Part shown: positions 1-64,000 of the stretch, piece after piece
Layout of the letters: the number at the start of each line of letters is the position of its first letter
How positions within the stretch are numbered: position 1 is the stretch's first letter
Virus record (IMG/VR): IMGVR_UViG_3300009103_000001
Coordinates: 62,001-126,000 of that record
Strand: one strand, 5' to 3'
DNA length: 64,000 bases
The notes under the pieces: generated by a model
What the model saw: only the letters and a program-made list of their open reading frames with translations
The model's database searches: none
What the model was told of the DNA's origin: nothing
Program-made: the position numbers and the translations under genes

Positions 1-258
1 AAGTTGTTTTTTAGCTCTAAGAATAGTTAACCTAGATGGCCTTTTATTTATATTTCTTTTCCTAAAACAAGCGAAAGGGTAATTAGATATCCAAATCGTA
101 GTATCACCTAATTTTGCGGTATGTTCACCAATATTACTAAAGGTATATTCATCTAATAACACATTAAATTCATCATCCCAATCTTTATCATATGGGTCAT
201 TCATTAACCAAAAATTAGGTCTGAATATAAATTGTAAGTTTCTAAAAAAATCTTTCAT
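1..258 (-). CDS. Hypothetical phage protein, 3' end runs off the window
   Basis: Manual translation from ATG at 258: MKDFFRNLQFIFRPNFWLMNDPYDKIWDDEF...WISNYPFACF...RPSRLTILRAKKQL, open to position 1; absent from the ORF track because there is no stop in the window. Confidence 0.7.
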   Translation of the reverse strand, partial: MKDFFRNLQFIFRPNFWLMNDPYDKDWDDEFNVLLDEYTFSNIGEHTAKLGDTTIWISNYPFACFRKRNINKRPSRLTILRAKKQL

Positions 259-295
259 AATTATTAATTATAATAAAATATTTTTAAATCGTAAA

Positions 296-305
296 GATAT
301 TTATA
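296..305 (+). promoter_or_regulatory. Putative late promoter element GATATTTATA
   Basis: Conserved ATATTTAT motif just upstream of ATG 313; the same motif precedes about 20 late genes. Confidence 0.6.
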
Positions 306-312
306 TATAACT

Positions 313-861
313 ATGGATATAAGAAAAATCATAAAAGAGGAAATGGAATCTAAAAATATAGGATATGAAGATATTGTATATGAAGATGATAACCTAATAG
401 TTATATATCCAAAAACAAGGGAAGCTTCATGTAATTATGGTGAAGACACAAATTGGTGTACAGCAGCTGAAGGTGGACAATCTTTCCATGAATATAATGA
501 TAAAGGTAACTTATATTATCATATATGGAAATTTAAAATGCCTAATAATAAACAAAACTATCAAAAAATTGCTAGATTCATTGAATATGGTAAAGAATAT
601 GGTGAACTTGGTGATTTTTTCTTATTTGATGATAGTCAAGTGGATAAGTATGAAATATTATTTAATATTTTAAATGGTAAAAAATTAAAGGAGGGTGGTT
701 TTGAGTATCCAGCAGAGTTAAAACCATTAAATGATTCTTGGGAAAAAGCTTTTATTGCTGTTGATACACATTATGCAAAAAATGGTTTACACAAAACACC
801 AACATATACGGAACCCGATATAGAAGATTTATGGGATGACGATTATGAAGAATTTTTCTAG
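313..861 (+). CDS. Leader-bearing protein (MDIRKIIKEE) with YG-x-x-T-x-WC domain, paralog of 1391 and 52418
   Basis: VYEDDNLIVIYPKTREASCNYGEDTNWCT motif shared with two other ORFs. Confidence 0.8.
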   Translation: MDIRKIIKEEMESKNIGYEDIVYEDDNLIVIYPKTREASCNYGEDTNWCTAAEGGQSFHEYNDKGNLYYHIWKFKMPNNKQNYQKIARFIEYGKEYGELGDFFLFDDSQVDKYEILFNILNGKKLKEGGFEYPAELKPLNDSWEKAFIAVDTHYAKNGLHKTPTYTEPDIEDLWDDDYEEFF

Positions 862-950
862 TGTAAATTGACTTTTATAGTCAATAACTTATATTTATAT
901 AGTAGACCAACCAATTAGGTACACACCTTAATCAATAATTAAAAATTATT

Positions 951-1070
951 ATGAGAAATTACGACCCAAACGATAAACCTTGCTTTGATGGTGATATTTA
1001 TGAAGATTTTATAGATGAAATCCCAGAAGAAGATATTTATTATAATATAGATGATTCTTTTGAATATTAA
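951..1070 (+). CDS. Small acidic hypothetical protein (39 aa)
   Basis: MRNYDPNDKPCFDGDIYEDFIDEIPEEDIYYNIDDSFEY*, A-rich upstream context; below the ORF-track size cutoff. Confidence 0.45.
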   Translation: MRNYDPNDKPCFDGDIYEDFIDEIPEEDIYYNIDDSFEY

Positions 1071-1390
1071 AAAAACATAATCATAAGAGATATAAGACCA
1101 TATACTGATACTAAAGACCTAGAGGTAGGTAAAAGATATATTGCCTATGATATAGGTAATGATGAACTTCATGGTGAACCTTTTATTGTTTTAAAAAAAA
1201 ATGAAAGTATAGATAATATACAAATTCACATCAAATGGCTTAATATGAATAGAGGTACTATCATAACAGAAAAATCTATAGGAAATTGGGAACCAATATT
1301 TAGACCTAGTATGGAGTGGATGTGGTTCTATAGATAATTTAATTCACACAACTTTATTGGATATTTATTATTAATAATATATTTATTGAT

Positions 1391-2839
1391 ATGGATATTA
1401 AATTATTATTAGAAAGAATTATACTTACTGAAGGTAGGGTTGAGAATGCTAGAAAAAAATATCCTAATATACCAGATAAAATTTTTGATTATTACGTAGA
1501 TAATGACCCATCTGGTAATCAAAAGTACCTTAATTGGGTTTTAAAAACTATAACAGCTGATTGGGGTATTACACAAACATCACATTTTAGACAAAATCAT
1601 TCTGAGTTATTAGATAGTTTAACATTCTTCCATGAAAATAACCAAGCGTTTAATAAAAAAGATATAAATCATTATAAAAATTTAACTATGTTTTTCCAAA
1701 CCATTGCTGAGGTTAGGGAAAAGGTGAGACAAAAAAAGGAAGAAAAAAAGGCTAAAAAACAAAGAAACCTTGTTTATCAAGATAAGGATTGGGTTGTAAT
1801 ATCACCTAAATCACATTTAGCTTCTTGTGTTTATGGTTCTGGTACAAAATGGTGTGTTACAATGAAAGATTATTCACATCATTGGGATAGATATTCTAAA
1901 AACGCAACATTCTTTTTTATAATAGATAAAAATAAAGATGATTCGGATAACCTATATAAAGTCGCTTTTAGAAAAATAGGTAGAAGTGGTAAGGTTGAAT
2001 TATGGGACGCTAAAGATTACGAGTTTAGTGAAAATAAAACAGGTTTAGATTATTTAGAAAAGCTACCAAAAAAGATGTTAGAACTAATTGAAAAACATCA
2101 TAGAATATATTTCCCTGAGTCTGAAGGCCCACCAGAATGGATAGAAGATAAACCAAGAGCACAAGCTTTGTATAATCATACTGATGATGAAGATTTGATG
2201 GATACAGGGGATTTCAGATACGGAATACCAATATATGAAACTTCGGAAAATTATTATCAAGTTGCGAATGAACAAGAATTAGATGATGCTTTATGGGAGT
2301 ATTATGATGAATATGATGATTGGGATTTATTGGAGTATTATGATGAAGATGGTTATTACTTATCTTTAAGTGATGAAGAAGAGTTTATTAATGAAATGGT
2401 AGAAAGTCGTGTGGATAATATGGGTGATACAGAAATTCTTGAATATTCGGACAAATTGGACCAATATGAAGACGTTGAAGATGAATTAATAAAATTACAA
2501 GATAGTGAAGATTTTAGTGAAGAAGAAGAACAAAATCTCATAGATAAACAGGTAGAAATATTAGAATTAGCTAAAGAAAATGTTATTTTTGTGGAAACTG
2601 AACATTGGTTTGATTGTCTTGCTGATGGTGTTGTTGAATGTTTAGTAAACGACCATGGCCTTTATAGAAATGCATATGAGTTACATGATAGTGGTGTTAC
2701 AGATTTTGATAGAAGTGGTTTAATAGAAAATAGAGTTTATAATTCTTATGATTGGGATGAAGTTACTGGTGGTTATGGTTATGAAACGGCTGAGGATTTT
2801 AATGGTGAAACTTGGTATGTATATGAGATAGACTATTAA
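1391..2839 (+). CDS. Leader-bearing protein (MDIKLLLERIILTE) with DPS..KYL module, YG-x-x-T-x-WC domain and very acidic C-terminal half
   Basis: 482-aa ORF; ATATTTAT at 1361 and 1379; VYQDKDWVVISPKSHLASCVYGSGTKWCVT. Confidence 0.85.
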   Translation: MDIKLLLERIILTEGRVENARKKYPNIPDKIFDYYVDNDPSGNQKYLNWVLKTITADWGITQTSHFRQNHSELLDSLTFFHENNQAFNKKDINHYKNLTMFFQTIAEVREKVRQKKEEKKAKKQRNLVYQDKDWVVISPKSHLASCVYGSGTKWCVTMKDYSHHWDRYSKNATFFFIIDKNKDDSDNLYKVAFRKIGRSGKVELWDAKDYEFSENKTGLDYLEKLPKKMLELIEKHHRIYFPESEGPPEWIEDKPRAQALYNHTDDEDLMDTGDFRYGIPIYETSENYYQVANEQELDDALWEYYDEYDDWDLLEYYDEDGYYLSLSDEEEFINEMVESRVDNMGDTEILEYSDKLDQYEDVEDELIKLQDSEDFSEEEEQNLIDKQVEILELAKENVIFVETEHWFDCLADGVVECLVNDHGLYRNAYELHDSGVTDFDRSGLIENRVYNSYDWDEVTGGYGYETAEDFNGETWYVYEIDY

Positions 2840-2970
2840 CCCATATTTTTAAGTTTATTTTCTAATTCAGTAATTTTTTCTAAATACCATTCTATAATTG
2901 TTTCATTATGGTGTAAACATACTTCTTTTTTATAATATTTAATATGTTCTATTATTTCTTCTTTTTCCAT
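2836..2970 (-). CDS. Small hypothetical protein (44 aa)
   Basis: MEKEEIIEHIKYYKKEVCLHHNETIIEWYLEKITELENKLKNMG*, fills the intergenic gap. Confidence 0.45.
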   Translation of the reverse strand: MEKEEIIEHIKYYKKEVCLHHNETIIEWYLEKITELENKLKNMG

Positions 2971-3026
2971 TTAAAAAAAATATAAAAGATAATTTAATTT
3001 GTAAATACTTTTATTATTATTATAAA

Positions 3027-3191
3027 ATGAAGACAATAGGTAAACATACCATAAAAGAGTTACAACCACATATTAAAGAAATTAGTGAACAATTTAATTT
3101 AAAACCATATAATGTTAAAGATTTTAAATTAATAAGAAAATTATTAGTACAACGGTATTATTCAATACCAATAATGGAGACTTATAATTAA
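3027..3191 (+). CDS. Small hypothetical protein (54 aa)
   Basis: MKTIGKHTIKELQPHIKEISEQFNLKPY...; its stop overlaps the SET gene start (TAATG), suggesting translational coupling. Confidence 0.6.
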   Translation: MKTIGKHTIKELQPHIKEISEQFNLKPYNVKDFKLIRKLLVQRYYSIPIMETYN

Positions 3192-3595
3192 TGAAACTTA
3201 TAAAACACAATGGTTTAAGAGTTAGTAAATCAAATGTACATGGTTTTGGTGTTTTCACTGATGTAGAGATAAAAAGTGGTGATTTGGTGGAACAATGTCC
3301 AACACACATATTATATGACACAAAAGTAGACTTAATACACCCTTCATTAAAAAGTTATGTGTATCAATTTACAATAGATGATAAACTAACACCAATAGTG
3401 CTTTTAGGGTGGGGTGGTATATATAACCATAGTGATGACCATAATTTAAATTATAAAGGAGAATATTTAATAGTCCAAGACGAAAATAAATTGGTTTTTA
3501 GTTTTTGGGCTAATAGAGATATTGAGGCCGGAGAAGAGTTATTTATTAATTATGGTAAAGAATATTTTAAGTATTTTAATATTAATAAAATTTAA
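3191..3595 (+). CDS. SET-domain protein (putative lysine methyltransferase)
   Basis: SET motifs HGFGVF, IYNHS and RDIEAGEELFINYG. Confidence 0.85.
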   Translation: MKLIKHNGLRVSKSNVHGFGVFTDVEIKSGDLVEQCPTHILYDTKVDLIHPSLKSYVYQFTIDDKLTPIVLLGWGGIYNHSDDHNLNYKGEYLIVQDENKLVFSFWANRDIEAGEELFINYGKEYFKYFNINKI

Positions 3596-3726
3596 AAGCT
3601 TATTTGCTTTTAGCTAGCTTGCTTTTGCTGCTGCAGCGCTTAAATATATATAATATAATAAAAAGCATAATAAATATATTTTTTTTTAATCCTACCTTAT
3701 ATGAATCCCAAATATTTATAATAAGA

Positions 3727-4728
3727 ATGAGAAATATTATAAAAAAAATATTAAAAGAAAGTTCAGATTTTGATTGGGTTAGGGATATTGAAGTTGAGAC
3801 TGATTTAACACCGTCACAAATTGTTCATAGATATGATTCTTTACCAAGTGAGATTGTTGGCCCAATGATTAGTAATGGTTTTTTTGATGTATACTATGAA
3901 GACGCTGCCGGAAAATATATTTTAAAAACTGATAGTTGGTGTGACTTTATACCATTATTTAAAAATATTGATAGTCGTTATGGGTATATGGGTAGAGGTT
4001 TAGCTGAAAGAATATTTTGTGATGATGAGGATTATTGGGAACCATATGATTCACATGATTTAGTTTATGATTGGATAAACCAAGTTTGGGATTTTGTTAC
4101 GCGAGATAAAACTTTATACAAATATATAGTAGAATGGATTAATGATAATCTTATTGGTGATGAAATGCATTTTGAGAGAAAAGAAACAACTTTAACAAAA
4201 GAAGATGTTCTTGATTGGTCTGCTGATTCTGATGTTTTGGGTGAAATGATTGATGAATTAGATGTTTTTGAAGATTTAAAACTTGAATTAACTTGGGCCT
4301 ATGGTTCAGCATATAATGTTGCGGCTAGAGATGGAATATATAACTCAGCTGTTGGAGCTGTAATGGATTTCTTTGGTAAAGGTGAGTGGGTACCCAAAGA
4401 AAAGACAGCGAAGTATACATTAAATTTTGACATCACAGATTTAATACAAGATGTTTTAGTGGAGGGAATAGAAAATTGTTGGGACCAATGTAGTAAATAT
4501 TGGAACCCAAAAAACAGAGATTTGGGGGACCAAACAGAAGAAGAAGCTTTTGAAGAGTGGTGTGAAGAATGTTGGGATTTCCCTTTTAGTGAGTTCGGTA
4601 ATTTTATTGATTTTTTTGAATTTTACTTGGATGATAGGGATGAATTATTAACTCCAAGGTTTGATGAATACCCAGATGATAGTAAGATATATCCTTATTT
4701 TGTAGAAGATGTGTATGATAGAATATGA
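3727..4728 (+). CDS. Leader-bearing acidic protein (MRNIIKKILKESSDFDW)
   Basis: Start moved from TTG 3604 to ATG 3727, which follows ATATTTAT at 3712 and begins the shared leader. Confidence 0.8.
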   Translation: MRNIIKKILKESSDFDWVRDIEVETDLTPSQIVHRYDSLPSEIVGPMISNGFFDVYYEDAAGKYILKTDSWCDFIPLFKNIDSRYGYMGRGLAERIFCDDEDYWEPYDSHDLVYDWINQVWDFVTRDKTLYKYIVEWINDNLIGDEMHFERKETTLTKEDVLDWSADSDVLGEMIDELDVFEDLKLELTWAYGSAYNVAARDGIYNSAVGAVMDFFGKGEWVPKEKTAKYTLNFDITDLIQDVLVEGIENCWDQCSKYWNPKNRDLGDQTEEEAFEEWCEECWDFPFSEFGNFIDFFEFYLDDRDELLTPRFDEYPDDSKIYPYFVEDVYDRI

Positions 4729-6785
4729 GTAAAACTAAAATAAATAATAATGATTTTGAATGGGCCAAAGACATCCCATTAATTATGGATACTTGTGAAG
4801 CGTATGGTATATTAAAACCAGGTGATGAAATTATTATTGATGCGATAGATAATTGGGAGGATAACCCAAATCAATGGAATGATACTGATGAGATACAAAC
4901 CTTTTATAGTGTTAAAGCAAAGGTATTAGCTTTAGATGAGTGTAACAATATACATAGAAATAATGAAAGTAATGCTAATACAATTCTAGTATCAATAGAA
5001 GAGGATGGTTATTATGGGTTTGATGATTTATGGGTTGAAGATTTTGTTGGGACATTACCATCACAGTGTCAAAAAGATAATTGTATGTTTTTAATTTGTG
5101 ACACAAATGAGGAAGAATACCAAATAAAATTAATTGAACCATCGTTAAATGAGTCTGATGATTTTAAATGGGTTGATGGGATACCTAAAGATTATTACCC
5201 ACCAGACTTAGAGTCTGGACTTAAAGGTTTAGAAAAATGGGTGGGACAAGCTTATCAAATAGATGATGAGATAGGCCTTTCTGTTCAGGATGTAAAAGAA
5301 AATCCGAACAAAGAGAATATTCAAGATTTAATAAATGTTCTTAAACATTGGAAACCATATCATGATGGTGATGAAGTTTATTGGGCCGTGGAAGACCTTA
5401 TTTCTTCAATAAACCCATTTAGGTTTCAAGACTTAAATAATATGGGATTATTTGAATCTGATTTGGATTGGGTTAATAATACATCAAATAAGATACAGAA
5501 CACTGGTATTGGTCACGATGGACATATAATTTCTTTACAAGAAGTTTATTTCGATTTTTTAAGAACAATAGCTAAGGTTGAGGGTAATTATAACCCACGA
5601 CTTGAATCACACGCTACATTAGACACCAAATATACTAGAAAAGTAAGGGATTATTTAAATTTGAACAGTAGAGACTATCAAGGATTAGCACGTGAATTAC
5701 TTCGTATAGGTTTGGATGAAGCTTTTAAAATGTATTTTGATAATAAGCCACAATTAAGTGAATCTGATGAATTAAATTGGGTTAAGAGCACTGGTTTAGG
5801 TAAAGTAGATTTAAGAGATTGTAAACCTGGTGATATTTTAATCACTAGAAGTGGTAAAACTGTTGAGTATGTTGGCCCAACGGAAAAAGGTAATTATTAC
5901 GACCACGTAGTAAAATATAATGATGGCCATAGTTATGGTAGTAGGACACACGATGGTTATGTGTTTAGGAAAAATAGGCGAGATGATGATGAAGATATCA
6001 TTCATGTGTTAAAAGAATATAAAAAAACAATAACTGAGGCAGCAGGGATTTCATTTGAAGTGAGAAAATGGGGTGAAATTATCTATAATGAGATAATGAA
6101 TAACCCTGATGAGAAAAAAAGGTTAATCATTGATGGTTATGACCACCCTGAAGCGTTCAACGGATTCCCAATAGACTATGTTGTGATAGATTTTTACGAT
6201 AAATTAACGGGATATGGTCAAGAACATTCAGGATATGATAAAGATGGTAACTATGTTGTATTATTATACATACAACCGCAACTAATAAATAATGAATATA
6301 GAGGATATGATTTAAAATCGGCATTAAATCATGAAATGAAACATGCTTGGGAGGACTATCAAAGAGTATCAAAAGGTTATACTAATATTGAACAAACTAA
6401 AGAATCACAAGAGTTATATAATAAAGATTTCATACATTTAATGAGTGATGAAAATATTAAAGGGCCCATTAAAACAGTGTTAAAATATTTTTATTATTTA
6501 ACCAATTTAGAAAAAGGTCCTTATATGGAGAATGTTTATGATAGAAATCCGGCGTATGAAAATATGATTAGAAAAATTATATCTAAAGATTTTGAACAGT
6601 TTAAAGACCGTTTTGATTTAGATGTTAATTGGCATTTAGTAAATACAGCTTATGATATACCATTTGTAAAAAAATTTAAAACTCCATTAGATTTTATTGA
6701 CTATAGTTCTTCAGAACTTAAAAAAAGAGCAATTAAAGTTTTAAAAAAAATTAATAAAATGAAATACATACATGGAATGTTGTAA
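4725..6785 (+). CDS. Putative multi-module polyprotein with C-terminal HExxH metallopeptidase-like domain
   Basis: Internal linkers LNESDDFKW, LFESDLDW, LSESDELNW and ITE; HEMKH at ~6330. Confidence 0.8.
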   Translation: MSKTKINNNDFEWAKDIPLIMDTCEAYGILKPGDEIIIDAIDNWEDNPNQWNDTDEIQTFYSVKAKVLALDECNNIHRNNESNANTILVSIEEDGYYGFDDLWVEDFVGTLPSQCQKDNCMFLICDTNEEEYQIKLIEPSLNESDDFKWVDGIPKDYYPPDLESGLKGLEKWVGQAYQIDDEIGLSVQDVKENPNKENIQDLINVLKHWKPYHDGDEVYWAVEDLISSINPFRFQDLNNMGLFESDLDWVNNTSNKIQNTGIGHDGHIISLQEVYFDFLRTIAKVEGNYNPRLESHATLDTKYTRKVRDYLNLNSRDYQGLARELLRIGLDEAFKMYFDNKPQLSESDELNWVKSTGLGKVDLRDCKPGDILITRSGKTVEYVGPTEKGNYYDHVVKYNDGHSYGSRTHDGYVFRKNRRDDDEDIIHVLKEYKKTITEAAGISFEVRKWGEIIYNEIMNNPDEKKRLIIDGYDHPEAFNGFPIDYVVIDFYDKLTGYGQEHSGYDKDGNYVVLLYIQPQLINNEYRGYDLKSALNHEMKHAWEDYQRVSKGYTNIEQTKESQELYNKDFIHLMSDENIKGPIKTVLKYFYYLTNLEKGPYMENVYDRNPAYENMIRKIISKDFEQFKDRFDLDVNWHLVNTAYDIPFVKKFKTPLDFIDYSSSELKKRAIKVLKKINKMKYIHGML

Positions 6786-6810
6786 TTGTAATATATTTTT
6801 ATTATATTTG
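6780..6810 (+). promoter_or_regulatory. Bacteroidota sigma-A-type promoter (TTG-N20-TATATTTG)
   Basis: Matches the -33/-7 consensus TTG...TAnnTTTG upstream of ATG 6816. Confidence 0.55.
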
Positions 6811-6815
6811 TAGTT

Positions 6816-7373
6816 ATGAAAAAAATACTTACAACAATATTAATTTTAATTAGTCTATTATCTATAGGACAAGATAAAGAGTTATTTGAATATGTGAATC
6901 AATACCGAATAGGTAATAATTTAAAACCATTAGAGTGGTCTGATAAATTAGTTAAAATATCTATAGGACAAAATAATAAGAATATTAAAGATAAATCTTT
7001 ATCACATAGTGTACATAATTCTTATGAAAATTGTTTATTAGGTTATACTATAGCCCCAACCAAAACTGAACATAAAGATTTCATTAAATTTGTTAAAAAA
7101 TATTTTAATTACAAATATAATGTAGACAAAGATATGTCAAATGAAGAATTAAATAGTTTAACTAGGATGTACATGATTTATATTTGGCATAATTCACCAA
7201 AACATAAGGAAAATATGTTAAAAAAAGATGTTAAACATTGTTCATCTGAAAGTTATATTGGTGATTTCGAAATTTTTAATGGTAAATTAAATGTTAATGG
7301 TAAAAGTTATACATATAAACAATTATCTACACACTATAAAGTAGAGTATTACGCCACAATGAATTTACAATGA
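6816..7373 (+). CDS. CAP (SCP-like) domain protein with signal peptide
   Basis: N-terminal signal peptide; VNQYR...LKPLEWSDKL, LSHS, EN and WHNSPKHKENML motifs. Confidence 0.8.
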   Translation: MKKILTTILILISLLSIGQDKELFEYVNQYRIGNNLKPLEWSDKLVKISIGQNNKNIKDKSLSHSVHNSYENCLLGYTIAPTKTEHKDFIKFVKKYFNYKYNVDKDMSNEELNSLTRMYMIYIWHNSPKHKENMLKKDVKHCSSESYIGDFEIFNGKLNVNGKSYTYKQLSTHYKVEYYATMNLQ

Positions 7374-8390
7374 TGGTTCAAAAAAACAAGGTAGTTCCTT
7401 ACCCTTAACTTTCACTTTTTTACATTTAGGTTTTTTATGTGTTTTTTTAGTGAAAATACTTTTTCTATATTTATTATATTTTTTAGGTTTAAATGTTTGT
7501 TTTAGTTTAACCATTTCAACCTCATAGTTATACAACATAGAACCAGCTTCCATTTTTGTCTCAGCTGTAACTTCTAATAAAACACTTATTTTAACATACC
7601 TATATTCTTTAGTTTGTTCACGAGCCTCACTTTTTTCATTTCTCGACATATTTGGTCCATATATATTTGGCCCTTGGTTTGGTTTTGTAATCACATCAAC
7701 ATCATCTACATCAAAACTATCAACAATATTAACAACACTTTCAGCTCTAAGTTTAGCTAGTTCTTCATTACCCATACTTATAGGTTCTTTATCTGTAGAA
7801 GATTCAATAACAACTTTAGTTATTTCACCTTCTTCACTAAGTACATTGAAAATATCATTAATTTTACTTTTTGCGTATTCAGATAACTCATACCCACCCG
7901 TTTCAAAAATATTGTCAGTATCTAATTCAATAGAGTCCTCTAATACTATAATTGAATTTTTAGGTAAAAGTGTATCTTTAGTAACTTTTATGTCAGAAAC
8001 AGTGAAACCTTGTCTTTGTTTAGAAATTATACTATGGTCACTTTTAGTTTTATATGTTTCTATTTTTGCGTTTTCAAAATCTTTTTTACTAACAGATTTT
8101 AATTTTTCTAAATTTTCCCTATTCAACTCAATTTGAGCATCACTAAATAACTGATATAAATCCTCATCACCAGATTCTAATTTATTTTGTATTAACTCAG
8201 CCGCTTTTATATGTGACGAATCTATTGGTTGGGTTTGTGCTTTTATATCGGTCATTGAAGCTAAAGCTATTAATCCGGCTAAAGCCCATTCTTTAAACTC
8301 TTCCTCTAATATTTCTTCTTTTAATATTTCGTCACTTCTGTAGTTTATTACAGATTTAAGTTGACTCTCTTTTAGAATAATTCTTTTCAT
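7365..8390 (-). CDS. Leader-bearing OmpA-like (peptidoglycan-binding) domain protein
   Basis: MKRIILKESQLK leader; FETGGYEL, ESSTDKEP, NEELAKLRAESV and RYVKI resemble the OmpA C-terminal domain; ATATTTAT upstream on the minus strand (8396-8403). Confidence 0.7.
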   Translation of the reverse strand: MKRIILKESQLKSVINYRSDEILKEEILEEEFKEWALAGLIALASMTDIKAQTQPIDSSHIKAAELIQNKLESGDEDLYQLFSDAQIELNRENLEKLKSVSKKDFENAKIETYKTKSDHSIISKQRQGFTVSDIKVTKDTLLPKNSIIVLEDSIELDTDNIFETGGYELSEYAKSKINDIFNVLSEEGEITKVVIESSTDKEPISMGNEELAKLRAESVVNIVDSFDVDDVDVITKPNQGPNIYGPNMSRNEKSEAREQTKEYRYVKISVLLEVTAETKMEAGSMLYNYEVEMVKLKQTFKPKKYNKYRKSIFTKKTHKKPKCKKVKVKGKELPCFFEPSL

Positions 8391-8559
8391 ATAATATAAA
8401 TATTTATATTATACTAAAAAAATGTGGTATTACATTCTTTTGTGCATTTAGTACAATATACACCACCGACATCTCTTTGTGATGGTGGAATACAATGTAC
8501 TTTTGCGTGACAACAAGAACTAACTACTTTAGATGTTTTTTTTCTTTTAATTCTTTTTC

Positions 8560-8847
8560 TCATTTCCTTTTTTTTAGGTAAGATAATTCGTTTTTTAGTT
8601 TCCAATAATTTTTTATTATTAATTCATTATTTTTATTTACAACATGATTAATATGTATCATAGTAATGGTTAATGAAATACTTAGTGAACACATACCACC
8701 AATAACCATAGTTTCAATATCAGATATATTAAAACCTAAATTATATAGTAATAAAAATATTATTGGGGTTATTACTTTTAAATATATAGAAAATCTAATT
8801 AAGATATTTTCTTTTATTTTTCTTATTATTTTTTTTATGAGTTTCAT
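8560..8847 (-). CDS. Hypothetical membrane protein
   Basis: 95 aa, two hydrophobic segments, part of a minus-strand gene run. Confidence 0.55.
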   Translation of the reverse strand: MKLIKKIIRKIKENILIRFSIYLKVITPIIFLLLYNLGFNISDIETMVIGGMCSLSISLTITMIHINHVVNKNNELIIKNYWKLKNELSYLKKRK

Positions 8848-8848
8848 T

Positions 8849-9079
8849 TTAAAAATTATGTTTATTTATTTTAAATTTTGTATTAAATGCTTTACTGTCT
8901 ATTAATTTATGAAAATCTTTTGTTGGGACTTCGACATTAACACCATTAATTAAACAAATAACAAAATTAGCACCAGGTAAGGACATTTCTAATGTGACAT
9001 CCCATTTCAATGCCTCACTTAAAAAAGCCTCACTATACCATAAATCATTTTGATATCTATACTTTATTATGTTATCCAT
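8849..9079 (-). CDS. Hypothetical protein
   Basis: 76-aa ORF tightly packed in the minus-strand run. Confidence 0.6.
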   Translation of the reverse strand: MDNIIKYRYQNDLWYSEAFLSEALKWDVTLEMSLPGANFVICLINGVNVEVPTKDFHKLIDSKAFNTKFKINKHNF

Positions 9080-9091
9080 AAGTTATGTCTG

Positions 9092-9454
9092 TTAACCACC
9101 ACCAATAGTAATGACTATACCCGAAACAAATATAATTGTACCTGAAACAATACACGCGTTTTTACCACTAAAATGTATACCTTTACCATTAAATGTTGAT
9201 GACCTAGTTAGTAGTCCAGCGGAAATAAATGTGGCACCACCAAGTAATAAAGCTGGACCAGTTTTTAAACCTGTATTATAATCTCTATAATATAATGGTT
9301 TAACTTTTGTTAATTTTAATTCTGGTTTGTAATATGTTGTATTAGTATTTAAACTAGCAAACAATAACCCACCATTATCTAATTCTATAGTAGTTTGTGA
9401 TTTTGTTATTAAAGCATTAATTATTAAAAATACTATTAATATAGTTTTTTTCAT
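9092..9454 (-). CDS. Hypothetical secreted/membrane protein
   Basis: Bacteroidota-style signal peptide (MKKTILIVFLIINALITKSQ) plus two C-terminal hydrophobic segments. Confidence 0.7.
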   Translation of the reverse strand: MKKTILIVFLIINALITKSQTTIELDNGGLLFASLNTNTTYYKPELKLTKVKPLYYRDYNTGLKTGPALLLGGATFISAGLLTRSSTFNGKGIHFSGKNACIVSGTIIFVSGIVITIGGG

Positions 9455-9540
9455 ATTCTTAATGATAAGATTTTTTTATTGTATAATCAATAGTTACTAT
9501 TTTATAAATATATATTATTATTATATAAAGATTTAATTTT

Positions 9541-9846
9541 ATGGATATAATAAAAAATGGGTATTCAACAGAAGAGAAAATAGAATTTTTAAAAGGTATT
9601 TTTAAATTTTATCAACCAACTTTACACATAGTGGAACAAATAGCTTTATTAACTGTTTGGGAAGAGAGATGTGTAGAAGAGGAAGAGTATGAAATGGCTA
9701 AATTTGTTAAGGATATGATGAATTATATTCAAAAAAACCCAAATAAAGTACCACAAAGATTAACTGGATTAGAAAAAATCCCAATAAAGCTAACAATATT
9801 TGGTAAAATTAAAAAATGGTTTAAAAAGTTATTTAAAATTAAGTAA
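9541..9846 (+). CDS. Hypothetical protein with UVR-like motif
   Basis: CVEEEEYEMAKFVKD resembles the UvrB/C (UVR) coiled-coil motif. Confidence 0.6.
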   Translation: MDIIKNGYSTEEKIEFLKGIFKFYQPTLHIVEQIALLTVWEERCVEEEEYEMAKFVKDMMNYIQKNPNKVPQRLTGLEKIPIKLTIFGKIKKWFKKLFKIK

Positions 9847-9875
9847 TTTTAATATTTGTGTGATATTTATATAAT

Positions 9876-10298
9876 ATGAAAATAAAGAAAATAAATAAAA
9901 ATCTTATAAGGGAATACGTTAAAGACCAAGTCGGTGATGTTGAAGAAAGTAGAATAGATAAAGCTATACGTGAATATTTAATCGAAAGAGAAGAAGAGGT
10001 TTATAATGATATGGTTGAAGAAACTTTTTCTAAAAAAACTAAAGAAGCTTTAAGAGATATGTGGGATGCTTTAGAAGAAATGATTGGTGACTTAAATATT
10101 ATTACATTAAAAGAAGGTGACGTAACAATACCTAACCTTGATATAGATGGTATTGGGGGTGAGAACGGTGTTAAGGAATATATAAATGATAATATAATAA
10201 ACCCCTTAGAAAAAATCCAAGACGAGTTAATGTTTTTAAGTGATGACCCAGAAGACTCTATGGATAATCTGGAAGATTCTATAGATATTAGAGATTAA
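9876..10298 (+). CDS. Acidic late protein with leader-like N-terminus (NLIREY, AIREYLIE)
   Basis: GATATTTATA at 9862; 140 aa. Confidence 0.75.
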   Translation: MKIKKINKNLIREYVKDQVGDVEESRIDKAIREYLIEREEEVYNDMVEETFSKKTKEALRDMWDALEEMIGDLNIITLKEGDVTIPNLDIDGIGGENGVKEYINDNIINPLEKIQDELMFLSDDPEDSMDNLEDSIDIRD

Positions 10299-10336
10299 CT
10301 CTATAATTACTATATTAACTAATATTTATAGGTAAT

Positions 10337-11524
10337 ATGGCAATTTTATCCAAAATCAGAAGAACAGTTGTAAAAGAAAATGATAATATTATATTATCTA
10401 AGAAACTACTAAAAGAGGTAGATGAAAGATATTATGATGTCGAAGAACATAGATTAAAATTAAATAATTTATGTGAAAGAGATATACAGTTAGGTAATAC
10501 TGAAAGTGTTTATTGTAGACTTTGGCAATTAACACAAAATCTCCCTAGTTCAATGGCTAATAGATTGGGGTCGGATTTAGATAGTATATATACTTTTTTA
10601 AGAAGTAATCTACAATTAGACAATAGAAGAAAATTTCATGGATTAATATCTAAAATATTAGACCATACCAATCCGGCCAACTCAATTAATATTGTTTCTG
10701 AATATCTTAAAAATACAGATGATTTGGATGAAATAAGAAGAAGTTTAGATTTATTTAGAGTTTCAGATGTAAATGAAGATGAGTTAGATGAATTTTTAAA
10801 AAAGGCTAAATTTAGTAGTTATACAAAATATGAAAAAAGTTTTGAAGGACAACATTTTAAAAGAGACCCAAAGTTTGTTAGGTTAAAATATAAAACTGAG
10901 GAAGATGATAAAAAAATACAAGACAGAATTTTAGATGTTTTAATGGGTAGACGAGAAATTAATGGTGTTGTTATAGAATTATACCAAAACATAATTAAAA
11001 ACTACACACCTGAAGAGATGTTAAAAGGTGACTTAACTTGTATTAAACCATTATATGATGATGCGGGTAATATAATTATAGGCATTAATGATATTGTTGA
11101 GGTTAAAAAGTTAGATTATCAAGGAGATAGTTATTTATCGGAATTTTTTGCTATATATAAAAATAAATTACCAAAAATAGCTTTTAGAAAAGAATATCAA
11201 TTGGTATATAATAAAATTATTGATGGTCTCTATTTATTATTCAAAAAAAAGGGTAGTAATATATTAGAAGATATTAAAAATAATTTTTCTGGTGTAATAT
11301 ATGACAATAATTTATTTATACCATCGAAAGATATTACTTTATATTGGAGTAATAGAGGTAGAAATGTTTGTAATAAAGACCATAGACTATCTATAAGATA
11401 TAAGATAGATGGTAAAAATTTTGTAGATGGATATGTTTATAATAAAAATAAAGATGTTTTAATTAATGAAAAACTTAAATTAACTATAAATGAAGACTTT
11501 ATAACTTGTGATATAGTAACATAA
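10337..11524 (+). CDS. Leader-bearing protein, possible PD-(D/E)xK-like nuclease
   Basis: ATATTTAT at 10322; VVKE and KLLKE in the N-terminus; KGD...DIVEVK is a weak nuclease-like motif. Confidence 0.7.
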   Translation: MAILSKIRRTVVKENDNIILSKKLLKEVDERYYDVEEHRLKLNNLCERDIQLGNTESVYCRLWQLTQNLPSSMANRLGSDLDSIYTFLRSNLQLDNRRKFHGLISKILDHTNPANSINIVSEYLKNTDDLDEIRRSLDLFRVSDVNEDELDEFLKKAKFSSYTKYEKSFEGQHFKRDPKFVRLKYKTEEDDKKIQDRILDVLMGRREINGVVIELYQNIIKNYTPEEMLKGDLTCIKPLYDDAGNIIIGINDIVEVKKLDYQGDSYLSEFFAIYKNKLPKIAFRKEYQLVYNKIIDGLYLLFKKKGSNILEDIKNNFSGVIYDNNLFIPSKDITLYWSNRGRNVCNKDHRLSIRYKIDGKNFVDGYVYNKNKDVLINEKLKLTINEDFITCDIVT

Positions 11525-11560
11525 TATTTACATTATATAATAAAATACCATCATTAATAA

Positions 11561-12373
11561 ATGAAAGTATTTTTCCAATCATCACTTCCTAGAGCTGGTT
11601 CAACCTTACTACAAAATATTATAGGCCAAAATCCAGATTTTTATGTCACACCCACATCTGGTGTTTTAGAATTACTTTATGCCGCTAGAAAAAATTATTC
11701 AGAATCACCAGAATTTAAAGCACAGGATTCTGAGATAATGAAAAGGGGTTGGTTATCTTTTTGTGAAAAGGGGTTATTGGGATTTTACGAAGGTATTACA
11801 GATAAACCTTACATTATAGATAAAAGTCGTGGGTGGGGTATTCATTATAATTTTTTGAATTCATTTCACCCAAACCCAAAAATTATCTGTATGGTTAGAG
11901 ATTTAAGAGATGTATTTACTTCAATGGAAAAAAATTTTAGAAAAAATCAACACTTAGATTATAAAATGACTAATCATAGTAAATTAGAAGGAACTACTAC
12001 AGAAAAACGAGCTGATATATGGGCCACAACACCACCAATAGGTTTATCAATTGAAAGAATTTATCAAATAATAAGAGAAGGTATAGATAAAAATATACTT
12101 TTTATAAGATATGAGGATTTAACAAGTACACCACAAAAGGAATTAAATAAAATATACGATTTTTTAGAAACACCAAGATTTGAACACGATTTTAATAATG
12201 TTAAACAAATAACAGTAGAAGATGATTCTGTTTATGGTGTTTTTGGTGACCATACAATAAAACAAAAAGTAGAACCGATACCAAGTCAGTCAAATATTAT
12301 TTTAGGTGAAAGATTATCAGAAAATATTAAAAATAATTATAAGTGGTTTTACGATTATTTTAATTACAGTTAA
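11561..12373 (+). CDS. Sulfotransferase family protein
   Basis: PAPS-binding SLPRAGSTLL, DKSR, MVRDLRDVFTS and IRYEDL motifs. Confidence 0.9.
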   Translation: MKVFFQSSLPRAGSTLLQNIIGQNPDFYVTPTSGVLELLYAARKNYSESPEFKAQDSEIMKRGWLSFCEKGLLGFYEGITDKPYIIDKSRGWGIHYNFLNSFHPNPKIICMVRDLRDVFTSMEKNFRKNQHLDYKMTNHSKLEGTTTEKRADIWATTPPIGLSIERIYQIIREGIDKNILFIRYEDLTSTPQKELNKIYDFLETPRFEHDFNNVKQITVEDDSVYGVFGDHTIKQKVEPIPSQSNIILGERLSENIKNNYKWFYDYFNYS

Positions 12374-12415
12374 ATTCTTTTCCATTCAAGAATATTTATA
12401 TAAAAAAACTTTTAT

Positions 12416-15406
12416 ATGAGTATTTCGTGTCCATTAACATTAAGGTTAGTAAAAGGTAGTAAATTAACATTTGCTGAGTTAGATAATAATTTTATCTCAC
12501 TAAGAGATTGTATATATAGTATTGATAATTTAGACACATTTGTTACCGGAGGAACTTTTAACCCAACAACAAACACTATTATTTTTAGTGGTAATACAGG
12601 TTTCCCTTCTTTTAGTGTTGATGTTTCGGCTTTAAACGATGGTTATTGGACTGCGGGTACTGGTACAAGTGCGGTAAAACTTATTAATAGTAGTAGTAGT
12701 GCTGGAGGTAATTATAGTGTTGCGGAAGGATTCCAAACATCGGCAAACGCTCATTATTCACACGCTGAAGGTATTGGTACGGCGGCTGGTGGTGAAGCTT
12801 CACATGCTGAAGGTAGAAATACAACGGCAAGTGGTTTATATTCTCACGCAGAAAATAATACTACACAAGCTATAGGTAATAATTCACATGCTGAAGGTTA
12901 TTTAACAATTGCTAGTGGTATTCGCTCACATGCAGAAGGTGCAGAAACTGTCGCTAGTGGTAACACTTCACACGCAGAAGGTAGGTTAACAATAGCGGGT
13001 GGTGACTATTCACACGCTGAAGGTGCTGGTTCACTTGCTATACCTAATAGAGCAAGTGGTTTTGCTTCTCATGCAGAAGGTTCAGAAACAACAGCTAGTG
13101 GATATTATTCACACGCAGAAGGTAGTAGTACTGTTAGTAGTTATTACGGTTCACATGCAGAAGGTGGTTTTACCACGGCTAGTGGATTATACGCACACGC
13201 AGAGGGACATGGAAATGTTGCTAGTGGTGAGGCTTCACATGCAGAAGGTGGTAAAGGACCAAGTCTTGGGACTGGTAATATAGCTAGTGGAAACGCTTCA
13301 CACGTAGAAGGCGGATATGTCCAAGGTGGTAGACCAACAGCAGAACAAGCGACATCAGCAACTACTTGGTCATCCCATGCAGAAGGTGTTGGAACTTTAT
13401 CTAGTGGTAGAGGTTCTCACGCTGAAGGTGGTGGAACAACAGCTAGTGGAGATTATTCACACGCAGAAGGTGATGGTACAATGGCTATTGGGGATGAGTC
13501 TCATGCGGAAGGACAAGGAACTACCGCTAGTGGTCTACAATCACACGCAGAAGGTGCTGGTACAAGTGCGACTAAAGCACAAGCACACGCAGAAGGTTCT
13601 ACTACTACGGCTAGTGGTATTGCTTCACATTCAGAAGGTAGGTTAACAACAGCTAGTGGATATTATTCACACGCAGAGGGTTGGGAAACTAAAGCTACGG
13701 CTTTTGCCGCTCATGCAGAAGGTAGGGGTAGTATAGCTGATGGTATATGTGCTCACGCAGAAGGTGGTGCATATACTGGTAAATACTTAGCAACATCAGC
13801 AACCACTTGGTCCGCACACGCAGAGGGTTATGGTACGTTAGCTTCAGGTGGTTTGTCACACGCAGAAGGTCATCAAACAAAGGCTAGTGGGGAATTTTCT
13901 CACGCTGAAGGTGATGGTACACTAGCTAGTAATAAAGCCTCACACGCTGAAGGTCATAACACCACAGCCAGTGGATATTATGACCACGCGGAAGGTGATG
14001 GTACTACTGCAAGTGGTTTTTATGGTTCTCACGCAGAAGGTTATTTAACAACCTCAAGTGGTGGTTATGGTTCACATTCTGAAGGAAATAGTACCTTAGC
14101 GAGTGGTGAAGCTGCTCACGCGGAGGGTAACAATACGGTCGCTAGTGGAAGTCCTTCTCACGCGGAAGGTAGTAATACCAGAGCGACTGGTCAAGAATCA
14201 CACGCGGAAGGTTATGGTAATACAGCAAGTGGTAGAGCTTCACACGCTGAGGGGGGTGTATGGTTTAATGGTAAAACAGAAGTTGTCGCCGGAACTTCAG
14301 CAACAACATATTCAGCACATGCTGAAGGTTATAATACTTTAGCTAGTGGTATTGCGTCACATACTGAAGGTTATGGTACAATTGCTAGTGGTAATTACTC
14401 TCACGCTGAAGGAGCAAATACAATAGCGAGTGGTTTATATTCTCACGCTGAAGGCGGTACCCTATTGGGTGACATTAATAGAGCAATTGGTGTTTCTTCA
14501 CATGTAGAAGGTGGTAGTATTGGTGGAAGTGGTGATGCCACATCCGCAACAACATTTTCAGCACACGCAGAAGGAGTAGGAACTTTAGCCAGCGGAATGG
14601 GTTCTCACGCACAAAATCGTAATACAACTGCTAGTGGTGATTATTCTCACGCAGAAGGATTTAGTACAACTGCTAGTGGTATTAATGCTCACGCTGAGGG
14701 TAGTGTAACTATAGCTGAAGGAAGTCATTCTCACGCAGAAGGATTTAATACAAAGTCTATTGGGTTGGCCTCACATGCTGGAGGACAAACCTCAATAGCT
14801 TCAGGTTCAACTTCTTTTGTTCATTCAATAAATTCAGTAGTAGTTGGTGATTATTCTGCAATTCTTGGTGGTTCTGGTAATACAATAAGTAATAATGTAT
14901 TGAGAAGTGTTATATTAGGTGGTTCAAACATCACAGGAACAACAAATGATACAGTTTATTTACCAAATGTAGATTTATGTAAGTTTGGTGGAACATTATA
15001 CACCTCATCAATATCTGGGTGTTCACCGGTTACAATAAGTGATGTAGAGTTAAGTGGTAATTTAACATATTCTAATAATACTAAAGTAAGTACTACAGGA
15101 AATACCGTACCAAATATTGTAGGTAAATCCATATGGACAATAGCTATAACATCAGCGGACGATGAAACAATATTGGCCAATGGTAGTGATGGACAAAGAT
15201 TAGTCATATATACAATAAGTACAGTAGAAAGTGGGGCAATAGTAGTTACACCAACAACGCCTAATGGTTTTGTTACTTTTACCTTAAGTGCTAGTTATAT
15301 CCCACTTGAACAAGTAGGTTCAGCATCTATAGAGTTAATCTATGATAGTAATTATGGTTGGTCTGTACTGGGTGGTCACGGATATACATTAACTACAACA
15401 CTTTAA
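12416..15406 (+). CDS. Fibre/adhesin protein with about 45 SHAEG (YadA head-like) 14-aa repeats
   Basis: N-terminal LRLVKGSKLTFAELDNNF typical of phage fibres; repeat SHAEGxxTxASGxx; ATATTTAT at 12392. Confidence 0.85.
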   Translation: MSISCPLTLRLVKGSKLTFAELDNNFISLRDCIYSIDNLDTFVTGGTFNPTTNTIIFSGNTGFPSFSVDVSALNDGYWTAGTGTSAVKLINSSSSAGGNYSVAEGFQTSANAHYSHAEGIGTAAGGEASHAEGRNTTASGLYSHAENNTTQAIGNNSHAEGYLTIASGIRSHAEGAETVASGNTSHAEGRLTIAGGDYSHAEGAGSLAIPNRASGFASHAEGSETTASGYYSHAEGSSTVSSYYGSHAEGGFTTASGLYAHAEGHGNVASGEASHAEGGKGPSLGTGNIASGNASHVEGGYVQGGRPTAEQATSATTWSSHAEGVGTLSSGRGSHAEGGGTTASGDYSHAEGDGTMAIGDESHAEGQGTTASGLQSHAEGAGTSATKAQAHAEGSTTTASGIASHSEGRLTTASGYYSHAEGWETKATAFAAHAEGRGSIADGICAHAEGGAYTGKYLATSATTWSAHAEGYGTLASGGLSHAEGHQTKASGEFSHAEGDGTLASNKASHAEGHNTTASGYYDHAEGDGTTASGFYGSHAEGYLTTSSGGYGSHSEGNSTLASGEAAHAEGNNTVASGSPSHAEGSNTRATGQESHAEGYGNTASGRASHAEGGVWFNGKTEVVAGTSATTYSAHAEGYNTLASGIASHTEGYGTIASGNYSHAEGANTIASGLYSHAEGGTLLGDINRAIGVSSHVEGGSIGGSGDATSATTFSAHAEGVGTLASGMGSHAQNRNTTASGDYSHAEGFSTTASGINAHAEGSVTIAEGSHSHAEGFNTKSIGLASHAGGQTSIASGSTSFVHSINSVVVGDYSAILGGSGNTISNNVLRSVILGGSNITGTTNDTVYLPNVDLCKFGGTLYTSSISGCSPVTISDVELSGNLTYSNNTKVSTTGNTVPNIVGKSIWTIAITSADDETILANGSDGQRLVIYTISTVESGAIVVTPTTPNGFVTFTLSASYIPLEQVGSASIELIYDSNYGWSVLGGHGYTLTTTL

Positions 15407-15488
15407 CATCACACCAACTAATTAATATTTAATATATCATAATTAAACATTTAATAGTATCTTAGATATTTATTAATAAAACAATATT

Positions 15489-16634
15489 ATGTCTTTAGTT
15501 ATAACAGATGCAGAAAAAGAAAAATTATTTAGACAAGTAAAACATAGGTTAGGTGCACCTATTAGAAAAGTTGAATTAGAAGATGAAATGTTTTGTACTT
15601 TATTGGAGATTTCAATAGAAGACCATTCAGCTTTTATTAATGAATGGTTAATCGAAGCTCAGTGGACATCAATATATGGGACTGATATTACAACAACAGA
15701 TTTAGCACAGGCTTTAACGGTTAGAGGTATGGAATATGAGGATTCATTTACATACGCATATTCAAAAATTGTTGGGTTACAAGCTCGTGGACCTTGGGAA
15801 CTTAAAAAAGATTATGTAACAGTACAAAAAGGACAACAAGTTTATGAAATACCAGCAGGTAGAGAGATAAATGAAGTATTATGGATTTCACCACCTACTA
15901 TAGATAATGCTTTATTTTCTACATATGGTTTTGGTGATTATGGTTACGGTGGTGGCTATGGACAAGTACCTTTCGGTGGTGGAGGTGGAGGTTATGGTTA
16001 TGGTGGTTTTTATTTATCACCCGCTTACGATATATTATCAAGAGACGCAGATTATGACTTAAAACAGAGAATAATATCTAGTGATTTAGTTTATAAAATA
16101 ACAGCAGGACCTAATGGTACAAAATTATTACATTTAATACCACCACCAGGTTCTAGAATTAGTTTTGGTTTAGCTGGTCTAACAACTGGTATTGATGTAA
16201 CTGGTAGTAAGGTTTGGTACCATTATTATGAAACAACATCTGAAGAAGAAAGACAAAGATGTCTTAATGAAAATAAAGATATTATTAAATTACCTAGTGA
16301 TGTTCCAGTTGATATTGTTAATTTTAGTGAATTAAATAACCCATCTAAACAATGGGTAAGAGATTATTTTACAGCTATGTGTAAAGAAACTTTAGGTAGA
16401 GTTAGGGGTAAATTTGGTGGTAGTTTAGGTATTACAGACGCAGAAGTAACAATGGATTATGATTCATTATTATCTGAAGCTAAAGAAGATAAAACAGCTC
16501 TGTGGGAAAGACTTAAAGAGAGATTAGAAAGGTTGATGCCAGATAAGATGTTAGAAAGAAAAGCTCTTGAGGCTGAAAATCTTAATAAGTCATTACAATA
16601 TCGACCACTTGGTCATCATTGGAATGTTATATAA
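15489..16634 (+). CDS. Neck protein (T4 gp13-like)
   Basis: RLGAPIRKVEL N-terminus and WVRDY..AMCKETLGRVRGKF C-terminus; late motif at 15465. Confidence 0.75.
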   Translation: MSLVITDAEKEKLFRQVKHRLGAPIRKVELEDEMFCTLLEISIEDHSAFINEWLIEAQWTSIYGTDITTTDLAQALTVRGMEYEDSFTYAYSKIVGLQARGPWELKKDYVTVQKGQQVYEIPAGREINEVLWISPPTIDNALFSTYGFGDYGYGGGYGQVPFGGGGGGYGYGGFYLSPAYDILSRDADYDLKQRIISSDLVYKITAGPNGTKLLHLIPPPGSRISFGLAGLTTGIDVTGSKVWYHYYETTSEEERQRCLNENKDIIKLPSDVPVDIVNFSELNNPSKQWVRDYFTAMCKETLGRVRGKFGGSLGITDAEVTMDYDSLLSEAKEDKTALWERLKERLERLMPDKMLERKALEAENLNKSLQYRPLGHHWNVI

Positions 16635-16649
16635 AAAAATTATTAATAG

Positions 16650-19469
16650 ATGTCATTTTTTCAGGCTAGACCTCAATTTGAAGACAGACAAATAGTACAA
16701 TATAGTAATCAAAGTATAACACTTTCAGGTACTAGTATAATTAATTCTACTGTATTAGATTTTACTGGAACAACTACTGCTGAAACATCAGTAAATATTG
16801 CCGGACTTCAAGGTTATTTAAATGGTACTAGATTATCTGGTCTAAAAATTAAACCACCATTTCTAAGGATGAGTGCCTCTACTGGTACAACAACGGTTGA
16901 TGTTACAGGTTATGTATTAAAATCTATAACACCAGATGGTTCAGTAGAATGGTCACCAATTAGTGGGGTTAGTTGGTCGGTATCGGCTTGTACATCACCA
17001 TTATATGTTACTAATATAGTTGCGTGTCCAACATCGGCGGGGACAATAACAATTACCGCGGGTGAACTACATGTTGATGGTGGTATAAAAATAACTGATG
17101 GTACAGAACAATCTGGTTATGTGTTAACAACAGACTCTAGTGGTAACGCTACTTGGCAATATAATGCAACAGGATTTTCAGGTAATACATCTGCTACATG
17201 TATTTCGGATTTATGGGTGACAAATGTTCATGGTTGTTCACCAATAACGGTACACGATAGTGTACAATCTTTAGGCTCTGAAGCAACAGGAACAACTTCA
17301 TTTGCTTTTGGTAGTTCAGTTAAAGCACACGGTAATTATTCACACGCAGAGGGTATAGGTGGCTTAGCTAGTGGTGATTATTCACATATTCAAAATGCTG
17401 GAGCATTAGCTAGTGGTGATTTTTCACACGCAGAAGGATTTGAAACAGAAGCTACAGCACATGCGGCACACGCTGAGGGTAGTGCAACTCAAGCTAATGG
17501 ATTTGCTTCACACGCTGAAGGTTCTTCTAATGCGGCCACAGGTAACACCGCACATGTTGAGGGTACTAATAATCAGGCATTTGGGGATTATTCACATGCA
17601 GAGGGTAGGGAAAATAAAGCATATGGTGACACATCACATGTTGAAGGTAGACTTAATTTAGCTAGTGGTGATTATTCACACGCAGGAGGAGCAGTAAATA
17701 CAGCTAGTGGTAATTATTCACACGTAATTGGTGTTGGTAATATAACTAGTGGTCTAGTGGCATACGCAGAAGGTAGACTAAATAGAGCGACTGGAGATTA
17801 TTCCCACGCTGAAGGTTATGGTAATACAGCAAGTGGAAATTATTCACACGTAAGTGGTGGACATAATGGAATAAAATTTGGGGGTGTTTCTGCTACTACA
17901 TTTTCATCTAGAGCATATGGTTATAGTACATTAGCTTCAGGTATATTATCTTACGCTAGTGGTTGGCAAACTATAGCCTCAGGTGAGGTGTCTTTCGTAC
18001 ATTCAAGTGCTTCTACATTGTCTGGTAATAATAGTGCTATTTTAGGTGGTAGTGGTATTGTCGGTAGTACATCCGACACTGTGTATGTACCAAATTTAAA
18101 TGTTAGAAACGATTATATTTTACATTCCGATAGTGTATTAGAAATGTCAGAAATATCTAATATATCTCCAGCTTTTAAAGGTTCTTATACGGAATTTGAT
18201 TGGACTGGGATTACAACAAATATAATATCAAATAATAATCCAGGTGGTAGTTCTGGAATATTAATAGGGGAATTTAGTGATTACCCAACAACAAAAAATC
18301 ACGGATTTTTAACTTATTATGGTAGTGGATACACAAGAAGTGGTTCACCAACAACTGGAACAGATTTTTACAGAAATAAATTTGTATTAAAAGGCTCAGA
18401 TAGTATTGACGGAATGGTCATCAACCCAATTAACAATAATAATTCAGCAAAATTATGGTGGGAAATTGATGATAATTCTGTTATGATGTTAATGGGTGAT
18501 GGAGCCACAAAAGGTAATCTTGGAATAGCATTAAATCCAAATGGTGATGAAGAACCAACCGCTAATTTTCAAATCGGTGGTACGGGTACAACAGGTGACT
18601 TTAAATATATTGACGGAAATCAACAAAGTGGTTATGTTTTAACCTCAGATGCTGATGGATTAGCTAGTTGGCAACCATCTTCTGGTGGTTTTTCTGGTAA
18701 TACATCGGCAACATGTATAAGTGATATATATGTAACAAATGTACATTCTTGTTCACCTTTAAATATAAACCCATTAGATGAGGGTAATGTTTATTTTGGT
18801 AGTACAAGTGGTGTTACAGTAGATATTACAAATACAAGATTAGGTGTAGGAACCAATTCACCACAAAATAAATTACATATTAAAGGAACGGGTATATCAT
18901 CATACCCATCGATTGATAGTAATAGTGTCGCAATATTTGAAAATAACCCTGAAACAACAATAACTCTTTTATCAGATAATGCTAGAAATTCTAAAATTGA
19001 ATTTGGTGATGAGCTAAGTGTTAAAGGTAGGATTATTTATGACAACTTGAATAACCAAATGATTTTTGTTACAAGTGGTAAAACAGGTGATAATGCAATA
19101 ACTATATCACAGGACAATGATGTTTCAATAGGTGGTTCATTAATAACATCGGGTAGTATTATAAGAAACACTAGGGATTTAAGTATAACCATCCCTACGG
19201 CTTTTCTACTTACATCATCTGATGATATAATATTTTTAACCACTTCTAGTGGGGGTGATATAGTTTTACCAGAAGCGGGCAGTTTAAATAATGGTAGGGT
19301 CATTGAAATAATAAGAGTAAGTGGTACAAACGCTATAAGAGTTGGTGATAATACAGCGAACGTGAACGGTACAGCGTCTCCAGGTATATCGCTATCATCT
19401 ACACTATATTCTAAAAATACTTTTACTTGTGATGGTAGTAATTGGTTCTATCAAACATCATCACCTTAA
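16650..19469 (+). CDS. Fibre/adhesin protein with SHAEG repeats and C-x11-C modules
   Basis: About 15 SHAEG-type repeats; GYVLTxDxxGxAxWQ twice; RLGVGTNSPQNKLHI fibre motif. Confidence 0.85.
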   Translation: MSFFQARPQFEDRQIVQYSNQSITLSGTSIINSTVLDFTGTTTAETSVNIAGLQGYLNGTRLSGLKIKPPFLRMSASTGTTTVDVTGYVLKSITPDGSVEWSPISGVSWSVSACTSPLYVTNIVACPTSAGTITITAGELHVDGGIKITDGTEQSGYVLTTDSSGNATWQYNATGFSGNTSATCISDLWVTNVHGCSPITVHDSVQSLGSEATGTTSFAFGSSVKAHGNYSHAEGIGGLASGDYSHIQNAGALASGDFSHAEGFETEATAHAAHAEGSATQANGFASHAEGSSNAATGNTAHVEGTNNQAFGDYSHAEGRENKAYGDTSHVEGRLNLASGDYSHAGGAVNTASGNYSHVIGVGNITSGLVAYAEGRLNRATGDYSHAEGYGNTASGNYSHVSGGHNGIKFGGVSATTFSSRAYGYSTLASGILSYASGWQTIASGEVSFVHSSASTLSGNNSAILGGSGIVGSTSDTVYVPNLNVRNDYILHSDSVLEMSEISNISPAFKGSYTEFDWTGITTNIISNNNPGGSSGILIGEFSDYPTTKNHGFLTYYGSGYTRSGSPTTGTDFYRNKFVLKGSDSIDGMVINPINNNNSAKLWWEIDDNSVMMLMGDGATKGNLGIALNPNGDEEPTANFQIGGTGTTGDFKYIDGNQQSGYVLTSDADGLASWQPSSGGFSGNTSATCISDIYVTNVHSCSPLNINPLDEGNVYFGSTSGVTVDITNTRLGVGTNSPQNKLHIKGTGISSYPSIDSNSVAIFENNPETTITLLSDNARNSKIEFGDELSVKGRIIYDNLNNQMIFVTSGKTGDNAITISQDNDVSIGGSLITSGSIIRNTRDLSITIPTAFLLTSSDDIIFLTTSSGGDIVLPEAGSLNNGRVIEIIRVSGTNAIRVGDNTANVNGTASPGISLSSTLYSKNTFTCDGSNWFYQTSSP

Positions 19470-19480
19470 TAATATTAACC

Positions 19481-21229
19481 ATGGGAATTAGCAATTATTA
19501 TTTTAACAATATCGATGGTTCTTTGATTAATGATGATTATTGGGACTTCCATATAACCTCAGATGACCAAGGACAATGTTTATTCTATGCTTCTTCGTGT
19601 CAAGACACATCTTGTGATTATTCAATAGTGACAGATGATTTGGTTTTATGGTTTGATATTAACCAAAGTGGTACAACAACTGATGGTACATCATTAACAT
19701 CTTTAACAGAGTGGGATGGTACAACAATTAAACCTTCTTCTGGTTTTACATTATGTGATTTTGGTTTAACAGGTGTTGATAATGGAAGGTATGATAGATT
19801 ATCAGGTCTTACCGTTACAATAACGTCAGCTGATACCAAAGTTGTATTATATCCAGTAACGGGATATACAATAAATTCTGCAACTGCGACTGCCGCAACA
19901 AAGGGTATATATGATTATCCATGGGATTATATAACTGGTACCACCACTACAAGTAGAGAATGTGTTGTTGGTGATACAGTATGTTTAAATGGGGGGTTCT
20001 ATCAAGGATATTTTAAATTAGATTTCTTGGAACCAAACCCTATAGAAGAAACTATAACCGCAACTACAAACAATAATTGTAGTACATCAAGTAGTAGCGT
20101 AACAAAAGAATTGGTTCCCGGTGATTCAAATGCAATGATATATGATTTAATGCCAACAGAGTATGAAAATGGTTGGTCAATGGAGACTTGGATTAAATGG
20201 GATAATTCAACTTGTTCTGGTGATACTGGTACAACATTAAACGATGTTTATACCGGTAATACTGGGTTTTTCTTTTATATAGGAACAAGAGCTGAAAATA
20301 AATTTAGAAATGTATTTTCTGGTGAAACAGGTTTATATACTTGTAATGGAAAAGTACCATTATCACCAGACAAACAAGTAGATGTAAACACAGGTGGACA
20401 AACTTGGTTTACTACTAGTAGTTATAGATTTGCGTGTGATAACAGTAGTTGTGTTTGTCCCACAACTGGTAGTACAAATACTGGTACAACAGTATTAGAA
20501 TATTGTGACCAACTATCTGAAAACGCTTTAGGATTCAGAATTAAACCTGATGGTAAAATAGGTTATAGAAAAATGTCTGTAACTGGAGCTTGTTTTAATA
20601 ATGAATTTAGAATGACCGGTACAACAATGGAGGAAGGATATTCGGATAATTCTGTTATACTTTCAGGTGATTCTTGGATGCATATTGTAGTTACTTATAC
20701 CCAAGGTGATGGGTATAGAAATAGTTTACCCGCAGGAACATTAAAATTTTGGGTTAATGGTAGGGTCATATATAGAGTTAAGAATTTTATAGGATTACAG
20801 TTAAGAGCATTAAATGAATGGAGTTCAAAACAATTAGGTGTACCATTTAATATAACGTGGGGTGGTGGAACACAAGGATTGGTTGAATCACAAACATTTG
20901 GTGGACCAGACCCAGCAGATAGAGGGTTACAACTTGAGAAGTATTTTGCTGGTTCATTTTTAGGAGAACTATCACAATTAAGATTTTATGAAAAACCACT
21001 TAATCTATTAGAAATAAGAAATAATTTCTTTGTTGATTGTAACCGTTATTGTATAAGAGAAACGTTTGGTGGGGCACAAATTATACAACCAACATCAAAT
21101 TTATGTGGTGATTGTAAATCTGGGACACCTGCAACATATTTATTATATGATAATGATTGTTTTATCGTAACAGAAAAAGGCGATAAAATAACAACAGAAC
21201 ATTTTAGACCATGTCCACCAGCATGTTAA
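19481..21229 (+). CDS. Cys/Thr-rich virion protein with LamG/concanavalin-like domain
   Basis: WSMETWIK, WMHIVVTY, LKFWVNG and FLGELSQLRFYEKPL are LamG hallmarks; start moved to ATG 19481. Confidence 0.75.
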   Translation: MGISNYYFNNIDGSLINDDYWDFHITSDDQGQCLFYASSCQDTSCDYSIVTDDLVLWFDINQSGTTTDGTSLTSLTEWDGTTIKPSSGFTLCDFGLTGVDNGRYDRLSGLTVTITSADTKVVLYPVTGYTINSATATAATKGIYDYPWDYITGTTTTSRECVVGDTVCLNGGFYQGYFKLDFLEPNPIEETITATTNNNCSTSSSSVTKELVPGDSNAMIYDLMPTEYENGWSMETWIKWDNSTCSGDTGTTLNDVYTGNTGFFFYIGTRAENKFRNVFSGETGLYTCNGKVPLSPDKQVDVNTGGQTWFTTSSYRFACDNSSCVCPTTGSTNTGTTVLEYCDQLSENALGFRIKPDGKIGYRKMSVTGACFNNEFRMTGTTMEEGYSDNSVILSGDSWMHIVVTYTQGDGYRNSLPAGTLKFWVNGRVIYRVKNFIGLQLRALNEWSSKQLGVPFNITWGGGTQGLVESQTFGGPDPADRGLQLEKYFAGSFLGELSQLRFYEKPLNLLEIRNNFFVDCNRYCIRETFGGAQIIQPTSNLCGDCKSGTPATYLLYDNDCFIVTEKGDKITTEHFRPCPPAC

Positions 21230-21245
21230 ATAAAATAATATAACT

Positions 21246-22109
21246 ATGGCGAATAAAAGAATAGACCAATTACCAAAAAATACTAACGCGTTAAAAGACT
21301 CGGATTTAATACCTATATGGGATGTTGTTAATAGTAAAACTGAAAGTGTATCTTTAGGTTCTTTATCTAGTTTTATAGATACGGCAACATTTACTGGTAA
21401 TACAGAAGCTACTTGTATATCTAATTTATATGTTAGTAATCTTTTCCCTTGTTCACCATTAACAATTTACGGTAATGTTGTTATACCTTCAGGTATAACG
21501 GTAGGTGGTACCATTACATGGTCTGGTGGTAGTGGACATAGTGGTCACGGAGTGACCATTACACCACAAGGTATTACCATAACTGGTAGTACAAGTGGTG
21601 GTACAGGTACAACAAGTACTACAATAACAAGTAGTGGTATTAATACACCTGGTTTAACTACACCTAATATATCTACGTCAGGTATAACAGTAGGTGGTAC
21701 CATTACATGGTCTGGTGGTAGTGGACATAGTGGTCACGGAGTGACCATTACACCACAAGGTATGTCAATAACTAGTAGTGGTAGCACTATAATAATTTCT
21801 AACTCAGGTATATTAAATAATACTAGATTTTTAGGTAATACTGGTGGTACTATAACTATAAATGATTATTTTATAATAATTAACGGAAATGGTAGTCCAA
21901 CATGGACACTACCTAATTCACCTAATAATGGTAAAGAATTTTTATTTCGTAGAAACGATACAAATATAGGTACTTGCACTATTCAAACTTCTGGTAGTGA
22001 TGAAATTTTAGAATTAAATACTGGTACAGTTAGTACATCTATAACATTAATAAATGGTGAATCAAAAAAAGTTATTTACCATGATGCCATATGGTATGAA
22101 GTAATATAA
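21246..22109 (+). CDS. Fibre-like virion protein with internal duplication
   Basis: MANKRIDQLP N-terminus; C-x11-CSP module; duplicated 28-aa segment; C-terminal TLPNSPNNGKEFLF fibre-type domain. Confidence 0.8.
   Translation: MANKRIDQLPKNTNALKDSDLIPIWDVVNSKTESVSLGSLSSFIDTATFTGNTEATCISNLYVSNLFPCSPLTIYGNVVIPSGITVGGTITWSGGSGHSGHGVTITPQGITITGSTSGGTGTTSTTITSSGINTPGLTTPNISTSGITVGGTITWSGGSGHSGHGVTITPQGMSITSSGSTIIISNSGILNNTRFLGNTGGTITINDYFIIINGNGSPTWTLPNSPNNGKEFLFRRNDTNIGTCTIQTSGSDEILELNTGTVSTSITLINGESKKVIYHDAIWYEVI
21489..21763 (+). repeat. Two 86-bp direct repeats (21489-21574, 21678-21763) with one mismatch
   Basis: tcaggtataac(g/a)gtaggtggtaccattacatggtctggtggtagtggacatagtggtcacggagtgaccattacaccacaaggtat. 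Confidence 0.9.
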
Positions 22110-22118
22110 TTAAATAAT

Positions 22119-22511
22119 ATGGGACAAAACTTTTTTATACGTAAAAATTCAGAATTACCAATATTAAAAATGAAAGTTATTAATGATGGTAGAAGTGATT
22201 ATAAAAAGATTTTTGATAATCTAGAGAATGCTGCAGTGACATTTTCAATGGTCGATTCTGAAACAGGTAAACCAAAAGTATTTAATAAACAAGCTTTTAT
22301 AATACCAGTAATAAAAGATATATGTAAAGAAGATGAAGAATACTATATTGGGTATAAATTTAGTGAAAGAGAAGTTAATAGAGTGGGAACATATAAAGCT
22401 GAATTTAAAATAGATTTTTTAGATGATGGGTGTTCATTAATTGTACCAATAAGAGAAGATTTATTTGTTAATGTAACAGATAGTTTCACTAACTCAAAAA
22501 TAGTTTGTTAA
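22119..22511 (+). CDS. Putative virion structural protein (BppU-like/Ig-like)
   Basis: FFIRKNSELPIL...AAVTFSM...GTYKAEFKIDF pattern; structural gene context. Confidence 0.6.
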   Translation: MGQNFFIRKNSELPILKMKVINDGRSDYKKIFDNLENAAVTFSMVDSETGKPKVFNKQAFIIPVIKDICKEDEEYYIGYKFSEREVNRVGTYKAEFKIDFLDDGCSLIVPIREDLFVNVTDSFTNSKIVC

Positions 22512-23050
22512 TGGAAAAATTAATTAAAAAAATATTAAAAGAAGAATTATTAAAAGAAAACTTAAGGTTTGATGATATCTATAGTGAGTTATGGGATAAG
22601 ATGTTATATAGTGTTTGTATGAAGTACACTAATGATATTAATGTAGCACAGGATTATTGTCAAAATGGTTTTATGAAAGTATATAATAATCTTCATACAT
22701 ATAAAAATACTGGTTCTTTAGAAGGTTGGGTTAGAAGAATTATTAATAACTCAATGATAGATGATTTTAGAAAAAAGAAAAATCAACCAACTGCACAAAC
22801 AATAGATGAACCGGATTGGGGACGTATAGATTCAGGGTATGATGATGAAGAATACAGTGAAGATGATAGGATGCACTATGTTAAACAAGCTATAACAAAT
22901 CTAAGCCCATCAAACAGAGAAGCTTTTGAATTATACTTGGATGGTTATAAACATGAAGAAATCGCTGATATGTTGGGCATTAGTGTTGTGGCCTCTAAAT
23001 CAAGGGTTTTTAAAGCTAAAAGAGAAATTAGGAAATTAATTAATCTCTAA
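22511..23050 (+). CDS. ECF-type sigma-70 factor carrying the shared leader (MEKLIKKILKEELLKE)
   Basis: Region 2 AQDYCQNGFMKVY...GSLEGWVRRIINNSMIDDFRK; region 4 LSPSNREAFEL...HEEIADMLGIS...SKSRVFKAK. Confidence 0.9.
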   Translation: MEKLIKKILKEELLKENLRFDDIYSELWDKMLYSVCMKYTNDINVAQDYCQNGFMKVYNNLHTYKNTGSLEGWVRRIINNSMIDDFRKKKNQPTAQTIDEPDWGRIDSGYDDEEYSEDDRMHYVKQAITNLSPSNREAFELYLDGYKHEEIADMLGISVVASKSRVFKAKREIRKLINL

Positions 23051-23663
23051 ATGGGTAAGTGACCATTAATTCTGGATATTTTTTTTGTGTTTCAGATAAA
23101 ATTTTATGTATAGAACTATAAGTACCTTCAGCATATACATTTTTTAAATATTTTAAATATTCTTCTCTTGTTTTAATTTTTCTTGTGTAAGAATTTTGCC
23201 ATAAAGCATAATCAATAACACTCATTTCCCAAGAGTTAAAAACAGCGTGATTATGTTGCTCACCCAAATTAGTTGTAGACCTTGAATTAGCAACTTTCAT
23301 ACCAAATAGATTATTATTTTCAATAAAAATTAAACTTTTAAAATTACCCGTTTCATATCTAGCTTGAGAAAACACTATATCGGGAAATTTAACATTTAAT
23401 TTTAATAGGTAATCTACTAATTTTTTTTCAGTAAAAACATTTAATGTATCAATTAGTACTATCTCTTTTTCATAACTAATATCATTTTTAAATATATTAA
23501 CTAAATTATCATTATTACTACCTAAAATATAACCTATTTGTATTAATATAAAAATAATAGATATTGGTAATATTGTTAGGTAACAAAATTGTCTAAATAA
23601 TGTTGTAAATATTGGTACAAACAACATTTCCTCATCATCATATTTATATAATTTTTTAAACAT
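23040..23663 (-). CDS. Glucosaminidase-domain cell-wall hydrolase with N-terminal TM anchor
   Basis: QARYETG...NNNLFGMK...FNSWEMSVIDY; TM segment; start moved to ATG 23663 because the promoter overlaps the TTG. Confidence 0.8.
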   Translation of the reverse strand: MFKKLYKYDDEEMLFVPIFTTLFRQFCYLTILPISIIFILIQIGYILGSNNDNLVNIFKNDISYEKEIVLIDTLNVFTEKKLVDYLLKLNVKFPDIVFSQARYETGNFKSLIFIENNNLFGMKVANSRSTTNLGEQHNHAVFNSWEMSVIDYALWQNSYTRKIKTREEYLKYLKNVYAEGTYSSIHKILSETQKKYPELMVTYPFRD

Positions 23664-23666
23664 ACT

Positions 23667-23698
23667 CAAATATAAAAAAAATCCCCTTTATTATCAAA
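23667..23698 (-). promoter_or_regulatory. Bacteroidota-type promoter TTTG-N20-TATATTTG
   Basis: Consensus match upstream of the glucosaminidase gene. Confidence 0.55.
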
Positions 23699-23709
23699 TA
23701 AAGAGGATT
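23674..23709 (-). terminator. Intrinsic terminator after clpC
   Basis: Minus-strand stem aatcctctttatt/aataaaggggatt followed by a U-tract. Confidence 0.6.
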
Positions 23710-23728
23710 CAAATTAATAGAAAAAACA

Positions 23729-26206
23729 CTATTTTTTTGGTTTTTTAATTGTTACGGAAACTTTATTTTTAGTAAAGCTAACAACAATTGTATCACCTTC
23801 TTTTAATTCACCATCTAACATTTTTTCAGCTATTGGGTCTTCAACATATCGTTGAATAGCTCTATTTAATGGTCTAGCTCCGTATTTCTCATCATAACCT
23901 TTTTCTGTTAAATAGGCTTTCATTTTTGGTGTAACAGTTAGATTGTAACCTAACTCTAACATTCTATCTTTAAGTTCTTTTATAGGTAAATCTACAATTT
24001 TCTTAATTTCTTCTTTATTTAAAGATTTAAAAATTATAATATCATCTAAACGATTTAAAAATTCTGGTGAGAATGTTTTTTTAACAGAGTCTTCAATTAC
24101 CCCATCTCTAATCTCTTCAAGATTATCTATTTTAGCTTTAGTACCAAAACCAACACCAGTACCAAAATCTTGTAATTTTCTAGCTCCAATATTAGATGTC
24201 ATAATTATTAAAGTATTTCTGAAATCAACTTTACGACCTAAACCATCAGTTAAGTGCCCTTCATCAAATACTTGTAATAAAACATTAAATACATCTGTGT
24301 GAGCCTTTTCTATTTCATCTAATAATATTAAAGAATATGGTTTTCTTCTAACTTTTTCAGTTAGTTGGCCACCTTCCTCATAACCAACGTAACCTGGAGG
24401 TGCACCAACTAATTTAGACACAGAATGTTTTTCCATATATTCAGACATATCAACTCTAATAACCGAATCTTCTGAACCATAAACAATTTCAGATAAAACT
24501 TTAGCTAAATGTGTTTTACCAACACCAGTAGGACCTAAAAATATAAAAGAACCAATTGGTTTATCATGGTTTTTAATACCCATTCTATTTCTTCTAATAG
24601 CTTTAGATATTTGTTCCACAGCCCCATCTTGACCTATAACTCTAGATATTATATCACTAGACATATTCTTAAGTTTTTCTAAGTCAGTTTGTGTGACTTT
24701 ATTTACTGGTATACCTGTGACCATAGAAACAACTTTTGCGACATCTTCTTCTGTTATTGTTTTTCTAACAGAATTAAGGTTTTCATTCCATTCTTGTGTG
24801 GCATCATCCAATTCTTTTTTCAACCTTCTTTCTTCATCACGAAGTTTTGCGGCTTCTTCATATCTTTGTGCCCTAACCACATCTTTCTTCTTCTCGTCAA
24901 CCTCATTAATTTTTTCTTCTAAATCAGTAACATTTTTAGGTGGTTGTACGTGTACTTGAGCTCTAGCACCAACCTCATCTAATATATCGATAGATTTGTC
25001 TGGTTGTTCTCTATCTGTAATATATCTATCAGCCATTTTCACACAAGCTTTAATTGATTCATCGTCATAAATAACTTTATGATGGTCTTCATACTTATCT
25101 TTAATATTTTCAAGAATAACCAAAGTATTTTCAGTACTTGGTGGTTCAATCATAACTTGTTGAAATCTACGTGTTAAAGCACCATCCTTTTCAAAGTTTT
25201 CACGAAACTCATCTAATGTAGTTGCCCCAATACATTGTATTTCACCCCTAGCTAAAGCTGGTTTCAATATATTTGAAGCGTCTAAAGAACCAGATGCATT
25301 ACCAGCACCAACCATAGTATGTATTTCATCAACAAAAAGTATAACATCATCAGTTTTACTAAGTTCTTGTAAAATACCTTTTAATCGTTCTTCAAATTGA
25401 CCCCTATATTTGGTACCAGCAACTAATAAAGCCATATCCAAAGTTACAAGTCTCATATCATAAAGAATTCTAGGACATTTTCTTTGGGCGATTTTTAAAG
25501 CCAAACCTTCTGCAATAGCTGTTTTACCAACACCAGGTTCACCAATTAAGATTGGGTTATTCTTTTTACGTCTACTTAGTATTTGAGAAACACGTTCTAT
25601 TTCGTCTTCTCTTCCGACAATTGGGTCTATTGCCCCATTCTCAGCCAATTTAGTAATATCCCTACCAAAATTATCTAATATTGGAGTATTACTATTTGAG
25701 TCATTTTTCTTTAACCCTCCGGTATTTTTTTCTTCTTCCATACCACTAAACATTCTATTCATAATTGTGTCATTTTTAATTTCTATTAATATACTTTTAA
25801 AATTCTTATAAGTCAAACCTTGATTATTTAAAACTTTAGTACCACCAAACTCTCTATATTTTAATATTGACAACATAACATGTTCAGTGCCAACATATTC
25901 ATCATTTAATTTGTCAGACTCCATTTCAGCAACATTTAATACTAATTTAGAGTTTTTACTTAATGGTATTAATTTTTTTTTAATTCTAGGTTTTCTAATT
26001 TTTAACCTCATATAACTATCTAATTTAGAGAATAAATCATCAATATCAAATCCCATAGATAGTATAACCTCAACCACGTTATTATCATAGTCACTAAGCA
26101 AAGCCAATAATATATGTTCGGGGTCAATATCATTACCCCCTAATCTTATGGATTCCTTAAATGACCTTTTTAATATTTCTTTAATTTTTGGGTCTGTTGG
26201 TTTCAC
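23729..26206 (-). CDS. clpC: ATP-dependent Clp protease ATP-binding subunit ClpC
   Basis: Clp-N repeats, two AAA+ modules ([16 protein letters not shown]), UVR motif, [10 protein letters not shown]. Confidence 0.95.
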
Positions 26207-26294
26207 AGTACAAGTATAATTATAAATAATTAATTCGACAAGTTATTTAGTTTTTTTTATTCATTAACTATATTTAATATTAAATTTAATTAAA

Positions 26295-26510
26295 ATGTAT
26301 AAAAAGTTAACAATAGTTTTTAAAAATAACCCAAATTCAGTAGATGAGTTTGATGGTGGCACTTATACTGTTACGTATGAAAATACTAGTATTGTTGTTA
26401 GTGGTGATTATTTAGTTTTAACCACACAAGAACAAGATGAAAAGGGTGATGGTTATGTTCAAGGAAAAATACACCATCTTAAAGAGGTTTTAAGTTATAG
26501 AGGTCAATAA
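26295..26510 (+). CDS. Hypothetical protein
   Basis: 71 aa, stop overlaps the next start. Confidence 0.65.
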   Translation: MYKKLTIVFKNNPNSVDEFDGGTYTVTYENTSIVVSGDYLVLTTQEQDEKGDGYVQGKIHHLKEVLSYRGQ

Positions 26511-26812
26511 TGGCAGTAATAGAAAAAACAGAAAGAGATGATGGTGTTATAGAATGTTTAATAGATTCTTCTAACATACTTAAATCTGAGTATAAAGAAT
26601 CTAATAACACATTAATATTAACATTTAAGGCTGGAACTAGATATGAATATAAAGGTATTTTAAATAGAGATTATGTCAGGTTTGAAATGACAGAAAGCCA
26701 AGGTAGTGTTTTCAATAAGACAATGAGGAAGTATGAATATGAGAAATTAGAAAGTACTGACGCTTCATTAATTAAAGAACGTATAGAAGAAATTAAAAAA
26801 GAAAGAAATTAA
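26510..26812 (+). CDS. KTSC-domain protein
   Basis: DSSNILKSEY...LILTFKAGTRYEY...ESQGSVFNK. Confidence 0.85.
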   Translation: MAVIEKTERDDGVIECLIDSSNILKSEYKESNNTLILTFKAGTRYEYKGILNRDYVRFEMTESQGSVFNKTMRKYEYEKLESTDASLIKERIEEIKKERN

Positions 26813-27138
26813 TTTTTACTATAAGAAACAACATCATAAATACTAAGACAAGGTTGTTCACCTTCAAATTCACTTTTAGCTTTAAACACAAAAACAGGAC
26901 CTTCTGTATGTACAATATAAGTTAAGTCATTATTATCACTATAACCTAAGAATTTTATAGTGACATTTTCAAAACCAAAAGATTTTAATTTTTTAATAAC
27001 TAAAGATTTTATAGATTCACCAGTACATTGTATTTCAGATAATATATCAGCAATTTCTACCGCAGTAATTTCATTCATACGATTTTCTAGTAGTTTTTTA
27101 AACTGACCTTCCTTTAATATTATAGTTTTATTTTTCAT
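26809..27138 (-). CDS. Leader-bearing protein (MKNKTIILKEGQFKKLLE)
   Basis: Late motif on the minus strand at 27161-27170; start moved to ATG 27138. Confidence 0.75.
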   Translation of the reverse strand: MKNKTIILKEGQFKKLLENRMNEITAVEIADILSEIQCTGESIKSLVIKKLKSFGFENVTIKFLGYSDNNDLTYIVHTEGPVFVFKAKSEFEGEQPCLSIYDVVSYSKN

Positions 27139-27173
27139 TACCAAACCTAAATTGTTTTTTAATAAATATCTGA

Positions 27174-27764
27174 TTAGTTTTCATAATCTTCGTCATATTC
27201 CCTAGGGTCAAAACCAGATTGTCTTTTTTCGTATTCCTCAGTGTCTAATTCAGCTTCATACGCTCTACCATCCTCAAAACCTTTATTATATATTTTTTCT
27301 AATTTATTTTCTACTTCTTTTTCTTCACAATCCTCATACCCTTTTTCATGGCCAGCGTCATAACCTTCTTCATACCCAATATCCTTAGCTTCATCAATTT
27401 CATCCTCACAATCATATCTTGCATCTCGGCCCCCATCATGAAAACCCTCATTATAACCTTGTTGTTCACCCTCTTCCCAACCTTCTTGTTGTCCTTTTTG
27501 TCTACCATTGTCATAAATCTCTTCAGAAAAATTATATAAAACATTAGTCATTTCATCTAGTTTATCAACATCTAAACCTAAATTATAAATAAAGTCTACA
27601 AGTTTATATGTGCGGTTTTCTGGGTCATGAATATAATAATCCCAATCCTGTAAATCACTTAAGTCATTAGCAATATCAGTTTTAGAGGCCGGTTCAATAT
27701 CTCCAACCCAATCAAAATCATTATCTTCCTTTAATATTTTCTTAATTAAATCTTTCATTATCAT
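27174..27764 (-). CDS. Leader-bearing acidic protein (KDLIKKILKEDNDFDW) with GxxxG repeats
   Basis: GRQKGQQEGWEEGEQQGYNEGFHDG and GYEEGYDAGHEKGYED repeats, FliH/Yae1-like pattern. Confidence 0.8.
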   Translation of the reverse strand: MIMKDLIKKILKEDNDFDWVGDIEPASKTDIANDLSDLQDWDYYIHDPENRTYKLVDFIYNLGLDVDKLDEMTNVLYNFSEEIYDNGRQKGQQEGWEEGEQQGYNEGFHDGGRDARYDCEDEIDEAKDIGYEEGYDAGHEKGYEDCEEKEVENKLEKIYNKGFEDGRAYEAELDTEEYEKRQSGFDPREYDEDYEN

Positions 27765-27767
27765 TTA

Positions 27768-27787
27768 ATAAATATCAAGATATTTAT
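27768..27787. promoter_or_regulatory. Back-to-back late promoter elements ATAAATATC-AA-GATATTTAT
   Basis: Perfect 9-bp inverted repeat between divergent genes 27764(-) and 27792(+). Confidence 0.65.
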
Positions 27788-27791
27788 GAAT

Positions 27792-28583
27792 ATGGATTTA
27801 AACGAGAAAGAAATTGAACAAGCCAATAGAACTATAGATTTATCTGGCTTTAAAATGCAAGATGACCTTAATCCTAAGATTTGGGACAAGGAACAAAATA
27901 TGAAATCTGATGTTAGAAAAACACTTTTAAAAATCGCTGATGATTATTTTGAATCTTTGGAAATACCTGGTGTTGATATAGAAGATGTTACAATGACAGG
28001 TAGTTTAGCTAATTATAATTGGTCAAAATATTCTGATATAGATTTACATATATTAATAGATTATGAAGAGATGCCAATGGATGAAACTTTAATTGAAGAT
28101 TTTCTTAAATCAAAAAGTTCTAATTGGAATAAAGAACATGATATTAAGGTTTATGGTTTTGATGTCGAATTATATGTACAAGATATCGAAGAAGAACATA
28201 CATCAACAGGCGTTTATTCTATATTAAAAAATGAATGGGTAATTAAACCAGAAAAAAAGAAGATATCAATTAATGATAAAACTATAAAGAATAAAGCTAA
28301 TCGATTAATGGATATGATTGATAGTGTATATGAAGATATGGAAGAAGAGGAAGATTATGATAAAATAGTTAATCTTGCACAAAAAATACAGGATAAAATA
28401 AAAAAAATGCGCCAATGTGGGTTAGAAGAAGGTGGTGAATGGTCTGTAGAAAATATTGTATTTAAAGTATTGAGAAGAAATGGTATGTTAGATAGGTTGG
28501 GTGATATAAAAACTGTGGCTTATGATAAATCTATGACATTGGAATCAATTAATGGGTTTAATGATAAATTTAAACAAATTTAA
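27792..28583 (+). CDS. Nucleotidyltransferase (Pol-beta superfamily)
   Basis: TGSLANYNWSKYSDIDLH (GS...DxD) and DVELYVQD; likely start ATG 27792 (MDLNE). Confidence 0.8.
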   Translation: MDLNEKEIEQANRTIDLSGFKMQDDLNPKIWDKEQNMKSDVRKTLLKIADDYFESLEIPGVDIEDVTMTGSLANYNWSKYSDIDLHILIDYEEMPMDETLIEDFLKSKSSNWNKEHDIKVYGFDVELYVQDIEEEHTSTGVYSILKNEWVIKPEKKKISINDKTIKNKANRLMDMIDSVYEDMEEEEDYDKIVNLAQKIQDKIKKMRQCGLEEGGEWSVENIVFKVLRRNGMLDRLGDIKTVAYDKSMTLESINGFNDKFKQI

Positions 28584-28608
28584 ACATATTTATTAATAAA
28601 AAGAAATT

Positions 28609-28899
28609 ATGGACAGTTATTACATAGTAGATACACCAGCAACAGCTATTTATTCAGCTAACACATACTATTCGATTTATGTTGATGCGGGAGTCACATT
28701 AGTATATAAAGGTGTTACGTTCCCTGGACCCACAAGTGGACCAATAATAGTAAATTTAACAGTAAATGGACCAACTGATATTGCTGGTAGTGACGCTACT
28801 ATAATTCTAATGGGCAAGAAAAAACCACAAGCATTTGCACCAGGACCTCCAGGTCAAGGTGGTATGAATACTGATGGTACTTGGAATATAAAGGGGTAA
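28609..28899 (+). CDS. Small beta-rich late protein
   Basis: CATATTTATT at 28585; 96 aa. Confidence 0.7.
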   Translation: MDSYYIVDTPATAIYSANTYYSIYVDAGVTLVYKGVTFPGPTSGPIIVNLTVNGPTDIAGSDATIILMGKKKPQAFAPGPPGQGGMNTDGTWNIKG

Positions 28900-28914
28900 A
28901 ATAAAAATATTACA

Positions 28915-30720
28915 ATGAGAGATAAAACCTTAAAAAGAATGTTAAAATTGGCTGATATAAAGCCAATTATTAAAGAAAGTAAAAAAGCCCTACTTTCATC
29001 AATGGAAATTGTTAAAGAGGCGGTGGATGGTAATACTTACGCTATTGTCAGAGAAAATAAAAGATATTTTATAAAATCGGCTGAAACTAAAGAAAATTTA
29101 CAAGAATCTGATTTCGATTATATTGGTGGCATACAAAATAAGACTAAAAAATCTTTTAGTTCTTTTAGTGATGCAACAAAACATTTAAACTTAATGTTTG
29201 AAGAAATTAATAATCATTCAGATGTTGATAATATTAATATTTTAGAGTCTGATTTATTGGGTGAAAAAAAATATGTTTTAAAATTACCAAAACCAAAAAT
29301 AGAGGAAGTGCCAGAAACACCAAGTGACGAAGAGTTTGGAACTGAAGAAGGTGGTGAAGAAGACTTTGATTTTGGAACTGAAGAAGGTGGTGAAGAAGAC
29401 TTTGATTTTGGAACTGAAGGTGAAGGAGATTTTGATTTTGACGCTGAAGGTGGTGAAGGAGAAGGAGATTTTGATTTTGACGCTGAAGGTGGTGAAGGAG
29501 AAGGAGATTTTGATTTTGACGCTGAGGGTGAAGAAGAGGTTAGTGATGAGGTAGAAGTGAATGACGAACTTGAGGGTAGTTCTATAAAAGATATACAGAG
29601 TACCACTGGCACATTAGGCCAACAATTAAGAGATACTGAAGATTTATCTTCTGATATACAAAAATGGGTAGCAAAATCTGTTTTATCAGCGTTAGATTTA
29701 GATAATATGGACTCAAAAGATAAAAAAGATATTATAAATACAGTGGAAGCTGGTGGTGATAGTTCTGATGAAGTAGAGGTTGAAAAAACAGAGTTTGATT
29801 TTGACGCTGAATTAGAAGAAAGTTCTGATGAGTTAGGTCTTAATGTTACAACAACTAACGAACCAGATGTACAAACATGGAAAACACCACAAGGAAGTGA
29901 GTCAGGTGGTTTAACAGAGCCTTGGGAATCGGAGGATAAAGGTTATGATGAGGATAACCCTGATATAGGTGGTGATGAGGATGAAGAAATTGCTGAACCA
30001 GGTAAAACGGGGGAAGATTTATTAATATTAGATGATGATGTAATAAATGATGACCCATATGATTTACCTAATGCTGAAGCAGAAGCATTATATGGACCAA
30101 ATACATATCCCGAATATAGTAGAGACCCAGCTTATAGAGCAAAAAAACAAGCAGATAAAGATATAACAACACATTATTATAAATCGGCACCTCCAGGTTT
30201 TGAATTAGACCCATCAGAAGATTGGAGGAAACATAAATTACCTTACGATACAAAATTTTTAGATGAGGATGATGATGTTTGGTATAGTGAAATGGAAGAC
30301 GCTGGAATATTAGCTCCATCAACTTATGAAGATGAGTTAGGTTTACCACCAGCAACAAAAGATTCAGATGAAACAGAATATGATTGGTCAAATGCTGATG
30401 ATAAATTTGTTGGTGAGCCTATTGACAGTGTTGGAGATTTTGACGAAATTTTGGATGAAGAACAAATTGATGAAGATATGGAATTTTATGATGATATAAT
30501 AATGGCACCACAACCACAAAGAGCACCAGAAGAAGAACCGGCACAACCACAAGTTGACCCAGGTGTACCAGAAAAAGAACCACCAAGTAAGAGACCGTCA
30601 AGACAACCATTTACCCCACCCCCACATATTACCCCAGGTGAGGAACCAGGACCTAAAGCTAAATGGGATAAGAGGGATAGGGATATGATGTATAGAGATA
30701 TTGACGTAGAGTTCGAATAA
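28915..30720 (+). CDS. Highly acidic, low-complexity putative head-internal/core protein
   Basis: IIKE, LQE and ILE sites; DFDF repeats; Pro-rich C-terminus. Confidence 0.8.
   Translation: MRDKTLKRMLKLADIKPIIKESKKALLSSMEIVKEAVDGNTYAIVRENKRYFIKSAETKENLQESDFDYIGGIQNKTKKSFSSFSDATKHLNLMFEEINNHSDVDNINILESDLLGEKKYVLKLPKPKIEEVPETPSDEEFGTEEGGEEDFDFGTEEGGEEDFDFGTEGEGDFDFDAEGGEGEGDFDFDAEGGEGEGDFDFDAEGEEEVSDEVEVNDELEGSSIKDIQSTTGTLGQQLRDTEDLSSDIQKWVAKSVLSALDLDNMDSKDKKDIINTVEAGGDSSDEVEVEKTEFDFDAELEESSDELGLNVTTTNEPDVQTWKTPQGSESGGLTEPWESEDKGYDEDNPDIGGDEDEEIAEPGKTGEDLLILDDDVINDDPYDLPNAEAEALYGPNTYPEYSRDPAYRAKKQADKDITTHYYKSAPPGFELDPSEDWRKHKLPYDTKFLDEDDDVWYSEMEDAGILAPSTYEDELGLPPATKDSDETEYDWSNADDKFVGEPIDSVGDFDEILDEEQIDEDMEFYDDIIMAPQPQRAPEEEPAQPQVDPGVPEKEPPSKRPSRQPFTPPPHITPGEEPGPKAKWDKRDRDMMYRDIDVEFE
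29332..29530 (+). repeat. In-frame tandem repeats encoding (FGTEEGGEEDFD)x2 and (GEGDFDFDAEG-GE)x3
   Basis: Near-identical 36-bp and 39-bp units. Confidence 0.85.
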
Positions 30721-30721
30721 A

Positions 30722-31180
30722 ATGAAAACACAAGAAAATAATTATTCACATTTCGGAATAAAAGACGAAGACCAAGTAGCATATGCGGAGGCTATGGGTA
30801 AAGACCCCAATACCTTTAAGGTAGAATCAAGAAAGCAAGCGAAACTAGACGGTTATTATATTGGTGACAGGTTGTTAGAAGGTATAGACTTTATATTCAC
30901 AGTTAACGATGATGGGACTCTATCTGTAGAAACCCCTAAAGAATCACAGAGTTATATGGATAATCTAAACGAAGAAAAGTGGTTGAGAATGGCATTAGAT
31001 TATGCTAAAAGTAGAGACTTTTTCGAAGGGTTGGATGGGTTGGAAGACATAAACCTGGTAATGACTAATGGTGACTATAACTTTGAAGCATTAACACTTC
31101 CTTCCCCAACAGTTCATGGAAAAGTGAATTTAAATGATAAATTAAGGGAAGAAGTTAAAAGATTTAATGATTTAATTTAA
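30722..31180 (+). CDS. Hypothetical protein, C-terminal LREEVKRFNDLI motif
   Basis: 152-aa ORF followed by a terminator. Confidence 0.75.
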   Translation: MKTQENNYSHFGIKDEDQVAYAEAMGKDPNTFKVESRKQAKLDGYYIGDRLLEGIDFIFTVNDDGTLSVETPKESQSYMDNLNEEKWLRMALDYAKSRDFFEGLDGLEDINLVMTNGDYNFEALTLPSPTVHGKVNLNDKLREEVKRFNDLI

Positions 31181-31183
31181 AAT

Positions 31184-31216
31184 AAAAAACACGAAAAGTT
31201 AATTCGTGTTTTTTTT
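31184..31216 (+). terminator. Intrinsic terminator
   Basis: aaaaaacacgaa/ttcgtgtttttt hairpin with T-tract. Confidence 0.75.
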
Positions 31217-31242
31217 ATGCAATAATATTAATATTTATTAAT

Positions 31243-31659
31243 ATGGAAGAATTATATTTAATATATATTAATAAGATTGGTACCACATTTAAAGGTGAAC
31301 ATATGTTTGAATTTTTATTTTCAAACTCCACAACATGGGAATGGGATGAGGGTTGGTATGAATCATCAGTAATTACAGACACAACAGATTTATCACCAGA
31401 CCCATCAGTAGTTAAAATGATAGGTTCATTAAAAACAAACGAATTAGATTTAGATTTAGTGCAAGAATCGGGTGTATTTGATATTTATAACGCAGTTGAG
31501 GATATTATTGCGTTAGGATGGCAGAAATTAAATGAGGATGATGACCCAGATATTGAAAGAATTGTATTTAAATTTGGCGAAAAAAAAGAATTAGTAGAGT
31601 CTAAATTATATATAATGGATTTAGCCTTACAATATAAGGAAAATAAAGTAATTAGATAA
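31243..31659 (+). CDS. Hypothetical late protein
   Basis: ATATTTAT at 31231; 138 aa. Confidence 0.8.
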   Translation: MEELYLIYINKIGTTFKGEHMFEFLFSNSTTWEWDEGWYESSVITDTTDLSPDPSVVKMIGSLKTNELDLDLVQESGVFDIYNAVEDIIALGWQKLNEDDDPDIERIVFKFGEKKELVESKLYIMDLALQYKENKVIR

Positions 31660-33521
31660 TGAAAAGATTAGAAGATAAAAATAAAGACTTGGATTGGGTT
31701 AAAGATACTGAACCACACACAATAGATAAACTTAGTAATAAAATAAAACATGACGGACCAATGACCATTGATGATGTCATATCTTTTTTAAATAAAGAAG
31801 ACCCTATTTTAAAAGATGAACCTTATTATCCTGATGAACAAAATGAATCAGAAAATGGTGATGAAAGATATCTTTTACAAGATGATGAAAATGTTGATGA
31901 GACTATAACGGTAGGGGAAGATGACCCTGACGCTGAAAGAACAGCAAGTGAGATTAAAAAAAGGGATAAAGATAAAACGGTACGATATACCAATAAAGAA
32001 GGTGATGTTGTTACAGTTGAAAATAAAATTATAACATCAGAGTCTTTTAAAAAAATAGTTAAAAATTACGGTAAAATATCATTGTCGGAGTCAGATATTA
32101 TGAGTATACTTGAAGAAACTCAGAATCCAATTATGTCAAAATCTGAGATAGTAGAATCAATACAAAAAAATTTAATATCTGAAGCAAATATGAATGATAA
32201 TGTAAGAAGAAAATTTGAATCTGGTGAACATGATTACTCAGACCACCTAGAAAGAGAGTTAACTAAAAATATATCTGATGATGTGTTTCGTGAAATACAA
32301 CAAAAAATTAGAGAGAAGGTCGGTAACGATAATGTAACACTTGAAGACGCACAAAGATTATTAGGTACATCACTAATTGAGGCGGCTAAAAAAGAATATG
32401 AATATGGGATTGAAAATTTGGAGAGAAAAGCTGTTGAAATGATTAGACAACAATTTAATATGCCAGCAGACGCTGTTGATGTTGACGCAACAATTACTGG
32501 ATTAAATCCACGTATGGTTATTGGTAGAGAAGTATCACCACAAGAAGCTGAACAATTGACTAGACAAACAGGTTTTAAGGTTGGTTCAGTAGATAAGGGA
32601 CAAATTAAACATCAAAGAGGTAATACACCAAAACCACAAAATATCTCAGATGAAGAAGTTAAGGATGAGATAACAAGAAGACGTTTTACTAACGCTCTTA
32701 TGCATGGGGCAGCTCGAAAATCACAAAACCTACACTTTATGGATGATGAATTGTCTCAAAACGTACCAGATTTATCTAGAAATTATGGTAATATTATGGC
32801 CGCAAATGATTTTAACTATTGGATATTAGATGATGAAACAATAAAAAATGAAGGTAGGAGTGGTGTACACGCAGGAAATGTTAGAATTGACCTTTCTGGT
32901 GATAAACCAAAAATAATAGCACAAGGTATTGTATTTCCAATATTATTACATGAATTAGCGAAAGGTGTTATGGAATTAATGTCATTACATTCTTTACCAC
33001 AAGATAGAAATTTAAGACAACATGTTTTAGATAATACAGACCATTTAGAGGCTGAAACAAACGATATACGATTAGGTCAACATATTTGGACTAAGATAGT
33101 TGAAAACATACCAGTGGATAATCAAGAAGTAATATCATTAACATTTAATTATTTACAACAATTACCAACAAATGATTTTAATAGTTTAATAAAAGACTTA
33201 CTTAATAATAGGGAAGAGGCTAAAAATAGAATTGAAAATATGGCTAATGAAGCGTTGGAACAATTAAGGGATGAAGCTTATAAAGATAGCACTAGTGGTT
33301 ATGAGGATAGTCCAATAGAGGATGATGATAGTGATGTTTTAACACCACCTGAACCTGAAGGTAGAGAAGTTACACCAGAACCAGAAATTGAAGATGTACC
33401 GAAAGAACCTGATTATTCTAGTATGAATAAAAGACAATTAGAGTTAGCTATTGACGCGGCTTTAGATGATGGTAATATGGATTTGGTTAGAAAAATTGGT
33501 TCTTATCTTAGTCAAAAATAA
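31659..33521 (+). CDS. Hypothetical late protein with DLDWVKD N-terminal motif and multiple x-x-E sites
   Basis: 620 aa; LSESDI, LISE and LLHELAKG; immediately upstream of the terminase. Confidence 0.8.
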   Translation: MKRLEDKNKDLDWVKDTEPHTIDKLSNKIKHDGPMTIDDVISFLNKEDPILKDEPYYPDEQNESENGDERYLLQDDENVDETITVGEDDPDAERTASEIKKRDKDKTVRYTNKEGDVVTVENKIITSESFKKIVKNYGKISLSESDIMSILEETQNPIMSKSEIVESIQKNLISEANMNDNVRRKFESGEHDYSDHLERELTKNISDDVFREIQQKIREKVGNDNVTLEDAQRLLGTSLIEAAKKEYEYGIENLERKAVEMIRQQFNMPADAVDVDATITGLNPRMVIGREVSPQEAEQLTRQTGFKVGSVDKGQIKHQRGNTPKPQNISDEEVKDEITRRRFTNALMHGAARKSQNLHFMDDELSQNVPDLSRNYGNIMAANDFNYWILDDETIKNEGRSGVHAGNVRIDLSGDKPKIIAQGIVFPILLHELAKGVMELMSLHSLPQDRNLRQHVLDNTDHLEAETNDIRLGQHIWTKIVENIPVDNQEVISLTFNYLQQLPTNDFNSLIKDLLNNREEAKNRIENMANEALEQLRDEAYKDSTSGYEDSPIEDDDSDVLTPPEPEGREVTPEPEIEDVPKEPDYSSMNKRQLELAIDAALDDGNMDLVRKIGSYLSQK

Positions 33522-33540
33522 ATTAATTTTAATAATCTTT

Positions 33541-33565
33541 AAACCCGCTATTGCGGGTTTTTTTA
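33541..33565 (+). terminator. Intrinsic terminator
   Basis: aaacccgc-tatt-gcgggttt plus T-tract. Confidence 0.85.
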
Positions 33566-33594
33566 TGCCTAAAGATATTTATAGATAAAACTCT

Positions 33595-35385
33595 ATGAAT
33601 AAGGCTCAGATGTTATATGAAATAGGTAAATGTATAAAAGACCCAATTTATGCAATAGAAACTTATCTAGAAACAGAAGATAGAACACAAGGTGGTTTTG
33701 TTCCATTTAAACTTTTTCCCAAACAAAAAGAATTAGTTAAATCTTACATAGATAATGACCACAATATAGTTATGAAACCACGACAAGCTGGGATAACAAC
33801 AACCACAGCAGCATATCTAGCTATAGTAACAGCATTATCCTCCAATAAAAGTACACAAAAAATTCTTATTGCAGCTAATAAACAAGAAACAGCAAAAGAA
33901 TTTCTAAAGAAAATAAAAGATTTTACAAAACAATTACCACAGTGGATGGATGTTTATCGTAACACTAACTCTACTGATTGGTTTGATACGGAAAAAAATT
34001 CATCTTCCCACTATAAATTATGGAATGGTAGTGAAGTTAAAGCTGTTGCATCATCTAAAGATGCCTTAAGGGGTTATACACCATCTGTTGTTGTTGTGGA
34101 TGAGGCAGCATTTATTGAGGGTAATAAAGGAGAAGAATTTTATACTGCCGCTCAACCATCATTATCTACAGGAGGTCGTTCAATATTAATTTCAACACCT
34201 AATGGTTATGACCCACTTTATCATAAAGCCTATGCCAACGCTAAATCAGGTGATAATAATTTCAATATAATAGAAATGCGTTGGTATGAAGACCCACGAT
34301 ACAATAAAGGTATGACTTGGGTTAAAAAAGAAAGAAATAAAGATGGTGAAGAAACTATACAAACAAAAGAAGATTTTAATAAAGAAAATTGGGATGATTT
34401 AATCAAAGATAATTGGGAACCAACGTCAGATTGGTTTGAAAATATGTGTGCACAACTTAATCACAATCCAAGGTCAATAGCACAAGAATTACTTTGTTCG
34501 TTTTTAGGTTCTGGTGATAACGTAATAGATGAAAAGTATGTTGAGAGACAAAAAAAGGATAATGTAGTAGACCCAATTAGAAAAGAATGGTTAGATGGTA
34601 ACATGTGGATTTGGGAAGACCCAATAAAAGACCACCAATATATATTAGCGGCCGACCCATCATCAGGTTCTTCAGATGACTTTGCTGGTATTTGTATATG
34701 GGATTACACAACTGGATATCAAGTAGCTGAGTATCATGGTAAAGTTGCTCCAGATGTATTAGGTGAGATATGTAAATATTATGGTGAATCTTATAACGCT
34801 TTTGTTGTAGTAGATATTACTGGTGGTTGGGGAGCTTCAGTAATATTAAAATTAATTGAGTTAGGTTATTCTAAAAAATTATTATATTATGACATTACAG
34901 TTGGTATTGACGCTGTTGAAAATAATAAATCACTACAGAAATTTATGAATAAAGGTAAATTACCTGGACTTAATTTTCAAAAAAATAGAGGACAAATAAC
35001 CACAAAACTAGAAGAATTTATTAGATTAGATTCTTTTAAAGTTAGGTCTATTAGAGCAATAAACGAAATGGACACATTTGTTTTTATAAACGGTAGAGCT
35101 GACCATATGAAAGGTTATCATGATGACTTATTAATGTCAATAGGTATGTGTTGTTTTGTTGGTGAGACATCATTTAAAAATTTAGAAAAATCTAAAGGAC
35201 AAGCTAAAGCAATGGTTAGTAGTTGGGCAATTACAACAACAACAAGTGAGGATATTGGTGTTTTGGATGATGTTATGAATGGTTTTATTGTTAATGAAAT
35301 TAATGAAAATAAACAAACCGTTCAAAATACAAAAGAATATTCTTGGTTATTTGGTGGTTTACCTGGATTTAAAAAAAATAAATAA
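33595..35385 (+). CDS. terL: Terminase large subunit (T4 gp17-like)
   Basis: KPRQAGITT Walker A, VVVDEAAF Walker B, ISTPNG, ADPSSG nuclease acidic residues, HDDLLMS. Confidence 0.95.
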   Translation: MNKAQMLYEIGKCIKDPIYAIETYLETEDRTQGGFVPFKLFPKQKELVKSYIDNDHNIVMKPRQAGITTTTAAYLAIVTALSSNKSTQKILIAANKQETAKEFLKKIKDFTKQLPQWMDVYRNTNSTDWFDTEKNSSSHYKLWNGSEVKAVASSKDALRGYTPSVVVVDEAAFIEGNKGEEFYTAAQPSLSTGGRSILISTPNGYDPLYHKAYANAKSGDNNFNIIEMRWYEDPRYNKGMTWVKKERNKDGEETIQTKEDFNKENWDDLIKDNWEPTSDWFENMCAQLNHNPRSIAQELLCSFLGSGDNVIDEKYVERQKKDNVVDPIRKEWLDGNMWIWEDPIKDHQYILAADPSSGSSDDFAGICIWDYTTGYQVAEYHGKVAPDVLGEICKYYGESYNAFVVVDITGGWGASVILKLIELGYSKKLLYYDITVGIDAVENNKSLQKFMNKGKLPGLNFQKNRGQITTKLEEFIRLDSFKVRSIRAINEMDTFVFINGRADHMKGYHDDLLMSIGMCCFVGETSFKNLEKSKGQAKAMVSSWAITTTTSEDIGVLDDVMNGFIVNEINENKQTVQNTKEYSWLFGGLPGFKKNK

Positions 35386-35624
35386 TGGCAAAAATATACT
35401 CAAATAAAGCTTTTAGACGACAATGTGCTGTTAGGAAAGGTGGGGGACCAACTTATAATAGATTTTGTCCACCTAAAGATAGGGGTAATGATAATTTGGT
35501 CACAAAAAAACCAGAAAAAAATAGTTGTTCTGGCCCTTATGACAATCTAGTTAGTTATGTATTTGAAATAGACTTATCAAATGGTAGTCATTTAGCATAT
35601 GTTGATTGTGATTATGTAGAATAA
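35385..35624 (+). CDS. Small Cys-containing hypothetical protein
   Basis: Coupled to the terL stop (TAATG). Confidence 0.65.
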   Translation: MAKIYSNKAFRRQCAVRKGGGPTYNRFCPPKDRGNDNLVTKKPEKNSCSGPYDNLVSYVFEIDLSNGSHLAYVDCDYVE

Positions 35625-35697
35625 TTATTTTTAATGTTCACATTAAATAAAGATAAGTTATTGTTATTAGTGTAGATATTTATATTAAAATATTTTT

Positions 35698-37575
35698 ATG
35701 GAAGAAAATAAAAATTTAACAGTTTATCAAAAATTATTTTACTTATTTGGACAAGCGGGTGGACCGAAAACGAATGCGGATTATAATAAGTATACTTTAA
35801 ATAATAAGGATTTAATTGTTACTAAATCTAAAGAAGATTTTCAAAAAGAAAAATTACAACTACAACAACAAAAATATTTAGAAGGTCAATGGGCCAGAGT
35901 TGATAGTGAATTATACCAAAAATCAATATTTTATGAAACATCTAGAGTGGCTTCATATATGGATTATGAATCTATGGAGTTTACACCTGAAATATCAGTA
36001 GCTTTAGATATAATGTCTGAAGAAAGTTGTACGTTAAGTGAACAAGGACAAATATTATCTATTTATTCTGATTCTTCTAGAATCAAAAAAGTTTTACAAG
36101 ATTTATTTTATAATGTATTAGATATACACTCTAATTTACCTATGTGGACAAGAAATACTTGTAAATATGGTGATAATTTTGTTTTTCTAAAAATAGATTA
36201 TAAAGATGGTATTATAGGGGCAAGTCAATTAACAAATATAGAAGTTAGTAGAAGTGAAACAGGAACATTCCCATTCCAAGAACCAACGGTACAAGAAGCT
36301 GAAAATGACGTTAAAAAGAAACAAGTTAAATTTTATTGGAAAAATAAAAATATGGAATTTAATCCATGGGAAGTAGCACATTTTAGATTATTAGGTGATG
36401 ATAGAAAATTACCTTATGGTACTTCTGTGTTAGAAAAAGTTAGAAGAATATGGAAACAACTTCTTTTAGCTGAAGATGCTATGTTAGTTTATCGTGTTAC
36501 AAGAGCACCAGAAAGAAGAGTATTTAAAGTTTATGTTGGTAATATAGATGATGATGATGTTGAAGCTTATGTACAAAAAGTAGCGAATAAATTTAAAAGA
36601 GTACAAACAACAGATAATCAAACTGGTCAGGTAGATATTAGATATAATACTTTAGCCGTAGACCAAGATTATTTTGTTCCTGTAAGAGACCCAAATGCGT
36701 CAATGCCTATTGAGACTTTAGCTGGAGCTCAAAACTTAGACCAAATTGCTGATATACAATTTATACAAAGAAAATTAGTTACAGCACTAAGAGTACCTAA
36801 AACTTTTTTAGGTTTTGAAGAACCTGTTGGTGAAGGTAAAAATTTAGCTTTGATGGACATTAGATTCGCTAGAACTATTAATAGAATTCAACAAGCTATG
36901 ATACAAGAATTAAATAAAATAGCTATTATACATCTATATATTTTAGGGTTTCATGATGAATTAAATGATTTTAAATTATCACTTAATAACCCATCAACAC
37001 AGGGTGAGATGTTAAAGGTTGAACAATGGAAAGAAAAAGTTCTTTTATATAAAGATTTAGTTGCCGGAGTTGATGGTGGTATAGCGCCAACATCACACAC
37101 ATGGGCTAAGAAAAATATATTTAATTGGTCTTCAGATGAAATAAAAGAAGATTTAGAACAACAAAGACTAGAGAGAGCGGCTTCAGCGGAATTAGAACAA
37201 ACACCGAACATAATTAAAAATACTGGATTTTTTAAGAAGGTTGATAAACTATATGGAGAATTACCGATGGACCAAGGTGAAGAGACTGAAGAAGGCGAAG
37301 GTACTGAAGAAGGTTTTGGTGGTGGTGATTTAGGTGGAGGCTTTGGAGGTGGAGGCTTCGGAGGCGGTGAAGATTTCGGTGGTGGTGAAGAAGGTGGCTT
37401 TGGTGAAGAAGGTGGCTTTGGTGAAGAAGGTGGCTTTGGTGAAAGTTTTAGGGGAGACGAAAAAACTATAGAGAAGTTACTATTAGAAGGTAAGAAAAAA
37501 AATGAAGATATTTTTATGATGACAGAGGGTATTGAAGACCTTATAAACAAGAATAAAGATACAGAACAAGAATAA
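35698..37575 (+). CDS. Portal protein (T4 gp20-like)
   Basis: EDAMLVYRVTRAPERRVFKVYVGN, DYFVPVR, IETLAG and ALRVPK motifs. Confidence 0.95.
   Translation: MEENKNLTVYQKLFYLFGQAGGPKTNADYNKYTLNNKDLIVTKSKEDFQKEKLQLQQQKYLEGQWARVDSELYQKSIFYETSRVASYMDYESMEFTPEISVALDIMSEESCTLSEQGQILSIYSDSSRIKKVLQDLFYNVLDIHSNLPMWTRNTCKYGDNFVFLKIDYKDGIIGASQLTNIEVSRSETGTFPFQEPTVQEAENDVKKKQVKFYWKNKNMEFNPWEVAHFRLLGDDRKLPYGTSVLEKVRRIWKQLLLAEDAMLVYRVTRAPERRVFKVYVGNIDDDDVEAYVQKVANKFKRVQTTDNQTGQVDIRYNTLAVDQDYFVPVRDPNASMPIETLAGAQNLDQIADIQFIQRKLVTALRVPKTFLGFEEPVGEGKNLALMDIRFARTINRIQQAMIQELNKIAIIHLYILGFHDELNDFKLSLNNPSTQGEMLKVEQWKEKVLLYKDLVAGVDGGIAPTSHTWAKKNIFNWSSDEIKEDLEQQRLERAASAELEQTPNIIKNTGFFKKVDKLYGELPMDQGEETEEGEGTEEGFGGGDLGGGFGGGGFGGGEDFGGGEEGGFGEEGGFGEEGGFGESFRGDEKTIEKLLLEGKKKNEDIFMMTEGIEDLINKNKDTEQE
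37387..37443 (+). repeat. Three tandem 18-bp repeats (GAAGAAGGTGGCTTTGGT) in the portal C-terminal tail
   Basis: Encodes (EEGGFG)x3. Confidence 0.85.
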
Positions 37576-37624
37576 TTATTGAAGCACTTATCATTTTCGG
37601 CATATTTATTTTAAAAATAATATT

Positions 37625-38407
37625 ATGAATTTTGGTACTGTTAAGAATATATTTGTTGAAAAACTTATAGAATCCCATATTTCTGGTGAAAAAACAGGTA
37701 AAAACTTATATAAAAAGTTTTTAAAAACACTTAATGAAAGTGAAACATTAAAGACAGCTTTTGTTGTTTATAAGAATATTGAAAGTAATACAATTAGTGA
37801 TAAATTTGAGGCAAACCATTATTTAAAAGAAAATTTATCGTTAATTAATAATTTTACAGGAAAAAAATCATTAGTAGAAGAAACTAAAAAATTAATAGCA
37901 ATTTTAAAAGAAAATGATATTAATTTAGATGTTAAATCTAATAACTTACACGAATCTTTAGAAATACTTTTAACTAAAACTAGTAGTTTAAAAACCATAA
38001 ACAAATTACACGAATCTAGAATAAATGTTATAGATTGGTTAATTTCTAATAAAGATAGGGAAGAAAAAAGTGATTATGTTAGGGAAAATATAAATCCTAA
38101 GAAATTTTTAGATATAGCAACAAATAAATTTAATGAAAGATATTCAGAATTAACTGAAGAAGAAAAAAATATTTTAAAGGTACTTAAAGAATCTGACGAT
38201 AGTAGTTTAAAAAATATGGTTTTAAAACTAGTTAAAGATAACATTAACATTATAAATGAAAATTTGGATAAGTATTCAAATAATATGGATGTTAAAGGTA
38301 AGTTATTAGAAACTAAAGATAGGGTTTACAGAATGGTTGATAGTGATGATGATTTAGGTAATAAAATTTTAAAATTATATGATTTAAAAAATAGTATTAA
38401 TGGGTAA
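37625..38407 (+). CDS. Hypothetical head-module protein (helical, many LxE sites)
   Basis: CATATTTATT at 37601; directly after the portal. Confidence 0.8.
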   Translation: MNFGTVKNIFVEKLIESHISGEKTGKNLYKKFLKTLNESETLKTAFVVYKNIESNTISDKFEANHYLKENLSLINNFTGKKSLVEETKKLIAILKENDINLDVKSNNLHESLEILLTKTSSLKTINKLHESRINVIDWLISNKDREEKSDYVRENINPKKFLDIATNKFNERYSELTEEEKNILKVLKESDDSSLKNMVLKLVKDNINIINENLDKYSNNMDVKGKLLETKDRVYRMVDSDDDLGNKILKLYDLKNSING

Positions 38408-38915
38408 GATGTTTGGGTTTATTTTGGAGAATTTTGGGTTCAACTGTAAATATGAGTTTATGGGTTCAATGGTACACACACAAGTACTAGCTTTAACATT
38501 ACCTATAGCCGGCATTAGTTCAATAATTGAATCGTACTTTGGTTTACAGGGTTTAACAGTCCTATCTTTTGTGTTACTAATAACACTTGAACTTATATCG
38601 GGTATATGTGCGTCTAAGGTAAATAAAGAAAAAATCTCTTCTAGAAGGTTTAGTAGGTTTGGTTTTAAATTATTTGTATGGGTCACATTATTATTTATTT
38701 TAAATAGTTTAAGATTGGAATATTCCACATACGATACAACAATAGGTAAAACATCTTATTTATTATTTAATTGGTTACATAGTACAGTTTTTATTTATGT
38801 TAATTTAGAATATCTAATATCAGTTTTAGAAAATTTAGGGGTTATATCTGGTAAGAAAAAAGGTACATTAATTTCAGCAATTAAAAATAAACTAAAAAAC
38901 ATTCTTAAAAATTAA
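38400..38915 (+). CDS. Putative holin (phage holin 4-like)
   Basis: Multiple TM segments; ELISGICAS...ISSRRF...K...EYLISVLENLG. Confidence 0.7.
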   Translation: MGKMFGFILENFGFNCKYEFMGSMVHTQVLALTLPIAGISSIIESYFGLQGLTVLSFVLLITLELISGICASKVNKEKISSRRFSRFGFKLFVWVTLLFILNSLRLEYSTYDTTIGKTSYLLFNWLHSTVFIYVNLEYLISVLENLGVISGKKKGTLISAIKNKLKNILKN

Positions 38916-38945
38916 TGAATAAAAAATAAATCAAATGTTTTTATA

Positions 38946-39239
38946 ATGGGAGTATTTAAAGATATGTTAAAAGAAAGAGGAAAATGGTCACAAGGTAGAA
39001 TATATCTACTAGTATCAGTTATAGTATATTACATCACATTAGCTGTTCTTATGTTTGCTGGTATAAAAACTTCTAAAGAGGGAGAAGGTTTAGATATGGA
39101 TAAATTTGAAATCATTATTGAGGCACTTAAATACGCTATGGTGTTATTTGGTGGTTATGTATTTGGTGGTAAATTTATGGAAGTAATTAAAGTTATTGGG
39201 GGCAAGAAAGAAGAGCCTCCTAAAAAGGAAATATTATAA
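38946..39239 (+). CDS. Small two-TM membrane protein (lysis-associated?)
   Basis: WSQGRI followed by two TM helices; adjacent to the holin. Confidence 0.7.
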   Translation: MGVFKDMLKERGKWSQGRIYLLVSVIVYYITLAVLMFAGIKTSKEGEGLDMDKFEIIIEALKYAMVLFGGYVFGGKFMEVIKVIGGKKEEPPKKEIL

Positions 39240-39245
39240 ATGAAT

Positions 39246-39276
39246 AAAAGCCTCCAAATTTAGGGGGCTTTTTTTT
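39246..39276 (+). terminator. Intrinsic terminator
   Basis: aagcctcc/gggggctt stem plus T-tract. Confidence 0.75.
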
Positions 39277-39329
39277 GTTAATAACATTTAGTATACTTAA
39301 GTAAATAACAATTAATAAAAAAATAATAA

Positions 39330-40460
39330 ATGAAAAAAGTTTTTTTAGAATACGTTTGGTTGGACGGAAATCAACCACAACAATTAAGAAGTAAAACTAA
39401 AGTTGTAAAACCTGAAGATATTAGAAAATATACTGATTCGGGGGTTATAAACCCCGAATATTCGGGATTTATTTGGGATTTACCTAAATGGTCTTTTGAT
39501 GGTAGTTCAACAAAACAGGCTAAAGCTGGAAAGGGGGAAAACACTGATTGTGTTTTAAAACCTGTATTTTCTTGTGATGACCCATTTAGAGGTGATTATC
39601 ATTACATTGTCCTTTGTGAGGTTTTAAATCCAGACGGAACCTTACACCCAACAAATAAAAGAGGTGAGTTAAGGGAGTTTATGGAAAAAAATAAAATAAC
39701 GGACTCTAAAGTTAGTTTAGAAAAAGCCAATTGGTTTGGTTGGGAACAAGAATATACTTTAACCACAAAACCGAATTTTAAAGAAGGTGAAGGATTACCA
39801 CTTGGGTTCAGACCTAATGAAGAACCTAGACCACAAGGAGATTATTATTGTGGTGTTGGAGCAGATAATATCACAGGTAGAAGAATTGTGGAAGAACATT
39901 TAGAAAAATGTGTTGAAGCTGGTTTGGATATCTCAGGTATTAACGCGGAAGTTATGTTAGGGCAATGGGAATACCAAATTGGACCTGTAACATCTCTTGA
40001 AGGGTCGGACCAATTATGGGTTTCTAGATATATTCTACAACGAGTGGCCGAAGAAAATGGTGTTAAAATATCATTTCACCCAAAACCAAAAACTGGTGAT
40101 TGGAATGGTTCAGGATGTCATGTCAATTTCTCAACCCCTGAAATGAGAAAAGAAGACGGTATTAAATTAATTAAAGATACAATGGCTAAATTAACACTTA
40201 CTCATGATGAACATATTAAAGTATATGGTTTATATAATGAAAAACGTATGACAGGTGAACATGAAACTTCTAGTATAAACGATTTTAGTTATGGTTATAG
40301 TACAAGAGATACTAGTATCAGAATTCCAGCACAGTCAATAATTGATGGTAAGGGTTATTTTGAAGACCGAAGACCCGCTTCTAATTGTGACCCATACAGT
40401 GTAGCATTACGTATGTTAAAAACTGTATATAACACTGTGAATGAAACAGTAGAAGTTTAA
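39330..40460 (+). CDS. glnII: Glutamine synthetase type II
   Basis: EYVWLDG, LRSKTK, WSFDGSST, EQEY, NAEVMLGQWEYQIGP, DWNGSGCH, SIRIP and YFEDRRPASNCDPY. Confidence 0.95.
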   Translation: MKKVFLEYVWLDGNQPQQLRSKTKVVKPEDIRKYTDSGVINPEYSGFIWDLPKWSFDGSSTKQAKAGKGENTDCVLKPVFSCDDPFRGDYHYIVLCEVLNPDGTLHPTNKRGELREFMEKNKITDSKVSLEKANWFGWEQEYTLTTKPNFKEGEGLPLGFRPNEEPRPQGDYYCGVGADNITGRRIVEEHLEKCVEAGLDISGINAEVMLGQWEYQIGPVTSLEGSDQLWVSRYILQRVAEENGVKISFHPKPKTGDWNGSGCHVNFSTPEMRKEDGIKLIKDTMAKLTLTHDEHIKVYGLYNEKRMTGEHETSSINDFSYGYSTRDTSIRIPAQSIIDGKGYFEDRRPASNCDPYSVALRMLKTVYNTVNETVEV

Positions 40461-40470
40461 ATTTTTAATA

Positions 40471-40911
40471 ATGAAAAGAGGTAAAGAAGTGAAGATTAAC
40501 ACACCATATCAATATAATATCATTTCTGGAACGGTTGACAATAAAAACCCAAAATCAGTTTATATACAAATATCAGCTTGGGGTAAACCGAAAATTTATA
40601 ATGAATTTTATGATTATGATAATATATTAAAATTTAAATCTAAAAAAGTAAAAAGAAAGTTATTTGAAGTTCTAGACAATGAACATTTCCATAAAAATAA
40701 ATCTATAGTAGATTTTAATATGGCTTCGTCTGGGATTAAAAAAGATAAAAGGAGTTTTATGTCAGTAGAAATGACATTGTTTAAAAAAGAACCTTTATTA
40801 CCTGTAAATTCAAATGAATTACAACCAATATTAGGTATAATATCTGAAAAAATAATAACGGATGTTTTTGAAAAGGATGAAGATTTTAAGTTTTTTAAGA
40901 AAAAAAGCTAA
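40471..40911 (+). CDS. Hypothetical protein
   Basis: 146-aa ORF. Confidence 0.75.
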   Translation: MKRGKEVKINTPYQYNIISGTVDNKNPKSVYIQISAWGKPKIYNEFYDYDNILKFKSKKVKRKLFEVLDNEHFHKNKSIVDFNMASSGIKKDKRSFMSVEMTLFKKEPLLPVNSNELQPILGIISEKIITDVFEKDEDFKFFKKKS

Positions 40912-40979
40912 AAAGATTAGTAAAAAAGAATTTAATAATAAAAAACAATGGTTAGAAGGTGATGGGCCTCAAACAGACT

Positions 40980-41005
40980 AAAAGGGACAATAATGTCCCT
41001 TTTTT
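40980..41005. terminator. Bidirectional intrinsic terminator
   Basis: aaagggaca-ataa-tgtcccttt between convergent genes. Confidence 0.8.
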
Positions 41006-41543
41006 ATTTACCAACAGATACAGTGTAAAATGATTGTTTATATTTCATAAAACACTCACCATTTTCATCACTAACACAAATAACGTATGGACCAAAAGTT
41101 TTAACAGTCCCATTGCCGTAATAAGTGGATAATCTTTCAGTTAAACCAAACACTTGTTCATCGTGTCTTCTAACATAATCATACCCTATAGAACCTCTAG
41201 TAGTAAAAACAGTATAACTTTTATTATCATCACTTCTACCAATATAAACCTTAGCTTTAGTGTATATGTAATTACCTTGTTTATAAGATTCTATTTTTAT
41301 GTCTTTAACATTCCAATTACCAAACATTTGTGAAAGTTGTTTACTAACTCTTTCTTCTAAATCATCAGTTAATCTTTTAGAACCTAATACACCATGAACC
41401 AAATCCCAATCTGTATTATCAGTAGGTTGTTTACCTTCAATAGTAACAACGTAATGGTTTTTTTCAGTATATGTATGATGTAAGTTTTGTGAGAAAACGA
41501 CACTAACCATAAAGATTAGTATGATTGTTAATATATTTTTCAT
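41004..41543 (-). CDS. Hypothetical secreted protein
   Basis: Signal peptide MKNILTIILIFMVSVVFSQ. Confidence 0.75.
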   Translation of the reverse strand: MKNILTIILIFMVSVVFSQNLHHTYTEKNHYVVTIEGKQPTDNTDWDLVHGVLGSKRLTDDLEERVSKQLSQMFGNWNVKDIKIESYKQGNYIYTKAKVYIGRSDDNKSYTVFTTRGSIGYDYVRRHDEQVFGLTERLSTYYGNGTVKTFGPYVICVSDENGECFMKYKQSFYTVSVGK

Positions 41544-42172
41544 TTTACTTGTGGATTTTTAAGTTGTACAGTTGGTTGAATTTCTTCTAATAGGAGTTCA
41601 TAAGAAACATCCATATCATTAGCTAATTTATAAAGTTGGTCGATGGTACCTTTTTTAATTGAATATTTAGCTATTGCTTCAATTAGGTTTTCTTTATCAT
41701 CAGCAGAAATATCTTCACAATTTTCAATTAAACCCGCGATTGTTTCTTGATTTCTTTCCAAAACATTGACGTTGAATTTATATTCGACCTCTTCATTTAC
41801 AATATCTTCACCGTAGGTTTTTATTAGATATTCAGCTCTTTCAGCATCTATCTTTTTATAAGAATCTTGTACAATAACCATCACTCTACCACCTTGGTCA
41901 GAAGTTAAGTTAAAAGATGATTCTCTTTTACCCGTTTTTTCTAATATAGCAATAAATTCTTCAACACCAATTTCTTTTATGGTTGATTCAGCTGAAGCTA
42001 ATTCTGACTTAATTGTTGCCATTTCCTTTTTTAATGTAGCTAGTTTAGCCAATTTTAAATGAAACAGAGCCATTTCTTCTTCTTTTAGTTTTGGTGTTAC
42101 CATCTGTTTTTCAACAGTTTTTGATTTAGTTGTTTTGGCTTTTGATTTAGCCTTTGAGAACATATTTGCCAT
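41540..42172 (-). CDS. Hypothetical early protein with coiled coil
   Basis: 210 aa; host-type promoter upstream. Confidence 0.8.
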   Translation of the reverse strand: MANMFSKAKSKAKTTKSKTVEKQMVTPKLKEEEMALFHLKLAKLATLKKEMATIKSELASAESTIKEIGVEEFIAILEKTGKRESSFNLTSDQGGRVMVIVQDSYKKIDAERAEYLIKTYGEDIVNEEVEYKFNVNVLERNQETIAGLIENCEDISADDKENLIEAIAKYSIKKGTIDQLYKLANDMDVSYELLLEEIQPTVQLKNPQVK

Positions 42173-42213
42173 AGTAATAAATGTTTTAAGTGATTTTTAA
42201 ATAATTAATTGAA

Positions 42214-42243
42214 CAAATATAATAATATTATTTTTATTGGCAA
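42214..42243 (-). promoter_or_regulatory. Bacteroidota-type promoter TTG-N19-TATATTTG
   Basis: Consensus match upstream of 42172. Confidence 0.6.
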
Positions 42244-42289
42244 TGGAATAAGTGAATTTATTGCATATTTATTAAGAAAAGTATTAAAT

Positions 42290-43018
42290 ATGAAAATATT
42301 AAAACCAGGAGATGAGGGATATGGTTATATCATTGAGTATGATGCCGGATTTATTTCACCATCATTAACATGTAAAGACGGTGTGTGTTCTAATTCTAAT
42401 TTGATTAAAGAATTTAAATCTGGTTTAAATTTCGGATTAGATGGGGAGTTACCAGATAAAATAGAATTATACGCTGTTCTTCAAAAATGGGGTGTGGAGA
42501 ATAAAAATGGTAGAGTATATACAGAAGAAATTTTAAAAAGAGAGGCAAAAAGATACCAAGAATTTATAGATATGGGTACATCACTCGGTGAATTGAATCA
42601 CCCAGAATCATCAATTATTGATGCTGACCGTGTATCACATAGAGTTACAGAAATATGGTGGGAAGGTAGAACATTAATGGGCAAAATCGAATTAGACACA
42701 ACACCAGGTTATTTAAGTGGTGGTGTGATTAGTTCTGTTGGTGATAAAGTTCTTAATATGATTAGAAAGGGATGGACTGTTGGCATATCTTCTAGAGGTG
42801 TCGGTTCGTTAAAACAAGAAGGTGGTAAAAATGTTGTTCAAGACGATTTCGAATTAATATGTTGGGATATTGTAACATCACCATCTACACCAGGTTCTTG
42901 GATATCGATAAGTCAACAAGATTTGACACCATATACAGAATCAGTTAAAAAAAATAATAATTTATTATCCGAAGAAGAACATACATTATTGAATAATTTA
43001 AATAAATTTTTATTATGA
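42290..43018 (+). CDS. Prohead core protein protease (T4 gp21-like)
   Basis: NKNGRVY, LGELNHP, VSH, GISSRGVGS and DIVTSPSTPGS; start moved to ATG 42290 after CATATTTATT at 42264. Confidence 0.92.
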   Translation: MKILKPGDEGYGYIIEYDAGFISPSLTCKDGVCSNSNLIKEFKSGLNFGLDGELPDKIELYAVLQKWGVENKNGRVYTEEILKREAKRYQEFIDMGTSLGELNHPESSIIDADRVSHRVTEIWWEGRTLMGKIELDTTPGYLSGGVISSVGDKVLNMIRKGWTVGISSRGVGSLKQEGGKNVVQDDFELICWDIVTSPSTPGSWISISQQDLTPYTESVKKNNNLLSEEEHTLLNNLNKFLL

Positions 43019-43296
43019 AAAAAATAATTAAATTAAACGAAAACGATATAGGGAACTTGGTTAAGAAAATAATCAAGGAAGATAGAACTGATTTTGAAAA
43101 AGTTTATATAATAGTTAATAGAGAAATACACGGTTATGAGGCGGTAGAGAATGTATATAAGACGTTGGAAGATGCGGTAAAAGATGATGTATTTGACAGA
43201 TACGAACAAACGCCAGAAATACTAAACGACCCAAATGATGGGGGGTTATATGGTATGAGTGAAACATTTTATATATTACCTTATAAAGTAAATTAA
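43015..43296 (+). CDS. Leader-A cargo protein (MKKIIKLNENDIGNLVKKIIKE)
   Basis: Leader shared with six other ORFs. Confidence 0.8.
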   Translation: MKKIIKLNENDIGNLVKKIIKEDRTDFEKVYIIVNREIHGYEAVENVYKTLEDAVKDDVFDRYEQTPEILNDPNDGGLYGMSETFYILPYKVN

Positions 43297-43313
43297 AAAT
43301 AATTTTTATTATA

Positions 43314-43634
43314 ATGAAAAGAATTGAAAAACAAAAGAGACGGTTAATTGAAGAAGCTAATAAAAGGGTTCTAAAGGAATCCGCTGAATTGACTGAATTA
43401 CACGATGATGTATTATACTTAACACCTGAATACCGTTTGACTGGTAATAGGGGTGAGGGTGTTCGTGTTTATGAAGAAATAATGGATACTGTTAATTCAT
43501 ATGGTATAGAACCATCTGATGAGGCTAAAGCTTTAATTAAAAGACTTGAATACGACCTTAGTGCTTTAGAGGGTTTCGATGAAAGAGTGGTAAAATTATA
43601 TGAATCTTTAAGTGGAATAAATATTAATGAATAA
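43314..43634 (+). CDS. Leader-C cargo protein (MKRIEKQKRRLIEEANKRVLKE)
   Basis: Leader related to those of 54431 and 54613. Confidence 0.8.
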   Translation: MKRIEKQKRRLIEEANKRVLKESAELTELHDDVLYLTPEYRLTGNRGEGVRVYEEIMDTVNSYGIEPSDEAKALIKRLEYDLSALEGFDERVVKLYESLSGININE

Positions 43635-43641
43635 AATAATT

Positions 43642-43980
43642 ATGAAAAAAATAATTAAATTAAACGAAAACGATATAGAAAATTTGGTTAAGAAAATAAT
43701 CAAGGAAGAGGGTGAAGAGTATAGAAGTAAAGACCCAGACCAATTGGATATGTTTGATGGCACAGTTAAAGATAGGGAATTAGAACAAGAATATAAAGAA
43801 TGGGAAGAAGAGGATGATAAAATGACAGATATATATAATGATATTTATGACACACTTGAACCGGTATTGAATAATATTCTTGATAAGTATGGAGAAGATT
43901 TTGATTTAATCGCCAATGATGACATGATTCAAAACATAGTAGAGGATTGGATGTATCCAGATGGAGGTGATGAAGATTAA
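43642..43980 (+). CDS. Leader-A acidic cargo protein
   Basis: Start moved to ATG 43642 at the leader. Confidence 0.8.
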   Translation: MKKIIKLNENDIENLVKKIIKEEGEEYRSKDPDQLDMFDGTVKDRELEQEYKEWEEEDDKMTDIYNDIYDTLEPVLNNILDKYGEDFDLIANDDMIQNIVEDWMYPDGGDED

Positions 43981-44010
43981 AAGGATAATAATATTTATAA
44001 TAAAATAATC

Positions 44011-45156
44011 ATGAAAAAAATAATTAAATTAAACGAAAACGATATAGAGAATTTAGTTAAAAAAATAATCAAGGAAGATAGGTTACAAGAATTAGATAAA
44101 TTAACTTATGATAGTGCAGCTGAAAAAGCTTCAGAAAGAGGTATACCCGCTTTATCTGATAGATTTAGAAAACATGGACAAGAACATGGTCTAGGAAAGG
44201 AAAAAGAACAATTCACTTTAGTGATTGACCATAGCAGTCTTGGAGAAAGGGAATATACTTATAAAGTTGAGTCTGTGGAGGAAATGGAAGATGGTAAAAC
44301 TTTAAAAATAAAATTAGTTGACATAGATAACCCACAAAATGTTCATACATATACAGGAAGTATTCGACTCACCAACCCAAACAAAAACAGTAGGTCACTT
44401 AAACGTGGGGATTATAAACTAATTTTATATTTTAGAGATAATTATTATACTTTAGCTAAAACAAGAAAAGATGCTAAAAATTTATTAAATATGTTAATTA
44501 AAAATATGGGTGGTAAACACATGTTCCACCCACTAAAAAATATAGACCCTAGAACTTTAACTCTTGGGTATTCAAATTTTGGTGAAAATATTAAAAGAAG
44601 AAAAACACTTAGTGAAGATAGAACTGATTATGAGATGAGTGGTGCTAGAAGTCGTAAAGACTATGTCTCTAATCCAAGAGAAAGAGATATTACTGGAATG
44701 TTCGGTAAATATTCTGAAGATGTACCACCAATGGTAATTAGATACATGAGAAAAAATCCTGAAGCTATTGTAAAAAGATTATATAAAATATATGGTGATA
44801 AAATATATGATTATATACCACAACAAGTAGATATGGATTTAGTTAGAAATAACCCGAATGATGCCGATTTAGGGGCACAAGTTAGAAGTCGTTTTAATTC
44901 TGAAAATATTAATGAATGTGGTGAAGGGGGTTATATGACAGAAGATGGTTGTGTTGATTATGTCGAGGAAAATAGAAGACCTAGAAGAATATCTGAATCA
45001 AACGGTAAAGGTTGTGCTGATACAGAAAAAGGTTGTATTAGAAAAAGAAAAAGTGGTTGGGTAATATTAAATAATAAAAAAGGTGGTGTTTGGAGAAAAT
45101 GTTCTAGTAGAAAAAACTGTGAAGAACAATTAGATGCATATCACGCAAATCAATAA
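44011..45156 (+). CDS. Leader-A multi-module protein
   Basis: ATATTTAT at 43991; internal LQE, LSE, INE and ISE sites separate modules. Confidence 0.85.
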   Translation: MKKIIKLNENDIENLVKKIIKEDRLQELDKLTYDSAAEKASERGIPALSDRFRKHGQEHGLGKEKEQFTLVIDHSSLGEREYTYKVESVEEMEDGKTLKIKLVDIDNPQNVHTYTGSIRLTNPNKNSRSLKRGDYKLILYFRDNYYTLAKTRKDAKNLLNMLIKNMGGKHMFHPLKNIDPRTLTLGYSNFGENIKRRKTLSEDRTDYEMSGARSRKDYVSNPRERDITGMFGKYSEDVPPMVIRYMRKNPEAIVKRLYKIYGDKIYDYIPQQVDMDLVRNNPNDADLGAQVRSRFNSENINECGEGGYMTEDGCVDYVEENRRPRRISESNGKGCADTEKGCIRKRKSGWVILNNKKGGVWRKCSSRKNCEEQLDAYHANQ

Positions 45157-45158
45157 TC

Positions 45159-45464
45159 ATGAAAGTTAAAAATATGTTATACGCGGGTCTTGGTATGGGT
45201 ACAATGGTATCTAAGAAGACTTATGAAGCTTATGAAAATTTTGTAAAAAGTGGTAAGGAGTTGGACCCAACAGTAAGTTCTACTATTGATGATTTTTTTA
45301 GTGATTTGGAAAATCAAAAAAAAGAAGTTAGAAATAGAGTTGAGGAAATTTTTAGTTTAACAGCGGATAAATTAGGGTACATCAAATTAAATGAGTATGA
45401 AAATTTATTAAAAAGAATAAAAACTTTAGAAGCTGAGTTAGCACAAGAAAAAAATAAAAAATGA
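45159..45464 (+). CDS. Phasin-like coiled-coil protein
   Basis: LYAGLGMG...FVKSGK...LLKRIKTLE resembles PhaF/PhaI-like phasin family proteins. Confidence 0.55.
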   Translation: MKVKNMLYAGLGMGTMVSKKTYEAYENFVKSGKELDPTVSSTIDDFFSDLENQKKEVRNRVEEIFSLTADKLGYIKLNEYENLLKRIKTLEAELAQEKNKK

Positions 45465-45805
45465 AAAAAAGAATTGTAAAACTAAACGAAAACGATATTG
45501 AAAGACTCGTTAATAGAATTATAAAAGAAGATGAAAAAGTATCATCTTCACAACTTAAACAAAAAATGAAACAAACTAGTATGGATACTGGTAGTTTAGG
45601 TTTAACACCAAAAGAAAGAGAAGTCTTTAGTACAGCAATAGATATGTTAAAAGATTTTTTCGCACAACAAGGAAATCAGGCAACAGGTAAAGCTTTAAGT
45701 TTATTTAATAGATTTAAGGATAGTTTAAAAGATGTTAAAGCTGAACCAATTAAATCACCAGAAGAGGAACAAAATACTGGTACAGATGAATTCGCGGACC
45801 AATAA
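45461..45805 (+). CDS. Leader-A cargo protein (MKKRIVKLNENDIERLVNRIIKE)
   Basis: Shared leader. Confidence 0.8.
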   Translation: MKKRIVKLNENDIERLVNRIIKEDEKVSSSQLKQKMKQTSMDTGSLGLTPKEREVFSTAIDMLKDFFAQQGNQATGKALSLFNRFKDSLKDVKAEPIKSPEEEQNTGTDEFADQ

Positions 45806-46296
45806 TGGGATTAATTCGTAAAATAATAAAAGAAGAACTTCTTAAGGAAGTTGGGGGATATGATGACCCAACTATAATGGCTCAACATTCTGGTGCAACA
45901 TTACGTTCACTAATAGAAGTATTGTCTGGTATGTTAGAGGCTATTAAAAGATTAGCTCAAAAAATATCAAAAGGCGGGTTAGATAAATTTAAAGGTAGAG
46001 ACGTATTATTTAATTTATCTGACATAATAAATGAAGGATTAAGATTAACAGGTTTATTAATAAAAGATTTCACAGAAGATGATATTATATTTGAAGGTAA
46101 AAAGTTTATTGAAAAAATGAATGAGTTTAAAAGAAAGATTAGACTTTTATCTAATCTTGGTTCAAGTTATACAGAAAAAGACTATAATGAGAAAATATTA
46201 GAATTGATATTTAAATTGGAACCGACAATAAACAGTTATGGTAATAGTTTAAATGATGTTAATAAAAGATTCATGGATAGGTTCGATATGATATAA
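45805..46296 (+). CDS. Leader-B cargo protein (MGLIRKIIKEELLKE), helical
   Basis: Leader nearly the same as that of the sigma factor at 22511. Confidence 0.8.
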   Translation: MGLIRKIIKEELLKEVGGYDDPTIMAQHSGATLRSLIEVLSGMLEAIKRLAQKISKGGLDKFKGRDVLFNLSDIINEGLRLTGLLIKDFTEDDIIFEGKKFIEKMNEFKRKIRLLSNLGSSYTEKDYNEKILELIFKLEPTINSYGNSLNDVNKRFMDRFDMI

Positions 46297-46376
46297 TAAT
46301 TTTAATTAACTATTCACAAATAAACATATATTAAATAAAATTGTATTAATAATTAATCAAAAAAAAGTTTTAAAAA

Positions 46377-46610
46377 ATGAGTGATATAATAGTAAAATAT
46401 TTTTTAGTAAAAGTAGAATTTGATTCTATAAATGAGAACACGGGAAAACCAAAGAAAATAAAAACACAATATCTTGTTGATGCAATGACTTGTACAGAAG
46501 CTGAAGCAAGAACAAACATTTATTTAAAAGAATCTGTGTTAGACTATGAGATTGTATCGGCAGTTAAAAGTCCAATAGAAGACGTTATAAGAGTAGCGGT
46601 TCCGGCTTAG
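46377..46610 (+). CDS. DUF4494-like protein
   Basis: YLVDAMTCTEAEAR motif, a family typical of Bacteroidota. Confidence 0.7.
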   Translation: MSDIIVKYFLVKVEFDSINENTGKPKKIKTQYLVDAMTCTEAEARTNIYLKESVLDYEIVSAVKSPIEDVIRVAVPA

Positions 46611-46634
46611 ATAAAAAAACAAAAATACTACTTT

Positions 46635-46670
46635 AACACGAAATGTCTAATTGATGTTTCGTGTTTTTTT
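46635..46670 (+). terminator. Intrinsic terminator
   Basis: aacacgaaatgtc/gatgtttcgtgtt stem plus T-tract. Confidence 0.75.
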
Positions 46671-46823
46671 ATGCTTAAAAATTTTATTCTATAAAAAAAA
46701 TATAATTAAAATAAACTAAAATAAAGTTTTTTTAACTTTTTCCACATTTAATACATATTTATTAGAAAACTCTAAGTGCTTTAGGGTTTTTTAATAATAT
46801 TATATAATAAAAAATAAAAAAAA

Positions 46824-48029
46824 ATGGCAGAGAACAGAAAGTCTATCATCGATGAGGCTCTCTTAGAAAGCGAACAAATTGAAAAAGCTTTCGAAGCTAA
46901 TGCAAAAGAAATACTGACTCAAACTATGAGTTCAGAAATTGAAGAAATGGTAAAGGAATCTTTAGAAGGTTCAAGTAGCTTAACAGAAGACGAAGATGAA
47001 GAAATGTTAGATTTACCTGATATGGGTGATGATGACGAAGATGCCGTCGCTGTTGCTGGTGACGTAGAAGACCTAGAAGACATGGGAATGGAACTAGGCG
47101 ACCTTGAAGGTCTAGAAGACCTTGAAGGGGATGATAACGAAGGACTTGATATCGAAATGATTGATTTGACAGACGCTGACGACACTGAAGTTGTTAGAGT
47201 TTTCAAAAAAATGGGACCAGACGATGAAATCGAAGTGGTTCAAGATGGTGGAAATATTGATATTAAGGATAATGAAACTGGCGCAGAATATAGAGTAGAA
47301 CTTGGTGGTGAAGGTGAAGACCTTGAAGACCTTGAAGGTGATGAAATTGAAATGGAAGACTTAGAAGACGTAGACGTTGAAGGTGATGAAATTGAAATGG
47401 AAGACCTAGAAGGTGATGACACTGAAGGTGAAGAAATTATTTATCAAGTAGAACTTGATGATGAAGATGACACCGTTGAAGAAGCTAGCAGAACATTAGG
47501 TAAGGGAAGTAAAAACTACCCTAAACGTAAAGGTTTACCAAAACCTATAGCTAGTGGAGCTAAGAATGAGTCAATAAAACCAAAGTTCTTAAAAATGATG
47601 AATGAAAATAAAGTTCTAAAAACTGATATCGAAAAAGTTGAATCTGAAAATAAAGAGTTAAAAGAAGACTATAATAAAATGGTTGACGCTCTTAAACAGT
47701 TCAGACAAAAACTTAATGAGGTTGCTGTGTTTAACAGTAACTTAACTTATACAGTTAGATTATTTACCGAACACTCAACTACTAAAGATGAGAAAGTTGA
47801 TGTAATCAAGAGATTTGATGAAGCTAAAACTCTTAAAGAATCTAAAGCTACTTATAAAAATTTAGTTAAAGAAATATCTAAGACAAAGGCTCCAATTAAA
47901 GAATCTATTGAGGAAAAAATTAACGAAACAAAATCTAGTGGTTCAGCACAGGTAACTGAATCTAAAGTTTATGTACACCCAGAGTTAGAAAAAATGAAAA
48001 ACTTATGGGAATATGAGTACAAAAACTAA
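46824..48029 (+). CDS. Prohead scaffolding/core protein (T4 gp22 position)
   Basis: Acidic low-complexity middle, C-terminal coiled coil, many LxE sites; immediately upstream of the major capsid gene. Confidence 0.8.
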   Translation: MAENRKSIIDEALLESEQIEKAFEANAKEILTQTMSSEIEEMVKESLEGSSSLTEDEDEEMLDLPDMGDDDEDAVAVAGDVEDLEDMGMELGDLEGLEDLEGDDNEGLDIEMIDLTDADDTEVVRVFKKMGPDDEIEVVQDGGNIDIKDNETGAEYRVELGGEGEDLEDLEGDEIEMEDLEDVDVEGDEIEMEDLEGDDTEGEEIIYQVELDDEDDTVEEASRTLGKGSKNYPKRKGLPKPIASGAKNESIKPKFLKMMNENKVLKTDIEKVESENKELKEDYNKMVDALKQFRQKLNEVAVFNSNLTYTVRLFTEHSTTKDEKVDVIKRFDEAKTLKESKATYKNLVKEISKTKAPIKESIEEKINETKSSGSAQVTESKVYVHPELEKMKNLWEYEYKN

Positions 48030-48064
48030 TAATAATAAAATTAAATTAAAAAACCAAAATTAAA

Positions 48065-49888
48065 ATGGGATATTTATTAAAATCTGGTGAGGTTGGAAAT
48101 ATCGGACTTAAGCATCAAAAAGCTATCCGTGAAGCAACCGTAAACAAGTGGAATGACCTAGGATTTCTTGAAGGTTTAGATGGGCATGTTAAAGAAAACA
48201 TCGCTCTTCTTTACGAGAACCAAGCGTCAACACTTATTAATGAGACAACAGATACGGCTGGTGGAGCATCAACTGGTTCTTTTGAAACAGTAGTTTTTCC
48301 AATCGTAAGGCGTGTTTTCTCAAAATTGTTAGCAAACGACATCGTTTCTGTTCAAGCATTAAATTTACCAATAGGTAAACTTTTCTATTTCGTACCAAAA
48401 GTATCGGATAGAGTTGAGAGTACATCTCCATCTTTTGCTGGTGGAGCATCTGGTGCTACTGCATCACATGGAGCACCAATAATCTGTCACTGTAACACAA
48501 CAGACTGTAATCCTACGACTTACTCTGAATGTGCTAAAAATATGTATGATAGATTTTATGATGACGGAATGTGGGACCAATCAAAAGGTCAAATAATGTT
48601 ACACGTTGATAACGGTACTATGGTAGTGTTTACTGCTTGTACTGACGCAACACTTGGTGTTCCTCATGAATTCATTGGTGGTGTTACTGCACAAGCTGGT
48701 GACGGTTCTGTTAGAAGTCAAATTGTACAAATTTGTAACTTTAGTACAGCTGGAGCTGGTAGACTTTTAGGTCCTGATGGAAATGAAATGGATACTGAAT
48801 CTTTCTTAGCATCAATTGCTGTTACACCTACTGGTACTTTAGTTGATAAAGATGGTTTAACAATTGCTGAGGCTGGTGACCAATTACCAGTTAGAGTTGT
48901 TACACAAAAATATGGTAGAGGTATCGTTTCTTATGGTGATATTTGTGACGCTGAAGGATGTATATTCTTAGAAGTTGATTTAACTCACCCAGTATGTGTA
49001 GAATGTGGTGATGGTACTTTCGATGGTTATATCGGAGCAGCATCTGGAACAACAGCTATTGTATCTGGTGTAGGTTCTAGTGACTTAGGAGGTGTAAACC
49101 TAGCAGTTACTTGGAGGTCTTACCAAGACCTTGAAGAAGAGTGTGAAATGGGAGAAGTATCTTTCGAACTTGATTCTGTTACAGTATCGGTTACTGAAAG
49201 AAAATTAAGAGCTACTTGGACTCCTGAATTAGCACAAGATGTGTCAGCGTTCCATAACATTGATGCAGAAGCTGAATTAACAGCATTACTTTCTGAACAA
49301 GTTGCAGCAGAAATCGACAGGGAAATCCTTAGAGATTTAAGAACTGGGGCGGCTTGGACATTAAGATGGGATTATAACGGATGGAAAAGGTTACCAAATA
49401 ACAACGGTTACACTCAAAAAGATTGGAACCAAACGTTGATTACAGCGGTTAACCAAATTTCAGCTCAAATCCATAAGTCTACTCTTAGGGGTGGTGCTAA
49501 CTTCGTAGTTGTATCTTCTGAGGTATCAGCCATTATGGATGACCTTGAATACTTCCACGTATCTAACGCAGCTCCAGAACAAGACCAATACAATATGGGT
49601 ATTGAAAGAGCTGGTTCTCTTGGTGGACGTTACACTGTATACCGTGACCCTTACGCTCCAGCACACTCGGTGTTAGTTGGACACAAAGGTAAATCACTAT
49701 TGGATACTGGGTATATTTACGCTCCGTATGTACCATTACAGTTAACTCCAACAATGTACAATCCATTTAACTTTGTACCTATCAAAGGTATAATGACGCG
49801 TTACGCGAAAAAGATGGTTAATAACAGGTTCTACGGACATATCCGTGTGGACGGTTTACGTACATTTGATGTTAGAGAATTGAGATAA
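48065..49888 (+). CDS. Major capsid protein (T4 gp23-like) with Cys-rich insertion
   Basis: PIVRRVF..LLANDIVSVQ, RKLRATWTPELAQD, EIDREI, YAPYVPLQ and GIMTRY. Confidence 0.95.
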   Translation: MGYLLKSGEVGNIGLKHQKAIREATVNKWNDLGFLEGLDGHVKENIALLYENQASTLINETTDTAGGASTGSFETVVFPIVRRVFSKLLANDIVSVQALNLPIGKLFYFVPKVSDRVESTSPSFAGGASGATASHGAPIICHCNTTDCNPTTYSECAKNMYDRFYDDGMWDQSKGQIMLHVDNGTMVVFTACTDATLGVPHEFIGGVTAQAGDGSVRSQIVQICNFSTAGAGRLLGPDGNEMDTESFLASIAVTPTGTLVDKDGLTIAEAGDQLPVRVVTQKYGRGIVSYGDICDAEGCIFLEVDLTHPVCVECGDGTFDGYIGAASGTTAIVSGVGSSDLGGVNLAVTWRSYQDLEEECEMGEVSFELDSVTVSVTERKLRATWTPELAQDVSAFHNIDAEAELTALLSEQVAAEIDREILRDLRTGAAWTLRWDYNGWKRLPNNNGYTQKDWNQTLITAVNQISAQIHKSTLRGGANFVVVSSEVSAIMDDLEYFHVSNAAPEQDQYNMGIERAGSLGGRYTVYRDPYAPAHSVLVGHKGKSLLDTGYIYAPYVPLQLTPTMYNPFNFVPIKGIMTRYAKKMVNNRFYGHIRVDGLRTFDVRELR

Positions 49889-49910
49889 GAATCTTAATAT
49901 ATAACAAACT

Positions 49911-49940
49911 AAAGGAGGAACATATGTTCCTCCTTTTTTT
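49911..49940 (+). terminator. Intrinsic terminator after the capsid gene
   Basis: aaaggaggaaca/tgttcctccttt stem plus T-tract. Confidence 0.85.
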
Positions 49941-49972
49941 ATGCACTAAACTATTTATAATAAAACAATAAA

Positions 49973-50140
49973 ATGCCGTATAAAGTAAAAGGTAAATGTG
50001 TTTATAATGCCAATACTGATGAGAAAGTAGGTTGTACTAAGGGTTCAGTCAAAAAATATCTTGCCGCATTAAATGCTAATGTGGATGAAAATATTATTAA
50101 AAAAGTTGTACAGGAAACCTTTAAAAGGGTTGGCATTTAA
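49973..50140 (+). CDS. Small basic Cys-containing late protein (55 aa)
   Basis: MPYKVKGKCVYNANTDEKVGCTKGSVKKYLAALNANVDENIIKKVVQETFKRVGI*; TATTTATA at 49952; missed by the ORF track. Confidence 0.7.
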   Translation: MPYKVKGKCVYNANTDEKVGCTKGSVKKYLAALNANVDENIIKKVVQETFKRVGI

Positions 50141-50368
50141 TTTTATAAAAATAAAATACGTGAAACAGTTTTTTTTATTTTTTTCTTGATACGTATTCTT
50201 CTTATACGTGAAACTCTATTTTCAATTTCGAATAACTTACTTATGTTATCGTTAATTTCTATTATTTCTTTTCTTTTTTTCATAATGCATTAAGTATTAA
50301 ATATCAAATAATTCTCAAAAGTATCAAAAATTTAATAATAAAACAAGATATTTATAAAAAAGATTTTA

Positions 50369-50803
50369 ATGAAAATTAAAAAAATCATAAAAACTATTTT
50401 GGAATCAGAATTTGACTGGGTTAAAGATTCTGTTTTACATTTTTGGGATATGAATAAAAAATATGTTGTGGATGTTTCAAAGTTAGAAAGATACCCACCA
50501 ATGAGTCTTTCACCAACTTCTGATAGGTATACAGATATATTTATATCAGATATTATAGATTATGGTAAAGAAATAGGGTATGATATAACGGATTTAGGTA
50601 GTACAGCTGATATACAACAACGAGTGCAAGGTTCTTATACCGTTCCTCATGATGTATGTTATATATATTTTAATCCAAACAAATTTGTAGAGTGGGATAT
50701 GTGTGGTATAGACGACCCAACTTGGGATGGTGAATATGAGTTAATGGATGCGGAGAGTTTTATTTATTATATGGAGAATAATTTTATTAAGAATGAACAT
50801 TAA
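50369..50803 (+). CDS. Leader-B cargo protein (MKIKKIIKTILESEFDW)
   Basis: GATATTTATA at 50347. Confidence 0.8.
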   Translation: MKIKKIIKTILESEFDWVKDSVLHFWDMNKKYVVDVSKLERYPPMSLSPTSDRYTDIFISDIIDYGKEIGYDITDLGSTADIQQRVQGSYTVPHDVCYIYFNPNKFVEWDMCGIDDPTWDGEYELMDAESFIYYMENNFIKNEH

Positions 50804-51842
50804 AAAAATTATAAGAGAAGAGTTGGACGATTTTGATTGGGCTAGGGATGATATCTACTTTTCAATAGACTATATTCTAGGTAAACAGATGTATTTTAGG
50901 CATAGTAATATAAATGAACTTGAAAGAGAATATAAAGCTTATAACAATGACAGAATACAACAAATACCAAAAAATAAAATAGTCTTAGGTAATATTAAGT
51001 GGACTAGTATGTTTACGGCAAATTATGTTAAAAATAATATAGCACACATCTATTTACAAGACAGCACTAGTTTACAATATTCAGTGGATATGGTTGAATT
51101 TTATGTAAATAGTGGTATATGGGCTTTAGAGGATGATAATGGTAATATTATTAATGATTTCTCTGGCCAATATTTAAAAGAATCAGAGTTGGATTGGATT
51201 CAAAAATCTGAACCAGATAGAAAAGATATTAGAAGTTTCAATAAAGAAAGGTATAAAACCACTCTTAATTATAATAATGCTGAAATAGGGGATAAATTTA
51301 TCCCACCTGGTAGTCATATGGTATGGACCGTTGATGATAAAGAATTTTGGCGTGGCAAATGGGGTAATGACGAAAATGGAGACCCTGAATATTATAGATA
51401 TTTTATTATATGGATAAAAAATGAGAGGGGTGACCTCAAAAGAAAGTATTATAATAAAACGAATAAATTATTTCCAGGTACTTATAGACCTTGGAGAAAA
51501 ATAGTTGACTCTAATATTAATGAATCGAAAGAGTTTGATTGGGCAAAAGAAATTAAACCTGAAATGACTGCTGAAGCTGTACCACTATATTATAATAAAC
51601 CTCTTTTTTGGTATCATCGGGGTGAACCTAGGCAATGTTGGGGGATGCCTACCATTTATTGGTTATCAAAAAGTTATGTCACTGAAAGGGGTGAAAATAT
51701 ATCTTTATTATGTTATGATGACGGATGTGATGTAGAATCAAAAATTGAATGTAGTGCATTTTATGACTATACAATTGCTAATATGTTTAATGAGGGGACA
51801 CTTAGATTTCAATCACAGTTAAGTGATATTGAACCAACTTAA
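50793..51842 (+). CDS. Putative three-module polyprotein (MNIKKIIREELDDFDW; LKESELDW; INESKEFDW)
   Basis: Start moved to ATG 50793; internal linkers at 51174 and 51516. Confidence 0.8.
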   Translation: MNIKKIIREELDDFDWARDDIYFSIDYILGKQMYFRHSNINELEREYKAYNNDRIQQIPKNKIVLGNIKWTSMFTANYVKNNIAHIYLQDSTSLQYSVDMVEFYVNSGIWALEDDNGNIINDFSGQYLKESELDWIQKSEPDRKDIRSFNKERYKTTLNYNNAEIGDKFIPPGSHMVWTVDDKEFWRGKWGNDENGDPEYYRYFIIWIKNERGDLKRKYYNKTNKLFPGTYRPWRKIVDSNINESKEFDWAKEIKPEMTAEAVPLYYNKPLFWYHRGEPRQCWGMPTIYWLSKSYVTERGENISLLCYDDGCDVESKIECSAFYDYTIANMFNEGTLRFQSQLSDIEPT

Positions 51843-52205
51843 AAAACGTTTCCAGAGTGGTTTAGTTTTACCATATGATGTTTCGTATAAGGGAACCCAT
51901 TGTTCACCATTCCATGTAACTAAATGACCACTATCTTCATCAAATTTAACTCTGCCTTGATAATTAGGTAATTCAGCACTACCGGTTACAGTTAAATTAG
52001 ATATAGTAGTTTGTAGGTCATTTACTGTAATAGCCATACCACCATCGTTACCATTAATAAAAAGAGTGTTAGTTTGGTTAGGTTCCTCGAAGGGAATTTG
52101 AATTTGGCCGTTTTCAATAAAACCTCTTTGTCTAAGTGAAGTACCTATCACAACTTTAGCTTTACCACTTTTAAAATCGTGTTTTGCTATTATTTTTTTA
52201 AACAT
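51819..52205 (-). CDS. Hypothetical protein
   Basis: 128-aa ORF. Confidence 0.7.
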   Translation of the reverse strand: MFKKIIAKHDFKSGKAKVVIGTSLRQRGFIENGQIQIPFEEPNQTNTLFINGNDGGMAITVNDLQTTISNLTVTGSAELPNYQGRVKFDEDSGHLVTWNGEQWVPLYETSYGKTKPLWKRFLSWFNIT

Positions 52206-52225
52206 ATATTAATTATAATGATAGC

Positions 52226-52256
52226 AAAAAAAAAGGGAAGATTACTTCCCTTTTTT
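52226..52256. terminator. Intrinsic terminator (bidirectional type)
   Basis: aaaaaagggaag-atta-cttcccttttt. Confidence 0.75.
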
Positions 52257-52421
52257 ATAAACATCTAAATAAGATACCCCATATTTTCTGAGTTTCTCAC
52301 CCAAAGTGGCGTCATGAGGGTTTTCCTTGATTTCTTTAATAAAATGTTCTATAACATCCGAATAAAGTAAAACCAGTTCGTCTATATTAGATGTCGACCT
52401 TATTTTTTCTTTAAACGTCAT
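52242..52421 (-). CDS. Small protein with P-x-D-x-x-L-G-x-x-x-R motif (59 aa)
   Basis: MTFKEKIRSTSNIDELVLLYSDVIEHFIKEIKENPHDATLGEKLRKYGVSYLDVYKKGK*; ATGA-coupled to 52418. Confidence 0.65.
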   Translation of the reverse strand: MTFKEKIRSTSNIDELVLLYSDVIEHFIKEIKENPHDATLGEKLRKYGVSYLDVYKKGK

Positions 52422-53158
52422 TCTCTTATGCCTTTATTTTTAGCTACAACCATATTAGGTTCACCTTTTTCCATTTTTTCAGTTATGATATCCATAATTT
52501 CTGGTTTTACCATTCTATATACTTTTAGGGTATCAGTAACATTGAATTGTTTATCTTGAACATCCCAAATAGTCATACCATCTTTCTTATTTTTATCATT
52601 GTGGAAAGCCATTTTTGAGAAAACATTAGTTCTACAATCTTTATCTTTAACGGTTTTGTCTATTAAGAAAACTAAAACACCATTTTCAGTATATTGTTTG
52701 AAATAACGCCCATAGTTGTGGTCCTCACTTGATACACACCATTTTGTAGCTTTACCATACATGTTTGAACTACGTGTGGTAAGTGGTAAAATAACGACCC
52801 ATCTATCATCTTCATAAAGAACTTCTGTTTCCTTATTTTTAACTTCAGAACGAGTAATTTTTTCTTTGGCGAATTTAACAGCCTCTATAATGTCTTGGTT
52901 TGACTCATAAGAATATATGTCTTTATTTTCCAAAAGATTTCTTTCAGATAAATCTTCAAAATCTTTTATAACTTCAAACATTTCTTTAAAGGTTTCATTA
53001 TTAAGCTCATTATGAATCCAATCAACCCAATCCTTAGTTTGTTTAATCATGAAAGGTAAATATTTATTAGACTTTGTAGGGTCATTTTCAGATAAAACTT
53101 CTATTACATCAATAGAGTAAGTTGGGTGTTGTGCTTTAAGGTCTCTTTTTTTCGCCAT
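52418..53158 (-). CDS. Leaderless paralog of the YG-x-x-T-x-WC family
   Basis: NDPTKSNKYL, KDIYSY and LYEDDRWVVILPLTTRSSNMYGKATKWCVS. Confidence 0.85.
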   Translation of the reverse strand: MAKKRDLKAQHPTYSIDVIEVLSENDPTKSNKYLPFMIKQTKDWVDWIHNELNNETFKEMFEVIKDFEDLSERNLLENKDIYSYESNQDIIEAVKFAKEKITRSEVKNKETEVLYEDDRWVVILPLTTRSSNMYGKATKWCVSSEDHNYGRYFKQYTENGVLVFLIDKTVKDKDCRTNVFSKMAFHNDKNKKDGMTIWDVQDKQFNVTDTLKVYRMVKPEIMDIITEKMEKGEPNMVVAKNKGIRE

Positions 53159-53191
53159 TTGTATTATTTTTTTTTAGGTTTAAAACTTTAA

Positions 53192-53222
53192 CAAAGATAA
53201 TAATTTTTTTTAAACTATCAAA
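53192..53222 (-). promoter_or_regulatory. Bacteroidota-type promoter TTTG-N19-TATCTTTG
   Basis: Consensus match upstream of 53158. Confidence 0.6.
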
Positions 53223-53359
53223 CTATTTTATATTTTTTTTCGATTTTTCTCTAATTATTTTCCATATTGCTTAAGACAATATGGTTAATTACTTTATTCT
53301 TCAAATATAGACCAATTTTTTTAATTTAACAAGATATTTATTAAAAAAGATAATTTAAC

Positions 53360-53764
53360 ATGAAAAAGAAAGTAATTAAATTAAACGAAAACGATATAGA
53401 AAATTTGGTTAAGAAAATAATCAAAGAAGAAGATAAGGAAAAAGTGACAACTTTAACCAGACATCCAGCTTATCCAATTATAGATGAATTGGAAATGACT
53501 TTGGATGAGTTAAAAACAAAATTTAAAAGAGATATCGCAAATAGTGTTTCTGGAGCAGATGGATATCATAGTGAGATAGATACATTCGTGTCAAATTTTA
53601 ATAAATTTATTGGGAAAGTTTCTGATTTGAAAAGTAAGATAAATGACCATCAAATAGCGTCAAAAAAGAAACAAGAGTCAAACGCTCAAATGCAAGAAAG
53701 AAAAAGAGCTCATTGGGATAGAAAAGAAAAAGCTAGAAATGAGGGTAGTAAATACTCATATTAA
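53360..53764 (+). CDS. Leader-A cargo protein
   Basis: MKKKVIKLNENDIENLVKKIIKEE; GATATTTATT at 53333. Confidence 0.85.
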   Translation: MKKKVIKLNENDIENLVKKIIKEEDKEKVTTLTRHPAYPIIDELEMTLDELKTKFKRDIANSVSGADGYHSEIDTFVSNFNKFIGKVSDLKSKINDHQIASKKKQESNAQMQERKRAHWDRKEKARNEGSKYSY

Positions 53765-53777
53765 AGACGTTAAATCT

Positions 53778-54113
53778 GTGAAAAAGAAAATAATCAAATT
53801 AAACGAAAGTGATATTCAACGTATTGTTAAAAGAATAATAAGTGAAAATAGTGGAATGGATTTTTACTTAGAAGAACTTGGGGAGTTTGCCAATAACTTA
53901 GAATGGAATGATATATATGATGATGATGAGGACCTTAGAGATTATGATGTACATCAAGTAGAGGAAATAATACAACAAGCCAATGATGACGAATCCCTAA
54001 GTGATAATGAGTGGGATATCATTAGTGAATTTGGGCAAGCTATAATTAATAAGTTAACTGGCGAAAGTGGTGAAGAGGATTATCCGACAGACCAGAGAGA
54101 GTATTGGTCATAA
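53778..54113 (+). CDS. Leader-A acidic cargo protein
   Basis: GTG start at 53778: KKKIIKLNESDIQRIVKRIISE. Confidence 0.75.
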   Translation: MKKKIIKLNESDIQRIVKRIISENSGMDFYLEELGEFANNLEWNDIYDDDEDLRDYDVHQVEEIIQQANDDESLSDNEWDIISEFGQAIINKLTGESGEEDYPTDQREYWS

Positions 54114-54134
54114 CCTTTATATATATAAACACAT

Positions 54135-54431
54135 ATGAAAAAGAAAATAATCAAATTAAACGAAAAGGATATCGAAAGATTGGTAGAAAAAATCATTAAA
54201 GAAGAAAATGATATGTTAATGGGTGAAGACTCAGAAGGTGAAGAAACCTATAATTATGACCAAGATTTACATCATGATTCTGAAGAATTACATGATTTAG
54301 AACATAAACATGGTAGTAAAAGACATATCCGTAATTTAAAAAAGGATATGGATTATGATGAAAAAAGAGGTGTAGGTAAAAATGATAAGTGGAGAAGAGA
54401 AAGAGGTACCCACTTTAATAGAAGAAGTTAG
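54135..54431 (+). CDS. Leader-A cargo protein, His/charge-rich
   Basis: MKKKIIKLNEKDIERLVEKIIKEE. Confidence 0.8.
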   Translation: MKKKIIKLNEKDIERLVEKIIKEENDMLMGEDSEGEETYNYDQDLHHDSEELHDLEHKHGSKRHIRNLKKDMDYDEKRGVGKNDKWRRERGTHFNRRS

Positions 54432-54616
54432 TGAATAGACAAGATAAAATACAAAACATACTTAAAGCCAATAAAAGGTTATTAAAAGAAGACCATGAAA
54501 GTACCGATAAAGGTAAGATTGATTATATAAAAGGTGCTTTAGAAAATTTATCATCTGAGGATTTGGATAAGATTTATTTGTCAGTTGAAGAGTATGACCC
54601 AGAATATGAAAAATGA
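54431..54616 (+). CDS. Leader-C small cargo protein
   Basis: MNRQDKIQNILKANKRLLKE. Confidence 0.75.
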   Translation: MNRQDKIQNILKANKRLLKEDHESTDKGKIDYIKGALENLSSEDLDKIYLSVEEYDPEYEK

Positions 54617-55800
54617 GAAGGTTTGATAAAAATAAAAATATATTAGAAGCCAACTTAAGATTAGAAAGAGAATTTATTACCAGTAAATCTCTTTTATTAA
54701 GCACTACAACAAGTAATACATTTATTGAATCTTGTTTAAATAGCCAATATTTTAACGAAGATGAAAAATCTTTTATACTAGAAACAGTATTACCAAATCA
54801 AAAATTAATACAAGAAGGTGGTTGGGATTGGATTAAAGATAATATAATAGAACCCACAAAAAATGCCATAAAAAAAGGTGTAGATAAAGCAAAATCTTTT
54901 TACACTAAAATAAAAGAACTTATTTCTAATATTGGTAAATTTTTAAAAGAAATATGGTCATATATTATAAAGTTTGGTGAATGGTTGTGGGATAAGGTTT
55001 TTGGTATAGTTAAAAATAAAATTAATAAAAATAAAGCTAAGATTGAAAAAAAGTTAGAGGAATTTAAAAATTTACCACCACAAGAAAGAGACACAGAAAT
55101 AGAACAGTTAATCCAAACTGGAGAATTTTGGAAGGATAAGTCTGGTATTAGCACTATTTTAGGTACTTTTAATAGTGATGTTGAGGGCTCAATAAATAAA
55201 ATGAATTCTGGTAGTGAAGCTATAATGGAATATTGGTCACCTGAAGTTATAGACTTTTTTGGTAAAAGTAAAAAAATTCTAAAAGAAGGTAGTAGTAAAG
55301 CAATGAAAGTAGTGGAGTGGGTTGTTCAGGCTGTTAGTTGGGTTATAAAAATACCTCAAAAAGCTTTAGAATGGATTTTTAGTAAAGCGGCCCAAGGTAT
55401 ATTAATACTTTCTAGTATTGCAACTGAAAAGTTTGGTGGTCCTGGTCCATTCAAATTCCCAAATTTAAGTCATCTTATTGGAGCAACTTTACTTACTATA
55501 GCTGAGTCAATAGTTTTTTCACACACAGTTTTTCATACACATTTTAAAGGTAATTTTATTACAGATGTGATTGTAGGTTGGGAACATATCATGGAAGAGG
55601 TTTTAGGAAAAATCGCTGGTAGTTTTGTTAAACCACTTGTTGCAATCATATCGGGTATTGGTATTGTTTTAGGTATAATGGAGATGATTTTTGCTATTCA
55701 ACACATAAGAAAAGAAAAAGACTTATCACAATACGATAAAAAAGATTTAAATCAAGATGGTAAGGGTGATAGTTTCGATGAAAAATTAGCTACTAGTTAA
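54613..55800 (+). CDS. Leader-C protein with amphipathic and hydrophobic C-terminal helices
   Basis: MRRFDKNKNILEANLRLE; internal LIQEGGWDW and ILKE; TM-like segments. Confidence 0.8.
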   Translation: MRRFDKNKNILEANLRLEREFITSKSLLLSTTTSNTFIESCLNSQYFNEDEKSFILETVLPNQKLIQEGGWDWIKDNIIEPTKNAIKKGVDKAKSFYTKIKELISNIGKFLKEIWSYIIKFGEWLWDKVFGIVKNKINKNKAKIEKKLEEFKNLPPQERDTEIEQLIQTGEFWKDKSGISTILGTFNSDVEGSINKMNSGSEAIMEYWSPEVIDFFGKSKKILKEGSSKAMKVVEWVVQAVSWVIKIPQKALEWIFSKAAQGILILSSIATEKFGGPGPFKFPNLSHLIGATLLTIAESIVFSHTVFHTHFKGNFITDVIVGWEHIMEEVLGKIAGSFVKPLVAIISGIGIVLGIMEMIFAIQHIRKEKDLSQYDKKDLNQDGKGDSFDEKLATS

Positions 55801-57303
55801 TTAACACCAATCTTTTTCAGAAACAATTTCAAATTGTATAATATCGTGATAAGTTCTAATCTGACTACCAGATTCTAATTTAAATTCAATATAATAATCA
55901 TTAGGTATAAACCACGAAGTATCAATTAAGAAATAATTACTATCTTCAGTTCTATTAACTTCTTTCCAATCAATATATTCTATTTGAGTCTCACCCTCTT
56001 TAATATAAATTCTATAATATATTTTATCTATTAGTTGATAGTGTGTTGTATATGGTATAAAAGCTTGTATACCAACTCTTCTTGTATCACCACGTTTTAT
56101 TTTTTCTTTACGTTTAATACCGTCAAAAGAAAAATGGTAGTCATATATTGATATGTTATGGTCATTACCAACGCCTTGGCCACTTTTATCGGCAGAACCT
56201 ATATTATAATAAGAATCACTATCTTTAACAATAAATTCTAATTCAACATCACCTAAATCTTTACCGTTAATAATAACATTATTCCAAACATCTCTAAACA
56301 TTATATTACCACAATACCCACTAATAGGGTTATCACTTACATTTAAATTAATATAGTAAACACCAGTTGTTGTTTGGTTTATTTCAGAAGAAGTAAATGT
56401 TTGATAGGTATTATCATTTTGGTCATATACTGTAACACCCGAAATAATTGCATTAACACGTTCTCCACCCGCATTAACGTATAAGTAGAGTCTGTTATCC
56501 TTATCCAGGTAGAACTCACACCTATCGTCTTTAATTAGGTCATTATAGACAGTTTCCATATATGGTTCATATACTGTTTGTGTGTCTCTTGTAAAAAACC
56601 CAACATAACACATATCATCTTGTAAAGCAGTTTCTAAACTATAACTAAAAGCTATACCCATATTACAGTTTGTAACACCACTACTAATTAACCCATTAAC
56701 ATAATCAGAAACATCAACACAAAAATTTTCATCCCCATGGTCAAAATGTTGGGTGCCTTTAATAAGATTTATTGTAGTACCAGTATACCCAGTTGTAGAA
56801 CCAGAGTACCACATTGATGGGTTAGTGTATACACCATTTTGTGACCAATTAACATTACTTTGTCTTTCTTCCCAATTAGCCGGACCTTCACAATATGCTT
56901 GGTCACCTAACTGACAAGTTAATGCTTTAACCTCAACATAATCATAACCATCACCTTCGTCCCAAACTTCTGGAACTTCAAATAATATTAAGTCAAAACC
57001 AGTAGCTCTTTTAATTTCACCACAAGAACTACTTACTTTTTTACAATATGTTTCTTTATCAAAACAAGAAGTATTAGTTATGTTTATTTTATGGGTCATA
57101 CCAGTTAAACTATATTCTTTAGTATCAACCCTATCAATTAACTCTGTTAAATCTAGATTAAATATATATCTAGAATATTTTAAATCATCTAATTTTGTAG
57201 AACCCCCATGGAAAATTTCGGCAATTGGGTTCCTACCTGTATTTACACAAGAGTTTCTAACTAATACAGTATCTTTATTAAAATATGTTCTGAGTATACT
57301 CAT
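55801..57303 (-). CDS. Putative virion structural protein (Cys-rich, beta-rich)
   Basis: 500 aa; late motif on the minus strand at 57319-57327. Confidence 0.75.
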   Translation of the reverse strand: MSILRTYFNKDTVLVRNSCVNTGRNPIAEIFHGGSTKLDDLKYSRYIFNLDLTELIDRVDTKEYSLTGMTHKINITNTSCFDKETYCKKVSSSCGEIKRATGFDLILFEVPEVWDEGDGYDYVEVKALTCQLGDQAYCEGPANWEERQSNVNWSQNGVYTNPSMWYSGSTTGYTGTTINLIKGTQHFDHGDENFCVDVSDYVNGLISSGVTNCNMGIAFSYSLETALQDDMCYVGFFTRDTQTVYEPYMETVYNDLIKDDRCEFYLDKDNRLYLYVNAGGERVNAIISGVTVYDQNDNTYQTFTSSEINQTTTGVYYINLNVSDNPISGYCGNIMFRDVWNNVIINGKDLGDVELEFIVKDSDSYYNIGSADKSGQGVGNDHNISIYDYHFSFDGIKRKEKIKRGDTRRVGIQAFIPYTTHYQLIDKIYYRIYIKEGETQIEYIDWKEVNRTEDSNYFLIDTSWFIPNDYYIEFKLESGSQIRTYHDIIQFEIVSEKDWC

Positions 57304-57346
57304 TAAAATTGTTTATTAATAAATATCTTAAAATATTGTAATATAA

Positions 57347-58699
57347 TTAAAACTCAGGAATTTCATTTAATGTTGGTATTTTAACAAATTGGTATTGCTG
57401 TATTTTATTCTCGTTAATAAAATTTAAAAAATTATTCATTAATACACCGTACGCCCCAACTAAGTTATTATCCGTACCTTTAAGTTCAGTAACTAAAGAG
57501 GCGTCTATAATATTTTCTATCATAAAAGAAACTTCAGATATTCCATTATTAGATAATTTTTTAGCTTTAATATTATAAAACGGTTGTTTTAATTCATCAC
57601 CCCTAACTATTGCTGGGTCATTAGTAATTATATTTTTATCAATTTTAGATAATATATTTGATGAGTTATTTAATATATCACCACCAGCAAAAATATTACT
57701 ACTATTTAACTTAGGTAATTCAGTTAACATCCAATTCTGTAATTCTATGTATGATGGTATTGCAGGATTTTGTTGTACATTATGATATGGGTGTGTATGT
57801 GTTTTAACCCAGTTAAATAATTTATTTATAAAATCTTTTAGTATGTCACCATATACTAGTGGGTGTAAAGATTGTTCTAAATTAACTTGTTCTTCTTCAG
57901 ATATTTCTGGTTTAACAATACTTGAATTATCATCTCTACCTATTAAAAATATTTTATTAGCGACAGCATTTATATCTGTTCTAGTTTCTTTAGAGTTATT
58001 AATAGACTCTTGGTTAAAAAATGATAAGTTAGAAAAATTAGGTACTGTTTTAACATCACCTAAACTACTTGGGTTTATAGTTCTTAATTGTAAATAAGCT
58101 GGATTTTTTTTATTTTTAACATCTGGTTTATCTGGAGAAAATTTAGCTACTCTAATTAAAATTTCAGAATTTTTAAATATTATATCTGAGTTATTTCTAC
58201 CTTGAATAGCTATTTCATCTTTTTTTGGGTATACAGGCATAATACTGTCTTGTAACCCAGGTATTTTATCTATAGATTTTTTAAATGGTAAACCTGGGCC
58301 AGGTGGAAATAACCCACTTGGATATAAACTACCATCTTTTAAATCTTGTTTTTGTGCTATTATTGGACCTATATATTCTCTATCAATACCGTTAGTATCG
58401 TCTAAATTAAAAAATATAACTTTAACTTGTTCTTGGGGTTTGGGTACAATATTTAAATGTAATGGTAAAAATGGTTTACATATAAATAAGTCTTTTTTTT
58501 GTACTTTTTTACCACTTTCACCCAAATATTTATCAGTACTTTCAATTAAAACTTTTATTCTACCCGCGCCATTTGGGTCATCCCAATCTTGAACAGTTCC
58601 TATATGTATTATTTTAGAACCTAATTGAGCATCTTTAGGAGAATTACCTGAACCACCTTTAGAACCAAATGGACCTAATGAATAATTTCTTGTTGCCAT
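57347..58699 (-). CDS. Baseplate central spike (gp5/gpV-like)
   Basis: OB-fold signature DDPNGAGRIKV...VPKPQEQVKVIF...YIG; THTHPYH spike-tip motif. Confidence 0.75.
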   Translation of the reverse strand: MATRNYSLGPFGSKGGSGNSPKDAQLGSKIIHIGTVQDWDDPNGAGRIKVLIESTDKYLGESGKKVQKKDLFICKPFLPLHLNIVPKPQEQVKVIFFNLDDTNGIDREYIGPIIAQKQDLKDGSLYPSGLFPPGPGLPFKKSIDKIPGLQDSIMPVYPKKDEIAIQGRNNSDIIFKNSEILIRVAKFSPDKPDVKNKKNPAYLQLRTINPSSLGDVKTVPNFSNLSFFNQESINNSKETRTDINAVANKIFLIGRDDNSSIVKPEISEEEQVNLEQSLHPLVYGDILKDFINKLFNWVKTHTHPYHNVQQNPAIPSYIELQNWMLTELPKLNSSNIFAGGDILNNSSNILSKIDKNIITNDPAIVRGDELKQPFYNIKAKKLSNNGISEVSFMIENIIDASLVTELKGTDNNLVGAYGVLMNNFLNFINENKIQQYQFVKIPTLNEIPEF

Positions 58700-58703
58700 A
58701 TTA

Positions 58704-58886
58704 CTATATTTCTATACCTCTATCTTTTAATTCTTTAATAACTATACTATAGTTTTCTTTTATATTACTCCAATGGTTAGATTTTTTTAATAATTCTAAT
58801 CTAACAAATTCATAATCTTCTCTTAGTTTTACTTTAAGTTCTAAAAGTTCCTTATTACTTTTTTTATTTATATCTTTAATTTTCAT
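58704..58886 (-). CDS. Small coiled-coil hypothetical protein
   Basis: 60 aa, coupled within the operon. Confidence 0.65.
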   Translation of the reverse strand: MKIKDINKKSNKELLELKVKLREDYEFVRLELLKKSNHWSNIKENYSIVIKELKDRGIEI

Positions 58887-59329
58887 TAATATATTTGTCC
58901 TTGTCCCGCTGGAATACCTAATATTGTACCGAAAACTTGTATTGGGCCTCCCGCATTACCACCTGTAGCTTGAATTTGTGAACCAGGTCTTATACCAACA
59001 TCAATTCTAGCTTCTGTTGTTAAGGCTTTTACTATTTCTTCCATCCTTATCTTTTCCATAATTTCGTCTGGAGCAACATCTCCACCAACTAAGGGGCCAA
59101 CAGGTAGTCCAGCCTCACTTTTTCTTTGTATTATTCTAGCTGCTATTTTATCTGGTGATAAACCTGGTTTATTTTTTCCAGTAAAAGCTATAATTTGTGG
59201 GGGTACTGATTGGTTTGGTATATTTGGTAATCTAAATAAATTTAATAATTCATTTAATATTGATTTTGAACTTTTAAAGTTAACCTTACCAAACTCTTCT
59301 GATTGTTTACATTTTACTTTATTACTCAT
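58886..59329 (-). CDS. Hypothetical baseplate-region protein
   Basis: 147 aa, Gly/Pro-rich C-terminus. Confidence 0.75.
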   Translation of the reverse strand: MSNKVKCKQSEEFGKVNFKSSKSILNELLNLFRLPNIPNQSVPPQIIAFTGKNKPGLSPDKIAARIIQRKSEAGLPVGPLVGGDVAPDEIMEKIRMEEIVKALTTEARIDVGIRPGSQIQATGGNAGGPIQVFGTILGIPAGQGQIY

Positions 59330-59344
59330 CTTATTATTTTTTTT

Positions 59345-60907
59345 TTAAACGTTATTAGTTACTTTTGGTGCTGGTAATTTTTCCATTGTACCATCTTTAA
59401 CTCCAGCTTTTTTTATAGTATAACTAACTATGATTTCTTTAATTTTTTTAATAGCTTTAGCAATTATTATTAAAGCTTGTTTTTGTATTAATTTAATTAT
59501 TTCTCTTTTTAATATTTTAAAAACAATTTCTGTTAAAGCGGCTAAAGCCTCTCTACCAATATATTCAAAAAATATAGGATTAGATTTTATAAATTCTGAA
59601 CTTTTTGTTGGTAAATTATTTAAACTACTAGCTCCATTAACCATAGAATTTGATAATTGATAGAAACACATAACTTTTGGTGTTAATATTGTCATATTCA
59701 TTATAGTTTTTGGTATTGAGGTTATTAAATCCTCCATTATTTTTTTCTGAGCTGATTCACTATTTTCAGGACCAACTTCTGTAGCTATTTGTGTACCAAC
59801 ACTTTTAAGTATATTATCTATGTTTTTTGTAATTTCTATATCATTACTCAAGTCAGTTAAAACTAAACCATTGATTGTTGTGTTAGTAGTACTCACTATC
59901 CCACACCCAACATCTAAATCATTAATACCATTTTTTCTTTGTCTTGCAGCATTTTCTATTTCAAAAATTTCATCATTTGAGAAAGAGAAAAAACTATTAT
60001 CAAAAACAATATCGTCTTCACACGGGTCAGTATTAAGAATATTATCTAACATTTTATTAGATAATTGTTCATCGGTTAATTCATCTAAACTTTTACCTAA
60101 TTCAGCGTCTAAATTACCAAAGACAGTATTAAGCATATTAGCCATAAAATTTTTTTTATCAAAAATTTCTAAACTATCAACAAAATCTCTAGAAAATTCA
60201 TTATATGTTTTATTATTATAATTACTGTTTATTTGTAGATTGATTTGGGCTGGTGCAATGAATTGTAAATCTAAGAGGTCACCATTAGGTCCAGACCAAG
60301 TTTCTACATTACCAGGGGTTTGTATAGTATTATATAAAAACCTATTAAAATCTTTAGATGGTTCACCATACATAAATGACGATAATGACGAATCTGGGTC
60401 ACTTTTCAACATACTACTAAAATCTACAGTTTGTAAATCTAAAAAAATGCTATTATTTTGTGGTAAAGTAAAATTTGACCCACATACAATAGATTCTTTT
60501 GTCCCAACCAGAATAGCGTCTTTAACAATATTAATTAATCTTGGATAAAATGTGGTTAAAACTTCTTTTAAGATGTCAGGCATCCCACTATTATTTATAG
60601 TTCTAGGGACTGCTGATTTTAAGTTACCTATATTTGGTTTTTTAGGTAGATTAAAGTTACCTTTATCAACCTTACTTAATGATTTTTTCTTTTTTTTTAT
60701 TTTTTTACCCTTTTCATTACTTTCATTATTTTCTTCTTTAGTCATACCTAAAGTTTCTAATAAAAAAGGTAATATATTTTTTTTCTTATCTTTTACACTA
60801 TCAATAGAGGATGTTTTTCCACCTGGAGGTAATTTAGGTAAATCAATAATAGTTTTATTTATACCGAGTTCAGCAATTATATTTTCCTTGTCTTGTATAA
60901 AACCCAT
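59345..60907 (-). CDS. Hypothetical late protein (520 aa)
   Basis: Long ORF in the late minus-strand operon. Confidence 0.8.
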   Translation of the reverse strand: MGFIQDKENIIAELGINKTIIDLPKLPPGGKTSSIDSVKDKKKNILPFLLETLGMTKEENNESNEKGKKIKKKKKSLSKVDKGNFNLPKKPNIGNLKSAVPRTINNSGMPDILKEVLTTFYPRLINIVKDAILVGTKESIVCGSNFTLPQNNSIFLDLQTVDFSSMLKSDPDSSLSSFMYGEPSKDFNRFLYNTIQTPGNVETWSGPNGDLLDLQFIAPAQINLQINSNYNNKTYNEFSRDFVDSLEIFDKKNFMANMLNTVFGNLDAELGKSLDELTDEQLSNKMLDNILNTDPCEDDIVFDNSFFSFSNDEIFEIENAARQRKNGINDLDVGCGIVSTTNTTINGLVLTDLSNDIEITKNIDNILKSVGTQIATEVGPENSESAQKKIMEDLITSIPKTIMNMTILTPKVMCFYQLSNSMVNGASSLNNLPTKSSEFIKSNPIFFEYIGREALAALTEIVFKILKREIIKLIQKQALIIIAKAIKKIKEIIVSYTIKKAGVKDGTMEKLPAPKVTNNV

Positions 60908-61260
60908 TATTTATCATCTTTTTTATCAAATAATTCTCTTAATAGGTCCATGTCTTCTGGATTTAAACTATCATTGTTGATATCATTAATCACATCACCT
61001 TTAAACACTAACTGACTCATTAGTTTTATTAATGATAATTTTTTATCTATAGTACTATCAATTAATTTTAATAAATCTGTATTAGCTTTATTTAAGTTAA
61101 CTAGGTCATGCATATCTTCTATGTCAACCTTTTTTTTATTTTCGTTAACTTGTCTAATAGCGGTACTTCTTTGTTCCACTAACTCATTATAAGCTTCTTG
61201 AGCCATACCCAAAAAACTATCTGTAGTGATTTTAACTTGTTTTTTTCTTGGTCGTGCCAT
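60907..61260 (-). CDS. Hypothetical coiled-coil late protein
   Basis: Late motif on the minus strand at 61275-61283. Confidence 0.75.
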   Translation of the reverse strand: MARPRKKQVKITTDSFLGMAQEAYNELVEQRSTAIRQVNENKKKVDIEDMHDLVNLNKANTDLLKLIDSTIDKKLSLIKLMSQLVFKGDVINDINNDSLNPEDMDLLRELFDKKDDK

Positions 61261-61296
61261 AATCTTTTTTATAAATAAATATCTATTATGACGATT

Positions 61297-62079
61297 TTAA
61301 AAAGTTTCTTCTTTAAGTATTGTATATATTATTTTATATCTTTTCATGGCATTTCTAATGTCTTTTGTTGATAATGCCGTTAATTCTCGCATATAATATA
61401 ATATAAGGTTTTTATTAAACTTATTTTTACCAGGGACATTATCATCGTCAAATAAATTTTCCCAACCATCTAGTATAGATACAAGCGCTTTACCTACTTT
61501 CTTTTCATTTTCATTTAAAACTTTTTCAGACATTTCGTCTTTAATGGAATTAGATATTTTTCCAATAAACTCATTTAAATTAATGTTACCATCATCTATT
61601 GTATATTGTAAATCATCTATTTTTTCGACATCGGGTATTACGTCATCAAAATTATAATTTTGTTTAAGTCTTTTATCTTCTTTTATTAATTTACCTAAAA
61701 GATAATGTTTAACTACTGTACCATAATAAGAATAAGATTTTTTGTTTTTATCTGGTTTAAATTTATGAAATTTTACATGTAAAAAACTAAGAGTATCAGC
61801 ATGTAAATCTTCATACTCCATAGTTTTAGAATATAGTTTATACCTCCTTATTATACTTTCAACCATTTTATTTAATGGTGCTCTAAGTTTTTTAGAATAT
61901 AATTTATTTCTAAGTAAATCATCCTCTGTAGTTCCAGTCCATCTATACCCATCTTGTGTATTTGGGTCTTCTACTAATCCTCCAAGCTTTAAATATTTTT
62001 GTACAGCTTCTTCCTCTTCAGGACCAAAGTAAGGTTTTTTAGTTGGTTTTCTCCCCCTTCTCTTTGGTTTTTGTTCCAT
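61297..62079 (-). CDS. Phage sigma-like factor (T4 gp55-like late sigma candidate)
   Basis: EDLHADTLSFL...KFKPDKNKKSYSYYGTVVKHYL resembles sigma region 2 of gp55-type factors. Confidence 0.65.
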   Translation of the reverse strand: MEQKPKRRGRKPTKKPYFGPEEEEAVQKYLKLGGLVEDPNTQDGYRWTGTTEDDLLRNKLYSKKLRAPLNKMVESIIRRYKLYSKTMEYEDLHADTLSFLHVKFHKFKPDKNKKSYSYYGTVVKHYLLGKLIKEDKRLKQNYNFDDVIPDVEKIDDLQYTIDDGNINLNEFIGKISNSIKDEMSEKVLNENEKKVGKALVSILDGWENLFDDDNVPGKNKFNKNLILYYMRELTALSTKDIRNAMKRYKIIYTILKEETF

Positions 62080-62892
62080 TTATACGTTTTCTTCTTGCAT
62101 ATATTTTATTCCCCTATCTTGTTTAAAATAACATTCTTTTTTAGCCGTATTAAACCAAAATCTAGCCTCTAAGGGGTCGATTTTTTCTTCACCATTATAA
62201 TAATTAAAAAATAATGAATTTGGTCTCATATTTATTTTTTTATAACCAATCTTAGGTATGGTCATAATTTTTTTATCATAATATGTCATCCTTAAAAAGA
62301 ATTCATAAATGAATTGTAGTTTAATACTAGGTTTCAAACCACTAATAGATTCAAAAGCTTCTTTTTTGTATATACCACCAGAAAATTGGAAGTTTGGAAA
62401 ATTTAGTAATGAATCATTATCTAAGAAACCATGTCTATCTGAAAAATCTTTAGCCCAAACAGGTTCGTTTGTAAAATGTAAAAACTTACCTTCAACATTA
62501 GCGTCTAACACTATAGGTAAAAATACATCTACATCATCATAGTGTTCAACATATTTATTAAAACTATCAAACCATATTTTAGAATATTCATCATCAACTT
62601 CTAAAACAGAAAACCATTCTGTTTCGATTTTTGTTACACCGAAATTAATTTGTGAACAAAAATCAGTTTCACCATCATTTTCTACTATATCTAAAATATT
62701 TTTTATTTTTTCATCAAAATCAAATTCATTGATTATATTTTTAGCATCACCATCTTTTGGTACAACTAATAAAAGTTTTTTAGGTAATACTTTTTGTTCC
62801 CTAATACTACCAATAGCTTTAGCGAAATAATCTTTTTCATCTTCGTTTATTCTGTGTATTGGTATTATAACTGTTAAATCGTTTTTACTCAT
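62080..62892 (-). CDS. Glycosyltransferase family 2-like
   Basis: LTVIIP, AIGSIREQ, INFG and LEVDDEY (DxD-like) motifs. Confidence 0.8.
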   Translation of the reverse strand: MSKNDLTVIIPIHRINEDEKDYFAKAIGSIREQKVLPKKLLLVVPKDGDAKNIINEFDFDEKIKNILDIVENDGETDFCSQINFGVTKIETEWFSVLEVDDEYSKIWFDSFNKYVEHYDDVDVFLPIVLDANVEGKFLHFTNEPVWAKDFSDRHGFLDNDSLLNFPNFQFSGGIYKKEAFESISGLKPSIKLQFIYEFFLRMTYYDKKIMTIPKIGYKKINMRPNSLFFNYYNGEEKIDPLEARFWFNTAKKECYFKQDRGIKYMQEENV

Positions 62893-62899
62893 TTTATAT

Positions 62900-63979
62900 T
62901 TATTTTTGTTCTATTATTTCAGTTTCATTAAATTTCTCTAAACTAAGAGTAAATTCTTTAATAATTTTATTCCTTAAATTATCATAATATTCTTTAATAT
63001 TATTTTTTTGATTTTCTTCTGTGTAAGGCTCAACTGTTTTTTCCATTTCATCGTAAAGTTCTTTAGGTTCTAAATCTTCTAACCAAGCTTGAAAGTAATT
63101 ACCTAAAATATCTGTTATATTATTAACATTATTGGTCCACATACCATTTTTGTCTTCCATCCATTCTGGTACTAGATTAGGAACTTTACCTATAACTGGG
63201 ACACCACATTTCATTGATTCTAATGGAAATGTACCAAAACCTGATACATCATCAACCCAAATAGAAACACACGATTCAGATAAGTTTTTAGCAAATTTTT
63301 CTCTTGGCATTCCTCTTAAATCTCTAAAAGTAACCCATTTTAGGTGTGGGTATCTTATATAAAAACTTTTAAATATTTTAACAGTATCTCTTTGGTCTCT
63401 AGTAAAAATAGTTACGATAGGTTTTTTTGGTTTTTCATCCTTTTTAAAATATTCTGGTATAGATAATTTTACTATACCAACCTCCATATTAGGATTACCA
63501 AATAAACTTTCTACATATTCTTTTTGTTTATCAGAAGTTGTAATAACATCTCTAACATTATAATCAGCCCAAGTTTTACCTGGTTCTAACATTTCTAATA
63601 TATAATCATATGATTGTGACATAATCATTTTTCTACAAGGTAATTGTTTAATTTGTTCTAATATATTAGCAAAAATTTCTGGTACTATAACAACGTCAGA
63701 ACCACTAACTTTTAGTTGTTGTGATTCAATGGATAGGTGTGGTAGATTTGAATATTCTTCACCTAACCAAGTTACAACACTTGTATAATCATTTTTTTCA
63801 TGTAAAACATATGCTTTATATCCCAATTCATTTAACACTTTTACGTGTTCATATATGTTAGCCACACCGGCTGTGGGATTACCTTTAGTGTCCATAGTGA
63901 AAAAATATAAACCAAATTCTTTTTTTTCTAATTTAGATATATTTTCTTCAATTCTAGCTTTTATTTCATGTTGTTCCAT
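62900..63979 (-). CDS. Glycosyltransferase, GT-B fold (GT4-like)
   Basis: TAGVANIYEH, VIVPE and SGFGTFPLESMKCGVPVIG. Confidence 0.8.
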   Translation of the reverse strand: MEQHEIKARIEENISKLEKKEFGLYFFTMDTKGNPTAGVANIYEHVKVLNELGYKAYVLHEKNDYTSVVTWLGEEYSNLPHLSIESQQLKVSGSDVVIVPEIFANILEQIKQLPCRKMIMSQSYDYILEMLEPGKTWADYNVRDVITTSDKQKEYVESLFGNPNMEVGIVKLSIPEYFKKDEKPKKPIVTIFTRDQRDTVKIFKSFYIRYPHLKWVTFRDLRGMPREKFAKNLSESCVSIWVDDVSGFGTFPLESMKCGVPVIGKVPNLVPEWMEDKNGMWTNNVNNITDILGNYFQAWLEDLEPKELYDEMEKTVEPYTEENQKNNIKEYYDNLRNKIIKEFTLSLEKFNETEIIEQK

Positions 63980-64000
63980 ATTTATTTTTTTAATATAAGT

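What the first reader, a model, noticed from the sequence alone, without database searches (positions are those of the whole stretch)
296..61283. Genome-wide ATATTTAT late element, the inverse of the T4 TATAAATA box
Seen: (G/C/A)ATATTTAT(A/T) lies mostly 4-25 nt before starts. Plus-strand copies are at 296, 1361/1379, 3712, 9862, 10322, 12392, 15465, 27779, 28585, 31231, 33574, 35675, 37601, 42264, 43991, 46754 (longer leader), 50347 and 53333. Minus-strand copies are at 8396, 27161, 27768, 57319 and 61275. It precedes terminase, portal, protease, scaffold, neck and cargo genes but not the genes with host-type promoters. Established: T4 late promoters are a lone TATAAATA box read by gp55; TATTTATA is its reverse complement. 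Inference: this is a late promoter read by the gp55-like factor at 61297-62079.
Basis: partly seen in the sequence, partly recalled or inferred. Interest (0 to 1): 0.6.

Follow-up and report, generated by a model that had tools for sequence, protein, structure and literature searches.

The report
Late-promoter box of a flavobacterial-type jumbo phage
The eight-base word ATATTTAT sits just in front of the head, tail and packaging genes of this large T4-related phage and all its aquatic relatives. It is most likely the late promoter, read by a previously unannotated phage protein that resembles the T4 late sigma factor gp55.

Summary
ATATTTAT is the most over-represented oriented 8-mer in front of genes: 45 sense copies in the 45 nt before starts, against 5.8±2.4 in dinucleotide shuffles of those regions.

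- **Extended form:** G-ATATTTAT-N4-A, with no -35/-33 partner. It ends 4-7 or 12-18 nt before the ATG.
- **Conservation:** it is an exact 8-mer before the terminase gene in 47 of 48 distinct relatives (TerL identity 100% to 47%). It also precedes structural genes of the cultured Flavobacterium phage immuto.
- **Genes it precedes:** terminase, portal, prohead protease, scaffold/capsid, head-completion, tail-spike, sheath and tube genes.
- **The factor:** ORF 61297-62079(-) matches no Pfam or PHROG family. Its model has a sigma-2 fold whose best PDB match is T4 gp55 (Z 10.1). A profile-profile comparison with gp55s gives 91.5% probability. It is predicted to dock on the RNA polymerase beta-prime clamp helices.

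The late-promoter reading is well supported indirectly. Assigning the box to this particular factor is plausible but unproven, because the genome has two more sigma genes and relatives have others. The "inverse of the T4 box" idea has no mechanistic weight. No RNA data exist, so start sites are inferred. It is a new variant of a known kind.

The parts
297..304 (+). ATATTTAT box, 8 nt before ATG 313 (182-aa ORF)
1361..1368 (+). box, 22 nt before ATG 1391 (tandem with the next)
1379..1386 (+). box, 4 nt before ATG 1391 (482-aa ORF); leaderless-type spacing
3712..3719 (+). box, 7 nt before ATG 3727 (333-aa ORF)
8396..8403 (-). box, 5 nt before ATG 8390 (OmpA-domain protein 7365-8390); overlaps a palindromic + copy at 8400-8407
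9863..9870 (+). box, 5 nt before ATG 9876
10322..10329 (+). box, 7 nt before ATG 10337 (395-aa ORF)
12392..12399 (+). box, 16 nt before ATG 12416 (996-aa tail-spike-like protein)
15466..15473 (+). box, 15 nt before ATG 15489 (similar to immuto 'head completion protein')
27162..27169 (-). box, 23 nt before ATG 27138
27768..27775 (-). box before gene 27174-27758/27764; back-to-back with the + box at 27780 in a ~30-nt divergent gap
27780..27787 (+). box, 4 nt before ATG 27792 (nucleotidyltransferase-like ORF); leaderless-type spacing
28586..28593 (+). box, 15 nt before ATG 28609
31231..31238 (+). box, 4 nt before ATG 31243; preceded by hairpin + T-run
33575..33582 (+). box, 12 nt before ATG 33595 of the large terminase; 8 nt after an intrinsic-terminator-like hairpin; exact 8-mer in 47/48 distinct relatives
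35676..35683 (+). box, 14 nt before ATG 35698 of the portal gene
37602..37609 (+). box, 15 nt before ATG 37625
42265..42272 (+). box, 17 nt before ATG 42290 (prohead protease homologue)
43991..43998 (+). box, 12 nt before ATG 44011 (381-aa ORF)
46755..46762 (+). box, 61 nt before ATG 46824 (scaffold-like gene, followed by Gp23 capsid gene 48065-49888); leader starts with a stable hairpin
50348..50355 (+). box, 13 nt before ATG 50369
53334..53341 (+). box, 18 nt before ATG 53360
57319..57326 (-). box, 15 nt before ATG 57303 (500-aa ORF)
61275..61282 (-). box, 14 nt after the stop of the sigma-like gene and 14 nt before ATG 61260 (conserved 117-aa ORF); same arrangement in 7/7 genomes compared
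61297..62079 (-). candidate reader: 260-aa sigma-like protein (P0001), sigma-2 domain related to T4 gp55 plus a helical C-terminal domain
22511..23050 (+). rival reader: sigma-70/ECF-type factor (Sigma70_r2 E 7e-15; phrog_1740); not found in 5 relatives
6780..6810 (+). host-type (Bacteroidota-like) promoter TTG-N-TAnnTTTG before gene 6816-7373: the contrasting promoter class
53192..53332 (-). two tandem host-type TTG-N-TAnnTTTG promoter-like sites before gene 52418-53158(-)

Best explanation
ATATTTAT, in its extended form G-ATATTTAT-N4-A, is the single-element core of the late promoters of a widespread clade of aquatic T4-related jumbo phages. Their hosts are probably Flavobacteriia. The box has no -35 partner.

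**Inferred mechanism**
- The host core RNA polymerase is redirected by the phage protein encoded at 61297-62079(-). This is a divergent sigma whose region-2 domain is homologous to T4 gp55.
- That protein binds the beta-prime clamp helices and reads the box as a -10-like element.
- Transcription starts about 5 nt downstream, at the conserved A.
- The resulting mRNAs are either leaderless (ATG 4-5 nt after the box) or carry A-rich leaders of about 10-12 nt without a Shine-Dalgarno sequence.

**Shown:** the motif statistics, its orientation and spacing, its conservation, its association with structural genes, and the sigma-2 fold and gp55 relationship of the protein.

**Inferred:** that the box is a promoter, where transcription starts, that expression is late, and that this protein rather than another sigma reads it.
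For: **The motif is real.** There are 45 sense copies against 5.8±2.4 in shuffles, z = 16.5, top of all A/T 8-mers. Sense outnumbers antisense 44 to 10. Of 120 copies, 65 lie in the 6.9% of the genome that is intergenic.

**Promoter-like anatomy**
- A lies 5 nt after the box in 45 of 51 sites, and in 39 of 44 sites when the ATG class is excluded. Neighbouring positions are 55% A, p about 2e-6.
- No information is found at -35. TTG lies 17-23 nt upstream in 4 of 51 sites, the same as in controls.
- Two back-to-back boxes occupy a roughly 30-nt divergent gap.
- A box lies 8 nt after a terminator hairpin before TerL.

**Conservation**
- It is an exact 8-mer before TerL in 47 of 48 distinct relatives, down to 47% TerL identity, while flanking columns are 36-79% conserved.
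- It is the top upstream 8-mer in every tier of relatives.
- In Flavobacterium phage immuto it precedes TerL, sheath, tube, hub, tail spike and a virion structural protein. Early small genes there use GTTG-N20-TATATTTAG.

**Late-gene association here.** It precedes TerL, portal, prohead protease, scaffold plus Gp23 capsid, head completion, tail spike, sheath and tube genes.

**The factor**
- Its best match among 48,161 PDB representatives is T4 gp55, entry 7d7d_F: Z 10.1, 2.6 Å over 97 residues. The next matches are all sigma domain 2.
- hhalign of its family against nine gp55s gives 91.5% probability, E 8.7e-7, aligning residues 62-143 with gp55 residues 40-122.
- A profile search of PDB finds SigA at E 0.0096 and gp55 at E 0.13.
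- Its most conserved residues (K114, S117, Y118, T121) align with the sigma segment FSTYATWWIRQAI, which from textbook knowledge I take to be region 2.3, the -10-reading segment.
- In a predicted complex with F. johnsoniae beta-prime residues 1-420, ipSAE is 0.76 against a best control of 0.00. That mark was reached by 51 of 78 solved complexes and 2 of 108 mismatched pairs. Runs agree in at least 76% of contacts and partner pLDDT is at least 74. The interface joins beta-prime 272-319 to residues 51-66 and 86-105.
- A homologue is present in 5 of 5 related records.
- In immuto, tblastn finds a homologue (27% identity) and no Sigma70_r2 match appears anywhere in the complete genome.
- No phage RNA polymerase beta or beta-prime was found.
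Against: - There is no transcript or start-site evidence of any kind, because no RNA run holds the sequence.
- The protein fails the curated gp55 model (phrog_234 and phrog_12791 give no hit). It is below the Sigma70_r2 cut-off at 16.7 bits against 24.
- Z 10 for a helical domain lies in the range the tool flags as possibly generic.
- The contig has two bona fide sigma-70-type genes. Three relatives carry other Sigma70_r2 genes of about 280 aa.
- No gp33 and no gp45-type clamp was found, so the T4 activation mechanism is not demonstrated.
- The sigma-like gene sits at the end of a long operon with no recognised early promoter.
- The conserved A is weaker in relatives, at 57-71%.
- The complex prediction may reflect memory of solved sigma-polymerase complexes.
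- Only 6 of 53 boxes follow a terminator-like hairpin.
Confidence: 0.55

Rival explanations
1. The box is a promoter, but it is read by something other than the 61297 protein. Candidates are the phage's sigma-70/ECF-type factors (window 22511-23050; contig 28305-28907), the sigma-70-type genes of about 280 aa found in relatives, or host sigma-A holoenzyme modified by a phage appropriator.
For: - Two clear Sigma70_r2 genes lie on the contig.
- Relatives G001-G003 carry other Sigma70_r2 genes at E 1e-17 to 1e-20.
- The box shares the core ATATTT with the host-type -7 box TATATTTG seen in this phage's early promoters and with immuto's early TATATTTAG.
Against: - The two ECF-type genes have no homologue in 5 of 5 relatives, although the box is invariant there.
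- Immuto has the box and a 61297 homologue but no Sigma70_r2 match in its complete genome.
- ECF and group-3 sigmas normally need a -35 element, and none is present. This is textbook knowledge.
- The box lacks the T and G that define TAnnTTTG and lacks the -33 TTG.
Confidence: 0.22
2. The word acts in RNA, not DNA. It could be an AU-rich translation enhancer or ribosome landing pad for mRNAs without a Shine-Dalgarno sequence, or a nuclease processing site that trims polycistronic late RNA just before each start codon.
For: - The word has tight, bimodal spacing to the ATG, at 4-5 and 14-16 nt.
- Only 27 of 250 genes have a Shine-Dalgarno-like tetramer, so some other initiation signal is needed.
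- Many boxes lie inside co-directional gene strings where read-through RNA would contain them.
Against: - Boxes occur up to 61 nt, and in immuto about 98 nt, from the ATG.
- One lies directly after a terminator hairpin before TerL in most relatives.
- Back-to-back copies lie in a divergent gap where both transcripts must start.
- A dedicated, co-conserved sigma-like protein exists.
- An exact 8-mer is stricter than known AU-rich enhancers. This is my own knowledge.
Confidence: 0.1
3. The pattern is an artefact of AT-rich intergenic composition or of my gene calls.
For: The genome is 29% G+C and the upstream regions are 78% A+T.
Against: - z = 16.5 against dinucleotide shuffles of the same regions.
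- It ranks first of 256 A/T 8-mers.
- Strand asymmetry is 44 to 10.
- It is invariant across relatives whose flanks have diverged.
- The result holds with the deposited annotation of immuto.
Confidence: 0.01

Closest known systems
Bacteriophage T4 late transcription: TATAAATA box read by gp55 with gp33 and the gp45 clamp
   Same: - Both use a single 8-bp A/T box with no -35 element. The T4 box lies just upstream of the start, at -13 to -6 (PMC1524935).
- Both boxes stand in front of head, tail and packaging genes of a phage with T4-type terminase, portal (gp20) and Gp23 capsid.
- Both have a small phage sigma with only a region-2-like core. Here that core is homologous to gp55 at profile and fold level.
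- The box tolerates lineage-specific drift, as already seen in phage Aeh1 with CTAAATA (PMC1524935).
   Different: - The consensus is ATATTTAT. The sub-word TATTTATA matches TATAAATA at 6 of 8 positions, with the central AA changed to TT.
- The factor is 260 aa with an extra helical C-terminal domain of about 95 aa, whereas gp55 has 185 aa.
- It does not match the gp55 family models.
- No gp33 or gp45-type clamp was detected here, in two near-complete relatives or in immuto.
- Many box-to-ATG distances of 4-5 nt imply leaderless mRNAs.
- Shine-Dalgarno sites are not used.
Bacteroidota housekeeping (sigma-A) promoters: -33 TTTG and -7 TAnnTTTG (own knowledge of the B. fragilis and Flavobacterium literature)
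   Same: Both are A/T-rich elements close to the start with a TTT core. The phage's own early-type promoters fit this consensus (17 intergenic TTG-N17-23-TAnnTTTG sites). The late box shares ATATTT with their TATATTTG.
   Different: - The late box has G, not T, before it and AT, not G, after the TTT.
- It has no -33 TTG (4 of 51 sites, equal to controls).
- It is kept as an exact 8-mer.
Other phage-encoded minimal sigma or specificity subunits, such as AR9 non-virion polymerase gp226 and ECF-type phage sigmas
   Same: The sigma-2 fold is shared. AR9 holoenzyme entry 7s01_A is the third-best structural match, at Z 8.8.
   Different: No phage multisubunit RNA polymerase genes were found here. 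The promoter words are unrelated.

Membership tests
T4-type late transcription system | Factor matches the curated gp55 family models (PHROG 234 / 12791) | tested here: not met
   The PHROG scan of the ORF gave no family. A genome-wide phrog_234 search gave only a spurious 13-bit hit containing a stop codon, and phrog_12791 gave none. T4 gp55 itself scores E 3e-69 on phrog_234.
T4-type late transcription system | Factor is a remote homologue of gp55, with a sigma-region-2-like core | tested here: met
   hhalign of family against family: 91.5% probability, E 8.7e-7, 80 columns. The best of 48,161 PDB representatives is gp55, entry 7d7d_F: Z 10.1, rmsd 2.6 Å over 97 residues. Caveat: the domain is helical, and the tool warns about Z below about 13 in such cases.
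T4-type late transcription system | Promoter is one short A/T box with no -35 element | tested here: met
   No column from -50 to -2 exceeds 0.37 bit. TTG at the -33 position occurs in 4 of 51 sites, as in controls.
T4-type late transcription system | Box consensus is TATAAATA | tested here: not met
   The consensus is ATATTTAT(A/T). It matches at 6 of 8 positions when read as TATTTATA.
T4-type late transcription system | Box lies at about -13 to -6 from the transcription start | not testable with these tools
   No RNA run holds the sequence. Indirect evidence: A at the 5th nt after the box in 45 of 51 sites, and ATG at the 5th-6th nt in the leaderless-type class.
T4-type late transcription system | Box precedes orthologues of T4 late (virion and packaging) genes and not early genes | tested here: met
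   It precedes TerL, portal, protease, scaffold/Gp23, head completion, tail spike, sheath and tube genes. The same holds under the deposited annotation of immuto. Small-ORF clusters carry host-type promoters. Expression timing itself was not measured.
T4-type late transcription system | gp33 co-activator present | tested here: inconclusive
   The conserved 117-aa ORF next to the sigma-like gene is not gp33-like (hhalign probability 0.07%). No other search for gp33 was run. The contig is 64% complete.
T4-type late transcription system | gp45-type sliding clamp present as activator | tested here: inconclusive
   Pfam DNA_PPF and gp45-slide_C give no hit in the contig, in two relatives at least 96% complete, or in immuto. 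There was no positive-control genome, so absence is not proven.
T4-type late transcription system | Factor binds host core RNA polymerase at the beta-prime clamp helices | tested here: met
   This is a model only. ipSAE is 0.76 against a best control of 0.00, a mark reached by 51 of 78 solved complexes and 2 of 108 mismatched pairs. Contact agreement is at least 76% and partner pLDDT at least 74. The interface involves beta-prime residues 272-319. The result may reflect memory of solved sigma complexes.
Sigma-70 family (Pfam) | Sigma70_r2 above the gathering score, with region 4 present | tested here: not met
   Region 2 scores 16.7 bits against a cut-off of 24. The Pfam scan returned nothing. 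TIGR02937 gives E 0.09. The C-terminal domain resembles sigma region 4 only at Z about 5.
Bacteroidota sigma-A promoter | -7 box TAnnTTTG together with -33 TTG | tested here: not met
   T at the position before the box in 7 of 51 sites. The base after TTT is A, then T. The -33 TTG is absent.

The most novel reading that the evidence does not exclude
A globally distributed clade of flavobacterial-type T4-like phages runs late transcription with a self-sufficient two-domain gp55 relative. The clade includes jumbo genomes up to 380 kb and the cultured phage immuto. In this reading the C-terminal domain of the factor replaces the gp33/gp45 clamp-coupled activation of T4. The factor reads a new box, G-ATATTTAT-N4-A. 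A large share of late messages, including terminase in most relatives, begin exactly at the A of the ATG, making them leaderless mRNAs in a Bacteroidota host.
Probability: 0.3. Interest if true: 0.7.

Novelty: new variant of a known kind. Interest (0 to 1): 0.6.

Why it matters
- **A function for an unannotated family.** The protein family has over 2,000 metagenomic members (816 clusters at 50% identity), and every source that names it calls it hypothetical.
- **A simple annotation marker.** G-ATATTTAT-N4-A marks late genes and true start codons in a large, uncultured group of aquatic jumbo phages. It corrected the TerL, protease and 27792 starts here.
- **How far the T4 late-transcription scheme has drifted.** This lineage has a new box, a longer factor and no detectable clamp or gp33.
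- **A testable model.** Phage immuto with Flavobacterium sp. LMO8 is a culturable system for testing sigma appropriation and leaderless translation in Bacteroidota, where translation initiation without Shine-Dalgarno pairing is still poorly understood.

Tried and rejected
- **Close relatives:** megablast of 8 kb against deposited phages gave no match.
- **Transcript evidence:** the one search for sequencing runs found no RNA holder, and the RNA runs of related studies share next to none of the words. I therefore did not use read laying, and start sites could not be mapped.
- **Single-sequence searches with the factor:** the PDB search gave only noise. Foldseek against PDB gave only weak rows (E at least 0.07), though most were sigma factors.
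- **gp55 family models:** no real hit.
- **gp45 clamp models:** no hit in four genomes.
- **gp33:** the neighbouring 117-aa family is unrelated and its PDB profile search is empty of meaning.
- **Phage RNA polymerase beta and beta-prime:** none found.
- **Terminator idea:** the idea that boxes generally follow terminators was rejected. Only 6 of 53 do, against 12 of 198 control starts.
- **A -35 or -33 partner:** none found.
- **Rfam and tRNA scans of the window:** empty.
- **Literature:** no paper in the held library links ATATTTAT or TATTTATA to a phage promoter.

Full report
**What the window is.** The window is bases 62001-126000 of a 210,157-bp viral contig from IMG/VR. CheckV estimates it as 64% complete, and it is about 29% G+C. 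It encodes three T4-type core genes:
- a large terminase at 33595-35385;
- a gp20-type portal at 35698-37575;
- a Gp23 major capsid protein at 48065-49888, Pfam E 4.6e-71.

The closest deposited phage by terminase is Flavobacterium phage vB_FspM_immuto at 30% identity, followed by a Microcystis phage, an uncultured phage and T4-like cyanophages. Only 27 of 250 called genes have a Shine-Dalgarno-like tetramer. Seventeen intergenic sites fit TTG-N17-23-TAnnTTTG, which I know as the Bacteroidota housekeeping promoter (enrichment p 1e-7). The host is therefore probably a member of the Flavobacteriia. This is inference.

**Checking the observation.** Several are written one base low because they include the preceding base. 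The window has 44 copies against 24.4±5.1 in shuffles, and 25 of them lie directly before an ORF start.

On the whole contig, with my own 250 gene calls:
- 65 of 120 copies lie in the 6.9% of sequence that is intergenic;
- the 45 nt before starts hold 45 sense copies, against 5.8±2.4 in 1000 dinucleotide-preserving shuffles of those same regions (z 16.5);
- the word ranks first of all 256 A/T-only 8-mers, and first of the 56 permutations of its own letters;
- sense outnumbers antisense 44 to 10.

**Anatomy of the element.**
- An EM refinement gives (A/t)T(A/t)TTTAT(W) in about a third of upstream regions.
- Aligned on the word, G is favoured just before it, in 22 of 51 sites.
- The fifth base after it is A in 45 of 51 sites. 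That is 39 of 44 when sites whose ATG supplies that A are removed, against 55% A in neighbouring columns, p 2e-6.
- In copies antisense to coding sequence, the same position is A in only 11 of 36.
- No column between -50 and -2 carries a -35-like signal. There is only a weak T-rich patch 14-17 nt upstream.
- TTG at the Bacteroidota -33 position occurs in 4 of 51 sites, as in shifted controls.

The distance from box to ATG is bimodal. Here it is 4-7 and 12-18 nt. In 448 unique contexts from relatives the peaks are at 4-5 and 14-16 nt, and most apparent distances of -2 resolve to an in-frame ATG at 4.

**Conservation.** I fetched 80 related loci through the terminase.
- Of 48 distinct 100-nt upstream sequences, 47 contain the exact 8-mer. 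Terminase identity in this set falls from 100% to 47%. Flanking columns show only 36-79% majority bases.
- Many of these have a hairpin and T-run, then the box 8-10 nt later, then 4 nt and the ATG.
- The short N-terminal peptide before the second ATG is conserved as protein, so the first ATG is the real start.
- The word is the top upstream sense 8-mer in every tier of relatives, at 74-76%, 62-70%, 60% and 47-49% terminase identity.

In the cultured phage immuto, using the deposited annotation, the word precedes many structural genes:
- terminase (18 nt);
- tail sheath (26 nt);
- tail tube (22 nt);
- baseplate hub (31 nt);
- a virion structural protein (22 nt);
- a tail spike (11 nt);
- the scaffold/capsid unit, with a long leader.

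Immuto's block of small early genes instead uses GTTG-N20-TATATTTAG with a conserved leader.

**Which genes carry the box.** Pfam and PHROG hits, plus tblastn against immuto, label the box-bearing genes as follows:
- terminase, portal and prohead protease (42290);
- the scaffold-like gene (46824), with the capsid gene behind it;
- a head-completion-like gene (15489) and tail-spike-like genes (12416);
- outside the window, tail sheath, tube and fibre-like genes.

Some non-structural genes also carry it, including an OmpA-domain protein and a nucleotidyltransferase-like protein. Clusters of small ORFs carry host-type promoters instead. Timing was not measured. 'Late' rests on analogy with T4, where late promoters stand only before late-gene orthologues (PMC1524935).

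**Why a promoter rather than an RNA signal.**
- At 27768(-)/27780(+), two boxes lie back to back in the roughly 30-nt gap between divergent genes, where both transcripts must begin.
- Before the terminase gene the box follows a terminator-like hairpin.
- Boxes can lie 50-100 nt from the ATG.
- The conserved A fits an initiating purine.

With T4 geometry, box at -13 to -6 (PMC1524935), or one base closer, the 4-5-nt class would give mRNAs that start at the A of the ATG. The 14-16-nt class would give A-rich leaders of about 10-12 nt. This is inference. The RNA-signal rival keeps some weight because of the tight spacing.

**The proposed reader, ORF 61297-62079(-).**

*Family scans.*
- It has no Pfam or PHROG family.
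- It gives only weak hints: TIGR02937 at E 0.09 and Sigma70_r2 at 16.7 bits in the genome scan.

*Distribution.*
- It has 2,033 relatives in the word-indexed search, all unnamed or 'hypothetical'. Several are from Tara samples, on contigs up to 380 kb.
- An exhaustive search finds 816 clusters at 50% identity.

*Fold.*
- A 90-sequence alignment gave an AlphaFold model with mean pLDDT 91.
- Its best match among 48,161 PDB representatives is T4 gp55 in the gp45-dependent activation complex: entry 7d7d_F, Z 10.1, rmsd 2.6 Å over 97 residues.
- The next matches are sigma-B, the AR9 specificity subunit, sigma-A domain 2, pro-sigma-K and RpoS.
- The tool cautions that Z below about 13 can be generic for helical domains.

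*Profile searches.*
- The family profile finds SigA (E 0.0096), gp55 (E 0.13) and an ECF sigma in PDB sequences.
- hhalign against T4 gp55 alone gives 50% probability.
- hhalign against an alignment of nine diverse gp55s gives 91.5%, E 8.7e-7, aligning residues 62-143 with gp55 40-122.

*Residues and domains.*
- The most conserved residues (K114, S117, Y118, T121) align with the sigma segment FSTYATWWIRQAI. From textbook knowledge this is region 2.3, which reads and melts the -10 element.
- Residues 166-260 form a further helical domain that resembles sigma region 4 only weakly, at Z about 5.

*Predicted docking.* I ran a predicted complex with residues 1-420 of Flavobacterium johnsoniae beta-prime:
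- ipSAE is 0.76 against a best control of 0.00;
- that mark was reached by 51 of 78 solved complexes and 2 of 108 mismatched pairs;
- runs agree in at least 76% of contacts, and partner pLDDT is at least 74;
- the contacts join beta-prime 272-319, the clamp helices, to residues 51-66 and 86-105 of the factor.

This supports sigma-like docking but may reflect memory of solved holoenzymes.

**Is it this factor that reads the box?**

*For.*
- A homologue is present in 5 of 5 related records, at 59-74% identity.
- In all seven genomes compared, the box lies 11-15 nt after its stop codon, before a conserved ORF of about 117 aa.
- Immuto has a homologue (27% identity) and the box, but no Sigma70_r2 match anywhere in its complete genome.
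- The contig's two ordinary sigma-70/ECF-type genes, window 22511-23050 and contig 28305-28907, have no homologue in the five relatives.
- No phage RNA polymerase subunits were found.

*Against.*
- Three relatives carry other Sigma70_r2 genes of about 280 aa. The missing third of this genome could hold one.
- The T4 helpers were not found. There is no gp45-type clamp by Pfam in this contig, in two near-complete relatives or in immuto. The neighbouring 117-aa protein is not gp33-like.

**The 'inverse of T4' idea.** TATTTATA is indeed the reverse complement of TATAAATA. However, the element is strictly co-oriented with its genes, and only 26 of 51 sites have the final A. Read in the same direction, the two words already agree at 6 of 8 positions. 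The relation is best described as drift of a T4-type box. Phage Aeh1 already shows such drift with CTAAATA (PMC1524935).

**Novelty.** No paper in the held library mentions this word as a phage promoter. The scheme is known: a single-box late promoter plus a small phage sigma. The new parts are the box, the longer factor, the apparent lack of clamp and gp33, and the leaderless-type spacing. I rate it a new variant of a known kind.

**Limits.**
- Gene starts are from my own simple caller.
- The contig is incomplete.
- Host, timing, start sites and the factor-box link are all inferred.
- Read laying was not used because no RNA run held the sequence.

Noticed in passing
window 22511-23050 (+); contig G000:C1 28305-28907 (+): Two ordinary sigma-70/ECF-type genes sit in the same phage (Sigma70_r2 E 7e-15 and 2.6e-5; phrog_1740). 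Neither has a homologue in five related records. Three of those records instead carry different Sigma70_r2 genes of about 280 aa. Their target promoters are unknown.
   Followed up: partly
window 60907-61260 (-): A highly conserved ORF of 116-133 aa follows the sigma-like gene in the window, four of the five relatives and immuto; in relative L098 no such ORF was called. It starts MARPKKK, has a PEDMxLLRxxF motif near the C-terminus, and is 62-72% identical among the jumbo-phage relatives aligned. It is not gp33-like and has no PDB relative by sequence.
   Followed up: partly
window 61297 to beyond 64000 (contig 123297-152231, minus strand): The sigma-like gene is the last of about 35 co-directional minus-strand genes spanning roughly 29 kb. 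The genes next to it are glycosyltransferase-like. I found only two ATATTTAT boxes in this stretch, at the far end, and no host-type promoter. How the sigma gene itself is transcribed is unclear.
   Followed up: no
window 46763-46795 (+): The 61-nt leader of the scaffold-like gene begins, right after the box, with a stable hairpin plus U-run (-11.1 kcal/mol, z -4.3). It could be a 5' stabiliser, an attenuator, or the terminator of the upstream unit overlapping the promoter. Immuto also has a long gap of about 98 nt before its scaffold gene.
   Followed up: partly
L094 (immuto NC_055915) 60954-76222: Eighteen copies of a bipartite early promoter, GTTG-N~20-TATATTTAG, are each followed by a near-identical leader (GTATCAATAATTAAAAC...) before small ORFs. 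This is a strikingly uniform early-gene cassette.
   Followed up: no
window 23729-26206 (-); 39330-40460 (+); 7365-8390 (-); 27792-28583 (+): Auxiliary genes are present: a full ClpB/ClpA-type AAA+ chaperone (825 aa), a glutamine-synthetase-like protein, an OmpA-domain protein and a nucleotidyltransferase-like protein. The last two stand behind ATATTTAT boxes.
   Followed up: no
window 48069-48077 (+); 994-1001 and 1033-1040 (+): GATATTTAT also arises inside coding sequence, as Gly-Tyr-Leu at the start of the capsid gene and as Asp-Ile-Tyr twice in a 39-aa ORF. Not every copy is a signal.
   Followed up: yes
whole contig: Only 27 of 250 genes have a Shine-Dalgarno-like tetramer. Upstream regions are A-rich (AATAAAAA-type words), as expected for a Bacteroidota-type host.
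   Followed up: partly
L084 (relative, TerL 48% identical): This is the single relative without the box before its terminase gene. Its upstream region has TTTATATT instead. It may be a variant box or a different start.
   Followed up: no
window 8396-8407: Two copies on opposite strands overlap within a 12-nt palindrome. Only the minus copy faces a gene (7365-8390).
   Followed up: yes

What the first reader, a model, noticed from the sequence alone, without database searches (positions are those of the whole stretch)
313..55800. Modular leader-plus-cargo system: over 20 unrelated proteins share N-terminal tags ending at a Glu cleavage-type site
Seen: three leader classes. Class A, K(I/V)(I/V)KLNE(N/S/K)DIxx(L/I)Vxx(I)I(K/S)E, at 43015, 43642, 44011, 45461, 53360, 53778 and 54135, with weaker versions at 8390 and 27138. 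Class B, (I/L)xK(I/L)(I/L)(K/R)E, often followed by xxD(F/L)DW, at 313, 1391, 3727, 22511, 27764, 45805, 50369 and 50793. Class C, MxRxxKxxxIxxANxR(L/V)xxE, at 43314, 54431 and 54613. Downstream sequences are mostly unrelated. These genes follow the ATATTTAT element or lie in operons that do, and the densest cluster sits between the prohead protease and scaffold genes. Established: T4 internal proteins use a short N-terminal capsid-targeting sequence removed by gp21 after Glu in (I/L)-x-E. Inference: this is a large, extensible system that packages diverse proteins into the head, strips the tag with the gp21-like protease and ejects the cargo into the host.
Basis: partly seen in the sequence, partly recalled or inferred. 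Interest (0 to 1): 0.93.

Follow-up and report, generated by a model that had tools for sequence, protein, structure and literature searches.

The report
Phage head-targeting leader tags on many proteins
An uncultured, distantly T4-like phage puts short conserved N-terminal tags ending in hydrophobic-x-Glu on about a quarter of the genes examined, most likely to load unrelated proteins into its head and trim them with its T4-type head protease, an enlarged version of a mechanism known from T4.

Summary
In the window, 17 genes carry clear leaders (7 class A, 7 class B, 3 class C) and 5 carry weaker ones. Their downstream parts are mutually unrelated. The tags are conserved at the N-termini of about 68 distinct ORFs in related uncultured phages. 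There Glu at the last position (94%) and I/L/M two residues before it (96%) are kept while the residue between varies, and these are the positions that control T4 gp21 processing. The phage encodes a gp21-family protease. Its major capsid protein keeps the same tripeptide where T4 gp23 is cut. One cargo appears behind three different upstream contexts, each ending in (I/L)-x-Glu. Leaders track a late-promoter-like element: 34 of 77 genes inside such units, 0 of 73 outside. New points are multi-module, polyprotein-like cargo with internal junctions, a "DFDW" motif after class B sites, a tagged ECF sigma factor, and a tagged/untagged paralogue pair. No relative is cultured, so packaging, cleavage and ejection remain inferred. 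Verdict: a strongly expanded new variant of the T4 capsid-targeting-sequence system. Confidence is about 0.62, higher for classes A and C than for class B/DFDW.

The parts
42290..43018 (+). Prohead protease, T4 gp21 family. It has I-I-E at residue 16 and L-S-E near the C-terminus as possible autocleavage sites.
   Evidence: PHROG 207 head maturation protease, E 1.4e-41. BLASTP against T4 gp21 gives 4e-23, with the GELNHP and SSRG.GS blocks identical.
43015..43296 (+). Class A gene: 22-aa leader (43015-43080) and a 71-aa acidic cargo.
43314..43634 (+). Class C gene: 22-aa leader ending V-L-K-E (43314-43379).
43642..43980 (+). Class A gene: 22-aa leader (43642-43707).
44011..45156 (+). Class A gene with three cargo modules: X (aa 24-195), Y (198-277) and Z (325-381). 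The leader is 44011-44076. An internal joint L-S-E202 lies at 44608-44616.
   Evidence: Homologues place module Y directly behind a leader, or place a full leader between X and Y. AF2 gives a helix at 9-22 and pLDDT<50 at 22-27 and 189-211.
45461..45805 (+). Class A gene: 23-aa leader (45461-45529).
45805..46296 (+). Class B gene: 15-aa leader ending L-L-K-E (45805-45849). The cargo starts VGGYDDP.
   Evidence: The same cargo follows a class A leader in L014 and L019, and follows an internal I-D-E in a two-module protein in L013.
46824..48029 (+). Putative scaffold: acidic, and in the position of T4 gene 22.
   Evidence: Synteny protease-x-MCP. The C-terminal 92 aa are homologous to the syntenic protein of Flavobacterium phage immuto (E 3e-13). 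No detectable similarity to T4 gp22.
48065..49888 (+). Major capsid protein, gp23 family. Predicted maturation site L-I-N-E at aa 57-60 (48233-48244); a second candidate is L-Y-E51.
   Evidence: PHROG 138, E 1.3e-65. Aligns to T4 gp23. L-[IL]-[NTS]-E is kept in all 37 distinct relatives, followed by a variable linker.
50369..50803 (+). Class B gene: 12-aa leader ending I-L-E, then the DFDW-type motif.
50793..51842 (+). Class B gene with three modules. Leader 50793-50819. Internal joints L-K-E/ELDW at aa 128-136 (51174-51200) and I-N-E/EFDW at aa 242-251 (51516-51545).
   Evidence: AF2 gives three folded modules, with the joints in pLDDT<50 linkers at 1-20, 125-159 and 222-257.
53360..55800 (+). 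Second leader operon: class A genes at 53360, 53778 and 54135, and class C genes at 54431 and 54613. The 54613 cargo has a TM-like segment at aa 334-352.
   Evidence: An ATATTTAT element lies at 53334.
313..861 (+). Class B gene: 9-aa leader. The cargo is related to the 1391 cargo.
1391..2839 (+). Divergent class B gene: 14-aa leader ending I-L-T-E.
   Evidence: Residues 15-238 align (E 2e-19) to residues 2-231 of the leaderless paralogue 52418-53158(-).
3727..6785 (+). Class B gene 3727-4728 (11-aa leader plus DFDW) and the DFDW multi-module gene 4725-6785. The latter has internal joints L-F-E/DLDW at aa 242-249 and L-S-E/ELNW at aa 344-352.
22511..23050 (+). ECF-type sigma factor with a 16-aa class B leader, at the end of the tail-fibre operon.
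   Evidence: Pfam Sigma70_r2 7e-14 and r4_2 5e-13, with r2 starting at aa 30. The 53% orthologue keeps the leader and duplicates it.
27174..27758 (-). Class B gene: 11-aa leader plus DFDW.
31659..33521 (+). 620-aa gene that starts with a DLDW-type motif only, just upstream of the large terminase gene.
7365..8390 (-). Weak class-A-like leader, then a hydrophobic segment and an OmpA-like domain.
26809..27138 (-). Weak class-A-like leader ending R-M-N-E.
52418..53158 (-). Leaderless paralogue of the 1391/313 cargo. It serves as a natural control, because its unit has no ATATTTAT.
42265..42272 (+). One example of the ATATTTAT late-promoter-like element. Other copies lie 4-23 nt upstream of the starts at 313, 1391, 3727, 8390(-), 12416, 15489, 27138(-), 27758(-), 33595, 35698, 37625, 44011, 50369, 53360 and 55801-57303(-).
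   Evidence: 44 copies against 24 expected.

Best explanation
The leaders are prohead-targeting propeptides.

Proposed sequence of events:
1. Late in infection the tagged proteins are made together with the head genes.
2. The amphipathic leader helix binds the scaffold/core of the assembling prohead.
3. The gp21-type protease (42290-43018) cuts after the Glu of hydrophobic-x-Glu. This removes the leader and separates the modules of multi-module proteins at their internal joints.
4. The freed cargo stays trapped in the head and leaves with the DNA at the next infection.

Shown: the motifs, their modularity, their conservation pattern, the protease family, the matching site in the MCP, the predicted flexible joints, and the link to late-type units.
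Inferred: binding to the core, cleavage, retention and ejection.

The inference is stronger for classes A and C, which sit in the head module, than for the large class B/DFDW family.
For: 1. N-terminal enrichment is far above chance, and homology ends sharply at the Glu codon while synonymous changes are tolerated.
2. Across 68 distinct class A ORFs from relatives, P1 is Glu in 64 and P3 is I/M/L in 65, while P2 is K/R/S/N/A/T. These ORFs fall into at least 19 cargo clusters. In T4, residues 8 and 10 of the 10-aa CTS (P3 and P1) govern processing (PMC9026906).
3. The protease is of the gp21 family. Proteases of this family cut after Glu in T4, phiKZ, 201phi2-1 and SPN3US (PMC5694885).
4. The MCP keeps L-[IL]-x-E in 37 of 37 relatives, at the place that aligns within about 10 residues of the T4 gp23 cut.
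5. The same cargo follows a class B leader, a class A leader or another module, and each of these contexts ends in (I/L)-x-E. Module Y of the 44011 protein behaves the same way, and a full leader can sit between modules.
6. Eleven of 11 true internal DFDW motifs have [ILMV]-x-E within 0-5 residues upstream, against a 13% background.
7. The joints fall in pLDDT<50 linkers in two AF2 models.
8. Over 150 genes, leaders occur in 34 of 77 genes in ATATTTAT-headed units and in 0 of 73 outside them (Fisher 1.6e-12). The same element precedes the terminase, portal and protease genes.
9. In 17 of 19 close relatives, 1-4 class A genes lie between the protease and MCP genes.
10. A tagged and an untagged paralogue differ by exactly the leader.
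11. T4 ipII/ipIII, alt and gp24 start with 10-aa peptides ending hydrophobic-x-E, as read from NC_000866. Class B leaders have the same length and shape.
Against: - There is no virion proteome, no cultured relative and no named homologue. Packaging, cleavage and ejection are therefore untested.
- Many cargos are strongly acidic (pI 4.1-5), unlike the basic T4 internal proteins.
- About 34 tagged genes in 102 kb, some of 580-750 aa, is a large load for one head.
- The conserved DFDW motif after class B sites has no role in the model.
- One tagged protein is a sigma factor, which is not a usual virion component.
- Class C at 54613 ends L-E-R-E.
- The ATATTTAT element is only a consensus match, and most of the window is late-type anyway.
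- The leaders have no detectable sequence homology to the T4 CTS.
Confidence: 0.62

Rival explanations
1. Split reading. Classes A and C in the head module are capsid-targeting propeptides. The class B/DFDW family (about 25 genes) is a separate late multigene family whose N-terminal peptide and DFDW motif serve another purpose. One such purpose would be docking diverse accessory domains onto a common virion hub such as head fibres, whiskers or the baseplate. Another would be acting as flexible linkers of beads-on-a-string proteins that are never cleaved.
For: - The DFDW motif is specific to class B and is not explained by cleavage.
- Class B genes are scattered over more than 60 kb, are large, and are often far from the head genes.
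- One of them is a sigma factor.
- A conserved N-terminal anchor with variable C-terminal parts is the usual design of phage receptor-binding proteins (own knowledge).
Against: - The class B core is the C-terminal half of class A.
- The same cargo carries class A or class B leaders in different phages.
- Class B genes follow the MCP gene in both relative groups.
- Every internal DFDW is preceded by hydrophobic-x-Glu, which docking does not require.
- The tags are 9-16 aa, much shorter than known anchor domains.
Confidence: 0.2
2. The leader is an uncleaved assembly helix. It binds scaffold or capsid and stays on the mature protein, and the terminal Glu is a helix or charge feature rather than a cleavage site.
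For: - The leaders are amphipathic-helix compatible: class A hydrophobic moment is 0.54-0.73, above 98.5-99.9% of shuffles.
- In T4, targeting and processing are separable, because Asp at position 10 blocks cutting but not targeting (PMC9026906).
Against: - The P1 Glu is almost invariant and P3 is hydrophobic while P2 is free, which is a protease-site pattern rather than a helix pattern.
- The same tripeptide occurs at the MCP delta-domain end.
- Internal joints lack the helix but keep the tripeptide.
Confidence: 0.1
3. The tag is a recognition signal for another machine. Candidates are the phage-encoded Clp-type AAA+ ATPase (23729-26206, minus strand), a membrane or secretion route, or a degron that times protein turnover.
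For: - An 825-aa Clp-type ATPase is encoded in the window (PHROG 4871, E 1e-259).
- Short N-terminal tags are typical substrates of AAA+ unfoldases (own knowledge).
Against: - No ClpP partner was seen.
- The tags cluster beside the prohead protease and scaffold genes, not beside the ATPase.
- The tags are not hydrophobic signal peptides.
- This reading explains neither the MCP site nor the P1/P3 pattern.
Confidence: 0.05
4. The repeat is primarily a nucleic-acid feature, such as a translation-initiation enhancer at the 5' end of late mRNAs or a recombination joint. Alternatively it is merely the conserved remnant of a fast-diverging paralogue family.
For: - Four copies are 92-97% identical in DNA, which suggests recent copying or gene conversion.
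- The host type probably lacks Shine-Dalgarno-led initiation (own knowledge).
Against: - Other copies differ at up to 8 synonymous codons yet keep the peptide.
- Relatives keep the peptide with different codons.
- The canonical late genes (terminase, portal, MCP) lack it.
- It also occurs internally in proteins.
- The cargos include unrelated Pfam families and range from 60 to 770 aa.
Confidence: 0.05

Closest known systems
T4 capsid targeting sequence (CTS) on internal proteins IPI-III and Alt, and the gp24 propeptide, removed by the gp21 protease
   Same: - A short N-terminal peptide ending in hydrophobic-x-Glu (T4 peptides read from the record).
- The peptide is shared by otherwise unrelated proteins.
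- A gp21-family protease is encoded next to the scaffold and MCP genes.
- P3 and P1 are the constrained positions (PMC9026906).
- The published view is that the CTS lets T4-like phages load diverse proteins (PMC3012670, PMC9026906).
   Different: - No sequence similarity to the T4 CTS.
- Three leader classes, one of them 22-23 aa long.
- About 34 tagged genes in 102 kb, against a handful in T4.
- Leaders and joints also occur inside multi-module proteins.
- A DFDW motif follows class B sites.
- The cargos are mostly acidic.
- A dense class A cluster is inserted between the protease and scaffold genes. This cluster is absent from T4, from Flavobacterium phage immuto and from the more distant relatives.
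Inner-body and ejection proteins of giant phages (phiKZ, 201phi2-1, SPN3US), processed by gp21-like proteases
   Same: - Many head proteins are processed after Glu.
- Propeptides carry several redundant sites.
- Paralogous head proteins share conserved N-termini.
- Some cargos have a TM segment after the propeptide (PMC5694885).
   Different: - Their motif has a small P3 residue (A/S/G-x-E), whereas here it is I/L/M.
- Their propeptides are mostly longer than 100 aa.
- Those phages lack a T4-type scaffold, and their MCP and protease are only distantly related.
Polyvalent proteins of phages and conjugative elements (Iyer et al. 2017; own knowledge, not checked here)
   Same: Several unrelated effector modules are strung in one polypeptide that is delivered with the DNA and is thought to be cut into pieces.
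   Different: Those proteins are very large, are built from known enzyme domains, and carry their own peptidase domains. Here the modules are small and unannotated, and the joints match the prohead protease motif.
T4 Alt versus ModA/ModB: a packaged and an unpackaged paralogue (own knowledge)
   Same: One protein family exists in a tagged late copy (1391, 313) and an untagged copy in another transcription unit (52418-53158, minus strand).
   Different: The family here is unrelated to ADP-ribosyltransferases. It gives only a weak PcfJ-like hit and a match to PHROG 17056, of unknown function.
Encapsulin cargo-loading peptides (own knowledge)
   Same: A short transferable peptide directs unrelated cargo into an HK97-fold shell.
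   Different: Encapsulin peptides are usually C-terminal, are not cleaved, and involve no protease or DNA packaging.

Membership tests
T4-type CTS / internal-protein system | A gp21-family (S77) prohead protease is encoded in the head module. | tested here: met
   PHROG 207, E 1.4e-41. BLASTP against T4 gp21 gives 4e-23, with the His and Ser blocks conserved.
T4-type CTS / internal-protein system | An N-terminal peptide of about 10-20 aa ends in (L/I)-x-Glu. | tested here: met
   Leaders are 9-23 aa. P1 is Glu in 64 of 68 and P3 is I/M/L in 65 of 68. T4 peptides were read for comparison. Exception: 54613 ends L-E-R-E.
T4-type CTS / internal-protein system | The peptide is shared by otherwise unrelated proteins. 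| tested here: met
   One related pair among 22 cargos. At least 19 cargo clusters in relatives. Leader swapping on the same cargo.
T4-type CTS / internal-protein system | The leader is homologous in sequence to the T4 CTS. | tested here: not met
   tblastn of the leader against 50,697 phage records found nothing. T4 and class A/B/C peptides share only length and the terminal tripeptide.
T4-type CTS / internal-protein system | The tagged genes are expressed late, with the head genes. | tested here: inconclusive
   All 34 tagged genes lie in units headed by ATATTTAT, which also precedes the terminase, portal and protease genes. There are no transcript data.
T4-type CTS / internal-protein system | The protein is present in virions with its N-terminus starting after the Glu. 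| not testable with these tools
   No cultured relative or proteome exists.
T4-type CTS / internal-protein system | The cargo is ejected into the host with the DNA. | not testable with these tools
   Inference only.
Giant-phage (phiKZ-like) processed head proteins | The cleavage motif has a small P3 residue (A/S/G-x-E). | tested here: not met
   P3 is I/M/L/V in 67 of 68.
Giant-phage (phiKZ-like) processed head proteins | Long propeptides (over 100 aa) and no T4-type scaffold. | tested here: not met
   Leaders are 9-23 aa. A scaffold-position gene is present.
Polyvalent proteins | Very large proteins with recognisable enzyme domains and their own peptidase. | tested here: not met
   No Pfam or PHROG domains in the multi-module cargos. 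Sizes are 230-750 aa.

The most novel reading that the evidence does not exclude
A lineage of T4-like phages has turned the capsid-targeting peptide into a general delivery platform. About a quarter of the genes in the 102 kb examined are tagged.

Cargo modules would be shuffled as beads on a string and released by the prohead protease at a dedicated joint (hydrophobic-x-Glu followed by DFDW). The load would include an ECF sigma factor that enters with the DNA and redirects host RNA polymerase from the first moment of infection. The DFDW motif would then be a second signal kept on the mature modules, for retention or exit.
Probability: 0.2. Interest if true: 0.85.

Novelty: new variant of a known kind. 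Interest (0 to 1): 0.68.

Why it matters
If correct, the tags give a simple sequence rule for picking out the proteins an uncultured phage carries into its host. These are the proteins most likely to act first against host defences and transcription. The rule would yield dozens of unannotated candidates per genome, and hundreds across the clade.

It would also show that the T4 capsid-targeting principle is old and widespread outside enterobacterial phages. It would show that the principle scales to tens of cargos, and that it tolerates gene fusion because the protease separates the modules again.

The natural leader variants, 9 to 23 residues long, could serve as parts for loading foreign proteins into phage heads. 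A packaged sigma factor would be a new way for a phage without a virion RNA polymerase to start its programme.

Tried and rejected
- tblastn of the class A leader against cultured-phage records found nothing. The nearest cultured phage, Flavobacterium phage immuto, has no class A cluster.
- Pfam and PHROG scans of the cargos gave almost nothing. The exceptions were the sigma factor, an OmpA-like domain and a weak PcfJ-like hit.
- Foldseek searches of two AF2 models against the PDB gave no significant match, so cargo function stays unknown.
- Database searches for homologues returned only unnamed metagenomic proteins.
- The scaffold candidate shows no similarity to T4 gp22.
- I considered a promoter-module repeat and rejected it, because similarity starts at the ATG and not upstream.
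- I considered chance in an AT-rich genome rich in K/I/L/E and rejected it on the shuffles and the positional enrichment.
- I considered that internal leaders were only mis-called starts and rejected it for P0054 and P0057, where a homologous module precedes the leader.
- I did not use the representative-protein search, because a profile of about 25 residues cannot reach significance in 1.8 billion sequences.

Full report
**What the window is.** The 64 kb come from a 210,157-bp uncultured viral contig (IMG/VR UViG 3300009103_000001). The window covers contig positions 62,001-126,000. GC content is about 29%. The window encodes a T4-type large terminase, portal, prohead protease and major capsid protein (PHROG E-values from 1e-41 to 1e-65). 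The nearest cultured phage is Flavobacterium phage immuto, at 40-45% identity for MCP and protease. A gene with a CHU_C domain elsewhere on the contig also points to a Bacteroidota host. Most other genes have no family match.

- Translating all plausible genes shows the three N-terminal motifs at the stated places.
- Class A is a 22-23-residue peptide (consensus M-K-K-I-I-K-L-N-E-N-D-I-E-x-L-V-K-K-I-I-K-E) on seven genes.
- Class B is a 9-16-residue peptide with the core I-K-K-I-L-K-E on seven genes. It is usually followed within 0-5 residues by an acidic-aromatic-acidic-Trp motif ("DFDW").
- Class C has the form M-x-R-x-x-K...A-N-x-R-L-x-x-E and sits on three genes.
- Five more genes carry weak or partial versions.
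- The class B core is also the C-terminal half of class A.
- The core heptad occurs 18 times in 20,143 residues, and 13 of those hits are within the first 30 residues (binomial 2.5e-9). Residue shuffles give 0.19 genes with an N-terminal hit, against 13 observed.
- After removing the leaders, only one pair of 22 cargos is related.

**The signal is a peptide, not a DNA module.** Between class A copies the 60 nt of leader are 72-97% identical. The 60 nt on either side are 17-43% identical, which is the background level for this composition. Similarity begins at the start codon and ends at the Glu codon. Pairs differ at up to eight synonymous codons.

**Relatives.**
- The protease recovered 80 related loci from viral contigs.
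- A profile of the seven window leaders found about 68 distinct ORFs in them. Nearly all hits are at the N-terminus, and the ORFs fall into at least 19 cargo clusters.
- At the end of the leader, P1 is Glu in 64 of 68 and P3 is I/M/L in 65 of 68. P4 is I/V in 66 of 68. P2 is K, R, S, N, A or T.
- In 17 of 19 close relatives that hold both genes, one to four class A genes lie between the protease and MCP genes. A further class A gene lies a few kb after the MCP gene, as in the window.
- More distant relatives (protease about 50% identical) have protease, scaffold and MCP genes adjacent as in T4. They still have class-B-like leaders on the genes after the MCP gene.
- All homologues are unnamed metagenomic proteins, some from the <0.22 µm Tara fraction.

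**Why a protease site is the best reading.**
- Proteases of the gp21 family cut after Glu in T4 and in the giant phages (PMC5694885).
- In the T4 CTS, residues 4 and 7 matter for targeting and residues 8 and 10 for processing (PMC9026906). Residues 8 and 10 are P3 and P1, which are exactly the positions constrained here.
- The T4 record shows ipII/ipIII, alt and gp24 starting with 10-residue peptides that end I-A-E, F-D-E and L-R-E. Class B leaders have the same length and ending.
- The window protease aligns to T4 gp21 with the His and Ser blocks identical.
- The MCP residues 62-107 align to T4 gp23 77-125.
- Just upstream, all 37 distinct MCPs of the clade keep L-[IL]-[NTS]-E. This is followed by a linker of variable length and then the invariant mature domain.

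**Modularity and internal joints.**
- The cargo that starts VGGYDDP follows a class B leader in the window. In two relatives it follows a class A leader. In a third it follows another 170-residue module. Each time the preceding residues are (I/L)-x-E.
- The 44011 protein has three modules. Its module Y follows L-S-E202. In other phages module Y sits directly behind a leader, and in two homologues a complete class A leader lies between modules X and Y.
- The 50793 and 4725 proteins have internal copies of the joint (hydrophobic-x-Glu, then DFDW). Their homologues keep the leader but combine different modules.
- Over all loci, 11 of 11 genuine internal DFDW motifs have the tripeptide within five residues upstream, against a 13% background.
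- In AF2 models of the 50793 and 44011 proteins, the leader is a helix. The leader-cargo joint and every internal joint fall in segments with pLDDT below 50, between folded modules.

**Expression context and controls.**
- The octamer ATATTTAT occurs 44 times against 24 expected. It lies 4-23 nt upstream of the terminase, portal, protease and tail-fibre-like genes and of nine leader genes.
- I fetched a further 38 kb of the same contig.
- Upstream of the window, small minus-strand genes of early type alternate with plus-strand islands headed by the octamer. Nearly every island gene starts with a class B leader, and none of the minus-strand early-type genes does.
- None of the thymidylate synthase, thioredoxin, PhoH, sugar-modification or methyltransferase genes has a leader.
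- Over 150 genes, 34 of 77 in octamer-headed units are tagged and 0 of 73 outside them (Fisher 1.6e-12).
- A natural control supports the boundary. Residues 15-238 of the 1391 protein align to residues 2-231 of a leaderless paralogue on the other strand (52418-53158). The tagged copy therefore differs by exactly its 14-residue leader ending I-L-T-E.

**Cargo.** Functions are mostly unknown. The exceptions are:
- an ECF-type sigma factor at the end of the tail-fibre operon, whose leader is conserved and duplicated in a 53% orthologue;
- an OmpA-like protein;
- a weak PcfJ-like family;
- a class C protein with a TM-like segment.

Structure searches found nothing significant.

**Mechanism.** I commit to the following. 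The tagged proteins are made late. The amphipathic leader binds the prohead core. The protease cuts after the Glu, both at the leader and at the internal joints. The cargo is retained and later ejected. Only the sequence logic is shown, and the physical steps are inferred. Confidence is 0.62 overall, higher for classes A and C.

**Weak points.**
- There is no proteome.
- Many cargos are acidic.
- The number and size of class B genes is large.
- The DFDW motif is unexplained.
- One tagged protein is a sigma factor.
- One class C site is non-canonical.

The main rival keeps classes A and C as targeting peptides and assigns the class B/DFDW family another role, such as docking. Other rivals are an uncleaved helix, a tag for the phage Clp-type ATPase, and an RNA or DNA feature. 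These fit fewer facts.

**Comparison with the known.** The principle is published for T-even phages: a conserved CTS on diverse internal proteins (PMC3012670; PMC9026906). Processed head proteins are known in giant phages (PMC5694885). Membership in the T4-type system is met for the protease family, leader length, terminal tripeptide and modularity. It is not met for leader sequence homology. It is untestable for packaging, cleavage and ejection. The features new here are:
- three leader classes;
- about 34 tagged genes in 102 kb;
- a class A cluster inserted between the protease and scaffold genes;
- leaders and joints inside multi-module proteins;
- the DFDW motif;
- the tagged sigma factor.

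I rate it a new variant of a known kind, with interest 0.68.

Noticed in passing
window 22511-23050 (+); L087 3971-4546: An ECF-type sigma factor (Pfam r2 and r4_2) carries a class B leader. It is translationally coupled to the last gene of the tail-fibre operon. Its 53% orthologue keeps the leader in duplicate.
   Followed up: partly
window 50793-51842, 4725-6785, 3727-4728, 27174-27758(-), 50369-50803; L093 and L094: A conserved acidic-aromatic-acidic-Trp-(V/A/I)-x-(D/E) motif starts every class B cargo module, whether N-terminal or internal. Its role is unexplained.
   Followed up: partly
window 297-304, 12392-12399, 33575-33582, 35676-35683, 42265-42272 and others: ATATTTAT lies only 4-23 nt upstream of many start codons, on both strands. 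It looks like a late-promoter element with very short or absent 5' leaders. It differs from T4 TATAAATA and from host-type promoters.
   Followed up: partly
window 23729-26206 (-): A phage-encoded 825-aa Clp-type AAA+ ATPase (PHROG 4871, E 1e-259). No ClpP partner was seen in the window.
   Followed up: no
window 39330-40460 (+): A glutamine synthetase-like gene (Pfam Gln-synt_C 3e-18, Gln-synt_N 5e-8) lies between the portal-side genes and the protease gene.
   Followed up: no
window 48065-49888 (+), residues about 110-350: The MCP is 607 aa. A Cys-rich insertion of about 240 residues lies between the N-terminal arm and the gp23-like core. GC content here is 38%, against about 29% around it.
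   Followed up: no
window 12416-22109 (+): The tail-fibre-like genes (996 and 939 aa, PHROG 25468, up to 11 repeated stretches) have 33-40% GC, clearly above the rest of the window.
   Followed up: no
window 52418-53158 (-), 1391-2839 (+), 313-861 (+): One protein family (PHROG 17056, weak PcfJ-like hit) is present as two tagged copies and one untagged copy. This is reminiscent of packaged versus early-expressed paralogues in T4.
   Followed up: yes
L092 1-10000; L095 1-10000 (contig beyond the window's right end): A cluster of more than 20 genes encodes glycosyltransferases, methyltransferases, sulfotransferases, epimerases and an aminotransferase, next to PhoH. It could be a sugar-modification pathway for DNA or the virion.
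   Followed up: no
window 3191-3595 (+); 27786-28583 (+); 7365-8390 (-): A SET-domain protein (Pfam hit listed), a nucleotidyltransferase-like protein, and an OmpA-like protein with a long charged N-terminus before a hydrophobic segment.
   Followed up: no
P0054 residues 170-235; P0057 residues 175-245: A complete class A leader, including its Met, sits in the middle of homologues of the 44011 protein. This suggests in-frame fusions of neighbouring tagged genes that remain viable.
   Followed up: partly

Follow-up and report, generated by a model that had tools for sequence, protein, structure and literature searches.

Leader-tagged and leaderless paralogs of a putatively PcfJ-related protein family in a marine T4-like phage

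The PcfJ-like family (PF14284) is named after PcfJ of the Enterococcus plasmid pCF10. In MuF-toxin fusions and in the polyvalent proteins of phages and conjugative elements, a conserved module is combined with changing C-terminal domains. ModA and ModB of phage T4 are early-expressed ADP-ribosyltransferases. T4 Alt, a paralog of these, is carried in the virion and has its propeptide cleaved, and the T4 gp21 protease follows the cleavage rule L/I-X-E (PMC9026906). The internal proteins of T4 form a diverse set that counters host defence and has only the targeting sequence in common (PMC3012670).

PF14284 and the family described here span more than ten thousand phage sequence clusters, none with an assigned function or a solved structure. 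Our literature search found no account of PcfJ function, and our structure searches found no solved PcfJ structure. Here, we analyzed the family in a window of 64,000 nucleotides (the whole stretch of DNA studied) from a 210-kb phage contig. Judging from sequence, the phage belongs to a marine clade of T4-like phages whose signals are of Bacteroidota type, and in this clade the family has two arms. A preliminary description of the window had named three open reading frames as paralogs, and they lie at the positions given there. However, the contig carries five in total, two of them beyond the window:

313-861, + strand, paralog A (313), 182 aa, with a leader, the alpha/beta core only and an acidic C-terminal part
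1391-2839, + strand, paralog B (1391), 482 aa, with N-terminal L-x-E sites, a helical subdomain, the alpha/beta core and an acidic tail
52418-53158, - strand, paralog C (52418), 246 aa, the module alone, no leader
genome 186619-188259, + strand, extra paralog outside the window
genome 1-792, - strand, extra paralog outside the window, cut by the contig end

The claim of paralogy was confirmed. The pairwise similarities (BLASTP, 313 vs 52418, E 1e-11; 1391 vs 52418, E 2e-19 over 236 columns; 313 vs 1391, E 7e-9) are far above chance, and on this measure the three are true paralogs and long-diverged members of a single phage protein family. Their alignment contains the common block that had been reported, Y(E/Q)D..(V/I)VI.P.....S..YG..T.WC...Y. 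The motifs NDP(S/T)...KYL and KDI..Y are indeed shared by 1391 and 52418, and by these two only; they are missing in 313 because it is without the whole N-terminal helical subdomain. The full module consists of this subdomain (DPSGN.KYL.W, KDI..Y) followed by the alpha/beta core with YG.GT.WC. In 52418, the two parts occupy residues 1-109 and 106-234 (52457-52843). In 1391, the helical subdomain (about residues 15-125, with NDPSGNQKYL and KDINHY) and the core (about residues 117-242, nt 1739-2116) are followed by a very acidic tail (residues 245-482, pI 4.05). The core of 313 covers about residues 20-100 (nt 370-612), and its C-terminal part is also acidic (pI 4.24). This copy matches PHROG 28193 and 17056 (E 2e-8) and forms a separate deep clade with the relative P0193 in our tree.

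A relation to PcfJ-like proteins had been put forward for testing, and it appears to exist, although remotely. The PF14284 profile, whose positions 3-120 cover KDI..Y through YG.GT.WC and the next strand, scored 1391 (E 1e-3) at 19.3 bits as a protein and 22.7 bits in the genome scan and 52418 at 15.8-16 bits, and did not match 313; all three window proteins thus stay below the gathering cut-off of 25 bits. Among the relatives, 19 of 67 matched PF14284 at E ≤ 0.01. The relative P0122 exceeded the cut-off (30.6 bits), and P0291, an ortholog of 52418, has a precomputed match. A Foldseek search of BFVD ranked 22 unnamed family members first and then about ten phage proteins named ‘PcfJ like’ (E 6e-3 to 0.1, probability 0.4-0.99).

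Fold searches gave no convincing match between the module and a solved structure, and no fold or sequence match pointed to an enzyme class. GNAT acetyltransferases filled many rows of the structure comparison (Z 3.4-5.0, rmsd 4-5.6 Å), all short of the Z 7-8 that the best background matches usually reach, and the Pfam search of the window proteins gave no GNAT match. No ADP-ribosyltransferase family or structure of the Alt/Mod kind was returned by any search, nor was any polymerase similarity.

The family comprises 10,245 clusters at E ≤ 1e-3 and is apparently restricted to phages. The AF2 model of 52418 has a pLDDT of 90.6, and a second model of the family reaches 92.9. G135, W140, C141 and K182 (52418 numbering) are invariant, and six polar residues are invariant or almost so at about 25% overall identity. 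The conserved cysteine proposed earlier holds for the W-C position, which is occupied in 189 of 190 copies (150 representatives); the A-S-C cysteine, in contrast, is replaced by Asn in 52418 and its orthologs. The set of polar invariants (Cys, Lys, Asp, Thr, Ser and Tyr, with a Gly-rich loop) suggests a catalytic or ligand-binding pocket. Such a pocket, with a nucleophilic cysteine, may act on a conserved host component, either in anti-defence or in host take-over, and a catalytic role for the cysteine is plausible.

The two arms differ in their upstream signals, which are the following:

296-305, + strand, phage-specific promoter-like motif GATATTTATA, 8 nt before the ATG of 313
1361-1368 and 1379-1386, + strand, two copies of ATATTTAT upstream of 1391
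53192-53222, - strand, promoter of host (Bacteroidota sigma-A) type, TTTG-N19-TATCTTTG, 33 nt before the ATG of 52418

The short, putatively early arm, represented by 52418, is a leaderless, slow-evolving syntenic core gene with a conserved host-type promoter. The sequence TTTG-N19-TATCTTTG (in general form TTTG-N19-TAnnTTTG) is one that we take to fit the Bacteroidota consensus. The host-type pattern was found five times in the window against 4.5 expected, which is chance level; support for the promoter comes from its position and its conservation in relatives. Of 24 related loci, 19 keep this architecture before the ortholog, despite differing spacers. ATATTTAT is absent upstream of 52418 and occurs upstream of its orthologs in none of the 24 loci. 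The gene product has neither a leader nor an L/I-x-E site, so that both parts of the earlier assignment, host-type promoter and no leader, stand. Across the 24 loci the orthologs are 54-75% identical; the corresponding figures in the same phages are 72-82% for the capsid protein and 45-64% for the scaffold. In the tree, 11 short leaderless forms group together, and 0 of 500 label shuffles were as tight.

The long arm (313, 1391 and the two copies outside the window) combines fast evolution, the phage motif and an L/I-x-E leader. ATATTTAT is the most enriched upstream 8-mer (47 of 258 upstream regions, 3.9 expected) and precedes terminase, portal, protease and tail genes. The motif lies upstream of 313, 1391 and the L005 copy, and it looks like the phage's own, -10-only promoter. 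It also heads an operon containing DNA polymerase B, so what is called ‘late’ here may in truth be expression from a phage-specific promoter. A search for RNA runs containing the phage found none. The leader of 313 is MDIRKIIKEE (313-342), with I-K-E at residues 7-9. The N-terminus of 1391, MDIKLLLERIILTE|GR (1391-1432), has L-L-E at residues 6-8 and L-T-E at residues 12-14. Both copies thus have the leader and the motif ascribed to them, but what is added in 1391 is limited to about its first nine residues; ILTE-GR...KKYP, which comes next, belongs to the conserved family sequence and is present in internal copies as well. Of 113 copies, 80 have L/I-x-E-(G/S/N)R at a distance of 6-30 residues from the N-terminus, and L-x-E-GR also precedes internal copies (13 cases); this second motif might be no more than the domain's first helix.

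The leader has the consensus (K/R)(K/R)II(K/R)EE, often continued by DFDW(V/I)KD. It matched 32 N-terminal sites and one interior site in the proteome, and at least 30 other contig proteins have such a leader. No leader gene was found inside the host-promoter units of the contig. The association between leader and late motif is weak on the contig alone (Fisher p 0.085), and many leader genes are without a motif of their own. The two classes that had been claimed were reproduced in related phages, where ATATTTAT is upstream of 7 of 10 long forms and the host-type promoter is at 4 of 5 short forms; this pairing of tag and promoter recurs in three other genomes. In a phage pair with 79% identical capsid proteins, the tagged copies were only 33-36% identical to their full-length counterparts. 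Measured against the capsid protein, tagged copies therefore evolve fast and 52418 slowly, and the rates of the two arms clearly differ.

These data also bear on the idea of an ordinary multigene family without any functional split, in which the leader would be a common N-terminal amphipathic helix, for example for the phage's Hsp70- or ClpB-like chaperones, and the motifs would not define classes. The phage does encode ClpB-like and Hsp70-like proteins, and the chance-level count of the host-type pattern, the ATATTTAT before the replication operon, the L-x-E-GR of internal copies and the many leader genes without a motif would all be expected. However, this explanation is improbable given the promoter architecture of the 52418 orthologs and their lack of the phage motif, the pairing in other genomes, the different rates of the arms and the detection of a homolog in virions by mass spectrometry (see below).

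Fast evolution of the tagged copies could instead reflect anti-defence. The module, or the acidic tails of these copies, would then, at entry, neutralise a nuclease or sensor of the host, in the way of T4 IPI* or the P1 Dar proteins. The tagged copies would come in with the DNA, the C-terminal parts of 1391 and 313 are strongly acidic, and the T4 internal proteins are likewise a diverse set held together by a targeting sequence (PMC3012670). However, the acidic parts are outside the shared module, and the early copy is conserved like the capsid protein, which fits better with an essential take-over or core role than with an arms-race protein. We consider this explanation unlikely.

Two further features of the window concern the fate of the leader:

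42290-43018, + strand, T4 gp21-type prohead protease (Pfam Peptidase_S77, E 4e-25)
43015-46296, + strand, cluster of leader-bearing ORFs (43015, 43627, 44011, 45461 and 45805) between the protease and the scaffold-like and capsid genes

The phage thus encodes a gp21-family protease, which is the enzyme expected to trim L/I-x-E leaders, and a gp21-site tag is carried by 313 and 1391 and not by 52418. It is probable that the tagged copies end up in the phage head. On the model of the T4 capsid-targeting sequence and gp21, they would enter the prohead core and be cleaved behind L/I-x-E. Met1 of 52418 aligns with the residue directly after L-T-E of 1391, so trimming there would give 1391 an N-terminus at the position where the early copy starts. 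Once trimmed, the proteins would be ejected together with the DNA. With tagged copies packaged and another copy made early, injection would supply the cell with the module and immediate-early transcription would renew it, as with T4 Alt and then ModA/ModB. The preliminary description had already suggested supply both from the virion and by early expression, and our analysis supports this in part. We give this two-arm reading, taken as a whole, a probability of about 0.5.

A homolog from another phage is in agreement with packaging. Pseudomonas phage PA5oct gp205 (EST35_0205, QCG76086.1) belongs to the family (hhalign probability 99.4%, E 1e-21) and has the motifs DPTSNQKYLQW, KKDINQYK and GKGTRWC. 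Its record annotates it as a structural/virion protein by ESI-MS/MS, and its gene sits in a run of virion-protein genes. It has 482 aa, the same length as 1391, but PA5oct is of another phage family and infects another host, the N-terminus of gp205 is without the leader of the window phage, and gp205 is the single family copy detected in that genome. In the related phage MIJ3, the homologous gene follows the large terminase gene.

The same two homologs would suit a module that is a carrier rather than an effector, and so would its fusions in other phages to LRR_5, LRV, LRR_8, HEAT, DUF4116, WG repeats, Fic, GNAT and Peptidase_M23 domains. The module would then serve as an adaptor for virion incorporation or ejection of variable C-terminal cargo, and the copy that stands alone and is made early would do something else, in assembly or in regulation. 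Up to five copies of the module sit within one protein of other phages, and 1391 and the L004 copy have long and unrelated C-terminal parts; no recognisable effector domain was found in the window's own copies. However, the most conserved member is the module alone, untagged and behind a host-type promoter, and nearly invariant polar residues at such low identity are unusual for a mere adaptor. A carrier role is rather unlikely, though less so than the two alternatives discussed above.

Returning to the two-arm reading, its fullest form is a speculation that we hold only tentatively and regard as doubtful. In it, phages and conjugative plasmids would deliver the PcfJ-like module to the cell along with their DNA, and the module would be either a cysteine-dependent enzyme that has so far escaped recognition or a ligand-binding fold for which the PDB has no example. 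The gp21-type protease would trim a portable leader so that the virion-borne N-terminus becomes that of the early-made form, and the same leader would load more than 30 cargo proteins into the head. If this is true, the delivery repertoire is far larger than that of T4. Should the leader indeed target proteins to the capsid, the set of proteins packaged by these phages would be unusual in size and variety, with a bearing on the take-over of Bacteroidota by large phages and on engineered protein delivery by phage heads. The clade offers a natural contrast between one constrained, early, untagged copy and several fast-evolving tagged ones, a few residues for mutation (C141, K182 and D202) and an exactly predicted mature N-terminus.

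Compared with known systems, the family resembles PcfJ-like proteins in being carried by elements that bring DNA into new cells, but it has its own N-terminal DPSGN.KYL subdomain and seems confined to phages. As in polyvalent and MuF-toxin proteins, the module is joined to varying Fic, GNAT, M23 and LRR domains in large proteins, although the family is without a MuF domain. The phage has homologs of T4 gp20, gp21, gp23 and TerL, and, as with the T4 internal proteins, many unrelated, putatively late proteins have a short N-terminal L/I-x-E tag and the tagged genes form a cluster flanked by protease and scaffold genes. However, the leader (K/R)(K/R)II(K/R)EE is not the T4 tag, and with about two thirds of the genome covered the tagged genes already number at least 32, where T4 has a handful. 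The arrangement of a presumably packaged and a presumably early paralog is like that of Alt and ModA/ModB, but their fold and motifs are unrelated to the module, and here the conserved copy is the early one. The same likeness holds for the virion and non-virion RNA polymerases of phiKZ-like phages, in which one activity is supplied twice.

The three ORFs described as paralogs in the preliminary description lie at the positions it gave and are homologous by BLASTP (1391 versus 52418, E = 2 × 10−19; 313 versus 52418, E = 1 × 10−11; 313 versus 1391, E = 7 × 10−9). Scanning the entire contig with a profile revealed two more copies beyond the window.

313-861 (+): 313, 182 aa, leader-bearing ("tagged") paralog
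1391-2839 (+): 1391, 482 aa, tagged paralog
52418-53158 (−): 52418, 246 aa, short leaderless "early" paralog
contig 186619-188259 (+) and contig 1-792 (−): copies beyond the window

The block common to all three comprises Y-E-D-D, V-V-I-x-P, Y-G-x-x-T-x-W-C, a conserved Tyr, an I-D-K strand and Y-K-x-A. The motifs NDP(S/T)...KYL and KDI..Y are indeed common to 1391 and 52418, and they are located in the N-terminal helical subdomain; 313 is made up of leader, core and acidic tail, without this subdomain. The C-terminal half of 1391 (2123-2836) is also highly acidic (74 Asp/Glu in 238 residues, pI 4.05), and no family match was found for it. In an 81-member family tree, 313, 1391 and 52418 fell into three separate deep clades, each closest to proteins of other phages; the duplications are therefore old.

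A profile built from the five paralogs was searched against 1.84 billion representative proteins and matched 10,245 cluster representatives at E ≤ 1 × 10−3 and 6,098 at E ≤ 1 × 10−10. Many of the matched proteins are 1000-1800 aa long and contain the module two to five times; elsewhere it is fused to LRR_5, LRV, LRR_8, HEAT, DUF4116, WG repeats, DUF7178, DUF3293, Fic, GNAT or Peptidase_M23. The module may thus be read as a carrier for variable cargo. Across 67 diverse members, G135, W140, C141 and K182 (52418 numbering) were invariant, and K32-Y33-L34, F67, K79-D80-I81, P125, S131, Y134, T138, Y156, A184 and D202 were nearly so; the Cys directly followed the Trp in 189 of 190 copies from 150 representatives. 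The conserved Cys, Lys, Asp, Thr, Ser and Tyr suggest a putative pocket with chemistry, for which no enzyme class can be named.

AlphaFold gave confident models of 52418, with a pLDDT of 90.6 for the complete protein (246 aa) and 92.9 when only the core was modelled. Along the chain, the helical subdomain (1-109) is followed by a beta hairpin, a helix, a Gly-rich loop that closes with W-C, another helix, three strands and two helices. None of the solved structures was a convincing match: the best Foldseek E was 0.3, the best VIA-align Z values were 5.6 (whole protein) and 5.2 (core), both under the usual background, and searching the PDB by sequence returned no hit below E = 0.1. The NCBIfam search gave no match. 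Likeness to E2/Atg10 (UBC) folds appeared in several rows of the first Foldseek list (probability ≤ 0.08, TM ≤ 0.23) but disappeared with the core-only query and was rejected. GNAT, Nudix/DUF402, p32 and IalB likenesses all had Z ≤ 5.2, under background, the numerous GNAT rows having Z 3.4-5.0 and rmsd 4-5.6 Å; we read these rows as reflecting a shared alpha/beta arrangement only. A PD-(D/E)xK assignment, considered from YEDD...IDK, was rejected because the IDK Lys varies within the family, and a MotA-like early activator, considered from the helical and alpha/beta domains, was dropped for want of a fold match.

The preliminary description had raised a relation to PcfJ-like domains. Pfam PcfJ (PF14284) was the sole recurring family match. 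The window proteins scored under its cut-off, but 19 of 67 relatives matched it at E ≤ 0.01, one relative passed the cut-off, and one 52418 ortholog carries a precomputed PF14284 match. When the model was searched against a viral structure library, the first 22 matches were unnamed family members, including proteins apparently from Salicola phage SCTP-2 (which also has tblastn matches), Caulobacter phage CcrBL9 and PA5oct; these were followed by "PcfJ like" phage proteins (E = 6 × 10−3 to 0.1). The ESM Atlas sequence search returned PcfJ and DUF3843 only, both weak, and its structural neighbours were viral throughout and all without names. We therefore treat the family as remotely related to PcfJ-like proteins; by Pfam's own criterion it does not belong to them. 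No function for PcfJ is given in the few relevant papers, and matches to the name are mostly C. elegans pCFJ plasmids.

The source phage is a distant T4-like myovirus. Its IMG/VR contig (210,157 bp, the window being bases 62001-126000; 64% complete by the CheckV estimate; G+C about 29%) encodes a gp20 portal, a gp23 capsid protein, a T4-type large terminase and a gp21-type prohead protease, and several ORFs have Bacteroidota-style lipoprotein signal peptides. The closest capsid proteins in the phage collection belong to huge uncultured phages and to Flavobacterium and Microcystis phages. The region's DNA is present in marine, cold-seep and brine metagenomes, and none of the RNA runs searched contained it. 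The best Gp23 Pfam stretch of the capsid protein covers residues 357-592 only, so that a long N-terminal part is weakly matched or unmatched. The protease, the capsid gene and several other genes are located as follows.

42290-43018: gp21-type prohead protease
48065-49888: major capsid protein, 607 aa
3191-3595: phage-encoded SET-domain protein (Pfam E = 1 × 10−11), adjoining both tagged paralogs
23729-26206 (−): ClpB-like double AAA+ chaperone
contig 21510-23366, beyond the window: Hsp70/DnaK-like protein, assigned from N-terminal sequence only
39330-40460: glutamine-synthetase-like gene, between portal and prohead protease genes
38400-38915: holin-family gene, between the same two genes
27786-28583: weak poly(A) polymerase-like/nucleotidyltransferase palm domain match (E = 7 × 10−5, under cut-off)

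At least 32 otherwise unrelated ORFs carry the leader pattern (I/L)(K/R)(K/R)II(K/R)E or DFDW-type motifs in their first 40-45 residues, and the basic pattern has one interior match in the whole proteome. Type 1 leaders read M.x(I/L)(K/R)(K/R)II(K/R)EE, often followed by DFDW(V/I)KD, and type 2 leaders read MKKIIKLNENDIENLVKKIIKEE. A second, longer variant is found on genes between the protease and the scaffold-like/capsid genes.

Leader-bearing ORFs, window examples: 3727, 22511, 27174 (−), 43015, 43627, 44011, 45461, 45805, 50369, 50796, 53360, 53739, 54135

In T4, gp21 cleaves after L/I-X-E, taking off N-terminal propeptides 7-65 residues long; otherwise unrelated internal proteins reach the prohead core by means of a short capsid-targeting sequence, and both Alt and the internal proteins enter the host by ejection (PMC9026906, PMC3012670). 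By analogy, the shared leader may be a capsid-targeting tag, used far more extensively than in T4. I-K-E occupies residues 7-9 of 313, and 1391 has L-L-E at 6-8 and L-T-E at 12-14; Gly15 of 1391, directly after L-T-E, pairs with residue 2 of 52418 in the BLAST alignment. L/I-x-E-(G/S/N)R occurs 6-30 residues from the N-terminus in 80 of 113 copies with the helical subdomain. Since it also precedes 13 internal copies, it may form the domain's first helix, serve as a processing site, or do both.

Of all 8-mers in the 60-nt regions preceding ORFs, ATATTTAT was the most strongly enriched (47 of 258 regions, 3.9 expected).

(G)ATATTTAT(A), upstream of 48 contig ORFs: window examples 33574-33583, 35675-35684, 50347-50356

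The distance from the end of the motif to the ATG is usually 3-23 nt, and often only 3-7 nt, which implies near-leaderless mRNAs. No −35-like partner accompanies it, only a T-rich tract. T4 late promoters similarly have a −10-type element only, and ATATTTAT differs from the T4 late TATAAATA. It is located upstream of the terminase, portal, protease, scaffold-like and many tail genes, and also of 313, 1391 and a further paralog, the L005 copy. However, it also heads an operon with DNA polymerase B beyond the window; the "late" label of the preliminary description is therefore perhaps too restrictive, and "phage-specific promoter" is the safer name. TTTG-N17-21-TAnnTTTG, which we take to fit the Bacteroidota housekeeping promoter, is found upstream of only eight contig genes, 52418 among them (53192-53222, −, including TATCTTTG), although its raw count in the window equals chance expectation. 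Among 24 related loci, 19 had the host-type architecture upstream of the 52418 ortholog, with differing spacers, and ATATTTAT was absent there from all of them. Downstream of 52418, its early-type unit also contains two small genes (52242-52421, − and 51819-52205, −). Unlike 52418 they are not conserved, tblastn finding one in 2 of the 24 loci and the other in none.

Leader genes were found in units with the phage motif (24) and never in host-promoter units, with 8 undetermined, an association that is not significant on this contig alone. A rival reading is that the tag and the upstream motifs are unrelated to packaging. We explored the two classes further in three relatives, of which the complete one (380 kb) has six family members and the two incomplete ones have four and seven matching places; 15 ORFs with the core motif were found in these genomes. 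Four of the five short forms (246-275 aa) were leaderless and had a host-type promoter. Among the ten long forms (325-597 aa), seven had ATATTTAT 12-31 nt upstream, and most of them had a leader-like N-terminus (M-K-x-I-I-K-E-E-L-L or similar) before L-x-E-G-R. Eleven short leaderless forms grouped together in the tree, more tightly than in any of 500 label shuffles.

The 52418 ortholog has a fixed place adjoining the capsid gene, on the opposite strand, and is 54-75% identical, the same phages' capsid and scaffold proteins being 72-82% and 45-64% identical. The tagged copies share 33% (1391) and 36% (the L004 copy, another paralog) with their full-length counterparts, in a phage whose capsid protein is 79% identical. 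A pattern scan of IMG/VR found no close ortholog of 313 and two weak ones of 1391. The early copy is thus a constrained core gene, and the tagged copies diversify quickly.

PA5oct gp205 (482 aa) is a clear family member (hhalign probability 99.4%, same three motifs), and its GenBank record reads "structural protein, ESI-MS/MS", among other genes so marked. ESI-MS/MS identified 93 virion-associated proteins in PA5oct (PMC7318152); virion proteomics of MIJ3 covered four gel bands only. The presence of gp205 in virions indirectly supports packaging of the tagged copies in the window's phage, as judged by homology.

Both the observation at sequence level and the division into two classes are solid, and the most economical overall reading is that of head-internal tagged copies plus an early short copy. 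The tagged, fast-evolving copies would be head-internal proteins that enter the cell with the DNA, and the short conserved copy would already provide this module in the opening minutes of infection. An anti-defence role, as earlier proposed, is possible for the tagged copies given their fast evolution and acidic tails, but it fits poorly with the conserved early copy. The arrangement of tagged and early copies parallels that of T4 Alt and ModA/ModB.
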